Notes: generated from the letters alone by a model not told the origin. Positions 1 to 64,000 are shown, counted from the first letter of the stretch. The stretch is DNA of 64,000 bases from Hemiscyllium ocellatum (GCF_020745735.1 NC_083426.1:20584001-20648000), one strand, 5' to 3'. Made by a program: numbers and translations.

Positions 1-426
1 TCTCAGGCATGACATTTGTGATGATAACTCAGCATCAGTGCTCCACACATTTTATGATGTTTCTGTGTTATTGTTGTTGGAATAGCTATACTATTGCAAT
101 GAAGGAAATACTGAATATATTAATGATCCCTGGATACATTATCTGAGATCAACATTGGACATTTGTGTCTGCTAGTTCTTTATAGTAGAAACCTTTGTAT
201 TGTAAATGAGCCTTAAAGAGCGATAGAGTTATCAATATAACTTACATATGGTCAGAGCATAACATTTCTTTATCAAATCAAATTCTTGCATCTGCAGACC
301 TAGTCCCCTGTTTTATGTTTTATGAGGTTATTGCTATTTTGATGCATTCATTTCTCTTTGATCCTTTGGAAGTCTAACTTGATCAGAGTACTAGCATTGC
401 CAAATGGTTAGTTTCTCTTTTTCTAG

Positions 427-500
427 GTACAAGATGGTGGGTGGAGCTTATCGGCAATGTACAGCTGAGGGATGGGATGGTGATGTCCCAACCTGTGAAC
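427..500 (+). CDS. Gene 1 exon b1 (second half of CCP)
   Basis: ttctag|G...gaac|gtaagt; 74 nt; YKMVGGAYRQCTAEGWDGDVPTCE. Confidence 0.92.
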
Positions 501-962
501 GTAAGTTATGTATAACTGTTTTGTGAAGTGACGCTTTGCTTTTCAATATCAGTAAAGCTGACTTCAATGTATTACGCTCTAGTGTTAGTTGACGTACAAA
601 TTGTCTTCCTGACAATATTTTGACATCCTTCAGCTTGGAATTCTGATTTCTTGTAATGGGAGGAAATATCTATTCAATGCTTTATTCAGCATTGTATTTT
701 AATGGAGCACAACTTGAAAAATGAGAAGTGAATGTTCATTAAATAAATTGTGCTCTGTGCAGATTTTTATTCACCTGTCTAAGTCCATACGGTCGTGTTT
801 TGCTGTGTGATGAGACACTCTTTTGAATATTATTGGAGCTGGAGTTGACACCAAGTGGTGTTTATGTCATGGGAGATCCACAGCAAGGAAATGGAGGAAG
901 ATAAAGGAAAAGTCAAGTTGACGTTAATAATTCATACTTTAATTGTATCAAAGTTCCAGAGT

Positions 963-2140
963 TGAAATGAGAGTGATAACTCTTGAGATCAAGGTTGCAT
1001 TTGACTGAATGTGGCATCAAGGAGCCCCAGCAAAAGTGGAATCAGTGGTTATCAGGGGACAAACTCGCTGGTGGTTGATGACATACCTGATACAAAGGAA
1101 AATGGTTGAGATTGTTGGAGGTTAGTCATCTCAGCTCCAGGACATCTCTGCAGGGGTTCCTCTGGGTAGAATCCTAGGCCAAACCTGCATCAGCTGCTTC
1201 ATCAGTGACCTACCCTCCATTGTAAGATCAGAAGTGGGAATGTTCGTCAATGATTGCACAATGTTCAACATCATTCATGCCTCCTCAGATACTGAAGTAG
1301 TCTGTGTCCAAATGCAATAAGATCAGGACAATATTCAGGCTAGGGCTGACCAGTGGTAAGTAGCATTCACACCACAAAAATGCCAGTCTATGATCATTAC
1401 CAATAAGAAACAAATCTGACCACCACTCCTTGACATCCAATAGTGTTATTATCTCTGAAGCCCCCACTATCAACATCCTGGGAGTTATCATTGACCAGAA
1501 ACTCAAATGGATTCCCCACATAAATGGAATGGCTACAAGAGCAGGTCAGAGGATAGGAACACTGTGGTGAGTAACTTTTCCTTCTGCCTCCCAAAAAGCA
1601 TGTTTACCATCTACAAGGCACAAGTCAGGAGTGTAATAAAATACACTCCACTTGCCTCGAGGAGTGCAGCTCCATCAACACTCGAGAAGCTTGACACCAT
1701 CCAGGACGAAGAAGCCCACCTGATTGGCACTGCATCCACAAGTATCCACTCGTTTCACCACTGATGTTCAGTAGCAACTGTGTGTGCTATCTACAAGATG
1801 CACTGCAGAAATTCCCTGAAGATCTTCAGACAGCACTTTCCAAACCCATGATTACTTTCATCTAGAAGAATAAAGGCAGCAGATATATGGAAGTACTACC
1901 ACCTTCAAGTTCCCTCCCAAGCCAGCCACCACCCTGACTTAGAAATATATCACTGTTCCTTAATGTCACTGGGTCAAACTACGGGAATTCCCTCCCAAAG
2001 GGCATTGTGCATCAACCTACAGCAGGTGAACTCCAGCAGTTCAAGAAGGCAGCTCAGCACCACCATCTCAATGGCAATTAGGGGCGGACAACAAATGCTG
2101 ACCAGCCAATGATGCCCAAACCTCACAAAATGAATAAATT
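963..2140 (+). mobile_element. Degenerate CR1/L2-group LINE (RT 3' part and 3' UTR)
   Basis: RT remnants (GVPxGxILG, TIYKAQVRSV, LDTIQ) with frameshifts; related 3' ends at ~23935-24300 (+) and ~13005-13265 (-). Confidence 0.75.
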
Positions 2141-2972
2141 TTAAAAAACTATTCTCTTCCTCTTCCATTCAAAATTAATTGTGATAATGTGTTGTGCCTG
2201 GCAGATCTAGTTTTCTTAGTGGTCTTATATTGTTGCTTTAGTTGGTGCTTGTGTGAAAGGAATAGATGCTAAAGAAGTGACAAGAATGGTGAATGACCAT
2301 AGTCATGTGGAGGCAAAGCAGATAATGCTGTGGGAATGGATATCCATGATCCTTCAGGTGAATAAGAGTAACATGAGAATCTGAATCACAATTCAAGAAA
2401 TGAGAGAGAGAGAGAGAATTGTGAACTGTGAGCTAGTTAGTCTAACATTAGTCATTGGGGGAAATGCTGCAAAATTTATGAACTCTTTTGAAAATTTCAA
2501 TAACACATTTAGAAAAATACAGTATGATCAAACCAAATCAGCATGGTTTTATTTAAAGGGAGTGGTGTGTGGCAAATCTATTAGCTATTGTTGAGGTTAT
2601 AACTATTGGGGTAGATTCTGGACTGTCAGTCAATGCAGAACACATGAATTTCAGCAAGATATTTATTAGGATGCCACATGTAAGGTTCATTAGCAATACA
2701 AAGATTCACAGAGTTGTTTCTTGGTTTAAAAAGTTCTAATGGACTTGTAACTCAGGACCAGATATTCTGATGGTCAGAATCAATGGAGCAATGTAAACTA
2801 GAGTTGCAAATTGAGAACATGTGGAATGCAGAGACTGCTGACTGTGGGAATTGCAAAGAAATTGACCTTTCGATGGACAAATCTCTTGCATCTGGAATAT
2901 TCTGAAAGAATGCATTCAAGTCAAAGAATTCTGAAAATGCTGTCTTACCTCAACGTAATTACCCAGGAGAAT

Positions 2973-3255
2973 AGGTGGCAGGGTAGCTCAGTGGTTAGCA
3001 CTGCTGCCTCACAGAGCCGGGGTCTCAGGTTTGATTCCAGCCTTGGGCGACTGTCTGTGTGGAGTTTCCTCTGGGTACTCTGGTTTCTTCCACATTCCAA
3101 AAATGTGCAGGTCAGGTGATTTGGTCATGCTAAATAGTCTGTAGTTGTCAGGTGCATTAATCAGAGGTAGGTGGGTTACTCTTCAAAGGATCAGTGTGGA
3201 CTTGTTGGGCTGAAGGGCCTGTTTCCACACTATAGGGAATTTAATCTAATCTAAT
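2973..3255 (+). mobile_element. tRNA-derived SINE (HE1/V-SINE type)
   Basis: A box (tagctcagtggttag), B box-like (ggtttgattcc), core ctgtctgtgtggagttt, (ctaat)n tail. Confidence 0.8.
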
Positions 3256-4209
3256 TGAGAGAATTAAAACCTGAGTCTAACTCTTGGATAAATGCAAACC
3301 TAACTTCACAACTGACCCCCAGGCTATACCCGTTTGCCCCCTATGCTGACACTCTCAATGTTCCTGAAGACCAGACCCAATTTTCAAGCACCAACTCACC
3401 TTTTTTCATACATGGCACTCTGGATCCAACACCATCTATGTTGCTTACATTGCCTAGGCTGACCCCTCCAGATCACAACCAGCCTGACCCTGCCTTTGAT
3501 TTACAAGCCTTGCTCCATACCAACCTGAGACTGCCGCCCCACCTCATACCCAACAAACAAGACTTCCGGCCTGATGTTTACCAGACAAGCTAAACATCCA
3601 CCAGAGATCTGAACCAAACATCCAACATGGGACCTGATGGGGCATGTTGGTGAGGGAGGGTTGTTCGCTGTCAAGGTGCAATTGTTAGGTGGACATTCAC
3701 ACTGACCAATGAAATGCCAATAGGATAATGAATAATCACCCACATACTCTTCAGACTTCACATCATCTACTGCCACGATAAGGATGCATAGAACAGAACT
3801 CGAATGTCTTCTAATTTTCATAATTTTTTTGTAAAGGGACTCTTAAATATTTTTGTCCTCCATGGCTACTAATCCCAAGCGTTTAGTTTTTATATGGATA
3901 CCTAACATTGGCTGGAATTTAATGGATCCCAGAAAAATGTGAATGGGTGTGGGGGTATTATGTCCAAATATTCTCCAATGAATGCTCCCTACTCCAGACA
4001 CCTGTGTTCTGCGATTCAACATAGATCCTCAGGCTGGGCATTGGAACATTCATAGGAGCAGCCACTGCTCCTGGTAGATATGCTGCCAATGGAAATCTGC
4101 CATTCTCTGTCTGGCTGCTAGTGGGCAGGGAAACTTCTACACTCAAGAAATTGGGTACATGGAAGGGCCCAAGTTAGCCAAAGAAAGCTCTTCTATCAAA
4201 TTAGACCTA

Positions 4210-4468
4210 TTCCATGGAAGTGACGAGAGGTTCAGAATAGTTCACCCATGTATGGAATGAGTTGCCAGAGAAAGTGGTGGAGGCTGGTACAATTGCAACA
4301 TTTAAGAGGCATTTAGATGGATATATGAATAGGAAGGGTTTGGCGGGATATGGGCCGTGTGCTGGCAGGTGGGACTAGATTGGGTTGGGATATCTGGTTG
4401 GAATGGACAGGTTGGACCGAAGGGTCTGTTTTCATGCTGTACATCTTTATGATTCTATGACTCTATAA
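4210..4468 (+). mobile_element. CR1 LINE 3' end
   Basis: WNELPEKVVEAG remnant and tatgattctatgactctat tail. Confidence 0.8.
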
Positions 4469-4749
4469 CTGATGCTGAAGATTCTGGTTATAGAATGAAA
4501 TCAGTCCATTGTGTTCTTGTATTGCTGTTGAGGATTGATGTTGTCTATTAGTGTCCAGATAGTGTGAGGGTCTGTAGATAATACCATAAAAACTGGAGAA
4601 TAAATTCCAAATTTAAGGTAACTTGATAATCTGAACAGTTATGTAATTGTATATTTCATCTTCATGTTAACAAGCTGTGGAAAAAAAACTGATTGGGATT
4701 TTGGATTTTTCTGATAATGCTGCTCCTTCTCATTTTATTTTCTGTATAG

Positions 4750-4846
4750 CAATAAACTGTGGAAACCCTGGTTCAATTCTGCATGGATATTATAAAGCAC
4801 CAAAATGGACAGTTGGAAGTAATGCTACTTTTTATTGTGACATTGG
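4750..4846 (+). CDS. Gene 1 exon a2 (first half of CCP)
   Basis: tatag|ca...gg|gtgagt; 97 nt; INCGNPGSILHGYYKAPKWTVGSNATFYCDIG. Confidence 0.92.
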
Positions 4847-5713
4847 GTGAGTCTTCAGGATATAACTCACTGAATGATTTTAATGAAGCACTGTGCTATT
4901 GTAAAGTAGTAATTGAGACAGTGTTGGATGACCTCATTCATTGCATTTCTCATGGAAGCTCTTCATATTAACTCTTAGTGAGGCTTCCTTCCTATGGGTT
5001 CAAACATCACGTTAAACAAAACCATTGGTAATGATCAAGGTGGAAATTGTTAGTGTTAGAATTTTAATTTTAATGTGAAAATAAAACTGTTAGATCTATT
5101 ATCAGTGGGAACATCCATAAGCCAGGCCACAAACCAAGTGTCCCTTGATGATGTTTCTACAAAAATGTAGAGTTATGTTAGAGTCAGCAGGACATTGAAT
5201 TTGAATTAGAATTAGGTTTTATTGTCACATGTACTCAAGGACAGAGATACTGGAAAGTGTACAAAGTTGTCATTTCTGGTGCCAACTTTGGTACAAAAAT
5301 GCTTAGGTGCAAAATCTTAGGTATAAATTAGAAAAATATAGGAATAATATTAAAAGTTAGCATTATAATCTTTCTAAAGCAGAGAAAGAGAGAAATGGAA
5401 TAAAAGCAGATAGGTTTGCATGGGGCTTCACCTTGAAGCCATGGGCTGTCAGTGGGCCTCATTTCGAGTCTGTGCTATGTTAATGTTTTGCATTTGCGCT
5501 GTACTTTTATGAAGTTTTTTTAAACAGCAATGCAGCTGCATTTGATTCCTATTTCATTGTTCTGTTACCCTAGAACAATGTTTGATTTATTTTCTTTGTT
5601 GACAGTTGAATAAATTTTTCTTTGATGATCCTCAGAACTCCTACATAGATAATGACACTTTTTTTTCAGTTAATCTTCATGTCAGATGACTGGTGGCTTG
5701 CCTTTTTTTTTAG

Positions 5714-5787
5714 ATACAAACTAATTGGCAGAAATTATAGACAGTGTACAGTTGATGGTTGGGACGGTACGGTTCCATCCTGTGAAT
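5714..5787 (+). CDS. Gene 1 exon b2
   Basis: 74 nt, AG/GT; YKLIGRNYRQCTVDGWDGTVPSCE. Confidence 0.92.
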
Positions 5788-7176
5788 GTAAGTTATGTTT
5801 CCTTTTTATATTTCTCTATTTTGTAAAGTGACTGGGCTGCATGTCTGAAAAAAAATGATTGAATTAGTTACAGTGAGTCATCATGGCCCATGACCAAATT
5901 TTGTTTCTTACACTGTTTTGACATTCTTAAGCCTGGATTTATTTCTTTGAATCAGAGAAAAAAAAGTATTCATTGCTTTTTCATTCACATTACATTTGTA
6001 AAAAATCATTGCAGGTATACTAAGCAATGACCAGTTATCAAATCGTCCCTACTCTTTCCAGAAGAACATATTTTTCTACCTGATCACCATGTTAATTTGG
6101 AGTAAAAAAAACTGAATTTCGGTGGGTGAAGGAAAACTTAGGATGTACTCATTTTAGTTGCATTTGGAATTAGCAATTTGGGTCCATAGAAATTAAAGGC
6201 ACAGGAAATTATCCAATTGATGCTAATTATCCATGTTTAAATTATACAGAGGGTGTCAACCAGATTTGAGTATTGTGGGGCACATCTAGGGTTTGCCATC
6301 AGGGCAGTCTATGGATTATTGTCAGCTGTATCTGGGGAAAGGAGGGAATGTTATCAGCTGGGCCCAGAGGTCAGTCCTATCAGCCAACCCCATGAATTCT
6401 CAGTTGTGGAATTGGAGAATTTCATTGGTCTGGGCCGGGCACAGATGTCTGCTGTGGGATGGTGGGGGTCAAAGCAGAAGACTGATAGAGTTGTGGATTG
6501 AAAAACTTGAGAACAATTATTCCTGAGCCCATCAGATGTCATTTGAGCATCAGAGATTGAATGGGATATGTGTGACTCTCCCTTGACTCATGAAAGCAGC
6601 CCAGCAAATGCTGCAGTCTTGTTATGGCATTCCCTCATTGTCAGCCACACAATGGCCAGTCATGGGGCCCAGTGTAAGAAGGGAAGCCCATTGAAAGCAA
6701 TTTCAATGCCCTTCCTTGTGACTCACTGCACACAATTCTCTAGTGACTAATTCGACACATCACCATTCCAACCCCTATTCACATCATGGTGTCCTCAGAT
6801 TCAAATGAGATCCTTTTTCTGGGTCCTGGTGCATGAATGGCAGCAGCCATCAATTACAGAGACACTTCCAGCAATGTTCTGCTGCTTAGCATTGGCTCAA
6901 AAAAATGGATACGTAATATATATATAATGATGACTTGCTGTTGAAGATTGGTGCAGGTCCGTTTATATTACTTTGCAGATGGACAGCAGCTTGTTATTCT
7001 GAGGTTTTACAGATCAAGAAAATGTTTTCATTTTGTATTGCCATATTCCTGAAAATTGAATTTATAATTTAGGATAACCAGATTTTGTTGTCAATGTCAT
7101 TGTGCTCTTCATGTTTGTGTTAAATATTTCAGTGAAAGATGTTGTTGTCGAGTTTGGAGTTTTGTTTCAAGCTAAT

Positions 7177-7545
7177 AAGTCATAGAGTCATAAAGCATGG
7201 AAACAGACCCTTCAGTCCATGCCAAACATAATGCCAAACTAAACTATTCCCACCTATCTGTTCCTGGCCCATATCCCTCCAGACTTTTCCTATTCATGTA
7301 AGTAAACAAATGTCTTCTAAACATTTGTAATTGTACCTACATTCACCACTTTCTCAGGAAGTTCATTCCACATGCAAACCACACTGTGTAAAAATCATTG
7401 TCCCTCATGTCTTGTTTAAAACTCTCTCCTCGCACCTTAAGAATATGTCCCCTTGTCTTGAAATTCCCCATCCTATGGAAAAGACAACCACCATTAACTC
7501 TATTATACCCTTTATTATTTTATAAACTTCTACCAGGTTGCTTTG
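7177..7545 (-). mobile_element. CR1 LINE 3' end
   Basis: (agtcatag)n tail, similar to 13361-13950. Confidence 0.75.
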
Positions 7546-7785
7546 AGAGTTTGGTTTAGTGCATCACAAAGATCTTCACCTTGTCCTAACATTTCCTAAG
7601 CCGTGTATAAATATTACCAGATCTCCCTGATCCTGCAATCCCTTTGTTACGGTGTCATTTCCTTTCAGTTCAATCATCAAACTGTCTGATTGAAAAACCC
7701 TACAATATGTGGAGCTCACTAAGACACTTTAACCACTCATCTGAGGCTCAAGAATCAACATTATCTTATTGTATTTCCTGTGCAG

Positions 7786-7882
7786 CAATAACCTGTGGTA
7801 ACCCTGGGGAGATTCTGAATGGACATTATCAGACACCAAATGATACAGTTGGAAATAAAGTGTTTTATTATTGTGACTTTGG
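7786..7882 (+). CDS. Gene 1 exon a3
   Basis: 97 nt, AG/GT; ITCGNPGEILNGHYQTPNDTVGNKVFYYCDFG. Confidence 0.92.
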
Positions 7883-8491
7883 GTGAGTGTTCAGTCAATA
7901 AATTAGTGAAATTATTTTGTTGCAAGTCTATTATTTTAATGCTATAATTATAGCATATAATATTTGTTATTATAATTATAACAAATTCAGATTGCCATCT
8001 CTGGTGCATGACATTTCTGACAGGGTTGAGTATATGGGCTGTGATTGGATTTTCCAGTTTAGTGTTGAACTGAGAATTTTGAAAATAAGAGCTATTTGGA
8101 ATATTATTGTGCAGTTGGAAATGATGAATGTGTTAATGGTCCCTAAATGAATAATCTGAGATCAACACTGGACATCAGAGTCTTCTGGTTTATCAACTGT
8201 TTAAATTATATTGTACATCAGCTCTAAAATGAGCTAGATGCATTAATATTTTTTCTGTGCACTGTCACTTGATCAAGTCTGACCAGCCCTTATTACTTTA
8301 GCAAAAACAAAACTGTATCTGATTCATTCATTAATCTGTGGATCTCATCTCATTTTTTAAAGATATTTCCAAGTTTGTTGCTATTTAGGTAGATTTATAT
8401 GTCTTTGGACCTTTTACATTTAGTCAGTGAATAAGTATTATCAAAGTGAACTCCAGCTATTAATACAAGTGATTTGCTTCTCCTTTTCTAG

Positions 8492-8565
8492 ATACAAGAT
8501 AGTGGGTAGAGATTATCAACAGTGTACAGCTGAGGGTTGGGATGATGACGTTCCATCCTGTGAAC
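8492..8565 (+). CDS. Gene 1 exon b3
   Basis: 74 nt, AG/GT; YKIVGRDYQQCTAEGWDDDVPSCE. Confidence 0.92.
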
Positions 8566-9670
8566 GTAAGTTATAGTTCCTTCCTTTATAAAGCAACTGA
8601 TCTGCTGGTTAGTGCTAAATGATTGGCCTGCTTCCAATTAATTTTTTTGTAGTGTTGGTTGGCATCCAAACTTTCTTCCCTTCAGTAGCCTGATATCTTG
8701 TAGATTGGAGTTCTGATTTCCTGGAATGGGAGAGAAAATTAGCTCAAAGCTTTATTCAGTGTTGCATATTAAAGTATATAGTGTGTGAAATGAGAAATGA
8801 CCAGCCAGCAAATCAATCCTGCTCCCTCTAAAGACTTTACTCTTTTGTCCTAGCTCAAATGATAGCGTTGGAACAAGGAGTTGAGTTCTGGTGTGAAATG
8901 AGAAGTTCAAAGCTACTAATGTTAGTGGGGTACAAGTTGATAGACAGTGGTTGGGGGGACTTGGGGATTTCGGGGGAAGAAAATGGAAGCCAAAGGCGAA
9001 GTATAATCAGTGTTCCTAGTCCATTAACATTTTCTTCCATCCTTATTTAAAGATTCTACTTTGACTTTACCACACTGAATTAGTTGTCTTCTTGCAACCA
9101 AAGGGCAAGTTGCATTAATTGACGTTTGAGTGAAATTAAAAGACTTTATTGAAGCAACTCAACAAAAAAGGTGTAAGGTTTGGTGGTGGTGCTGAGGCAA
9201 AACAGATAATACTGTGAAATTGGAAGTAAGTAATCTTTTGAGGTGGATGTGAACCTTGGAAGATATTTCCTAATTTTTGTGATCCCAAGCCCTTGAAATA
9301 ATGGAAACGTTTGAATTAATATTTTTGAATAAACTTTATGATAGTGAATAACGTTCATAGACACATATATATACTTCTGTTCCTCCTTGTCTCTTTGTCA
9401 CCATTTAGTAAGTAAGTTAGTGAAGATTGGTGCTGGTTCATACATAGTGCTACTGAAGCAAAGGTTCCTGTTGTTTCAAAGTTTTGTGGACTAAGTGAAA
9501 ATCCTCCAATTGTGAAAATTAATTTACTAAGTAAGAATAACTTGGCACTGTGGACAGGTTTTATTGTAGCTATTCATCTTCATGCTAAGTATCTGTGAAA
9601 TGAAAGAAACTGTTGCAGATTTTGAAGGTTTGTAACGTTTCTACCTGTTGTCATTTTATTTTGTGTTCAG

Positions 9671-9767
9671 CGATAACCTGTGGCAACCCTGGTGAGATAT
9701 TGAATGGATATTATAATGCACCAAATAAGACAGTTGGAAATAAAGCTACCTTTTATTGTGATAGAGG
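9671..9767 (+). CDS. Gene 1 exon a4
   Basis: 97 nt, AG/GT; ITCGNPGEILNGYYNAPNKTVGNKATFYCDRG. Confidence 0.92.
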
Positions 9768-10151
9768 GTGAGTATTCAATAGATAAATTATTAATGGATT
9801 GTATTACTTTAATGTTGTGATGAAAGCAATTTTGATGCCTGTCCGTATCTTGATCTTGATATTTCTGATCATGTCACTTCAGGTCATTCAGAGTAAGGCT
9901 GATTCTTTCATTACTTGATCAACTTAATTTTGTAAAGGAATATAAAATGTGATGTGACATGGCAAACATTTGGCAAATAGAGTAACATTTGGGAAAATGT
10001 TCACCTTTTACTTGATGTTTTAAAAATAGTTTCTTGTTATTTTAATAGACTTTTCCTCTTTGGACCTTGGAATTCATGCCTGGTTAGTAAATTGGAATAT
10101 TTTGCCAGTTATCCAGAAGAACATTGATAATAGCTGGTTTTATTTTACTAG

Positions 10152-10225
10152 GTACACAATTCTGGGTAATGGTTATCGGAAATGCACACCAGAGGGTTGG
10201 GATGGTGAGGTTCCATCCTGTGAAC
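10152..10225 (+). CDS. Gene 1 exon b4
   Basis: 74 nt, AG/GT; YTILGNGYRKCTPEGWDGEVPSCE. Confidence 0.92.
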
Positions 10226-11252
10226 GTAAGTTATATTTCCCTGATTGGTAAAGTAACTGATCTGCATATCTGTACCAAATGATTGATCCACTTTCAATAA
10301 AATATAGTACAGTGCTGGTTTATGTCCTAGTTTTATTCCATACAATAGTATGACATCATATAACTTAAAATTCTATCCTTTTGGGATAAAGCAAAAATAT
10401 TTTTTGCTTTAATTCACATTGAATTGAATTGAATCGAATCATCCCATGAGAATATGATGGAGGCTTCGGGTTACTCAAATTTATCAAATTTATTTATCAA
10501 ATCGACAGGCATTGTTAGTTCATCTGTGGGAGATCTAGGAGGTAGACTTGGAAGAATCTGTACTTAGGATGTTATTTAACTTCATCTCAGCATGCCTCTT
10601 GAAGTCCCTGAGGATAGTGGGTATGTTGGCATGGAGATATATGGGCAAAGATTGGTGAGGGGAAGTGTATGACAGGCACTAAGTTAACACAGGAGCGATA
10701 AAGGAACATGGGAATGCATGGAGTGATATGATTTAACAGGGACATTTTGAGGAGGCCATGAGGTCATGAGTAGTGGGCATTGGTTGTCATGGAGAGTAGG
10801 AGGGAATTGCAGAATATATGGATGGCATAGTTTGTCGTGGTTGGAGGATGGAATGTGTGTGGGACATGAGGGAGAATGATCATTGTGGGCTACTAGATTT
10901 TACTGAATTTATTATAATTAGGATCTAATCCAAGAGAACCAAGACCAAGCTTACAACCAGTCAGCTTTGGAACTTTGCAGTTGACTGGCATTCTCTCAAC
11001 TGTTTTTGGGAGTTAAAAAAGAACTAAAGAACTGCAGAACTAGAAATCAGAAACAAAAGCATGCATTTGAATCCCATTGTGGCAAATGGTGAAATTTTAA
11101 TTCAATAAATAGAAACTGGGAAGTTTAAAAAGATGTTACACCAGGAAGCTAAAAAGTTAGCTAATAAATGCTGGTGAAATCAGAGATGTCCACACGTCAG
11201 AGGTTTTGGAGTTATGTTGCATTTCTCTCTTCTCATTTTATTTTCCATGCAG

Positions 11253-11349
11253 CCATAAGTTGTGGTAACCCTGGGAAAATTCTGAATGGACATTACAAGG
11301 AGGCAAATGAGACACTTGGAAATAAAGTTATTTTTTATTGTGACTTTGG
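11253..11349 (+). CDS. Gene 1 exon a5
   Basis: 97 nt, AG/GT; ISCGNPGKILNGHYKEANETLGNKVIFYCDFG. Confidence 0.92.
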
Positions 11350-11951
11350 GTGAGTATTCAATTCATAAATTACTGAACAGATTTTGGTGATGGACAGTAC
11401 TATTTTAATGCTGTGATTAAGACAACTTCAGACAGCCATCTCTCATGCATGACATTTCTGATGATGACTCAGAATGAGAGCTCTGAGTGACTATTCTAGT
11501 TTAGCATTGAATTGACAATTCTTCTTCAAAAATCTATATTGCTACAATGTTTCTATGATGTTATTGCTGGAGTTGCTATATTAATGCAAAAATTGAAGTA
11601 CTAACTATACTAATGATTCCTGGTCTACTATCTAAGATCAACACTGGATATTTGTGTTTGCTGGTTCCTCATAAATGATTAAATCAGCTCTAAAGAGAGT
11701 TAAGAGCATCAATATTTCTCCTGTGCATTGTAATCAATATATGATCAGAGCAATTTTTTATCAATTCAAAGTGTATTTGTTTCCTTCATGAATTTGTGGA
11801 CATAGTACCATGTTTTATATTTTATAAAGTTTAATGAAATTTTGATAGATTTATTTTTCTTTGGACCTTTAGAATTCTACCTTGGTCAATCGACTAAATA
11901 AAATCAAATTAACTTTCCAGTTCCTAAAACAAATGGTTTCTCTTTTTCTAG

Positions 11952-12025
11952 ATACAAGTTGGTGGGTAGAACTTATCTTCAATGCACAGCTGAGGGGTGG
12001 GATGGTGATGTCCCATCCTGTGAAT
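11952..12025 (+). CDS. Gene 1 exon b5
   Basis: 74 nt, AG/GT; YKLVGRTYLQCTAEGWDGDVPSCE. Confidence 0.92.
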
Positions 12026-13360
12026 GTAAGTTATATTTCACTGTTTTGTAAAGTGATTGCCTTCTTGTTAATGCTCATTGATTGACTCACTTCAATGCAT
12101 CACTTTCATGGTCGATTGGCATCCAAATGTTCTTCCCTACAGTATTTTGACATTTGGAATTCTGAATTATTGTAATGGGAAAAAAACATCAGTTGAATGC
12201 TTTAATCAACATTGCATTTAAAGGAACAAAATGAGGAAATGAGAAATGGCCATTCGTTAAATCAACCCTGTCTTTCCAGAAGATCTTACTCTTCTGCCGG
12301 AGTTCAAATGATAACGTTGGATTGAGAACATGGCTTTTGGCATATGATGAGACATTTATGAGCTTTTAATGTTAGTGGAGTGTGACTTGGCAGCAAATTG
12401 TGTTTAAGGCATGGGAGATCCGTAGGAAAGGAAAAGTTGAGTCAATGTTAATGATCCATACTTTAATCATTCCCCAAATCTCTTCTCTTCCTCTTCCATT
12501 CCATTTATGTCTGTGCCTGACAGATTTAATTGTGTTGATGTTGCCAAAACTGTTGCATCAATTGATGCTTAAGTGGTAGAAATAGATATTAATGAGTGAC
12601 AAGAATGGCGGATGATGATAGTGGTGATGATGCTCTGGAAATGGAAATCCATGATTATCAAGGTGTATTGGAGAGTTTGACATCATTTCATCACTAGTTT
12701 TGCATGTCAGTTCAAGGAAGGAGAGAGAGAGAAAATTGTGAACTGTGAGTCGGTTAGTCTATTGGTAAAATGCTGAAAATTTTAAGGATGACTTAACAAC
12801 ACTGAGAAAGTCATAATGTGATGAGAACAAGTCAACGCAGTGTTTCTAAATGGTAATCCTATTTTGAATATATTTTCAGAGTTTGGGAAGATGTAACTAT
12901 TGGGGTAAATATCTGGCTTCTAGTCAATGAAGAATACATGGATTTTCAAAAAGCATATTATAGCATGCCACACAAGGTATAAGCAAGATAACCAAGATAG
13001 GGGTTCATGAAGCTGTCACTGTGAAATTCATCAAGGCTCCTTAGACAGCACGTTCCAAATCCCAGCCATATCATCCCTCGCTAGCACAGTCAGAATCCTG
13101 GAACTTCCTCCTTAACAGCATTGTAAATGTATCTGCACAAAATCTATTACAGTCATTCAAAAAGACCATATGGTTTTCCACCTTCTTCTCCAGGATGATT
13201 AGGGATGAGCAATGAATGCTGTCCCAGCCAATGAAAGCCACATTCCCTGAATGAATAAATAAATTCACATTGATTTCATATTGCATCTTTGCCTGGGTTT
13301 TCAGTGACACTTAAATACCTAAAACTTGTAATCTCTCACCATTCAATGAGTGGCTGAAGG

Positions 13361-13950
13361 TAGAGTCATAGAGTCATAGAGATGTACAGAATGGAAACAG
13401 ACCCTTCGGTCCAACCCGTCCATGCCGACCAGGTATCCCAACCCAATCTAGTCCCACCTGCCAGCACCCGGCCCATATCCCTCCAAACCCTTCCTATTCA
13501 TATACCCATTCAAATATCTTTTAAGTGTTACAATTTTACTAGCCTCCACCACTTCTTCTCGTAGCTCATTCCATACACGTACCACCCTCTGCACGAAAAA
13601 GTTGCCCCTAGGTGTCTTTCCCCTCTCACCCTAAACCTATACCCTCTATTCTGGACTCCCCGACTCCAGAGAAAAGACTTTGCCTATTTACCCTATCCAT
13701 GCCTCTCATAATTTTGTAAACCTCTATAAGGTCACCCTCAACCTCCGACAATCCAGGGAAAACAGCCCCAGCCTGTTCAGCCTCTCCCTATATCTCAAAT
13801 CCTCCAACCCTGGCAACATCCTTGTAAATCTTTTCTGAACCCCTTCAAGTTTCAGAACATCTTTCTGATAGGAAGGAGACCAGAACTGCATGCAATATTC
13901 CAACAGTGGCCTAACCAATGTCCTGTACAGCTGCAACATGACCTCCCAAC
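13361..13950 (-). mobile_element. CR1 LINE 3' fragment
   Basis: ORF LYRTLVRPLLEYCMQFWSP...LEGVQKRFTRMLPG; (tagagtca)n tail. Confidence 0.9.
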
Positions 13951-14208
13951 GATGGTGTAGGTCACCTCATTGTGTTATTGAAATCAGACTGAGACCTAGT
14001 GTAAGGTATTGCAAATTGAGAGGAAGGCTTGCATTGTATTGCCATCATTTTGAAAAATGAATTCCAAAATCAGGCTAATTTGTTTAATTGACAATTTTGT
14101 TGTGTCTGTTCATCATCATTTTAAATATCTGCAAACCAAAATGAAGAGAAGAGTGTACAGATTTTGGTGTATTGTAACAGAACCACATTTCTCATATTTC
14201 CTCTGTAG

Positions 14209-14305
14209 CAATAACATGTGGTAACCCTGGAGAGATCCTGAATGGATATTACAGTGCTCCAAATAAAACATTTGGAAACATGGTTCATTTTTATTGTGAT
14301 ATTGG
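14209..14305 (+). CDS. Gene 1 exon a6
   Basis: 97 nt, AG/GT; ITCGNPGEILNGYYSAPNKTFGNMVHFYCDIG. Confidence 0.92.
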
Positions 14306-14667
14306 GTGAGTTTCAGTAAATGAATTATTACATTCTTTTGACTTTCTGATCTAGACAATTTTAGTTAACCATCCATCTATGGATCTTCACATTTCTGATA
14401 AGAACTCTCCATGAGAGCAATGAGTAAGCTTACTTTCTTCACTATTCTGTGAAGGGATATTGATATGTTAAGTGACTGGGATACAAATTTGGTAAATGGA
14501 CATAGAGGAAACTGTTTGATTTAAGTTTTTTTATTAACAGGTTTTAAAAAATAATTTAATGTAAGTTTCCTCTACGGAGCTTCAGTTCTTATCTGGTCAG
14601 CACATTCTTACACTTTTCTATTTAACCTTCAAGTAACTGATGACAGGTAATTTCTTTTTCTTTCTAG

Positions 14668-14741
14668 ATACTCAATACTGGGTAGAGATTATCGGCAATG
14701 TACAACTGAGGGTTGGGATGGCAAGGTTCCATCTTGCGAAC
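14668..14741 (+). CDS. Gene 1 exon b6
   Basis: 74 nt, AG/gtatgt; YSILGRDYRQCTTEGWDGKVPSCE. Confidence 0.92.
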
Positions 14742-15444
14742 GTATGTTCTATTTCTTTCTTTTGTAATGTGACCTGCTCATCCTACCAGACAATATCTCA
14801 GTGAATTTTCTTGGAACTTTGATTCACATCTAAGTTTCCTTCCTTTTAGCATTTGTCCATCCTTGAGTTTGGAGTTCAATGTCCATGGAATAGCAGACAA
14901 CAGCTGTTGAGTAAATGTATTCAACATAACTTCTTAAAGGCAAAAAAAATTTTGAGGAATAGCTTTTCATCAAATAAGTTCTTAGTTAGAGAATTTAATT
15001 GTCTGCTGTTCTGCAAATGTTGGTATTGAAACATGGAACTGAGTTTTAATTTAGGATGGGCAGTTTAGGAGGTGCTAAGATCTTGTTCTACGTGATAGTG
15101 TTTGCCGTTTTCGCAGTGGGAAACCGAGGAAGTGAAAGTGACAGGTAAAAAAATGTGCAGAAAATATTAATGGAGTATAATTAAACCAGGCATTTACTCC
15201 ATTCCCTTTCTTTCCCATTCCCATTATGTGCTCCAATTAGATCAGTATCTTCATTCTACTGAATTCATTGTGTTAGTGCAGTATATAGTTGCAGATCTAA
15301 TTTGAATGAAAGCAATGGTTTTTTAAAGAGGTGACAAAAATATGGAGAAACATACCAATGGTTTTGGTGCTAAGGAGAAACAGAGATCATTAAGTGATTC
15401 TCTCACTTCTGTATTTTAATTCATTCTTCTCTGATTATCCCTGG

Positions 15445-15860
15445 TGATCAAGTATGACTTGCTTCACTCTGAGTCAATAGATTCTGAGATGGCTATTAAG
15501 TCCAGTAAGCTCTATGCATACTCTGCTATATTTAAGAGCAGATGCTGTTTGGAGGGTAATGAGGTTTTGGGAGAGGTTTTCAGAAACCTCAACATCTCCC
15601 TTGTGTGTTCCTGATAAATTCTGTCTGCATCCATGTTTTCTAAAATTACCCTTCTTCCAATTTGTTTGGCCACAAGCTAGGGCTTCCAAGAGGAGTCAGT
15701 AGATATTTTTGACCTCTTCAGGGATGCAGTGTTGTCAACCTTTAGGCAAGTTAGTCTCCTGCTGCAAATGAGTTCTAAGTAGGGCAGTTGCTTCAAGAAC
15801 CTAGTATCAGGCACAAGAATGAAGTGTCCAATCCAGTAGAGTTGGTCTTGTGTGGTTACC
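15445..15860 (-). mobile_element. Degenerate RTE-like LINE 3' fragment (paralogous copy at ~23720-24440)
   Basis: C-terminal remnants SRVCIELTGLNSHLRIY here and CSKCGRVCKSQIGLNTNLKTH in the paralogous copy. Confidence 0.5.
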
Positions 15861-16078
15861 AATACTAAACAAGTTCAAACACTCTTGCAATAAGCAAAAA
15901 TGTTCCATTAACCACATTGAAGAAGTTTGAGAATTGGATTCCAAAGTTAATGAAACTTGTTATTCTGCAGAGTTGTGTAGTAGATTCTTATCTTCATGCT
16001 ATAAATGTCAAGTGTAACAAAAGATTTATTGAAGATTTTTGATAATTATAACTTGTCCCATTTTATTTTTACATGCAG

Positions 16079-16175
16079 CAATAAACTGTGGTAACCCTGG
16101 CAAGATTCTGAATGGGTATTATGAGGCACCAAACAACACAATTGGAAATAAAGTGATTTTTAATTGTAATGTTGG
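16079..16175 (+). CDS. Gene 1 exon a7
   Basis: 97 nt, AG/GT; INCGNPGKILNGYYEAPNNTIGNKVIFNCNVG. Confidence 0.92.
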
Positions 16176-16763
16176 GTGAGTTTTCAAAATATAAATTTAT
16201 TGTATAATTTTGCTAAAAAAAAATACTAGTTTAATGTTAATGGCAAAGCAATTTTCAGATGGCTATATTTCAATGTTTACATTTCTGATAACAAATCCCC
16301 ATGTAAACACAAATGAGGCTTTTAGTCTTTAAAATTTCAGAGTGATTAATGCTGAGAATCTTTTGGTCTGATTTTGGAACATTAATGGAAAGATTAAATT
16401 GGTAAATGCATTACACCTAGAACCATATACCTAGATCACCACTGGATGGCTGCACCTGCTGATTCTTAAAAATGTGTAAATCATATTGTGATTTGTTGCC
16501 AACAGGAGTTGTACACACCAATGCTCCTTCTGTGTATTGTACTTTTATGGAGTCTGATCAGAATTTACTTTTAGCAATAATATGATTCCAACTTCATTTT
16601 TTGCCATCAATCTTGTTTCACTTTATTTTAACGAGCAATTTGTTGATAGGTGAATATATTTTTCCTTTTTAGAACTCAAATTCTTACCTGGTCAGCAAAC
16701 TATATTGTTTTCACAATTGCTGTTTGGGTCATTGATACAGGTGGTTTGCTTTGCTTCTCCTAG

Positions 16764-16837
16764 GTACAAAATGGTGGGTAGAGATTATCGACAATGTACA
16801 GCTCAGGGATGGGATGGTGATGTTCCAGCTTGTGAAC
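16764..16837 (+). CDS. Gene 1 exon b7
   Basis: 74 nt, AG/GT; YKMVGRDYRQCTAQGWDGDVPACE. Confidence 0.92.
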
Positions 16838-17357
16838 GTAAGTTATGTTTCCTTGTTTTGTAAGGTTAATAGCAGCAGGCAGTGTTCCTGATAGAATTGC
16901 TAGCAATGGAAAATTGCAACCTGTTGATTGTTCCATTAAGAGAGAGAATTATTCCTCACCTCAGGCTTTGATCACAGAGAAGGTTGGACAAAGACACTTA
17001 AAACACATTGGGCCACCTTCATGAAAATGGTGCAGGCTTCACACTGTAGTGTTTTCCAATTGATGTTGAGGATTCTGCTGATAGAATAAAATCAGTCCAT
17101 TATGTTCTTGGATTGCTGCTGAATGTTGTTGCTGGTCAAAATAGTGTGCCGTTGTGTGATTGTAGGTTTAGGACTGTCGTGTGTTTAAAATACCATAAAA
17201 TTGGAAAAAACAATTCCAACTTTATTGTGACCTAATAATCGGAACAATTATGTAGTGGTATATTTTGTCTTCATATTGAAAACTTGTGAATAGCAATGAA
17301 AAGACTGGTGGGGAATTTCAATTTTTCTGGTACTTATGCCTCTTATTTTCTGTATAG

Positions 17358-17454
17358 CAATAAACTGTGGAAACCCTGGTTCAATTCTGAATGGATATTA
17401 CAAAGCATCAAAATGGACAGTTGGAAGTAATGTTACATTTTATTGTGAAGTTGG
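17358..17454 (+). CDS. Gene 1 exon a8
   Basis: 97 nt, AG/GT; INCGNPGSILNGYYKASKWTVGSNVTFYCEVG. Confidence 0.92.
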
Positions 17455-18056
17455 GTGAGTATTCAGTATCTAAATCACTAAATAATTTTAGTAATGGCCT
17501 CTATTATTTTAAAGTTGTTATTTAGATGACCACATATTCAATATATTTCTTATAGAAGCTCTTCACATTAACTCTGAGTGAGGCTTCAATCCTAACCAGA
17601 AGATTAAGCAAAATACTTAGTACTGATCAAGTTGGGGAATGTTTGTGTTGGAATAGGAACATTAATGCAAAAATAGAACTGTTAAATGTGTCATTGGTTG
17701 AAAAATCCATGAGCAGAGAGACAAACCAGATGTCACCAGGTGCTGTTTCTACAAAATGATTAACTTGTATTAGAAGTCAGCATGACAGTGAGTTTTATAT
17801 GCCTATGTTTCATCTGTGCACTGTAGTTTTATGGGGTCGAACCTATATTTTCAAGTTTAAATATAAATGCAACAGCATTTGATTCCTATTTTAGTGTTCT
17901 GCTACCCTACAGCTATATTTGATTCATTTTTCTTTTGTGAGGGTTTAGTCCATTTTTCCTTCATGAACCTCAAAGTTCTTACATATTCTGCCTAGTGACC
18001 CATTTTTCCAGTTAATTTTCCTGTCTGGTAACAGTTGGCTTACCATTCTTTTTTAG

Positions 18057-18130
18057 ATACAAAATTATTGGCAGACATTACCGACAATGTATGGCTGATG
18101 GGTGGGATGGTGAGGTTCCATCCTGTGAAC
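18057..18130 (+). CDS. Gene 1 exon b8
   Basis: 74 nt, AG/GT; YKIIGRHYRQCMADGWDGEVPSCE. Confidence 0.92.
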
Positions 18131-20362
18131 GTAAGTAAATGTTTCTGTATTTTGTAAAGTGACTGGCTTGTACATCTGATAAAAATGATTGAGTCACTTA
18201 CAGTGAGTCATCATGGCTTATGTTCAAATTTTTTTCCATTCACTAATTTGGCATCCTCTGACTTGGAATTCTGTTTTGAATGGGAGATAAAAATAACTTT
18301 TTGCTTTTCTACCCAAGGGTCGTGTTACAAGGCAAAGAGCTGAGTTTCAGTGGGTAATAGAAAGTTTAGGAGAAGCTCATTTTATTTGTATTCTAAAAAT
18401 AGTAATTTGGCTCATGGAAATTAAAGCTATAGGAAATTACACAATCAATACTAATTTTCCATGATTAAATCATACAGAGGGTGGGGTTAAATTACTGTTC
18501 CCTTATCTGGTGTGCAGAGTCTGGATATTTTCTGATTCAACAACAGAATTTAGGAGCAACTTCCATAAATGGGCAATTTTCCACTTCCAGATCTAAGAGT
18601 GCAAAGTGATTATTAGGCCTGTTATTTCCTGAAATAATTTTTGAGGCTGCCACCTGGACTTTGGAATGTTAGATTTACTGAAATTGCAATTTTTATTAAT
18701 TATATAACGTTAATTCACTAAAATTGAAAGAGCAAGGAGCCTAAATAACATGATGATACAATGACTTTATCTTACCCACTTTATATATACTTTCATGTCT
18801 ATTCTTACCAATCCCAAAATCTGAACTATCCAAATGAACACTTGACCTCCCACAGGAACTCTGGCTAACTTTCAGTATTAATTATTTTCCTCTATTTTGT
18901 CATGTTTTGGAAATCTGTATAATGAAAATTACTTGTTAATCAAAATTTGAGGCAATAGTACTTTGTGTTGCTGCCTTTGCAAACTGTGAAGTACAACTTG
19001 CCCTCATTCTACCGCCACCCCACGCAACAAAAATGGGGAGTAGAGGATGCAAGCTGTAGGCAAGGTTGTTATAAATTACCCAAATCTCCAGGACACATGC
19101 TTCAGAGTGATCCAAAACTATCCATCTCTATGAAATGTTCCATGCCCTGGACTAGTGACTGAATGCTGTACAATGCTCAAATAACATGAGAATGATGGCC
19201 AAAATTGATCCGACAGCTCCTAAAACACCCAGAAAAATTGTATTGCAGAGATGACCAATCAGAGCAAAGTAAGGGATAGACTTTATGGGCAACTGCTCCC
19301 CCAGTCAGAACTCTTATCTCTAGTGCTTCTCCAACCACGGGTTGCTTCTCACCCAACTTTCCTGTTGATGGTTTCATTCCTAATCTGCAGCAATTGTGGC
19401 AGCAATGAAGCCTGTGGTTGGCAGAGCAATTAAGAAGATAAGTGGCTGCATTGAGCATATCAGTGGCATTGGTGTTTGCCAAGCTGGAAGTTATTGTCAA
19501 CTGGAGTTGAGGATAGCCTGGGGCCTGCTATCAGTTGAGTCTTTAGATTATTGTTGGCTGTGTTCAGATAAGGCAGGGAGTACAATCAGCTGGGTAAGGA
19601 GTGAATGCCATCAGATAGTTCCAGTGATTGTCAATGATGGAGTTGAAGGATTTCATCAGTTTGGCATGAGGAGTGCTGTCTGTTGCGGTGCATTGGGGTT
19701 AAAACAGAGGGTTACAGAGTTGGAAGTTGAACCACTTGATAGCAATTATCCCTGAGTTCATCAGAGGTCAGTTGTGCCTTAGGGATTCAATGGGACTTCT
19801 TGCCAGCAAATATTGCAGCCTTATCATGGCATTCCCTATTGTCAGTCACTTAATGCATGATATTGGGACCTGGCATTAGGGGGAGGTGACACTGAAAGCC
19901 ATCTTAATATCCTGTGCTGTGACTCACTGCACACAATCCTTTTGTGACTGCTTCTACACAATCTCAACTCTCACCAGTGGTGTCCTAGGATTCAGTGAAG
20001 ATCCTTTTGCTGGCTTCTGGAGCCTAAATGGCAATAGCCATCAGTCATAATGACACTGCTGAACAATGTCACTGGCTTATGAAGTTGGATACCTAACATG
20101 AAGTTGAATTGCTGCTGATGATTGATGTGTATCCACTCATAGTGCTGTTGCAGACATACAATGGTTTGTCAAGATGAGGTATTAAGGATTGAGAAAAAGT
20201 CTTTCTGTGTGTTACTATATCAAAAACTGAATTCCAAATTTGAGATAACTTGATCTTGTTGTCAATTTTATTGTGATATACATGTTTATGTAAAGTATTG
20301 CAATTAAAATTCTGTTGTTTGGAGTCTTGTTTCTAGCTTTTCACATTATATTTCCTATGCAG

Positions 20363-20459
20363 CAATAACCTGTGGTAACCCTGGGGAGATTCTGAATGGA
20401 CATTATAAGACAGCAAATGAGACAGTTGGAAATAAAGTGCATTTTTATTGTGACTTTGG
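20363..20459 (+). CDS. Gene 1 exon a9
   Basis: 97 nt, AG/GT; ITCGNPGEILNGHYKTANETVGNKVHFYCDFG. Confidence 0.92.
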
Positions 20460-21050
20460 GTGAGTATTCAGTCAATAAATTACTGAAAAATTTTTGATGA
20501 AATCATGTTATTTTAATGTTATGTGCCACCTTTTGTGCATGACATTTGTGATTTTGGCTGAGCATATGAGTTGTGATTTTTAGCATTTTAGCATTGAATT
20601 GAGAGTCTTAAAAGGAATCGCTGTAGTGATTAAAGTCAGTGATGTTAGAGCTTACATTGGAATATTAATGCACAGTTGGAAATGCTGGACATGTTAATGA
20701 TCCCTAGACATGGAAGTTGAGATCAACACAGGACATCAGAGTCTGCTAATTCTTCAATTGATTGAATTATATTATAACTCCGCTCCAAAGTGAGGTCGAT
20801 GCATCAATATTCTTCCTGCGCACTAGTTTTTTATGGAGTGTAACCAGCTCTTTTTATTTTAACAAAAACGTGACAGTATTTGATTCTTTCATTAATCTGC
20901 AGTCTAATTCTATTTTTTTAAATGTGTATATATATTTTGATCGATCCTTTTCTCTTTAAAGTTTTTGGATTTCTAATGTGGTCAGTGAACGAACATTTCC
21001 CAATTGACCTTCAGTTTACTAATGCAAGTGGTTTGCTTCATTTTTTCTAG

Positions 21051-21124
21051 ATACAAGATAGTGGGTAGAGGTTATCGGCAATGTACAGCTGAGGGTTGGG
21101 ATGGTGATGTCCCATCCTGTGAAT
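21051..21124 (+). CDS. Gene 1 exon b9
   Basis: 74 nt, AG/GT; YKIVGRGYRQCTAEGWDGDVPSCE. Confidence 0.92.
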
Positions 21125-21595
21125 GTAAGTTACATTTACTTGCTTTGTACAGCTACTGATTTACTGGTAAGTGCATAAAGATTGACCTGCTTCCAGTGAA
21201 TTATTGTGTAATATTGGTTGGTACCCAACCTTTCTTCTCTGCAGTAGTTTTACATCCTGTAGCTTGGAATTCAGATTTCCTAGAATGGGAGGAAATGTCT
21301 ATTCAATGTTCTAATCTACATTGCATATTAAAGTACACATTGTGTGCAATGAGAAATAGCCATCAAGTCATTCCAGTGCCTTCTAGAAGATTTTACAGTT
21401 TTACATCGTACAAGTGGTACTGTTAGAGCAAGGAGTTGAGTTTTGGTGTGCAATGAGAAGTAAGAAGCCCTTAATGTTAGCAGAGTTTAGCTGATAAAAA
21501 GTGATCATTGGACCTTGGGTGATTCAGGTGAAGTGACTAGAAGTTAATGGCAAGTGTAATTGATCTGCTAATCCCTTCTCTTTTTCTCCTAGATA

Positions 21596-21775
21596 GTAAG
21601 GACTGCAGAGGCTGGAAACCAGAGTCAATAAAATGTGGAGCTGGAAGAGCAAAGCAGGTCAGACAGAATGGAGGGTCCTGATGAAAGGTCCTGGCGATGA
21701 AATTGTCAACTTTCTTGGTCCTCTGATGCTGTCTGACCCACTGTACTCTTCCAGCTCTACATTTTATTGACTCTT
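21596..21775. mobile_element. Short Penelope-type palindromic element, degenerate
   Basis: Inverted arms gagtcaataaaatgtggagctggaagag / ctcttccagctctacattttattgactc; central cctgatgaa...gaaa. Confidence 0.65.
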
Positions 21776-22402
21776 TTTGATCTATTCCTGTTTAAATATC
21801 TTACTATGACTTTAGTTAACTGAATTAATTGAATTACTTTTACCATTGGCAGAGTTGCAATAATTGACATTCGAGTCAAAATTATAGATTTTAATGGGTC
21901 AACAAACAAAAATGGGATAGGTTTTAGTGGTGGTGGTGATTAGACAAAACAGATAATACTATGGAAGTGGAAGTAAATAATCTTTGAATTGGAGCAGAAA
22001 CTTTGAAAATATTTCCTCCCTTTTATTATCTAGTGTTCTTGAAATGATGGGGGCTATTAAATCAACAATGTTGAATATCTTGTGTAACTTTGCACTAAAT
22101 TTCGGTGACTAATGTTTATGAACACACCTCTCCATCTGTTACTCTGTGTCACCATTTAGTATGTAAGGCTAATGTTGATCAGTACATACAGCTTTGTAGA
22201 CAAAGATCCCTGTTTTGAGACATTGCAGACTGAGAGAATGTCCTCCAATTATATTTTAATTTTGAAAATTACTTTCCGAAATTAGAGTAACTTGGCATTT
22301 TGAGCAGGTTTTGTTGCAGCTATTCAATTTTATGCTAAGTACCTATAAAATGTTGGCGATTTTGAAACAATTATATCTCTTCTCTTTTTTTCTTTTTTGC
22401 AG

Positions 22403-22499
22403 CAATAACCTGTGGTAACCCTGGTGAGATTCTACATGGGTATTATAAAGCACCAAATAAAACAGTTGGAAATAACGTTACATTTTACTGTGACATCGG
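22403..22499 (+). CDS. Gene 1 exon a10
   Basis: 97 nt, AG/GT; ITCGNPGEILHGYYKAPNKTVGNNVTFYCDIG. Confidence 0.92.
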
Positions 22500-22887
22500 G
22501 TGAGTATTCAGTGTACAAATTATTGATGGACTATATTATTTTAATGTTGTGATGAAGAGAATTTAGATGTGCATCTATCTCTTGTTCTTCATTTTTGAAC
22601 ACATTTCTTCATGTTATCACAGAGTAAGCCTGATTATTTCATTATTTGACATCATAATTTTGCAAAGGACTATAAAAATGAAGTGGCTTGGCAAACATTT
22701 GATGGGTTGGGTGTATTTTCAGGAAATGTTTGCTTTTTAATTAACTGCTTGATTTTGACTTTTAGAAAGAATTTGTATTTAATAGACATTTCCTCTTTGG
22801 ACCTTTATAATTCATACCTGGTCAGCACTCTAATATTTCATCAATTATCCAGAAGTTGACAGATAACTGGTGATTTTCTGTTCCTAG

Positions 22888-22961
22888 ATATGCAATGCTG
22901 GGTCGTGATTATCGGAAGTGTACACCTGAGGGTTGGGATGGTGAGGTTCCATCCTGTGAAC
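22888..22961 (+). CDS. Gene 1 exon b10
   Basis: 74 nt, AG/GT; YAMLGRDYRKCTPEGWDGEVPSCE. Confidence 0.92.
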
Positions 22962-24661
22962 GTAAGTTCTATTTCTCTCTTTAGGAAAGTGATGAATATA
23001 TCTTCCCAGCTAAATGATAGAGCCATTCTCAATACAGTGCTGGAACGTTGGTTCAATTTCAGGTTTTCTTCCTTATAATATTCATCCATCTTGGAGTTCA
23101 TTCATCATGGAATAGGAAGAAATAATGAGTAATGATTTTATTCAGCATTGCATATTAAAAAAAACTAAAGTGTGATTTGAGAAATGATATTTCATTAAAT
23201 CAATTGTTTGTTTGAAAATTGAATTATCTGCCTTCCACATATATTAATGTTGAAGCATAGAATATATATTCCTAGCTGGATATTAAAGTGGAATGCATCA
23301 TTTAGCAGGTACTAACATTAGTGTAACTGACAAGCATGTAATTTTGGCCATTGGAAATCTAGGAAGTGGAAGTGACAGGTCAAGGAAAAGTGCAGCCAAT
23401 ATCACCAGTCTGTAATTAAACCTGGCATATACTGTCTTCTTTTCCCTTCCCACACACATTTTATGCTCCAAGTAGTTCTGTGTTTACATTTAACTGAATT
23501 AGTTGTGATATTGAAGCATATTGTACTGATGAAGCTGAAGTGAAAGTAATAATTTTAGAGGGGAGACAAAAAACATAATGGCAGACTTTTATGGTAATGT
23601 TGCTGAGGTCGAGTGTTAAATGCTGTGGAACAAAAAGTAAGTGGTCTTTGAGATGACACTGGTACCTGAAGTTATTCCTCCACTTTGGTGTTCTACCTTT
23701 TTCTTCTCAGTCCCTAAGGATTAAGTGTGACTTGCTTCCATTCTGGTTCGGTGGGTTTTGAGATTGGTATTAAGTCCAATCTGTGATTTGCAAACTCTGC
23801 CACATTTGGAGCAGGTGGTGTTGGAATGATTGGATAAATGAGTTATACGGGAGTTGTGAAATTTCTCAGAGGCCTCAACCTCACCTTTCAATGTTCCTGA
23901 TGGAGTCTTTCTATGTTTAATGTTTACAACCTCCACACCACTGATGTTCAGTTGCAGTGGTGCATTTTATCTACAAAATGCACTGCAGAAATTCATCAAA
24001 GATCCTGAGACAGCACCTTCTAAATCCAGGAGCACTTCCATCTAGAAGGATGGAGAACAATACCACCTGCATATTTCTCTCCAAGTCACTCATCAACTTG
24101 ACTTGGGAATATATTGCCCTTCCTTCAGTATCACTGGGCCAAAATCCTAGAACTCTCTCCTTAATGGCATTGTGGAATCAGCTAAAGCACATGCATTGCA
24201 GCAATTCAAGAAGGCAGTTCACCACCACTTGTTCAAAGACAACAAGGAACAAGCAATACATCCTGGCAGTTTGCGACAACCACATCCTACAAGTAAATAC
24301 ATTTTTTAAAGTTCTGAATTTCTGTTATCATCCTCAGATTCCTGTCGTGAATGAATTCCAAGTCAAGCAGTTGCTTCAAGAGCCTCATACAAGAATGACA
24401 TGCCCTGCCCAGCAGTGTTGGTTTTGTGTAATTATTGCCTTTCTACTGGGCAATTTTTAACTGCCACAGAGTAAAAGGCAGCATTCTATTAATCATTTTG
24501 AAAAAAAAAATTAGATTCCAAAGTTAATTTGCCAAACTAACCAATTATATAATTGCATTATATCTTTCATGTTAAATACCTTGCAAATTACAATGAAAGA
24601 AATGGTGAAGATTTTGGAGTTTTGTGACATTTCTACCTTTTCCATTTTATTTTATGTGTAG

Positions 24662-24758
24662 CAATTAACTGTGGTAACCCTGGCAATATTCTGAATGGAT
24701 ATTATGTGGAACCAAATGTCACAGTTGAAAATAAAGTTACCTTTTATTGTAACGCTGG
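24662..24758 (+). CDS. Gene 1 exon a11
   Basis: 97 nt, AG/GT; INCGNPGNILNGYYVEPNVTVENKVTFYCNAG. Confidence 0.92.
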
Positions 24759-25341
24759 GTGAGTATTTACTACATTAACTAAGAACTAATTTTAGTGAAA
24801 GACTGCTATTCTAATGTTTGTTCAGAAGACATTTTCAGGGAGTTATATTTTTGATATTTTGCATCTCTGTTAAGTGATTTCCATGTGAACATGAGTCAGG
24901 CTTCCAGTTCAATGCTGAGCTGGTAATTTGTTTTTTTAAAAAAGTCTTTATCAACATACCTGCATGGGTTTGGAATATCTATAGGCAGATAGAAATGTTA
25001 AACGTGATTCTAATGCCGAGGCCTATATGCTGAGATCAACACTGGAAGACATATTAAGCAGTTTTCCTCCAAATGCTTCAACTATATTTTAATTAGTTCC
25101 AAGGCATGCTGGTGCATCATGTTCCTCCTGTAAACATTATTTTACATACAGGTGATCTACATCGTACTTAGCAATAGTGCAATTGTATTTGATTACAAAT
25201 GCACTTTCTTGCGTGTGTGTTTCTCAGTAAATAGATTTTTCCTCTGTGGACTTTTAATTTCCTATCTGCTGTGCCAACTTTACAACTTCTCAAAATAAAA
25301 TTCAGGCCATTGATACAAGTGGTTTGTGTCTGTTTTTCCAG

Positions 25342-25415
25342 ATACAAGCTTTTGGGTCGAGATTATCGGCAATGTACAGCTGAGGGATGGGATGGTGATG
25401 TTCCCTCCTGTGAAT
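25342..25415 (+). CDS. Gene 1 exon b11 (last CCP half)
   Basis: 74 nt, AG/gtaagg; YKLLGRDYRQCTAEGWDGDVPSCE. Confidence 0.92.
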
Positions 25416-25647
25416 GTAAGGGTTGTTGCCTTTTATTTTTACCCTAAAATTAACTGACTTGCTTGTATGTGTCAAATGATTGAGCCACTTTCATTAATTG
25501 TCATGTAATGTTACACCACATCAAGTTCTCCAGGATTTTAGCATCTTCAACCTTTGAGTGGAATGGGATTTAAACAATTGTTCAATGTTTTGATTCAGTC
25601 TTTAATGAGGATTTTGAACTGTGAAATGACAAATGATCATTTGATTT

Positions 25648-25865
25648 CGTGGTTAGCTGCCTTACAGCTCCAGGGACCTGGATTTTATTTCTGCCTTGGA
25701 TGATTCTCTTTGTGGAGTTTGCATATTCTCTCCATGTCTGTGTGGGTTTCCATTGAGTGCTCTGGTTTCCTTCCATAGTCCAAAGATATGCAATTTAGAT
25801 AGATTGGCCACATTAGATTGCCCTGTAATGTCCAGGGATGTGCAGGTTAGGTGGGTTGACCATGG
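25648..25865 (+). mobile_element. tRNA-derived SINE (V-SINE type), degenerate
   Basis: tgtggagtttgcatattctctccatgtctgtgtgggtttcc core. Confidence 0.7.
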
Positions 25866-26795
25866 CGTCTTGCTGTATGACCCCAATATCTTTTCCACTT
25901 TTGAACCATCACATACATTCTCACTTGCACAGTAAACTTTGTGTGATCATGTGCAAAACAGATAGACATTAATAGGATGCACAGCCAGATAAGACAGAGA
26001 TACATGAAGTAACTACATTTTAAGGGGAGAGGAAAACGTGAGTGGCGAGGAACTTGAAAGAGAGACTGGAGTTTAAGGGATAAGAAAGTGAGCTGTAAGA
26101 ATGCAAGCACAAAAGACCTGGAAGTGAAGGGCTAAGCACGAGAAAAGCAAAAGGCAGGAAGTGAGAAGTATTTCTTTACAGTTTTCTATCAGCGTTATGT
26201 GATGAAGTTGTGAATCTATGAAATCAGTTTCTATGGTGATATGCAAAATTTCTCTAAGTGGGCTTTTAACTTTTGATCAGCTGAGATCCTCAGTTGAGTA
26301 AAGTTACATTCAGCAGAAATCATCATTTGTTGTGACATCACTTGTTACAACATCACTTTAAGGACTGAATATGTTTATGAATCAGATCAGGATGCGTGTA
26401 AAGGTCTGCAGTTGTGTCTTTGTGAAGTCAAGTACTCCTATAAATATTCTGAGTGTTGAGTGAACCTATTTCAGATTTTCAAGTAAAATGAACCTACACC
26501 ATTTACCAATCTTGTATGAGAGTAGTAACTTCGTATTATGAAATCAACACAACAATGCTGATGTACAATATCCCCAATGCTATAGTTACTTCAGTTTTGA
26601 TGCTCAGAAACAGTGATAGAGGATGGAGAGGCTCTGTTGTTTTTCTTTCAAAACCATTTTTTAAAATTTACATGCAACAATTGGTGATGTGTAGTTAGAC
26701 CTTCAATAGTGAGCTGGCATAGTGAAAAAAAACACATAATCTTTTAAACCATTAATTTCTGTGTTAATAACTTGGTCTCTTTTAAAATCTTACAG

Positions 26796-26825
26796 CACAA
26801 AGTGCACTTGTAGGAATGGCTACTG
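26796..26825 (+). CDS. Gene 1 short juxtamembrane/TM-start exon
   Basis: cttacag|...actg|gtaagt; 30 nt, phase 1-1; SQSALVGMATG in frame with both neighbours. Confidence 0.7.
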
Positions 26826-27194
26826 GTAAGTAGGAAAACCAGATAATACAAATATTATTAGCTGCACTGAAGTGCTTTGATTTAGTATTTGCTAACATTT
26901 GATCATCAAAACTGTACATTTAAAATGTAATGACTGAATTAGTGTTTTGGTTGTTCAAACTGATAAGTATATAAATCTTGAGTCAGAATGATTATTAATG
27001 AGGCTTTAATACTTTTTAATAATGTTTAGAAATGAGATTTTTTAATCATTGTGCTGGTTTTCTTAGTAAGTGAGGCTTTGAGCCAGATGTGTGCCTTGTG
27101 TGTCTAATAAACAATTTAGGATAAACATAATTATATCCTATAAAAACAATTAATAATTCTCATGCTGGATTTCATAGACAACTCATCTTTCTTA

Positions 27195-27680
27195 GTCAGT
27201 CCAAAAGTGTGGTGCTGAAAAGGCACAGCAGGTCAGGCAGCATTTGAGGAGCAGGAAAGTTGACATTTTGACCATAAGCTCTTCATCAAGAATGTGGGGT
27301 GAGAGGGGTGGTGCAAGGGGGGTGAGAGACAAATGGGACAGGCTGAGGCTGGGGAAAGGTATCTGGGAATGCAATAGGTAGACGAAGATGGGGGTGATAG
27401 TGATAGTGAAGGGTGGAGCGGATAGGTGGAAAGGACAGTTCAAGAAGGTGATGCCGAGTTGGCAGATTGGATGTGGGATTGGTGGGGGGAGGGGAGATCA
27501 GGAAACTGGTGAAATTAACATTAATCCCATGTGGTTGGAGAGTCCCAAGACAGAAGATAAGCTGTTCTTCCACCAGGTGTCATTGGCTAGAATTTGGCAG
27601 TAGAGGAGGACTAGGACTTGCATGTCCTTGGTGAAGTGGGAAGGGGAGTTGAAGTGTTTGACTACAGGGTGGTGGGTCAT
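27195..27680 (-). mobile_element. Penelope-like element 3' fragment (GIY-YIG C-terminus plus terminal repeat)
   Basis: Minus-strand PVVKHFNSPSH...DMQV and EEQLIFCLGTLQPHGIN; adjoining end matches the palindromic elements at 38.2, 54.1 and 58.4 kb. Confidence 0.75.
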
Positions 27681-28994
27681 TTTTCTTCACACACAGTTCA
27701 GCTTGCCTATTCTAAAACTGAAGCATGTGTGTTTGACTGCCTTGGTTAATAGAAATAGATTTCTTAAGTAGTTATTTTTAACTGTCTGTCAAAGTTCTGA
27801 TTGTCTTTATTAACTAGTTCCAACTTTCACAGAATGGAAAACTGTTTCTGGTGCTGATAAGTTGTCTTGAAGCCTGTTTTATAATGTTATCCACAAATGT
27901 AAGAATGAATAGATCTATGTCCAGTGAACTGATTATTTTAATCTGAATTTACCATCGATAATAAGAAAAATGGAACTCCTCCTTAAGGAGAAAAATAGAA
28001 AAAACTTGTTGAAACTGAAACTGAAATAATGAATAAACAACATGGAATTCAGAAGGGAAAGACTTGCTCCTTTGCTCCCACTCTTGAACTTGACCCCCAG
28101 AGGAACACAGTCACTCATTGTTATTTTCATCAGGATGCACTCAGAATTGCCCTGGAGGCGGGCTTGTGATCCAATTAAGAAGGGTGGATGGGCAATCCAA
28201 GTTGGAGGGCCAATCAGAGGCCTTCCAACTTGAAAGGAACAACAGGCTGCAATTGAAGGGAAGTTAAAGAGAGGTTGCTTCAAAACAGAGGCATCTTCTC
28301 TCTTTCTTTTGGCTTTTTCCTATATTTACCATCTTCCAACACTGTTGAAAGATTACCTTTCTATAATTTTTATATATGATATATATTTCCTCATGCTAAT
28401 CCTCCCCATCCATCTGGGCTGGGGACTGAGATTGCATGCTAACTTGCCTTCACCAGTCGTTGTGTTCTTTGGTGGCTCACGGGTCTTGCGATGCAACATT
28501 AATCCAATTCACATCCTGAGGACAGACAGAAGTATTACAACTAGGAGATCATGTTAGTTGTGCAAGATTCTTTGGTATCTTGATTAATGATTGAGAGAGA
28601 AAATGCACACACAAAACTCAAGGTACAGCTGTATTGAACCCAAAGAAAAATTCCAACTATTACTGTCTTGAGATTTCAAGGATAATGTTGGTGGGGATAT
28701 TGTTTAGAGTCATAGTTACCTAGAAGCAGGTAAAAAGCTAGGCAAATATGTGATTTTAGACCCTGGATTTTGCAGTCAGTAGCAAAGCAAAAACATCTGG
28801 AACTGACAACAGAAAGTTTTGCCAAGATATCTCACAATCTCAGTGTTTGAGAACATCAGATAAAATAGTGAAACTATACACTTTGGTATCTTTCACTTAG
28901 TTGTGTAGAATTTGAGATATAGTTTATTTGATTAAATCCAGCAGTATGAATGAAAATAATTTACAGGAATGTAAAATCTATAAAGGGATACTAG

Positions 28995-29280
28995 TATAGT
29001 AGTCATGGAAATAGACACTTCAGTCCAACTTGTCCATGCTGACCAGATATCCTGAATAAATGTAGTCCCATTTTTCAGCATTTGGCCCAGATCCCTCTTA
29101 AACCCTTCCTATTCATATATATAATCCAGATGCACTTAAATGTTGTAATTGTACCAACATCCTCCACTTCCTCTGACAGCTCATTCCATATACACAATAC
29201 TATCTGCATGAAAAAGTTTCCCCTTGGGTTTTTAAAAATCTTTTCCCTCTCTCCATAAATCTATGCTGACTAGTTTTGGA
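28995..29280 (-). mobile_element. CR1 LINE 3' end
   Basis: Similar to 13361-13650. Confidence 0.7.
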
Positions 29281-29433
29281 ATTGAAATGTGTCCAACTTA
29301 GAGAAATGTTACCAATTTAAGAAATGTTTCAACCTTTTTTAAAAAATTAGTCTGGCTAAGGAATCTCTACTTTCGAGTATCCGCATGTTTATTTCTAATT
29401 TAGTCATTGTGAATCTTATGTATACATTTTAAG

Positions 29434-29518
29434 GAATTAACATGGGTGTTGTTGCTGTCGTTGGCTTCCTTTTTTGTGCCGCATGCCTTTATCAAAAACG
29501 ATCATTATCAAACAAAGG
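29434..29518 (+). CDS. Gene 1 transmembrane exon
   Basis: ttttaag|...aaagg|gtaaga; 85 nt, phase 1-2; INMGVVAVVGFLFCAACLYQKRSLSNKG (hydrophobic stretch then basic residues). Confidence 0.85.
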
Positions 29519-30339
29519 GTAAGAATATTTACTATTTGTTAGATAGTTTTCTATCTTCAGAAAAGCTATTCATAAATTTTTAATCTTTATTCCACCATTC
29601 TCCTCATCTATTATTCTAAGCTGCCCTTCATACCTCTGACTTTCCCCTAGTCTGCAACACAAATTTTTCTATTGCTTTCTTGTTGAACTTTACTTGATTT
29701 ACTTGATTATAGCTAAGAAACTTGAAAATAAATGCAGGTTTTCCATATAAACATTCAGTCAAGCAACTAGTTCAAAAGCTTTGCCATTTGGCCATCACTT
29801 TCTTAACTCAAGCAGGGCCACTGATTAGTAGTATCTGAAAGACCAGCAAGTGTGTTGAATCTTGTGCAATAGTGAGTCATTTGGTAAATGTTTTGAGATT
29901 GGAAAAATGAAATTCCCAGCACTGAAGAGCAAATTCGACATTCCATCCAAGATTTTAATGATTTGACAAGAATGTTGCTAGTGAGCGGCAAGGACCCTGC
30001 TTTCATGCACTAACATCTCTATATTACTTAAGCTTGCTTCATTTATATGCATATCACTTTTTTTTCTTACAGCTCACAAGAAAGTCTGAGCAGAGATAAA
30101 ATAGAGAATCTCAGCAGGTCACACAGTGGAGAGGGAAACAGAGTTAATGTGTAGAGACCCATATGACTCTTCTTTGGAAATGGTTATGATGCTGCCAAAC
30201 CGACTGTGTTCCTCCAGCACTTCTCATTTTTATTTAAAATTTTTTGCATCTGCTATAATTAAGTCTGAGCAGATACCTGCCAGCTCCAGCTCTGTTTGGT
30301 TGGAATATAACACAGTAATGTAGCTGAATCATCTGCTGG

Positions 30340-31560
30340 AGTGAGACTTGAGGGGCTGGGTGGTCATCTAATCCCTGTGGCCATTAAAGTAACAGCTGCA
30401 TTGAACTTTTATTGTAGTTCTCTGCTTCAAAGAGTGCACGGGTTGCTGTATCTGCAACCCACAGATTTGTCAAGACTGTTACCAATGCAATTGATGCTGA
30501 ATGACAGCACTCATCACTTTTTCCTGTTCCCTCATGATGAAGTCAGTACTGGAGCACAAGTTGTAGGCTTTGTCAATATAGCTTGCCTTCCTCCATGTGC
30601 ATGGCCCTACAGATTATACATGTCGCATTGAAAGGGCAATTGAATATGACTGACTTCATTGTTAAAAAGAGTTCTCCTTGGTAAATGTACAAGTAATTGT
30701 GATCATCAGTATCTCATCTTAGAAATTGACAACATGTTTCTTGGATCTACTATGATGTCTATATACTTGATAACTGTTAGGTTCCTGCTTCATTCTAAAG
30801 ACCAGATGCCTGAAAAGGTTGACTGCAGGGAATAAAGGGCTAACTTCTCCAAACCTGGATGATGATTCCCTTTGTGCAATCCTCTGACTGAGGCCAAGTT
30901 AAGATACAATACAGCTCATTTTTCAACCATGTCTATCGTGAAACCGACAAAAGACCTCTTGAAGATGAGGTTCCTCTGTTTGTATTGGACTGGAGGGTTG
31001 GTGGGGAGGAGGGGGAGGAGGTTTGTTGCACTCCAGACACAGTGTACCATGTAATCCCTGCATGTTGTGCTCTGCATAACTGGAACAAAGTTAAAAATCA
31101 AATACCAGATCATAGTCCAACAGATTTATTTGAAAGCACTAACTTTCAGAGGACTGCTCCTTCATTAGGTAGCTGTGGAGCAGGATCATAAGGCACAGAA
31201 TTTATAGTAATAATTACCGTGTCATGCAACTGAAATAATATATTGAACAAACAGCTCCACAGCGACCTGATGAAGGACCAGCACTCTAAAAGTTAGTGTT
31301 TTCAAATAAACCTGATGGACTATAACCTGGTGTTGTGTGATTTTTAACTTTGTCCACCCTAATCCAAAACCGGCACCTCCACATCATAAGTGGAACAGGC
31401 AGAGAGAGAATGTGATGAACACTGAAAAGTTGGGTAAGCAGCTGCAGTCTTCCAAGAAAGAAGAGGAGGACATGAAGTGGGAGTAACATCATTCAAGATG
31501 ATAGAACAGTGCAATTTTTGGTGCATTGAGCCAGACAGGATTTAATTGACACCTGCTTCT
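30340..31560 (+). mobile_element. Degenerate PIF/Harbinger transposase remnant interrupted by a Penelope-type element
   Basis: IPVAIKVTAALNFY, PLTEAKLRYNTAH, LKMRFLCL and ACCALHN motifs with frameshifts. Confidence 0.7.
31085..31385. mobile_element. Short Penelope-type inverted-repeat element (family 2)
   Basis: acaaagttaaaaatca...tgatttttaactttgt inverted arms; flanked by near-duplicate cataactggaaca / cataagtggaaca. Confidence 0.7.
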
Positions 31561-32533
31561 AATAGACAAAAGCTGGGTGATCATTCATTAGCTGCAAATT
31601 TGATAGTCAAAATGCAGTCTCTTCAGTCCCAGAAGCAAATGTAGCATCTTTTATTTTTTGTTATTTCACTTTAGTTGTTTAATAAAAGTTAACGTTAGCA
31701 ACAATTTCAAGGTTTTGACAATGTGACGCTGCCACATTTCAACACTGACAAGACGTTATGCTATGCTGAGCAACTAGAGAAAGTATAAGAAACCTTTGGA
31801 CACAGTTCTAACAGGGTTTAATGTTGAGAATAGATAGCGTCTGTAGCTTCATTCTTGTAGCCATATTTCAATGACGGTTGAACAGACTGATGCTGATGTA
31901 AAAAGAGAATACATTTATAATTATAATCTGCTATTCCCAATGAAGTGTCACCTGTATGCCCTCAGATGCTTTTCTTTTTCATTTTGCTCCCATTATGTCT
32001 TTTATGAAAGGCTATTCCTAGCTTGAATTGGTGCACAGCTTTAAATTTGGTCCCAGCAGTGGCAAGTACTTCAGGTGCTGATAAGCTCACAATAGCACTG
32101 CTGCAGAAATGTACAGCATGCATGGATGAGTGTTGTTGAAGGAAATACTCCATGAATTCCTTGAAAAATTTTAAATTTTTGGTAAAGTTAACCTTCATGG
32201 ATTTTTATTTGATTAGCAAAACACTGTATAAATCAAACATTGAAACCTAATGCTTACTACATTTTCCCATGGCTGGAAATAACAAGCTCCATATGAGTAA
32301 GATGTATTCTGGCTGTCAGAATTGATCAATTTATTTTGTAACAATTACAACCAATGTTGCCTTGAGGAATATGAAGAATTTTAGTTAACTTAAGCTATTT
32401 AATCTACTTAAACAAAGTAGTGCATTTTGCTTGCTGCATGAAGTTTACAGTCTTTTGCAAATGTACTGTCAGATACACGTAATGTTTTATCATAATTATA
32501 TTTTAATCCATGCACATCATGTTTCCTTTTTAG

Positions 32534-32621
32534 GGAATATCATCTTGCCAGCAGTATTCCCATGAGCTCTGATGACAACCAAATGGGCCCTCATTCTGAT
32601 TCCTGTAATCGTCCAGTATAA
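32534..32621 (+). CDS. Gene 1 cytoplasmic-tail exon (coding part; exon probably ends at 32647)
   Basis: ctttttag| acceptor, phase 2; (G)EYHLASSIPMSSDDNQMGPHSDSCNRPV*; KG|xY junction recalls the CD46 tail; donor aag|gtaaat after 32647. Confidence 0.75.
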
Positions 32622-33102
32622 TTGTTGAAGATTTCAAATTGATAAAGGTAAATATTTGTGCAATTCTGTTTCACAAACTGTTCTGTGCTTTCAGTGATCT
32701 TATGGTAGTGTTAAAGTATCTGTATTTAAGCATTTATGGGAATTTTCAAATTTTACTGACCTGTGTAATCTTAATTCTCCACTTCTATTTCGCTAAACAT
32801 TTAAATGTCAGTTAAATATTGATCATACATGCAAAAGATTTACCTTCAATATTTCAAGCTCTTCCTAAGTATTCCAATGTGACTCAGCTTGCATGATCTT
32901 GCTATTTTCCATTATTAAGTATCAGCCACTTTTAAGACCTTTTCCTGTTTTTTTTCTCCCAGTAGATCAAGAGACTAAAGGGATCTTTATCCAAAATATA
33001 CCTTTCCGCAGTCTCCCCTCTAAAACAATTCAAAGGACATATGTTGAAACTTCATCCGGTTTAAAGGCAGTTTGGAACTATATGTAACAACAATAACATT
33101 TT

Positions 33103-33108
33103 AATAAA
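33103..33108 (+). terminator. Candidate polyadenylation signal of gene 1
   Basis: First AATAAA after the putative last-exon acceptor (32962/32965), followed by T/GT-rich sequence; other AATAAA occur near 34621, 34770, 35019 and 35075. Confidence 0.35.
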
Positions 33109-36100
33109 ACAGTCTAAATTTATTTAGTTTGTTTTGGAAATCAGTGCAGTAACAACTACAATGCACAATCGATAGAAAGATATTTCTTTGGGTATTTAAG
33201 ATAATTTTCACAATAACAATCGTTAAACTATGTGCAATGTTACATTTATTTTAATACATCTTCACCACTTGGTCACTGCACTGTTTCCAAAAAGGCAAAA
33301 AGAATCAGACTTAAGCTGTAAACAAAAAAACAAGGAACTGCAGATGCTGAAAATCATTAACAAAATCAGATATTATGGAAAAATTCAGCAGTTCTGGCAG
33401 CATCATGGAGAGACAGCAGAGATGATGTTTCAGGTGCAGTGAGCATTCTTCAGAACAGAACAGATATTTATGTTGATCTGGAACCAAAATTTTGTCTGCA
33501 CAGATGCTACCAGAACTGTTGAGTTTTTCCTGCAGTTTCTGATTTTGTTTCAGGCTTGAACTGATTGACTTCCTGTGGGAAATACCAGTGGGAAAAATCT
33601 GTAAAATAATAAAATTTGATATTGACTAGTTAGGAGTGAGAGATGAATATCTTTGCTACATTTGATGTTTGATCTTGAGGATATGATAAATGATAGTGTT
33701 TGTATATATTACCAACATGAAAGCAAAATGTTCTGGATGCTGGAGATTTAAAATTTTTAAAAAAGTGCTGCAGAAATTCAGTAAGTGTCTGGTGGAATGC
33801 GTCGCAAGAGAACCAGAACCCAATATAACTTTTTAGAGCTGTATATATCATACTAGTTTTTAAAAAATAAATTTGTAAAACTTGTTTATAGAAACTTTTT
33901 TTTATATTTTAACGTTTGGTTTTTATATTTTAACGTTTGTTGGTTCAGATGCTTTCATTTTGCTTCCACAAAGAGCTTATATTTCTAGCAACCACATAGT
34001 CTAAGCAGTCTTTGAATTTCATTGGTGATAGATATCTGAAGATAACCACAATTTAAATATCTGATTTTGTCTGAAATATTTTTCACCAGTAAATATGGTG
34101 GAAACCACCCAATTGGCTAACTCATTTTTTAAAATCTTAGAACTCATATCATGTTTCTATGGTAGCAGCACATCAAATTAATGATACTGGGTTCAACAAA
34201 TGGTATATCTCCTTTTTAAACAAACAGCACAAATTGTTTGAGACAATTGTCTTGTCAGCTGATAAGAGTCCCCTTCTGCCTTTGCTAGGGAAAGTCTATT
34301 GAATCACACATGAAATAGTTAATGGAAAAGCTAAAGGAACGATCATAGCTCCATCCCGTGAAATCTTTAAGACACAACTTTACATTAATTCCATGAGAAG
34401 TTTTCATTATCAGGGCTATCATTCAGCAGATCATGCCTAGTTAAGCTTGCAAAAGTAATATAAATATTCATAGCATATGGATATTAATCTGTAATGCTGA
34501 TACTAGAAAAAATGCAGTTTTTTAAAAGTTTTTTTATATCATGTTAATACCTCTGGTAAGGCCTGTCATTAAGATAATGTAATTTCTATCACCTGAAATG
34601 CTTCCATGCTTTTATCTTGCAATAAAACTCTGAATATTCATTCATGATTTTATTATTATATTGAAGTTTGTAGGTAATATTTTTAATAACTTCTGAACCT
34701 GAATGCCAAATCACAATGTAATTTCGCAACATTCCACCTTCCCCAGTTCAAAGTATAAAACAATCCTAAAATAAAATGTCTGTTATGTGTCTTGCATTTC
34801 TGCTTTAATTTCCATAAATGTTTGCTATAATGCTTAAAAAACATTTTAAAAAGCACATAACCTCATACTGTTCAAGCAGCTAGTTCCATTTTAAAGTTGT
34901 AAATCTGCGGATATTTGATTTTTACCAAATGTCAGATTAACAGGTTTCTTTTGTGATGTTTTACTTACATCCTATTTCAGCCTGCCTTGCTGTTTAAAGT
35001 AAAAAGCTTTGAATAATTAATAAACACATGTGGGTTATGTGTACATTGGTTTTGTGTGTTTGTGAACAAATTTAAATAAAAGTGATGTAACCTTTTCTTA
35101 AAATTTTGTGACCTCATTTATTCTCCACTGAAATAATCACTCCAACAATGCTCAAGTTATTTTCTTTTTAAACTTTCCACTGATGCCTCTTTGTTTTTCA
35201 CATATCAAAGATGTAGTCATGATTCCTATCAAGAAACACAATGGGCAGAATTTTCCCATTGCTAGGGAATATCATTTTTGTTGAGTTTCTTAGAAGGTTT
35301 CTCCCACTGAGATCTGGTGAGTATTCTCACATCATAGTCTCAGACTCATCTCAAAACTACTTATCCAATTCCTAAGTGCCCTTCTCATCTGATATTATCA
35401 CTCATTGTAGGTAATAAGCTTACAATACTGACCAGATATCTTGAGATAGGAAATTGTCCCGAGTACTGGCACCATATTTAAAAAGCCATTGTGCATCTGT
35501 CAAGTGCTAGAATCTGGAACTGTCCTGTACAGTCACCGCACAAAGTTGAGGGAAATTGACATTCCACTTTATGGACAGGACTGAAGGTTTCTGGTAAATG
35601 GGTGATGCAGAAGAAGATTGACCTCTTTCTCAGGACTGAAGCCATGCCAACAGACCCTACCAGCTTGACCTGAGATTGCCACCTAAGTTAGTGTGGTATC
35701 CATAGTGCAGATAAATGCCTAGCAATATTGTTCAGGGTCCATATTCATTGACCTCACACAAACTATCTCTGCTACTGTACTTATCTCCCAACAAGGCTCC
35801 TATTCTACCACTGTAGTGTGCAGCTCCTAATCACTTTGGGTACCTCACCAATTGTCTCTCAGCTGCACTAGCACAATAGCTATGCCATTCATGTGTGTCT
35901 GAATGCAATCCCTTCTTCACTTGTTTCAGGAGAAAGTGGCATATAGCAGATCTAAAAGGCTCAGGATGGGCACTGGGTTGCCCAGATTCAGCTCCTCACC
36001 CACTAAACAGAGGAGATCTTGATATTGGCCAGCGAAGATGGGTTGGGACCAGTCTTGTATCGATGTTGTACTATTCGTGACCTAGCAGCAGTAAAAAGCT

Positions 36101-36222
36101 TTGTACAGTACAATACCAGACCTTTATTAACTCCAGTTACATTTCATCCAAATGTCACAAACTTTACTGCCTGGTCATGATATTCTCTCTTATACTTGTG
36201 TCTCACATATACCTGTGGGTAC

Positions 36223-37347
36223 TGTGGGATCATGTTTAAATTACAGCCAGAATCGATGAGTGGTGAAAACAGCCTCTTTATTCAGCAACTGCAGTAGTAC
36301 AAGTTCGAGGCAGCAATAGAATCCCAAAATATAGTTCTTACATTAGCGTCTTTATACACTGTTCTTAAATATATTAAAAATCCATCAGCATGGTGTTACA
36401 TTGTTTTACCTATAGTACACAAAGGTTTGAGGAAACATGAGATGGCCTAAACATTTCCTAATTGCTACCTGAAACTCCTGATTGGATTAATTATGAAGTC
36501 TGTCTGGTTTGGTTGCACAATTAGGAGGGGTTAGTCCTTTCGTCTTTTAAGTTAGTAAATATTAGTGATAATACTAGGTCTATATACTCTAAATAACTTT
36601 GAAATTATACCTGTATTTAATAAAAGAATAAAGCATATTAAGCTGATTACTACAGCTGGTTTGTGAGATTTGTTTACTATTTGCTTCATTCATGCAGTTT
36701 CATGGAAGCACTGTTTTGGTAATTAAGGGGATAGTGGTCCTGTTAAAAAGTACATACTAACTAGGAACCATGATGTAGAGGTGCTGGAGTTCAACTGGGT
36801 TGGACAAAGTAAAAAAAATCACACAACACCAGGTTATAGTCCAACAGGTATATTTGGAAGTACTAGCTTTCTGAGCACTGCTCTTTCATCAGGAAGCTAT
36901 GAAGCAAGATCATAAGACACAGAACTTGTAGCAAAAGATCACAGTGCCATGCAACTGAAACAATATATTGAACAACCAGAGCTCTGAAACTAGTACTTCC
37001 AAATAAACCTGTTGGACTATAACCTGTGTTGTGTGATTACTAATTGGGGAAACTGTTTGGTGTTCTGTAATCTATTCAGGTCTGAGAGATGGTGGGTAAG
37101 GGCTGATGTAGAAATAGGCCTGATAAGGGTTTAACGTGAATGGGTTGAAAGGGATGTTCTAATTTTAGCCTTTATTATAATAGTAAAATATAGTACAAAA
37201 TGCGGTTCTATGAATGAATGAGACTGTGTTCTAATAAACATTGGGTTAGAAAAAGGTTACGAATGAATGAAGGAGAACCTAGTATTAATTAATATCGTGA
37301 GCTGGTGAGTGGTTTAGTAAAGATATTCTATCACACAATATCTCACA
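36223..37347. mobile_element. Probable solo LTR, interrupted by a family-2 element at ~36770-37037
   Basis: Ends TGTGGGA...TCTCACA, flanked by a 4-bp direct repeat GTAC (36219-36222, 37348-37351). Confidence 0.45.
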
Positions 37348-38149
37348 GTACCAATGCTCACAGTGGCTATGGTCAAGAGGGTTACTCTATGAGAGATTCT
37401 CACTCCCAAGACTGAGGAAGAGAGTCAGGATACCTCTCAATCAACCCCATAGGCTTTGCTCCTCACCATATCCTCACCCAAAGAATCTGAGTGTCCATGT
37501 GCTGACCTTTCCACCACCCAGCCCCAGTTATACTAGATTGATCAGCCAGTTCAGGCACTTAAATCAAGGTTGATGTTTGCAGTTCACAATCCCCCTTTCG
37601 CTTGGCTCTTCTCTCTCTCATCCTGTACTATATACACCCTTTGTTTTAATATAAAGAGCTAGAGATTAGAAACAGACAAAAACAGGAGAAAATCAGCAGG
37701 TCTGGCATAATTCATGGAGAGAAAAGAGAATTAACATTTTGAGTCTAGACATGCTTCTTCAGAATTTTGCATATTGAGTTGACCCTCTTTAATACTGTCA
37801 TTTCCCCAACTCCAAGTTACAGCAATCTGACTTCTATCCCCAAAATTGAATTCTCTAGTCTTCCTGCACAATATCAGTCCTTGATAATCCCCCTTGACTT
37901 TTAACAGTCAGATGCCTCAAACTGACTATGGCCCTTGAGAGACCTTGACAGTTAGCCCTGAACAATGAATAATTAGATGTCTGACATGTCTGTACAGCTA
38001 CCCACTATGTTCCATAAGTCCTTGAACTGGTTACACTGGACCCATAGAGTGTGACCCCACTCCCTGAACTGCAGAGATTACTTTCTTTAGACTTTGAGCT
38101 ATGCCTGTTTACTTGCAGCGCATGGTAGTGTGTTTTCGGATACACTACT

Positions 38150-38368
38150 GAGGAGAAAGTGACGACTGCAGATGCTGGAGATTAGAATAGAAGAGTGTGG
38201 TGCTAGAAATGCAGAGCTGGTCAGGCAGCATTTGAGGAGCAGGAGAGTTGACATTTCGAGGATAAGCTCTTCAGGAAGGTCTGGTTGAGAGCTTATGCTT
38301 GAAACATTGAGTCTCCTGCTCCTCAGATGCTGCCTGACTGGCTGTGCTTTTCCAGCACCACACTCTTG
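38150..38368. mobile_element. Short Penelope-type palindromic element (family 1), degenerate
   Basis: aagagtgtggtgct...agcaccacactctt inverted arms. Confidence 0.7.
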
Positions 38369-39149
38369 ATGCACGTTACTGATACAGGATGCAGGTGTGA
38401 CATTGACATAGTGACAAGCCATAGAGCAACATATCCACCCCCTTGACTGACAATCGCTGACAAGCATGAACAGTGGAGTGGTCTGGCTTTGTGTCTGCAA
38501 AGAGAAAAGTCAAAACAGAAGTATCTTGACCCTTTAAGATTTGGCTGAAGGGGTAAAGCTCAGATATGAAGGCAAAACAGGAATGCTATTAGCATCCAGG
38601 TATGCACTACATTAGTAGTTGGTAAGAGTGCAAATGAACAAATCTGAGATATGGGCTGGCCAAAACTGCAAGCTAGATGTCCCTGTGCATAATGTGTCTC
38701 CATGACTGCATTGCAATAATAATTGCCAGTGCGCTCTAAACTGCAACATCACTTTGTAAAAAATGTCCAGTAAGTGGATAAGAGATGGATCTTCATAGTG
38801 CAGTGAAGCTGGCATGTGTCTGATGGTGTGGAGCAACACTAATGTGTTGGGGCCAGAAGTCCAAGATGTTACCCAGAGTAGCCAGCTGCAAGTTGGCATC
38901 AAGATTGGAGTGGTGCTGGAAAAGCACAGCAGGTCACCAGATACCTGTGCTTATTCTTTTTCCTCAATGAAATTCTGACTTGGTGGAAACTGAAAGAGAT
39001 GTGAGAAATCTTTTGTTTTGTGTTGCAATCATATTCTCCTGATTTGGAGATGCCGATGTTGGACTGGGATATACAAAGTTAAAAATCACACAACACCAGG
39101 TTATAGTCCAACAGGTTTAATTGACAGCACACTAGCTTTCGGAGGGGTG

Positions 39150-39660
39150 TGTCAAGACACGCATGCGCTGAGGGTTGATCGGCATTGGCGGCCATACAGA
39201 CACGCATGCGTAAAGTGGAAGTTTCCTCGGCGGGCAGGGCGGTTGGCGGAACGCGCATGCACCGTAGGTAAAGGTCCCCTGAAACGGGCGGTTGACGGAA
39301 TGCGCATGCGCCGTCGGTGGATGTCCTCTTTGACAGGCGGTTGTCAGAACGCGCATGTGCGCGCTGCTGTGTTTGACTGTCGAGGCGAAGTTGGTGAATT
39401 AACGGAAATTGGGCTCGGGGCACATCTGGGAGGAGGATAGGCCCGGGACTGAAACACCGGCGAGTTTTGCAAAAAGGCTCAATGTTACTGAGTTAGAGTC
39501 TAACAGTTCTGTGGAAGGAGTATTCTAGAGTTTTCATAATATCCCCGAATATTAAACAACGGAGAGAGGATTGTGAAATGTTAGAGAGACTCATCCTCGC
39601 TCTCATGGCGACCGGGGTGACCCGGGTAACCGGTAAGCAGCACCCCAGCTTCCCGTTGCT
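39150..39660 (+). promoter_or_regulatory. CpG-island promoter/first exon of gene 2 with five NRF1-type motifs
   Basis: The most CpG-dense stretch in the window; GCATGCG/GCGCATG motifs near 39160, 39203, 39252, 39301 (perfect TGCGCATGCGC) and 39350. Confidence 0.8.
39578..39632 (+). CDS. Gene 2 exon 1, signal peptide
   Basis: gaaATG...accg|gtaagc, phase 1; MLERLILALMATGVTRVTG joins DCSKPP. Confidence 0.82.
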
Positions 39661-40215
39661 GCTTCAGACCTGCCTGCCTTTGTATCGAGCAAAGTGAATT
39701 TTACTTTGACTAGAGGCAGCTTGACAGAACTTCACGGGTTGCTAACTTGTTTACCTTTAAATTCTCCGTTTTTTTGGGGGGGGGTCACGCTTATGAATCA
39801 ATAATACAAAGTGATTAAACGCTAGCATCTCGCTTCTGACGATACGTTTTGTGCGGCTCAATGAAGCACTCCAGCCTCCGAGTTTTCCATGGACGAGAGT
39901 TAATTTGTACTGCAACATAGCCATCTTCGGTGTGAAGGGACTGCCTAAAAAGACAAGTTTTTCGTTTCAGGTGCCAATCCCTGGATTTGTGTTCTAATCC
40001 TGCAGATGATCCACTGTCCTTGTGTTGGGATACTGTGTTGTCCAATGAGGAGTCATGCTATTATGTAGTACAGAAAGAGCACCTCTGGTCCATCATGTCG
40101 AAACTGGTCATCAAGCACCTATATACCCTAATTTCGCAGCACTTGGCATGTTGGCTTCAAGTGATCATCTAAATACTTCTTAAATGCTACAATGCTACAT
40201 GTTTCAGCACCCTTT

Positions 40216-41698
40216 CAATAGACAATAGGTGCAGGAGTAGGCCATTCTGCTGTTCGAGCCTGCACCACCATTCATTATGATCATGGCTGATCATCCTCAA
40301 TCAGTATCCTGTTCCTGCCTTATCTCCATAACCCTTGATTCCACAATCCTTGAGAGCTCTATCCAACTCTTTCTTAAATGAATCCAGAAACTGGGTCTCT
40401 ACTGCCCTTTGGGGCAGAGCATTCCACACACCCATCACTCTCTGGATGAAGAAGTTTCTTCTCATCTCTGTCCTAAATGGCCTACCACATATTTTTAAGC
40501 TGTGTCCTCTGGTTCGGGACTTGCCCATCAGTGGAAACATGTTTCCTGCCTCCAGAGTGTCCAATCCTTTAATAATCTTATCTGTCTCAATCTGATCCCC
40601 TCTCAGTCTTCTAAACTCAAGGGTAAACAAGCCCAGTCGCTCCAATCTTTCAACATAAGATAGTCCTGCCATTCCAGGAATTGACCTCGTGAACCTACGC
40701 TGCACTCCCTCAATAGCCAGAATGTCTTCCCTCAAATTTGGAGACCAGAACTGCACACAATACTCCAGGTGTGGTTTCACCAGGGGCCTGTACAGTTGCA
40801 GAAGAACCTCTTTGCTTCCAAACTCAATCCCTCTTGTTATGAAGGCCAGCATGCTATTAGCCTTCTTCACTACCTGCTGTACCTGCATGCTTACCTTCAT
40901 TGACCTGTGTACAAGAACACCCAGATCTCTTTGTACTGCCCCTTTACCTAAATTGATTCCATTTAGGTAGTAATCTGCCTTCTTGTTCTTGCCACCAAAG
41001 TGGATAACCATACATTTCTCCACATGAAACTGCATCTGCCATGCATCTGTCCACTCACCTAACCTGTCCAGGTCACCCTGTAATCTCCTAATAACCTCAT
41101 CACATTTCACCCTGCCACCCAGCTTAGTGTCATCAGCAAATTTGCTAATGTTATTACTAGTACTATCTTCTATATCATTAACATATATTGTAAAAAGCTG
41201 CAATCCCAGCACTGATCCCTGCGGTACCCCACTGGTCACTGCCTGCCATTCCGAAATGGAGCCGTTTATCACTACTCTTTGTTTCCTGTCAGCCAACCAA
41301 CTTTCAATCCAAGTTAGTACTTTGCCCCCAATACCATGTGCCCTAATTTTGCTCACTAATCTCCTATGTGGGACTTTATCAAAAGCTTTCTGAAAGTCCA
41401 GGTACACCACATCTACTGGATCTCCCTCGTCCATCCTCCGAGTTATATCCTCAAAAAATTCCAGAAGATTAGTCAAGCATGATTCCCCCTTCATAAATCC
41501 ATGCTGACTCTGACCTATCCTGTTACTACTATCCAGATGTGTCGTAATTTCATCCTTTATAATAGACTCCAGCATCTTTCCCACCACTGAGGTCAGACCA
41601 ATTGGTCTATAATTTCCTGCTTTCTCTCTCCCACCTTTCTTAAAAAGTGGTCCAACATTAGCCACCCTCCAATCCGCAGGAACTGATCCTGAATCTAT
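40216..41698 (-). mobile_element. Young 5'-truncated CR1 LINE with an uninterrupted RT-to-C-terminus ORF2 segment
   Basis: NYRPIGLTS, LDFQKAFD, GVPQGSVLG and KFADD motifs; (caataga)n tail. Confidence 0.95.
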
Positions 41699-44300
41699 TA
41701 AGATTTTATAAACCTCTATAATGTCACTTCTTAACTTCCTACGCTCCACTGAAAATGTTCTCCTATAACTAAAACTCTCCATTCCTGGCAATATCCTGGT
41801 AAATCTCTAATGAATGTTTTCCAGCTTAATAATATCCTTTCTATAATAGGGTGACCAGAATTGGATATAGTACTTCAGAAGAGGCCTCAATAACATCTTG
41901 TACAACACAAGGTTATAGTCGAACAGGTTCATTTGGAAACACCAGCTTTTGAAGCGCTGCTTCTTCATCAGATGGTTGTGGAGAATAAGATTATAAATCA
42001 CAGAATTTATAGCCACAGGAGTACAATTTTAGATTCATCCTTTCATCTTTTAGAATGGGATGTACTGTTATCTGTTCTTTGATATGTTAATGTAAATATA
42101 ATTTAAAAGAAGTTCTGGGATTTACATTATCAAAGAACAGAAGCTGGTACCCCATTCTAAAAGATGAAAGACTGAATCTAAAATTGGTTTGTGTTTCATT
42201 GCATCTCCATGCCACTGTACTCCTGTGGCTATAAATTCTGTGGCTCATGATCTTATTTTCCACAACTACCTGATGAAAGAGCAGCGCTTTGAAAGCTAGT
42301 GCTTCCAAATAAACCTGTTAGATTATAACCTGGTGTGTGATTTTACACTTTGTCAGCCCAGTCCAAAACTGGCATCTCCAAATCTTGTACAACCTAAGCA
42401 TAATGTCCCAATTCCTATATTTAAAGGTCTGACCAATGGAGGCAAACATGCTAAATGCCTTCTTGACTGCCCTATCTATATGTGACACAAACTTCAAAGA
42501 ATTATATACCTGAACCCCTAGATCCCTCTGTACAACACTACTCAAGGCCCAATATTTAATTGTATAAATCGTGCTCTTGTTTGTTTGACCAAAATGCAAT
42601 ACCTCACATTTATTTAAATTAAACGCTATCTGTCACTCTTCAGCCCATTGGCCCATAGTGATAGTGATGGTACTTAATTTCTCTCCCATATCCTTTAGTA
42701 TTTCTGGAATGTTTGAATTATCTTCCACTGTAAAGACTGATGCACAATATCTTGTAAACTCTTCTGTCATTTCTTTGTTCCCCAAAACTATCTCCCCAGA
42801 TTCATTTTTTAAGGGATCAATGTTCACTTTGACCCCTTTCTTCCTTGTTATGTACTTAAGCTCTTAGTGCTAGTTTTTATATTCTTCATTAGTTTGACCT
42901 CGTTTATTTTCTCTACCTATTATTCTATCCTGTCATTGTACTACCTTCCTTGTTAGTCCTCCCAAAATATATCTCCTTATACGTTTCAGTATTAGATTTC
43001 AATTGCACTGCCTATATTGACCAGTAGTCTAATACTTTCTACCTCACTATTTTCACATCAAACCTTCTGTGTTCGTGTCTAGATCACCAATAAGCACCAA
43101 GAGACCTAGCAACAAGCTGTTCACTGTGTCACTGGAAACAAATTTCCAGTCACAAAAACAACCTTTAACCATTACCCTCTGCATCCAGCTACTAAGTCAG
43201 TTTTTGATCCAATTTTCCAAATTATTTTGGATCCTTTGGGCTCTTACCTTAATCAGTCTCCTGTATTAAACATTGCCAGAGTTTTACACGGGTCCATGGA
43301 GACTGCATCTGCCACACTAACTTTGGCTACACATCAAATCACTACCTTGAAGAACTATGTCAAACCTGTCAGATGTCAACAGCACCTTACAAAGACATGT
43401 TGACTATGCTTGATTAATCTTTGCCTCTCCATGTAAAGACTGATTCAATCCCTCAGAATTTTCTCCAGTAGTTTCCTACCATCCTCACAGTTCCTTGCTT
43501 TATTCCTACCACTCTTCTTGAAAATGATACCAGATTAGTTGTTTTCCCAGTCCTCTGTCACCACTACTGTGTCCAGGGAGGATTTGAAAATTAATGTCAG
43601 GGTCCCCTGTAATCACCATCTTTGACTCCCATGGCAACCTGGGACTCTTGTGAATTTCAGGACTTATCCAGTATTAAACCTGCTAATACTTTCTGTCTTT
43701 CAGTGTTAAATCATTCAAATATAACACAGTTTCTTTCCCTAATTTCCATATCTTGATTGTTTTTCATGACAGTGAATACAGGTGTAAAGTGCTCATTTAA
43801 AATCTTGCCCAAGCCTTCCAGCTCTGCCCACAATTTAATGGTCGTTCCTTAATGGGTCCCACTCTCTTTTCTCATTATCTGCTTGCTCCTAATTTACTCA
43901 TAAATTGTTATTTAATTTTTCTGCCAGTCAATTTTCACCCTCCGCCCTCTGTTTTCTCAAGTAACCCCTAGCTCTTTGTTCACCCTCCATCCTCTGTTTT
44001 CTCAAATAACCCCTAGCTCTTTTTATACACTTATAGGGCTTTAGTGTTTTCAACCATTGGTATCTACCATAAGCTACCCTTTTGTGTATCTCCAATCCTT
44101 CGATATTGAAGGTTCCCTGAAATTTTTTATCTCATTCATCATCTTTGCAGGAACATTTTGGCCCTGCGTGTTGCTCAGTGTTTCCTCTTTAAAGGACTCC
44201 CAATGCTCTGATATAGATTTTCAAAGAAATAATGACTTGCAGTACATTTTGGCCATATGTCATCCTGAAAATGACCTTTCCGAATTCAAATCTTTATTGT
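41699..44300 (-). mobile_element. Older degenerate CR1 fragments
   Basis: RPLLKYYIQFWSP, QRDLGVQV and PLKNESGEIV remnants. Confidence 0.7.
41907..42381. mobile_element. Family-2 Penelope-type foldback element with 12-bp TSD
   Basis: Long inverted arms; atcttgtacaac at 41895-41906 and 42382-42393. Confidence 0.8.
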
Positions 44301-44840
44301 TGGAATGAAACAACTGTGCATAATGAAGATCTGGAATAAAGATAGGAATTGCTAGAGAATCTCAACAGGCCTGCCAATATCTGTAGAGCTTCAGAACTCT
44401 GAAGAATGCTCTCTGGATTCAAAGTGTTAGCTTTATTTCTGGCCCATTTTTGTTTTGTTTCATGACTACCTTAAACCTTAATGAGTCATGGTAATTATCA
44501 GAAATGCTCTCTCTCTCTGACACTCCTGTAGCTTGCCCAACTTTGTCCCCTAAAGTTAGGGCTGTCTATACACCAGCTTTAAAAGCTTTCCTGAATACAG
44601 TTTTAAATATTCAACCCCTAAATATTTCACACTTTTTATATGTCAATTAATAATGGACATGTTGTAATCCCTTACTGTCATCATTGATATTTTTTACACT
44701 TAGGTTTCCTTGCACATCTGCCCTTCAGTCATTTCGTAACTGTTTGGATGTTTATAATACTCTTCTAACTGCTATTGTTCCCTTTTTTGTTTCTAGTTCT
44801 ACCCTTATGGTCTTAATTGAGGAGCCTTCTAAGATATTGT

Positions 44841-45853
44841 CAATAGACAATAAGTGCAGGAGTAGGCCATTCTGCCCTTCGAGCCTGCACCACCATTCAT
44901 TATGATCAAGGCTGATCATCCTCAATCAGTATCCTGTTCCTGCCTTGTCTCCATAACCTTTGATTCCACTATCCTTGAGAGCTCTATTCAACTCTTTCTT
45001 AAATGCATCCAGAAACTGGGCCTCCACTGCCTTCTGGGGCAGAGCGTTCCACACACCCACCACTCTCTGGGTGAAGAAGTTTCTCCTCATCTCTGTCCTA
45101 AATCGCCTACCCCATATTTTTAAGCTGTGTCTTCCGGTTCGGGACTCACCCATCAGCGGAAACATGTTTCCTGTCTCCAGAGTGTCCAATCCTTTAATAA
45201 TCTTATATGTCTCAATCAGATTCCCTCTCAGTCTTCTAAACTCAAGGGTATGTAAGCCCAGTTGCTCCAATCTTTCAACATAAGATAGTCCTGCCATTCC
45301 AGGAATTGACCTCGTGAACCTACACTGCAATAGCCAGAATGTCTTCCCTCAAATTTGGAGACCAGAACTGCACACAATATTCCAGGTGTGGTCTCACCAG
45401 GGGCCTGTACAGCTGCAGAAGAACCTCTTTGTTTCTATACTCAGTCCCTCTTGTCATGAAGGCCAGCATGCCATTAGCTTTCTTCACTACCTGCTGTACC
45501 TACATGCTTGCCTTAATTGACTGGTGTACAAGAACACCCAGATCTCTTTGTACTGCTCCTTTACCTAACTTGACTCCATTTAGGTAGTAATCTACCTTCT
45601 TGTTCTTGCCACCAAAGTGGATAACCATACATTTCTCCACATGAAACTGCATCTGTCCACTCACCTAACCTGTCCAGGTCACCCTGTAATCTCCTAACAT
45701 CCTCATCATATTTCTTGCCACCCAGCTTTGTATCATCAGCAAATTTGCTAATGTTACTATTAATACCATCTTCTATATCATTAATATATATTGTAAAAAG
45801 CTGCGGTCCCAGCACTGATCCCTGCAGTATTTGCTGGTCACCGCCTGTCGTTC
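44841..45853 (-). mobile_element. Second copy of the young CR1 family, with small deletions
   Basis: Closely collinear with 40216-41250; same caatagacaata tail. Confidence 0.93.
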
Positions 45854-45859
45854 CTTACT

Positions 45860-46090
45860 GCAGTAATTGACGCCTTGATTGCTATTGTGACACCACTTCT
45901 TTTTCACTATCTTTGTCACCCTCTTTCCACCTGCAGATTATATACCCCAGAGTATAAGTTGCAGTCCTGTCCCTCAAACTTGTCTCCATGGCAGCCATGA
46001 TGTCGTATTCCCATATGTCAATGATCACTTTTAACTCATCTACCTTACTTGGAACACTCCTTGCATTAAAATAAATGCCATCCAACACTA
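45860..46090 (-). mobile_element. CR1 endonuclease N-terminal remnant
   Basis: YFNARSVPSKVDELK...YDIMAAMETS. Confidence 0.65.
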
Positions 46091-47737
46091 ATGAACACCT
46101 TTGTATCTTAGCTTGATTATAAAAGCTCTGCCTGCCAGTATGACTTTATTTTATATTTATTTCTGTGTCACCCACTATTGTACTTCCTCCACTCAGACCC
46201 CATTCCATTGCCAAATATGTTTAAATTCCATCACCAGCATTCACAAACCCCTTATCAAGTATTTTGACCCATGTGGCTCAAGTGCAACACATCATACTTG
46301 TATATGTCCAGTCTTCCTCAGGTACAGACGAATAACTCAGGAATCTGAAGCCTTTCCTCCAGTGTTTCAGCCGCACATTCATCTGTTGTATGTAATTATT
46401 CTATACTCATTATCCTTCTTTTCAATCTGCTACTAAGCTCTCTAACTGCTGAGTTCTGAAGAAGAGTCTCTGGACCTGAAACATTAAATATGTTTTCTCC
46501 ACAAGTGCTACCAGATGTGCTGTGTTTTTCCAGTAGATTCTGTTTTTGTTTCTGATTTCCAGCATCTGCGGTTCTTTGTTTTATTTCCACAATGTCTTGT
46601 TGCAAGACCTCATTCTTATTTCTCCCTATGTCAATGGTATCAGTGTCAATGGCAGTCAACCGTCTGACTGCCAACCCTTCACCTTCAGAATGCTCTGCAG
46701 TTATCAAGTGATATCTTTCAGCAGGCCCCAGGTGGGCAACGCACCAGTGTGAAGTCATGTCTGTGACCATTGAAACACCTGTCTGTATGCCTGATGATTG
46801 AGTTTTCTACCACTATAGTTCATCTTATCTGTTGTCCCCTTGTGTAGCAGGGCTATGTCTGTACTCCCCAGAGGGAACGGTCATATTTCCTGTTTTCCAG
46901 CACACATTTTGGGTGAAATGCGATTTGCGGGCTTTCTTAAGCACCTGCTTCTGATTGCTGTTCAACTGTTGTTTCTCTGACTGTTCTTACTTACGAACAT
47001 GCTATCCACATAACTCTCAGATTGTTGTGCCTCTAGCCGATGGGAATGTTTTAAAACCTAGCTTTCAGGCTAATCGAACTGATGTCACTCCTGCAGATGT
47101 GGTCATGTAAACTGCCAGGAGCATCTAAGATTTATGACATACTGAAAGCCATATAATGCACAGAATTAAGTTTTCGAACATATTTAATACCTTTAGTTTT
47201 AAAAAGCAACTCACTTATTTTTCATGCTGAGTATACAATTAATTGTTTTATTTTTGAAAGAACTTGCTAGAATTCATACCTTTCCTTAATGCAGCTTTAT
47301 GGTGGACAATAACAATTCCACCACTACTTTCCTGGATTTGGGTTAAAATTCTGGAAGGGGTCTATAACTTTTTCTTAAAGAAACGCTTTCTCAAAATAAA
47401 CAATATCTATCAGTCTGTGCTTTGAAATTTGAAATTCAGAAATTGACATTGATACGTGATGTATGTTTCATCCTAATCCAGAACCCAGCTTGTTTTTCGT
47501 AATTCACACATTTACCAATTTACATAAGTTTTAAACAGCCTATAAAGAACAAAAAAAAGTGGGAATATAGTTGGTGAAAATGCTAATATAGAGAAATACA
47601 AGACAAGAACAAAGTGCAGGATATCAAGAATGATGTTGAACAGAAGAGATTTTGGAGTTAAAGATTGGTCTCTAAGCTACCTAAAACTTTTATGTTACTG
47701 AAATAATGAGCATAATTGTGTTTTTTTTGTTTTAAAG

Positions 47738-47938
47738 GTGACTGTAGCAAACCTCCGCTGTTGGAAAATGGATTCCCAACAAACAAATTTACTCCTGAGA
47801 CCTTGTTTGGTGTGGGTACAGAGATCACTTATAAGTGTAATTTAGGCTATGTATTTAAGAAAGAAATGTTAAATGGTTCAAGATCTGTTAATTGCAAGGA
47901 AGATTCAACATGGACACCACTGGAGGTCATTTGTGAAC
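47738..47938 (+). CDS. Gene 2 exon 2, CCP1
   Basis: 201 nt, AG/GT; DCSKPPLLENG...YKCNLGY...CKEDSTWTPLEVICE. Confidence 0.93.
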
Positions 47939-48564
47939 GTAAGTAATGAGTCATTTGATTTTACCCTATTCCTTTCTCCTTGCCCATTCTTTTACTTAAA
48001 AAGTGACTCCTGCTGGAGCAAGTGCATTTTCATGAGTAACTCTCTAGTACTTAGTTTTGAAGTTCAATGTTAACATATGTGCATTTGTTCTTTACCTATG
48101 AAATATGTGTCTTACCTCTGACTCTTAGGTAAGGACAAACTGAATACAATTGATGTATCAAAAGTGCTTCAACCTTAATACTCATTAAATTTGGAAGCAA
48201 GGTCTATCCATGGAAAGGTTAGACTACAAATTGAGGCATTTTAGTTACTCTATGCCTAATTGCCTTTTGTTGTATGTTAGTATTCCTAAATGATATTTTT
48301 TTTAAGCTGAAAAAAGCAGGAAAGGAAGGGAGCTTACACCGCTTAAAAAATTGCATCTTCTCAGTATTTACTGAAACTTTATTATAATTTATGACTTGTA
48401 AATTTAGAAACGGAGTCAGTGCAGATTTCTCTTCCCTGCTACTTTGGCTTTCATTTTTAAAATTCAACCAGATCTGTGTTTGTTGAGTACTGGACTATAA
48501 ATTTTGCTAAACCTGTAAAAGTCACCAGTTAAACCACACCCAGAATACTATTAACAAATTTGGT

Positions 48565-50490
48565 CCCTTGTTCAAAGGAAAGGAAGGCTGGCATTGAAGG
48601 CAATCCAGAGCAGGCTCCAGAGATTGATACCTGTTATGGAGGTAATATCTTAAGAGAAGTTGAGTAAGTAGGGACTGTACTCATTGGAGTTTAAGAATGA
48701 GATATGACCTTACTGAAACACAAAATTCTAAGGGGGTTTGACAAGGTGGAAAGAGGAATTGTTATTCCCTCCTGGGAGATACCAGGACCAGAGGGTAAAA
48801 TCCCAAAGTATGGGGTCACTCAATTAGGGAAAGAGATGAGAGGAATTTCAACTTTGAAGAAAGAGAATCTGTGGAATTCCTTAAAGCTGTAGAGGCTGGG
48901 TCATTGTGGGCATTCAAGGCTAAGCTAGACACTTTTCTCATCAATAGCAAAATCAAGGGTTAGGAGTCAAAGGCAGGAAAATGGAGTTGAGGCTTATTAA
49001 ATCAGCCATAAACGCATTCAGCCCCCCAATGGGCTGAATAGGTCACTTCTGTTTCCATGTCTTATGTTGAAGAATTACTTAATTCGTTAATCCAGTGATT
49101 GGGACATGATGTATGAAGGATGAAGGATGTACTGCGTATGTTTGAAATCAAAATATGTTATTTTGTTGAATGACTCAGATTTTATATCTCTAGACAAAGT
49201 TTATTGACTTTCTGCATTTCTGTCCGTATTTGTCTGAGGAAACAATTAAATTTAAAATGTCAGCAAAGAATCTTTGACCTTCATTTCTGGAAGCTATTTA
49301 AACTGAGAGGAGAACAATGTACAACTTCAAATAAAAATTGATAATTTGGCGATTGATGTCAGATGAAGTTTAATATGAGGAAGTGAGTTGATACGTTTTG
49401 TTAGAAAGGAGGAGAGACAGCATTAAGTATGCTGCTTTAAAGAATGTGTTTTTGTATAGAAGTCACTGAGTTGACAGGGATGATAAACTTGAGTTTTCAT
49501 GCATGAGTCAAAATAATGCAATATATTGGTACAGGAAATAATTAGGAAGCCTAATACAATGTAATTTATCGAAAAATAATTTAATACAAAAATAGGGAGA
49601 CTATTCTCAGTTATACATTAATGGAGTATTGTGTACAATATTTGGTCACTTTTTTTTAAGCAAGGATGTATTGGATGCAGGTCAGAGAAGGTTTAGCAGA
49701 CTGATACCTAAATGGTATGGGGAAAAATTGGACAGCCTAGACTTTTTTCAACTAGAGTTTAGTAGACTAAGATTGCTTGATTGACATATATGATCTTGGG
49801 GGTTGGGCATGGAGGTGATGCTTCCTCTTCATATGAGAATATAGAATTATTGAAAGATAAGGAGTCCTCCCTTTAAAGCATAAAGTGAATTTGTTTCTCA
49901 TAGTGTCCTGGATCTTTAGGAACTCTCTGCCTCAAATGGCAATGGAAGCAGCTTTGGAAAACTTTCAAGGTGGGGTGGATAGAATCTTGGTAATTGAGGC
50001 TGTGAAAGACTATTGTGTGTTGGCTTGTGGTTACAATCAGATCAGCTTTGAATTTGTTAAGTGGCCTGAGTCTTTTTCATTGTTCATATATAGTCATGAG
50101 GAAAGCTTTGAGAAATTCACACCACTTTTCTTAGAGAGGAGAAGGCTGGAAGATTTGATTGAAGTTTTCAAATTCATGATTAATCTAGAAGGAGAAATTT
50201 GGAGAAATTGTTCCTTCTCATGAACAGATTAAGAATGAAAGGACAGATGTTAAAGTGATTTTCAAAAGAAGTAAACATGATATGTGAAGAATTTTATCAT
50301 TGAGCAAGTGGTTTGGGTCTGGAATGTACTGCCTGGAAGTGTGGTAGAAGCAGATTTAGTTGAAGAATTAGTTTTTTTCCATTAATGTGCAGTTTTAAAG
50401 GAAGAGGCAAATGAGTTGCACTAAGTCATGATGCTCACCCAGAACTAGTGCAGACAAGATGGATTGAGTGGCCACATTCTGTACATAAAA
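48565..50490 (+). mobile_element. Cluster of degenerate CR1 3' fragments
   Basis: KILRGFDKV, NLWNSL and LERRRLEDLIEVFK remnants. Confidence 0.65.
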
Positions 50491-50749
50491 CTTCTGTAAT
50501 TTTGTTAATAAAGATTGCTTTTGTACTTCTGTCTTATTCTGTGGCACAGTTAAAAGGAATCTTAGCAAATTTTTTGGACTGCTAATGGATGGAAAATCTA
50601 GCCCTAAATTCCAGAATTGGGGAAGCCTGTTCTTGGAAATAAGTGTAGATTTGCCTGTACACATGTGTTCAATGAAATTAAAAACTGAAAAGAAAATTCT
50701 GTTGGAGACCTTGGTATTATGCAATACTCTTTCTCTTTTTGCTCTATAG

Positions 50750-50846
50750 CAAAGATATGTGGTAACCCAGGCAAGATAGCAAATGGATATTACGAGGCAC
50801 CAAATGCTACTTTTGGAAGTAAAGTTATTTTTCACTGTGACACAGG
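50750..50846 (+). CDS. Gene 2 exon 3, CCP2a
   Basis: 97 nt, AG/GT; KICGNPGKIANGYYEAPNATFGSKVIFHCDTG. Confidence 0.93.
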
Positions 50847-53107
50847 GTAAGCATTTTGTGTATCAAATCCTGAATGAGGCTGAAGTGACTTTAGTTTTTT
50901 TATATTGTTTAATAATGTCAGGTTGTCTTTCCTGTCTATTTTTCCAAAGATTTACAGTGATTCTGCAACTAACAACCTGATGGTACTCTTTGCCTAATTC
51001 AAATCAACATTATATTTTCTAAAATCCTATGAGGAAATTATGTACAAATGTTGTTGCCATGTAAATCTTCTGAAGGAGTCTATCAGAATTGGTAGTTGGT
51101 CTTTTGAATATTGCTGTTGGCACCTCAGGAAAAATATGCTCATGTGTGAAGAGTGTATGAGCAGTAACCTGTAGACAATAATGATTTGCAACTGAAACAC
51201 ATTGAAATAGAAGTAAAAATGCTATAAGTACTTGGGTTAGATGGCAAATGTGTTGAGGGAAATAATCTACATTTTATGAGCTTGGTCATCACACTGAGTG
51301 AATCTTGCTGGATTGCTTCCCCTGGCTTTGGAACTCGCTGCATCACAGCTAATTGTGAGCTTGTTTACATGGGGACTAATAGAAGCTGCTTGGAAACTGA
51401 GCTGAGAGAACAACTGGGATAAAGAGAAGAGCAAAACAGACTAAGAGAAACAGGGAGAATTTGTTTCAGTCTGTGATATGAGCAGATTTTATAATGTGTT
51501 TTCTTCCAGGAGTCAAGTAGTCTCACCTCTGAGACAACCCTTTCATTTTGTTTTTCTAAATGATTTTTTAGTTTGGAGCTGTCAACTGAGAGCTGAAAAG
51601 TGACCTTCAGACTATGAGCACCAGCTTATGTTTAAAAAAAGCGAACAACTTGTTATTTATTTTTGAGGCCAGGCTTGAGAGTTGCAGGTTGGTTCTTGAC
51701 CAAAGAACTCTGTAAACTCTTTGCTCTGGGGAGGCAGTACGTTTAACCAGATGGCAGATGTTTAGCCATTAACGAGGTCAATACCTGGAAATTAGTTAGA
51801 GCAAGTTTGGGATAGAACATGAAGATCATATGGAGGGAGGACCCCAAGCTTTTTGAACTGTGGATTTCTGAGAGGAGGAGCTTTGTCTGTTGATGCAATA
51901 GCTTGAAGATTTGAAAGCTCACTGCCTAACTTCCCATTATCAACGATTGAAAGTTCAGAAAATAGAAACTAAGTTACAAATATTATTGAATCATCCTCAG
52001 AATGAACTGGAAAAGGTGACATCAATCAACATCTTCAGAAAATCAATCAAGAAACAATTCCATATCCCTGTGAAGCAACACATCATGAAAACTGCTAAAG
52101 TGATCTGGCCAACTTTGTTATTTTTCCTTTTGTTTATTTGATCTCTTAGTTCTGTTTTCTGGCTATGTTTGTGTGATTGGAGCTGTAAAAGGTTATTGTG
52201 TTTAAACCATATACACTAATTAAGTTATTTTATTGTTTAACTTTGCAAAAGTTTCTGTATTGTTAATAAATTGTCAAGGCTTTGATTTAAGCTAAAACCT
52301 GGATTCTAGTGTCAATCATTCAGAGTCTGGTGTTGGCTATTCAAAATGTCTGCGTGGGAACCACTGAACTCACTTGTAAGGGTATTGAGTATTTTAATTT
52401 TACCATGTTGCGAATACAGAATTAGGAAGGTTGAATTGGTTTGGTATATCCTAACAAAAAAATGGCACGTTCTTTTGACCGAAGGATAGAATCTGATGAC
52501 TTCTTACGGTTCACTGATTTTCCTGGTGCCCAAATTGAATTGCTTACAGCTGCAGACTAATGGAAAATGTTCAGTTCTGATTCTAATCTACCTCTCTGAG
52601 TCTTCAGAATGTGATCACAGACCACTTCCTCAGATTTTACAAGGTATTTAGACATGGTACTTGGAATTCTGTCAGGTTTTAGGAACTTCTATTGAGAAAA
52701 AAAGAACAACTTGCACCTTCTGGGCTGTCTTCCTTACTGATTATTTAGGTGTGTAAAACAAAAATCCAAATACAGTTTGCAAGATACCTATTAACATTGA
52801 AGCCTCTGTAATATTTTTTCAAAACCAGGTCCCAGTAATTAAGAACCTCTTAACTCATTGAAAGTTTTGTTTGCATTTTCTCACAAACAGACCTGATATT
52901 TGGAAATAGCAGGTGGCTTGCAGCATATATTAAGTTGTTGACTACATTACTTTTAAAATGTACATGATAATTTATTTTTAGTCCTGGAAAAAAGGCAAAC
53001 TATTCCATGTTTTCTGAATTTTCCACACAGCCCTTAAATAAGTCATTGTTTCAAGCTCAATCATATCTACATTTGTTTTTCTACACTAATTTGTTTTTTT
53101 TTCTTAG

Positions 53108-53181
53108 ATATAAGATGGTGGGTCGAAGTTTTCGGGTTTGTAAAGCTGATGGTTGGGATGGCCAAATCCCAACATGTGAAG
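53108..53181 (+). CDS. Gene 2 exon 4, CCP2b
   Basis: 74 nt, AG/GT; YKMVGRSFRVCKADGWDGQIPTCE. Confidence 0.93.
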
Positions 53182-54120
53182 GTAAGTTATGATCTATATT
53201 CTTTGGGTAGCTGATTTGTATCTCAATGAGCAATTTGGGTTTCTAACTTTGACCTATTGAGGGATGCTGCATGCGATCAGTTTAGACTTTTGTGCCTTGC
53301 ATGACCAAACACAGACCATATCCTTTTTAAAAAAAAATTTCTTTCTTAAAAGGACTTGCGGGGGCATGAAAGAGTTATTCCAGCAAGGAATTATTTCAGC
53401 CCTAGGATTTTTAAACCAAGTCTTTGTCCATTTCTGTGACACATTGGTTTGTTTGGCATTAGCGAGTGCTTATGATGAAGGTGATGGAGACACTTTTCTA
53501 ATATAATAAAGATGGATATCCACAAATCTACACCCTTATGCATTATTATACTAAAGGTCCAAAGATTTTGAATAGTTATGCAATTCAATTTTTGAATGTC
53601 GTGGATTGGTTAAAGTACAGAATAGAACAGAATATCCTTTATTGTCAAGTGTACTACGGGAGTACAGTGAAAAGTTTACAATGTCACTCCACATGGCACC
53701 ACCTTAGGTACAAAGTACCTAGGTACAGATCTTAGATATAAAATACTGAAACAAAGGGGAAAAAAGGAAAATGTTACATTATCCTACAGTTATTCATAGT
53801 ATAAGTTATAAAAATGAGAAGTAAAGTTAAAGATAAGCATTACAGTCTTTGATGGAGACCATGAAACCTATTGTGTCTTGGCCAACTTTGTGAAAAGGCA
53901 AATCAGCTTAAGCCAATTCCCTTTTGAACGTCGTGATTCAATCTGTCTTTACTACAGTCTCAGTCTATGTATTCCAGATTCTAATCGTTTGCTGCTTTTA
54001 AAGGAGAACACTTTTCCTCACGTCACTTATGGTTCTTTTGCCTGAAAATAATGCCGGTGTTTCTTGACCTTTCTACCAATGGGAAGGATTTCAGTCCAAA
54101 CCATTCATAATTTTAAGCCT

Positions 54121-54312
54121 CGAGAGTGTGGTGCTGGAAAAGCACAGCAGGTTAGACAGCATCCAAGGAGCAGGAGAATCAGTGTTTCGGGTATAAGCCC
54201 TTTATCAGGAATTCCTAATGAAGGGCTAATGCCCAAAACATCAATCCTCCTGCCCCTCGGATGGTGCCTGACCTACTGATCTCTAGCATCTTCAGTCCTC
54301 ACTTCCTCTATG
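54121..54312. mobile_element. Family-1 palindromic element with 11-bp TSD
   Basis: attttaagcct at 54110-54120 and 54313-54323; two head-to-head decayed hammerhead-like cores. Confidence 0.75.
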
Positions 54313-55580
54313 ATTTTAAGCCTACCATGTATCATGAGAATAATAGTCACTGGACCCTGTGTTAACTCTGCCAGAACCCCTTGATATTTCCAGCACTTTT
54401 TGATTCAGATTTTTGTGAATATTTTACTTTTCTTTCATTGTATCTTTAGTAATGCTGAAACTTTTAGATTATTGGAGTTATGTTCCAGAATTTCACAAGA
54501 TGTAGTAACTCAGCAAGAAGGTCCATTATTTTTATGTTTAGCAGGGTTCGTATCTGAAAAAGGGTAATCAACTTCAAACATTTACTCTGTTCCTCTCCAC
54601 AGATGCTGCATGATCTGCTAACTATGTCAAGCATTTTCTGTTTTTATTTCAGACTTTCAACATCTACAATCCTTTATTTTTGTAAAAGGAAACCTCTAAC
54701 GGGAAAGATTTCTTTGGTAGCTCTTTAAAACAATATAGAAGGATAACTGAACTCAGATTCCGTGATTCATATTATCAGGAATTTAAATGAGATATATTGG
54801 ATCAGAATTCTGGAACTCCATCATTAATGGCATTGTAGATTATGAGCTTTTCTTTTGTTTTTCCTCTTAAAATTGCTCAGTGATCCAGCAAATGATCATA
54901 ATACATGTGTTGGATATATTCAGGCGCAGCAATGCCCAAGGAATAATTGGGTTAATTCATTTTTACAGCATATTAAAAAAGAAATTGTTCCTCAATCTTG
55001 TTGACTGCAAATCTCCTGTGTTAAAACTTTTAATTGTACATGCAGCATAGTTTATAGGGATAGCTAAAATCTGCTGTTTAGAATAGTGTGCTCCAATTTT
55101 ATCTACCTGGTTTGGAGTGAGGTGGTGGGGGAGGAATGCTGCTGTAAGTTGCCATTTGTATGCAATGTCATTTGAAGTTAGTTTTCAGAGATATTTGCTG
55201 TACTTGGATTTGCATATGTTCTGTACTGTACATACTGTACTGACTAACATTTGACTCCATGTTAGTCAAAGTTAAGCTCCATTTTTTATATCAGTGTTTT
55301 AATTTTACTTCTGGTATCTCTGATTTGGCTTGTTGCATTATAAATATTTGGAGATAATAATGGAAATTTTTTTTCTTATCTAATTATCACTATTCCTAGA
55401 TAATATATATTATATTGGAAAGTAGAAAGGAATGTGATATCCAGTTAGTTGGTCAATGTTGGATTTTTGGTTTGGCAGTCTGTTATGTCTGAACTGAAAA
55501 ATAATTAATTCTGGAAAATCTAGTTTTCATTTGACTGTTTAGCCAGATCATTAAGTATGTTCCATTCTCCCTTACCCAAG

Positions 55581-55766
55581 CCGTCACATGCGATGACCTT
55601 CCACCTATCAGTAATGGGAAAACTCCATCACTACCTCGTGGAGATCACTGGCAATATGGAATGGTTGCAGTATATTCTTGTAACAATGGCAATTCGTTGA
55701 TTGGTGCTGAGAAACTTATTTGTACAGAGTCTGGAAAGTGGGACAATGACCCACCTACTTGCAAAG
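55581..55766 (+). CDS. Gene 2 exon 5, CCP3
   Basis: 186 nt, ccaag|...aaag|gtacag; VTCDDLPPISNG...YSCNNGNSLIGAEKLICTESGKWDNDPPTCK. Confidence 0.92.
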
Positions 55767-55959
55767 GTACAGAACTTTGTTATCTTTAAATTGTTTGCAA
55801 CTTAACTTGCAAGTGTATAGTTCTCGGGTAGTGTTTACATAAATGTTGCTATTTACTCCTTTGCTAAAAATCATTTAATAGACATGATGAAGAAATCGTT
55901 CATCATATGTTAGAACCCTTGCTCGTTTTTTACTATCATTTTTGATAGAAGCTATATTG

Positions 55960-56222
55960 GATTAGATTAGATCACTTACTGTGTGGAAACAGGCCCTCGG
56001 AAGAGCAACCCACTCAGACCCATTCCCCTACTCCTAATACTGCAGGTAATTTAGCATGGCCAATTCACCTAACCTGGACATTTTTTTGACTGTGGGAAGA
56101 AACCGGAGCACCCGGAGGAAACCTACACAGGCATGGGAGAATGTGCAAACTCCACACAGACAGTTGCCTGAGGTGGAAATTGAACCCGGGTCTCTGGCGC
56201 TGTGAGGCAGCAGTGCTCTATG
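55960..56222 (-). mobile_element. tRNA-derived SINE (HE1/V-SINE type)
   Basis: Reverse complement of the head/core seen at 2973; (attag)n tail. Confidence 0.8.
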
Positions 56223-58366
56223 CTGAGAGTTGAAAGAAACGTACAGACTATGAGCAACAGATTTGTTTTTCTAAAAGAAGGAAAACAAACAAACCGATAT
56301 TTGTTTATAGGACCTGACATGGAAATTAATTGCAGGTTGATTCTTGATCAAAGAATACTGGAGACATTTTGGTTCCTTAGGTGCATGTCTCAAGTGTTTA
56401 GATTAGATTAGATTGTCGAGTGTTCGGATGTTCGCAGCATCCATCAAAGAGAGGCCTATGTCAATCAGTCTTATTGAGAGTATGTTGAGAAAAACAGAAT
56501 GAGGAACCAAAGTTTGAATTCTGCTTTTTGTCAGGAGTATGGCTGCCAAATCTACAGGATGGAGGTTTGATTGATCCCTGGTGATCCTCCCAGAGTTAGT
56601 TGTTGATGGTTTGGAGAATAGAATGTTAGTTATAAGAGGTATATAAATATTTCAAGCTACTTGCATTGACTGATATCTTGAAAAATCAAACAAGGTAAAA
56701 TCCTATGTGCCTGTGATATTCAAATCATTGAATTATCCAGTTATATATCTTTTATTTCTCTTTTAATTTATCCCTTCATTGAGTGTGTGTGTCTGTCTTT
56801 GTGAGTGGGGACTAGACTCAGAAGATTGTATTTAAATCATAGATATCAATTAGATTATCTCATTGTTTGACGTTGCTCAGCTCAAACTCCTATTTTTAAA
56901 ACAAATAATTATTTTGTTTTAAGCTATACATTTGGTGTCTGGTGTAGATTATTCAAAAAAGTCTGATTAAGAACCATTGGAGGCATTTTCAGAGTGATAA
57001 TTGCATTGTGATACAGATGCAGGGATAAGGAGGCTGATTTGATTTGTCCATGTTGTAACGCATGTATGTCTGAAATGTTAATGCTATTCAAAAGTAAGTA
57101 TTTTCAAGTATTCTTCTCATAAGTGACACCTTGCATGTTACTTTTTGTTGTGTCAGTCCTTTTTGAAAACAATATCTTGTGCTGTGCAGGCCAACAATCT
57201 CTTAGTAACTCTCATTTCCAAGCGTTACTAGGTGATTCCATTAAATTCTGCCAAGCAGAATAGAGTCATAAGTCATTGCAAAAAATTTAATAGGTCTTTT
57301 AGGACTGTTCAGGGGTCAATGAAGAGGCATTCAAAGGTAATGACAATGTGGTAGATTCCTTGAAAAGGGGAGAGAGAGAGGAAATAAAGAGAGAGAGAGA
57401 TATATGGTTGCCTTGTTAGGCATTGCTGCTTTTAGCTGTATTGTGGAGAAAGCAGCTGAACTGCTCAAGTTGTAAAACTTTTATTGAGAAGTTCAGAGCC
57501 ATTGAATATTTCCTTGCTGATTGACCGCCCAAATACATTTAAGGAGCTATTAGACAACTAAGTTTTGGGGTCATTTGTAGACAAGTGTTGGAACCTATCG
57601 GGACTTGGAAGAAACTGTCCAGAATGATTAGTTGAGATTGGGTATAAAAGGTTTATCACAGGTATTTACTTAACCAGCTAAGCAAAGTTAGAATTGAAGG
57701 AAACACACTAAGGTAGTTCTAGATTGGTGAAAAACTGGAGTTATACGTATAAGTTCAATAGTGTAGTTTTTGGAGACTAAGGGAGCATAAACCCAGGAAA
57801 GGAGAGCAATACTTCAGATCAGTTGTCATAGGTTCAGTCCAATTCCTGAGAAGGAATTTCACAGTCAGATGAACAAAAATGAAGAATTTAATCTCTTGAG
57901 AAATTGAATGAGATTAGATGACTTACTGCATTATGAACAGCTGGGGGGAGTTGCTCAGAATTTCATGGGATCTGACTTGATTGCATTTGCTGTTGTGGGG
58001 TGTTCAATCACATCTGTTGCCCTTATTAACCACATGTTAATTCTGGGTGTTAGAATATAAATGGTAAATGTATTGTAAATTGTATTACTGTTCTGACATT
58101 GTATATTAATGTTTATTGTTTTGTTCAAAATCATGGACTCTTGCGATCTGTTATCTTAACAAGTACCCCTTTGTCAAGTAAACAAACTGGTTATTGATTT
58201 CAGCCAGATTGACGCTTTAATTTGGTGATCTGATCCAGGATTATAAAAGTTTTCAATCTGAATCTATTCTGCGTTTCACATATAGCCATTTTGCTATCAC
58301 CAGTTAGGTTGGATGACTTCTATATTTTCCAACAACTTAATTTTATAAGTATGTTGATATGTTATA

Positions 58367-58574
58367 GCTGAAAATGTGTTGCTGGTTAAAGAGCAGCAGG
58401 TCAGGCAGCATCCAAGGAACAGGAAATTCGACGTTTCGGGCAAAAGCCCTTCATCAGGCTTTTGTCCGAAACGTCGAATTTCCTGTTCCTTGGATGCTGC
58501 CTGACCTGCTGCGCTTTAACCAGCAACACATTTTCAGCTCTGATCTCCAGCATCTGCAGACCTCACTTTTTACT
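58367..58574. mobile_element. Young family-1 palindromic element with 15-bp TSD
   Basis: 83-bp inverted arms (58366-58448, 58457-58539) with 2 mismatches; tgttgatatgttata at 58352-58366 and 58575-58589. Confidence 0.88.
58431..58458 (-). ncRNA. Hammerhead ribozyme core motif (minimal, Penelope-type)
   Basis: Minus strand reads CCUGAUGA-A-GGGC-UUUU-GCCC-GAAA-CGU, followed by C; activity not shown. Confidence 0.6.
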
Positions 58575-59582
58575 TGTTGATATGTTATACTTTACCTTGT
58601 TGCCAAATCAGAATATGACAATAATGCATGGGAATGCTGGAGTTTGGGATAATACTCTCTTTTTCTAAATCAGCCATACTCATTTGAGATAAGTGGAAGC
58701 TTGTAAACTGTTCATGAGGCTTATATTTTAAATTCAGTTGTTCACTTTCCAAGTGCAGACAAATGCCATTATCTGAATAGATTGTGAAAATATTGCCCAT
58801 TTTAAGGCATGATGTTCTGCAGAATCATATAATGAAACAGTGAGGTAAAATGACAATAATATTTTTGCTTGGACATCTTTTAATTTATAATACAAGGCTG
58901 GAGCAGCTAAATATGCTGCTGAAACAATTTTTTTCTCACAACTATGAACCCTTGTCAAATTGTTAGAATAGAAAATCTTGACCTTTTAATTTGTTTTAAA
59001 CTTTATCAAGATTGATATAGTTCACAATACTGCCATTTATTAAGTAGTGTAATATTAGCTCAGTTGGATTATAGTAAAATTAATGTAAGAATTTTGGCAG
59101 TGGAGTTAAAGGAGTATTTTATAACTTGAACAAATGAATATCTGTTCAATTTAGATTTAGCCTAGAATGGTTATTTTATAGAATACTAGTTTGATCTGTG
59201 AAAGGTTAATTTGTATTCAAAGACAGTAAAAATGGCACAAGTAGGACAAATCTAACCTAGACAAGCTCAATCTGTTAACCTACATAAACCATAGTTAAGA
59301 TTATTTCAAGACATCTAAGAAAAAAACGCTATTCTAAATGAAAAGAGATTCTTAAATTTTAGTGTACTCAAAAGAGAATTCGGAATTTGTAAAAGACACT
59401 CATTATATATTGATTGATATTTAACAACAGGGCTTAAAAAGCACGATGTTTTAAAATCTTATGTCCACACATCTCTTTTATAGCATAGATATTGTACTCA
59501 CTGATGATAAAGGTAATATTACTGGTATATCATAAGCTCAGTCAGCTATCTAGTACATCTTGATGTATTATGTTTTTTGTAG

Positions 59583-59765
59583 TTGTTGAATGTCAACGTC
59601 CTGAACTGCCTGCCAATGGCAAAATAAAAGAAGGATTTGGACCCAAATATAGATATCAAGAGACCATCAGTTATATCTGTAATGAAGGCTTTGAGATGGT
59701 TGGCAACCATGTGATTGAATGTAAAGAGAACAATACATTTATACCATCACCACCTATCTGCAAAC
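59583..59765 (+). CDS. Gene 2 exon 6, CCP4
   Basis: 183 nt, AG/GT; VECQRPELPANG...YICNEGFEMVGNHVIECKENNTFIPSPPICK. Confidence 0.93.
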
Positions 59766-60442
59766 GTAAGTAACGATTCCTTGAGATAAGTCCTGCATTT
59801 TTGGTTCTCTTCACTCTTGTGAAGGTTTTAAATAAATGAAATCAAAAGATGTGGTTAGTAGGGTGAACATTGCTTCAAGTCTGGAAAAGTATGTAATGTG
59901 TATTTTTCTGTTTTGGACTTCCACTGATGTGGATATTTTAAATAAATGAAGTTTTGTGCCTTGATGTTCTTTTAAAATACTGCAAGATTGGTTTTCAAAA
60001 AATACCTAGCTGTTAAAAATACAGCAGCCAGAACACCTTGCTAAGGTTTTAATTATCTCTGAGTGAAAAGGGTTCAAAGTATAAAGCCTTTTGTCTTCTT
60101 TAAAAAGGTATTGTTCTGTCTTCACGTAAGAGAATTAGTGCTGTTGATTGTCTGCTCCAAGAGGGGTTGTTCTGCGGCAATGTGTGATGGTGCAGGTCTC
60201 CCATGTTCACAATAAACCTATTTTTTCATCACATGAGTCAAATCTGCCAGCTATCACCAATAAAATTCACCAGTTGGTGAATAAGTGGAGGCATTTGAGC
60301 AGTAATCCTGCCTAATATGGTCCATGATTAACATAAGACCACCAAAATAGCAAGATAAAAAATATTAAAGTGCATTTAATTCATTATTAACTGTTGAGGT
60401 AGGCTTATGATATAATAATAATTGAGGTGTTGACTAATTATT

Positions 60443-61335
60443 GAGTCGTAGAGATGTACAGCATGGAATCAGACCCTTCGGTCCATCCCGTCCATGCCGA
60501 ACAGATATCCCAACCCAATCTAGTCCCTCCTGCCAGCAGCCGGCCCATATACCTCCAAACCCTTCCTATTCATAAACCCATCCAAATACCTCTTAAATGT
60601 TGCAATTGTACCAGCCTCCACCACTTCCTCTGGCAGCTCATTCCATACCTATACCACCCTCTATGTGACAAAGTTGCCTCTTTGGTCTCTTTTATATCTT
60701 TCCCCTCTAACCCTAAACCTATGCCCTCTAGTTCTGGACTCCCTGACCCCAGGGGAAAGACTTTGCCTATTTACCCTATCCGTGCCCCTCATACTTTTGC
60801 CTCCAACACTCCAGAGAAAACAGCCCCAGCCTGTTCAACCTCTCCTTATAGCTCAAATCCTTCTACCCTGGCAACATCCGTGTAAATCCTTTCTGAACCT
60901 TTTCAAGTTTCACAACATCTTTCTGATAGGAAAGAGACCAGAATTGCGCGCAATATTCCAACAGTGGCCTAACCAATGTCCTGTACAGCTGCAACATGAC
61001 CTCCTAACTCCTGTACTCAATATTCTGACCAATAAAAGAAAGCATACCAAATGCCTTTTCACTATCCTATCTCCACTTTCAAGTGCGACTCCACTTTCAA
61101 GGAGCTATGAACCTGCACTCCGAGGTCTCTTTGTTCAGCAACACTCCCTAGGACCTTACCATTAAGGGTATAAGTCCTGCTAAGATTTGCTTTCCCAAAA
61201 TGCGGCACTTCACATTTATCTGAATTAAACTCCACCTGCCACTTCCCATTGGCCCATCTGGTCAAGATCCTGTTGTAAACTGAGGTGACCCTCTTCGCTG
61301 TCCACAACACCTCCAATTTTGGTGTCATCTGCAAA
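60443..61335 (-). mobile_element. CR1 LINE 3' fragment
   Basis: LFADDTKIGG, WQVEFNSDKC and QRDLGVQVH; same family as 13361-13950. Confidence 0.9.
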
Positions 61336-61784
61336 CAAATAGCAATAGGAATAATTTGATAAATACTCGGCTGGTAGAGGGTTTTGAGAACCATTGGTCA
61401 AAATGTACTCTTGTGCTTCCAAGCAGACTTCCATGCCACGTTTGAAGTAACTAATTGAATCCCAAAAAGATATTTTCGAAAAGGAGTTGATTAACTGGCA
61501 TTTGAATTTATCGATGCCAACTGCTTAAGAAGTAGACTAGAGAATTCCTCACAGGAAAAGAGAATACCATAACAAACACTAGAAATGATAATCATGTAAC
61601 ATAACCATGTCACTGTATGTTGCTTGGCCTTTAACAATACCTTAACAAGGTGTCTAATGTATTGATCTTCTAATTTTCATGATTCTGTGGTATTCCATTG
61701 GGCAGGAGCTGTCCACAATTGTATTGCAGGTTAATTTTCTTGAAGGATTCATAAAGGGCGTTCTCTAATTGCTCAAGAGGCAAA

Positions 61785-63345
61785 GACTGATGGAAGCTAG
61801 GCCAGTTGTGTGCTCCTCTTGCAGCATGTGGGAGATAAGGGTCACCACTGGTGTCCCTGCTGACTTAGTCTGCGAGATGTGTACCCAGCTCCAGCTTCTC
61901 ACAGACCATGTTAGGGAACTGGAGCTAGATGAACTTCGGATCATTCAGGAGGAAGAGGAGGTGATAGAGAGGAGTTATAAGGAGGTAGTCACACCTAAGT
62001 TACAGGATAAAGGTAGCTGGGTGACCATCAGGAGAAGGAAAGAGAATAGGCAGCCAGTGCAGGGACCCACTGTGGCAGTTTCCCTCAATAATAGTATACC
62101 ATTTTGGATACTGTTGGGGTGACGACCTACCAGGGGAAAGTCACAGTGGCCAGGTTTCTGGCACTGAGCCTGGCTCTGTGGCTCAGATGGGAAGGGAGGA
62201 GAATAGGAGTGCGACAGTGATAAGAGATTCAATCGAGAGAGGTACAGACAGGAGATTCTGTGATCACGCGCGAGACTCCCGGTTGGTATGTTGCCTCTCA
62301 GGTGTCGGTGTCAGGGATATTTCACATTGAGTCAACAAGGATTCTTAAGGTGCAGGGAGAGCAGCCATAAACCGTGGTACACGTCAATACCAATGACATA
62401 GGGAAGGAAAGGGAGGAGGAGCTAGAAAGAGAATTTAGGGAGTTAGGTTGGAAGCTAGAAGTTAGTGGGTGTAGAGTAGTAATCTCAGGATTATTAGTAC
62501 TAGTGAGGCTAGTAATAGAGAGTGAGTGCAGATGAACTTTTGGCTGCCAGATAATATAGGAGGGACGGCTTCAGATATGTGGATCATTACCTCCAGGGGA
62601 AGGTGGGACCTGTACAAGAAGGATGGGTTGTACTTGAACTGGAGGGGCACCAGTATCCTGGGCAGGAGGTTTGCTAGACATCTTTGGGAGGGTTTAAACT
62701 TGAGTGACATGGGGTAGAAACCAGGTGACAGGCAGGAATGGACAGGACTGGCAGCTTAATGTTCCAGGATACAAATGCTATAGGAAGGAGGGGGAGTGAC
62801 ATTTTTGATAAGGGATAGTATTACTGCTTAGGGAGGATATTCTGGGAATACATACAGGGAAGTCATTTGGGTAGAATTAAGAAACAAGAAAGGAATGATC
62901 ACCTTATTGGGATTGTAGTACAGACATCTTAATAGTCAGCGGGAAATTGAAAAACAAATTTGCAAGGAGATTTCAGTTATCTGTATGAATAATAGGGTGA
63001 TTATGGTGGGGGATTTTAACTTTCCAAACATAGACTGGGATTACCATTGTATCAAGGATTTAGACGGAGAGGAATTTAAGTGTGTATAAGAAAATTTTCT
63101 GATTCAGTGTGTTGATGCACCGACTAGAGAAGGTGCAAAACTTGATCTCCACTTGGGAAATAAGGCAGGGCAGATCACTGAGGTATCAATGGGAGAGCAT
63201 TTTGGGGGCAGCAACCATAATTCTATTAATTTTAAAATAGCAATGGAAAGGATAGACCGGATCTAAGAAGTTTCAAAAGCTGATTGGGGGCAGCTGTTCA
63301 CAGTAAAGGGACGGCTAGAAAATGGGAAGCCTTCAGAAATGAGAT
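61785..63345 (+). mobile_element. Degenerate CR1 5' portion (ORF1 zinc finger/esterase-like region, endonuclease start)
   Basis: VVCSSCSMWE...CEMCTQLQLL, LYKKDGLYLN and GDFNFPNIDW remnants. Confidence 0.8.
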
Positions 63346-63990
63346 TACGAGAGTCCACGAAGTGCTTTGAAAGGCTGGTCATGGCATTAATCAACTCCAG
63401 CCTCCCCACAACTCTTGACCCACTCCAAATTGCCGATCAGACCAACAGATCCACATCAGATGCCATATCATTTGCCCTTCACTCCTCCCTAGAACATCTT
63501 GACACCAAGAACAGCTATGTAAGAATCCCACTCATTGATTACAGTTCAGCATTATTATCCCCTTTAGACTGATTACTAAACTTAGTGATCTCGGACTAAG
63601 CCCCACTCTTTGCAACTGAATCCTCAGTTTCCTGACCCACAGGCCACAATCAGTGAAGACTGGGGATAATATTTCACTCTCACTAACACTCAACACAGGA
63701 ACCCCCCCGTGTGGCAGCTGTACCATTCAAGATCGGAGGTGGTTACAGAGAATGGCGAACTCGGCCCAACAATCACAAAGGTCAACCTCCCATCTGTAGA
63801 ATCCATCTACCAGGCCCGCTGTCAAAGAAAGGCCTCCAACATTCTCAAAGATCTATCCCACCCTGGCAATGTTTTTCTACAACCTCTACCATCAGGGAGA
63901 AGGTGCCTGAATGCACGCACCAGCCGGTTTTGTAATCGTTTCTGCCCTACTGTTGTTAAAATACTGAATGGACTCTCAAACTCTTAACAT
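63345..63990 (+). mobile_element. Degenerate Rex1/Babar-like LINE RT fragment
   Basis: KCFERLVMA...LDPLQ...NRSTSDAI and ILKDLSHPG...LPSGRR. Confidence 0.75.
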
Positions 63991-64000
63991 TCGCCTGTAC

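What the first reader, a model, noticed from the sequence alone, without database searches (positions are those of the whole stretch)
427..32621. Membrane RCA-like protein built from a tandem array of only the split-exon CCP2 module
Seen: 21 half-domain exons in strict b/a alternation, every a exon 97 nt and every b exon 74 nt. All have canonical splice sites, all four Cys and the Trp, and no stops or indels, while the introns are visibly diverged and TE-laden. The array runs into a 30-nt exon and the TM; I found no CCP3/CCP4 or Ser/Thr/Pro-rich exon between them. The module has the same exon sizes as CCP2 of gene 2 and closely matches its sequence. Established: in CD46, factor H and C4BP-alpha the split exon encodes only CCP2; C3b/C4b regulation needs 3-4 different consecutive CCPs; CR1 repeats mixed multi-CCP units. 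Inference: a lineage-specific paralog kept under purifying selection that amplified a single module, acting as a multivalent receptor, a pathogen decoy or a glycosylated stalk. I know of no described protein with this layout but cannot search.
Basis: partly seen in the sequence, partly recalled or inferred. Interest (0 to 1): 0.82.

Follow-up and report, generated by a model that had tools for sequence, protein, structure and literature searches.

The report
Shark CR1-like gene, CCP2-module stalk
The window holds the last third of one very large shark complement-receptor-like membrane gene, in which a conventional 8-domain head is followed by 34 intact copies of a single split-exon CCP2 domain; this layout appears in automatic annotations of related sharks, and I found no paper that describes it.

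Summary
All 21 half-exons in the window have the stated sizes (97/74 nt), AG/GT splice sites, four Cys plus Trp per module, and no stop or indel. The array continues 74 kb upstream of the window, for a total of 34 modules in 68 exons.

The array is not a CCP2-only protein. Further upstream on the same strand lie a signal-peptide exon, CCP1-5, three CCP3-derived CCPs and a 21-aa linker exon. They join the array, a 30-nt exon, a TM exon and a tail exon in one open frame of 2538 aa (82 exons, about 181 kb, 42 CCPs).

RefSeq models in related sharks have the same layout. Chiloscyllium punctatum "complement receptor type 1-like" has 46 modules. A more distant shark homolog has 17.

The modules are under moderate purifying selection: paralog dN/dS is about 0.3 and ortholog dN/dS is 0.47. 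Exons have no indels, while introns have hundreds.

The head is basic and evolves faster than the gene's introns. The array is acidic, and 31 of 34 modules carry an N-glycosylation sequon.

Best reading: a CR1/Crry-like regulator or receptor on a long glycosylated CCP stalk whose length can change in frame. I could obtain no direct RNA evidence. This is a new variant of a known kind.

The parts
427..500 (+). module 24, exon b (74 nt)
4750..4846 (+). module 25 (subfamily W), exon a (97 nt)
5714..5787 (+). module 25, exon b
7786..7882 (+). module 26 (F), exon a
8492..8565 (+). module 26, exon b
9671..9767 (+). module 27 (T), exon a
10152..10225 (+). module 27, exon b
11253..11349 (+). module 28 (H-like), exon a
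11952..12025 (+). module 28, exon b
14209..14305 (+). module 29 (T-like), exon a
14668..14741 (+). module 29, exon b
16079..16175 (+). module 30 (V), exon a
16764..16837 (+). module 30, exon b
17358..17454 (+). module 31 (W), exon a
18057..18130 (+). module 31, exon b
20363..20459 (+). module 32 (F), exon a
21051..21124 (+). module 32, exon b
22403..22499 (+). module 33 (T), exon a
22888..22961 (+). module 33, exon b
24662..24758 (+). module 34 (V), exon a
25342..25415 (+). module 34, exon b (last CCP exon)
26796..26825 (+). 30-nt juxtamembrane exon (SQSALVGMAT), phase 1-1
   Evidence: Splice-site scan. The peptide is present in the ortholog models and the frame stays open.
29434..29518 (+). 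transmembrane exon (85 nt) with a basic stop-transfer stretch
   Evidence: it occurs once in 304 kb
32534..32621 (+). last coding exon (cytoplasmic tail, stop TAA at 32619-32621); the first AATAAA/ATTAAA hexamer downstream is at 33103
1..426 (+). 3' end of the intron between exon a of module 24 (upstream of the window) and its exon b. The other 47 array exons and the 11 head exons lie upstream, at window coordinates -148412 to -91 (G000:C61:20435588-20583909).

Best explanation
The window holds the 3' third of one gene of about 181 kb in the shark RCA cluster. The gene encodes a CR1/Crry-like type I membrane glycoprotein of 2538 aa with 42 CCPs.

Shown: the order of parts is signal peptide; CCP1, split CCP2, CCP3, CCP4, CCP5; three CCP3-derived CCPs; a 21-aa Asn/Ser-rich linker; 34 CCP2-derived modules of 57 aa (97 + 74 nt exons); a 10-aa juxtamembrane exon; a TM exon; and a 38-aa tail.

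Inferred: the basic, fast-evolving N-terminal CCP1-4/5 is the working site, binding C3b/C4b and acting as factor I cofactor and/or decay accelerator. The acidic array acts as a long, semi-rigid stalk that holds the head far from the membrane. Its modules carry one N-glycan sequon each in most cases and are joined by uniform 4-residue linkers.

Mechanics of the array: every module is flanked by phase-1 introns. The intron inside a module makes the two half-exons 97 nt (3n+1) and 74 nt (3n+2). An a/b pair can therefore be duplicated, deleted or skipped in frame, but a single half-exon cannot. This explains the strict alternation and the easy change in copy number by unequal crossing-over: 34 modules here and in C. 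plagiosum, 46 in C. punctatum, 17 in a more distant shark.
For: Gene structure: 82 exons, all AG/GT, all in phase, with one stop at the end. The head exons map in the same order as XP_072419238.1. The TM and tail exons are unique in 304 kb.

Family: Pfam finds Sushi only, 54 stretches in the C. punctatum ortholog. Head CCP1-5 aligns in order with CR1 917-1213, Crry 3-316, MCP, SPICE and factor H CCP1-4. The module best matches factor H CCP2, Crry CCP2 and DAF CCP3. The neighbour is a C4BP-like gene with the same 97/74 split of CCP2.

Origin: the modules group with the gene's own CCP2, away from the other CCP2 copies (support 99).

Selection on the array: paralog dN/dS averages 0.34. Exon identity is 0.89 against 0.79 for the flanking introns. 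Against C. punctatum, exon divergence is 2.6% and non-exon divergence is 4.5% (p = 5e-5). There are no indels in 1816 exon columns and about 500 indel columns outside exons. Array dN/dS against C. punctatum is 0.47 (p = 0.03). A stray CCP2 copy in an upstream intron has lost its Trp and its splice donor, which shows what an unconstrained copy looks like.

Head against stalk: the head has net charge +15 and pI 8.7. The array has net charge -67 and pI 5.0, and 31 of 34 modules carry a sequon at module position 19 or 25. Head amino-acid identity to C. punctatum is 86.5% and array identity is 94.6% (p = 8e-9). Minimum nonsynonymous change per site in the head is 1.39 times the intron divergence (p = 0.009). 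In the array it is 0.56 times.

Copy number and isoforms: modules correspond one-to-one by position with C. punctatum, which has one extra 12-module block. C. plagiosum RefSeq isoforms differ by whole modules or by the linker.
Against: There is no direct transcript evidence for this genome. The one read-laying run was rejected by a filter. The only RNA hint is that small runs of uncertain type hold 0.12 of the sampled words of a stretch in which exon-only words make up 0.11. The joining of head and array rests on frame continuity and on gene models in relatives, not on a sequenced cDNA. The stalk role is inferred from charge, sequons and evolutionary rates, and no binding data exist. The head's rate ratio uses introns from the 3' end of the gene as the neutral yardstick and a predicted protein as the ortholog. 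A dN/dS of 0.3-0.5 would also fit modules that bind something.
Confidence: 0.6

Rival explanations
1. The CCP2-derived modules are themselves ligand-binding units. The five subfamilies in recurring W-F-T-V and W-H/W-F units would form repeated multi-CCP sites, as in the long homologous repeats of CR1. The protein would then be a multivalent immune-adherence receptor or a target for pathogen binding, not a head on a passive stalk.
For: The five subfamilies are well supported (93-100%) and recur in the same order. Each module keeps its identity across species: ortholog identity of 0.88-1.0 exceeds the best paralog identity of 0.66-0.91. The modules are under purifying selection. CR1 sets a precedent for repeated sites (PMC2188588, PMC6683126).
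Against: Block duplication alone explains the recurring order. The array is strongly acidic and nearly every module carries a sequon in the stretch between Cys I and Cys II, whereas the gene's own head CCP2 is basic and has no sequon. Known regulatory sites need three different CCP types (PMC6683126, PMC4868954), and here all modules are of the CCP2 type.
Confidence: 0.2
2. One reading: a separate protein made only of the CCP2 array, the TM and the tail, produced from its own promoter (or as an isoform), with the upstream CCP1-8 exons belonging to a different, soluble gene.
For: Several RefSeq models in Stegostoma, Rhincodon and C. plagiosum begin inside the array or in CCP7. A 7.2-kb intron precedes module 1.
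Against: Those models start at internal Met residues without a signal peptide, so they look like truncated models. Module 1 begins at a phase-1 acceptor. No credible signal-peptide exon with a phase-1 donor lies in the 11.5 kb upstream of it. The head exons have no terminal exon of their own in the region searched, and the frame runs through. Two independent C. punctatum annotations join the head to the array.
Confidence: 0.1
3. The array is a non-functional by-product of tandem duplication, or an assembly artefact, and is not translated as predicted.
For: No direct RNA evidence was obtained. Tandem arrays are prone to assembly error, and the extra 12-module block in C. punctatum is 98-100% identical to its neighbour.
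Against: All 68 exons keep their exact length, splice sites, frame and Cys/Trp residues, although paralog dS is 0.14-0.43. Exons have no indels against C. punctatum, while introns have hundreds. The order of modules is conserved in C. punctatum, and the C-terminal modules also correspond in Stegostoma and Rhincodon. The 304 kb contain no N.
Confidence: 0.03

Closest known systems
Human complement receptor type 1 (CR1, CD35)
   Same: A type I membrane protein of the RCA cluster made only of CCPs (30 in the common allotype), with a TM and a short tail. It was built by internal tandem duplication, and its length varies by unequal crossing-over. It is the best PDB sequence match for both the head and the array. 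RefSeq names the C. punctatum ortholog 'complement receptor type 1-like'.
   Different: CR1 repeats a 7-CCP long homologous repeat of mixed CCP types, and each of the repeats LHR-A, -B and -C carries its own binding site (PMC2188588, PMC6683126). Here the repeated element derives from one CCP type, the split-exon CCP2. It forms 2- and 4-module higher-order units, all next to the membrane, with a single conventional head. Orthology to mammalian CR1 was not tested.
Rodent Crry and human MCP (CD46)
   Same: The N-terminal CCP1-5 aligns as one stretch in the same order with Crry CCP1-5 and with MCP CCP1-4. All are membrane-anchored regulators.
   Different: Crry and MCP have 4-5 CCPs, and MCP has a Ser/Thr/Pro-rich O-glycosylated stalk. 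Here the stalk position is filled by three CCP3-derived and 34 CCP2-derived N-glycosylated CCPs, and there is no Ser/Thr/Pro-rich exon.
Apolipoprotein(a) kringle IV type 2 array (from my own knowledge, not tested here)
   Same: One two-exon protein module is amplified in tandem into a long array that can change length in frame, and copy number varies.
   Different: The fold (kringle), the protein (secreted) and the lineage (primates) all differ. The LPA copies are nearly identical, whereas the shark modules are old (dS 0.14-0.43) and each is conserved individually.
Uncharacterised shark RefSeq/GenBank models: XP_072419238.1 and GCC21153.1 (C. punctatum), XP_043572599.1 and isoforms (from the accession series, apparently C. 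plagiosum), XP_048409358.2 (Stegostoma tigrinum), XP_048467916.1 (Rhincodon typus), XP_067913343.1 (species not shown by the tools)
   Same: These are orthologs or homologs with the same layout. They have the same juxtamembrane, TM and tail peptides, and modules correspond one-to-one by position.
   Different: They are automatic predictions named SVEP1-like, CSMD-like, MCP-like or CR1-like. Several are truncated. I found no paper that describes them. Copy number differs: 17, 34 or 46 modules.

Membership tests
RCA (regulators of complement activation) gene family | Ectodomain made of tandem CCP/Sushi modules only | tested here: met
   PF00084 matches 54 stretches in the C. punctatum ortholog. 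The two other Pfam rows have no stretch that passes on its own. In this genome all 42 modules have four Cys and one Trp.
RCA (regulators of complement activation) gene family | CCP2-type module encoded by two exons, other CCPs by one phase 1-1 exon | tested here: met
   The gene's own CCP2 is split 97 + 74 nt, and CCP1 and CCP3-8 are single 186-nt exons. The neighbouring C4BP-like gene has the same split.
RCA (regulators of complement activation) gene family | Location in a cluster of RCA paralogs | tested here: met
   A C4BP-like gene starts 15 kb downstream, 70-78% identical to Mustelus C4BP-like CCP1-4.
RCA (regulators of complement activation) gene family | Three to four different consecutive N-terminal CCPs in the same order as known regulatory sites | tested here: met
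   phmmer gives a single stretch over residues 1-304 of the head against Crry 3-316 and CR1 917-1213, and also matches factor H CCP1-4, MCP and SPICE.
RCA (regulators of complement activation) gene family | Signature motif order M5-M3-M1-M2(-M4) of regulatory CCPs (PMC6683126) | not tested
   The motif matrices and the CoReDo server are not available in these tools.
RCA (regulators of complement activation) gene family | Binding of C3b/C4b with factor I cofactor or decay-accelerating activity | not testable with these tools
   This needs recombinant protein and shark complement components.
CR1 (CD35) in the strict sense | Long homologous repeats of 7 mixed CCPs, several of which carry a binding site | tested here: not met
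   The repeated element is a single CCP2-derived module in five subfamilies forming 2- and 4-module units. There is only one conventional head.
MCP (CD46) | Four CCPs followed by a Ser/Thr/Pro-rich O-glycosylated segment, TM and tail | tested here: not met
   There is no Ser/Thr/Pro-rich exon. Only a 10-aa exon lies between the last CCP and the TM, and a 21-aa Asn/Ser-rich linker lies before the array.
   Eight non-array CCPs lie upstream in frame, and the ortholog models include them.

The most novel reading that the evidence does not exclude
Sharks would have evolved a distinct solution for a long complement receptor. In it, a single split-exon CCP2 module is turned into an acidic stalk of more than 100 nm with one N-glycan per module. 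The stalk's length is set by copy-number change and by in-frame skipping of modules, and it carries a positively selected regulatory head. Stalk length would itself be a functional and polymorphic trait, as CR1 length allotypes are in humans, or the module subfamilies would form new repeated binding sites.
Probability: 0.3. Interest if true: 0.65.

Novelty: new variant of a known kind. Interest (0 to 1): 0.5.

Why it matters
Very little is known about membrane complement regulators and receptors in cartilaginous fish, the oldest living lineage with a full antibody-plus-complement system. This gene shows a CR1-sized receptor (42 CCPs) assembled by a different route from mammalian CR1, by amplifying one two-exon module instead of a 7-CCP block.

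The constraints also separate cleanly into a fast-evolving basic head and a conserved acidic glycosylated stalk. That gives testable hypotheses about what long CCP arrays are for.

It is also a practical warning. Automatic names for this gene (SVEP1-like, CSMD-like, MCP-like) mislead, and several reference models are truncated or split.

Tried and rejected
- **Read laying.** The one read-laying run, meant to show splice joints on window 24500-30400, was rejected by a filter at 25711-25751 and still counted. I have no read-level RNA evidence.
- **Sequencing-run searches.** Neither sequencing-run run found a run on record as RNA. Small runs of guessed RNA type hold 0.06-0.17 of the words of an exon-dense stretch. 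This is suggestive only.
- **Structure prediction.** AlphaFold2 on a four-module block with a 19-row alignment gave mean pLDDT 37. I did not use the model and ran no fold search.
- **Ortholog DNA for the head.** I tried to fetch C. punctatum or C. plagiosum DNA for the head exons to compute a true dN/dS. The gene range was too long in one case and the file too large in the other. I used a minimum-change estimate against intron divergence instead.
- **Possible spliced transcript.** P0005 looked like one but is a gene model on a small genomic contig.
- **Internal start of the array gene.** A scan for a signal-peptide exon just upstream of module 1 gave only weak candidates.
- **More than one gene in the array.** I rejected this because the TM and tail exons occur once in 304 kb.
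- **Literature.** Five full-text searches found no description of this gene or layout.
- **Earlier scan notes.** They held nothing relevant.


Full report
**Observation**

Direct-repeat search finds two interleaved repeat families on the + strand between 390 and 25437. Cutting them at their splice sites gives 11 exons of 74 nt and 10 exons of 97 nt in strict b/a alternation. Every exon is preceded by AG and followed by GT. Joined, they read as one open frame of 57-aa CCP modules, each with four Cys and one Trp.

The 97-nt exon starts in phase 1 and ends in phase 2, and the 74-nt exon restores phase 1. A single half-exon therefore cannot be skipped or duplicated without a frameshift, while an a/b pair can. 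This accounts for the strict alternation.

The 30-nt exon is 26796-26825. It is the best AG/30 nt/GT candidate in the interval, and its peptide is present in the ortholog proteins.

**The array is three times larger than the window shows**

The window is G000:C61:20584001-20648000 in a 3.98-Gb genome. I fetched 180 kb upstream and 60 kb downstream; neither stretch contains an N.

tblastn with one module and a Cys-pattern scan show the array running back to window coordinate -73570. There are 34 modules in 68 exons. Every exon is exactly 97 or 74 nt, every one has AG and GT, and there is no stop or indel.

**It is part of a larger gene**

A profile of the ten in-window a-exon peptides, searched against 1.84 billion proteins, found shark proteins with up to 24 matching stretches. 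They include:
- XP_072419238.1, "complement receptor type 1-like" of Chiloscyllium punctatum (3223 aa);
- GCC21153.1 of the same species;
- XP_048409358.2 of Stegostoma tigrinum;
- XP_048467916.1 of Rhincodon typus.

The C. punctatum protein reads: signal peptide, CCP1-5, three CCP3-like CCPs, a 21-aa linker, 46 modules, and then the same juxtamembrane, TM and tail peptides as the window.

All of its N-terminal exons map in the same order in this genome upstream of the array, on the + strand:

| Part | Window coordinate of first base |
|---|---|
| Signal peptide | -148412 |
| CCP1 | -124191 |
| CCP2 (97 + 74 nt) | -116693 and -115626 |
| CCP3 | -114560 |
| CCP4 | -113220 |
| CCP5 | -110697 |
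| CCP6, CCP7, CCP8 | -88090, -87224, -85320 |
| Linker | -80825 |

All have AG/GT sites and phase 1. Joining the 82 exons gives a 7617-nt frame with a single terminal stop, or 2538 aa. The TM and tail exons occur only once in the 304 kb, and I found no convincing signal-peptide exon just upstream of module 1.

The in-window part is CCP2-only; the gene is not.

**What family it belongs to**

- Pfam finds Sushi repeats only.
- The head aligns as one stretch in the same order with Crry CCP1-5 and CR1 917-1213, and with factor H CCP1-4, MCP and the poxvirus regulator SPICE.
- A single array module aligns best to factor H CCP2, Crry CCP2 and DAF CCP3. These are the CCP2-type positions.
It is 70-78% identical to a Mustelus C4BP-like protein over CCP1-4, and its CCP2 has the same 97/74 split.

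This is an RCA-cluster gene.

**Origin and internal structure of the array**

In a maximum-likelihood tree of the 171-nt modules, the 34 modules group with the gene's own CCP2. The grouping excludes the CCP2 of the neighbouring gene(s) and a decayed intronic copy (support 99).

The modules fall into five subfamilies with support of 93-100. I call them W, H, F, T and V. Their order along the gene is 1, 2, T, V, W, H, W, H, W, H, W, F, T, V, W, H, W, F, W, F, T, V, W, H, W, F, T, H', T', V, W, F, T, V.

The array therefore grew by duplicating 2-module and 4-module blocks. One visible trace is the 12.56-kb spacing between repeat copies in the window. The array is not a run of one uniform module.

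**Selection**

- Between paralogous modules, mean dN is 0.19 and mean dS is 0.56, a ratio of 0.34. Within subfamilies the ratio is 0.16-0.54.
- Exons of paired modules are 89% identical. Their flanking introns are 79% identical in the columns that can be aligned.
- Window 4971-34000 aligns in order with a C. punctatum contig at about 94% identity.
- In that alignment, exon substitution divergence is 2.6% and non-exon divergence is 4.5% (p = 5e-5). There are no indels in 1816 exon columns and about 500 indel columns elsewhere.
- Array dN/dS against C. punctatum is 0.47 (p = 0.03).
- A CCP2 copy stranded in the CCP5-CCP6 intron has lost its Trp and its GT donor. It serves as an internal control for decay.

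Purifying selection on the array is real but moderate.

**Age and copy number**

Modules 1-24 and 25-34 correspond one-to-one by position to C. punctatum modules 1-24 and 37-46. C. punctatum modules 25-36 are a 98-100% identical copy of its modules 13-24. The last six or so modules also have counterparts at the same positions in Stegostoma and Rhincodon.

Paralog dS within the array (0.14 or more) is several times the ortholog dS against C. punctatum (0.04).

A protein from a more distant shark, XP_067913343.1, is 65% identical over the array. It has several CR1-like repeats of mixed CCPs, then 17 CCP2-like modules, then a related TM and tail.

C. plagiosum RefSeq isoforms differ by exactly 57, 114 or 228 aa, or by the 21-aa linker. 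This suggests in-frame module skipping, though reads mis-mapped between similar modules could mimic it.

**Head and stalk differ**

| Property | Head (CCP1-8) | Array (34 modules) |
|---|---|---|
| Net charge | +15 | -67 |
| pI | 8.7 | 5.0 |
| Amino-acid identity to C. punctatum | 86.5% | 94.6% (p = 8e-9) |
| Minimum nonsynonymous change per site, relative to intron divergence | 1.39 (p = 0.009); CCP4 alone 2.3 | 0.56 (first 24 modules) |

In the array, 31 of 34 modules carry an N-x-S/T sequon at module position 19 or, in most W modules, position 25. The head's own CCP2 is basic and has no sequon. All 33 junctions between modules have four residues between the flanking Cys.

These facts fit a ligand-facing, possibly positively selected head on a conserved, glycosylated, fairly rigid stalk. 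This step is inference; I could test no binding.

**Limits**

I could not obtain read-level RNA evidence. The run search gives only a hint: two small runs hold 0.12 of the sampled words of window 16079-18130, where words lying wholly inside exons make up 0.11. The structure prediction failed. Head dN/dS could not be computed from DNA.

**Verdict**

I found no published description. This is a new variant of a known kind, a CR1/Crry-like RCA membrane protein, and is of moderate interest.

Noticed in passing
upstream of the window: G000:C61:20477875-20478664 (window -106125 to -105336): A decayed CCP2 copy (97 + 74 nt) lies in the intron between CCP5 and CCP6. Its Trp is replaced by Cys and its second half-exon lacks a GT donor. 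It is not in the ortholog protein models.
   Followed up: partly
upstream of the window: window -88090 to -85135: Three tandem 186-nt exons encode near-identical CCP3-derived modules (CCP6-8). This is a second, smaller single-module amplification in the same gene.
   Followed up: partly
   Followed up: partly
head exons, window -124191 to -85135: Amino-acid change in the head against C. punctatum exceeds the intron divergence of the same gene (ratio 1.39; CCP4 alone 2.3). This hints at positive selection. It is an estimate from a predicted protein, not a codon model.
   Followed up: partly
P0099 (XP_072419238.1) residues about 1218-2585: In C. punctatum, modules 25-36 are a 98-100% identical repeat of modules 13-24. 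This is either a very recent 12-module duplication or an assembly or annotation duplication.
   Followed up: no
window 954-2000: An intronic dispersed repeat has more than 40 copies across the genome at 76-80% identity. Other repeat families recur throughout the introns (for example 25656-25831, 27203-27295 and 29004-29280).
   Followed up: no
window 40215-41252 and 44840-45854: Two 1-kb segments between the two genes are 90.8% identical. Two short tandem repeats lie at 39237-39357 and 43934-44022.
   Followed up: no
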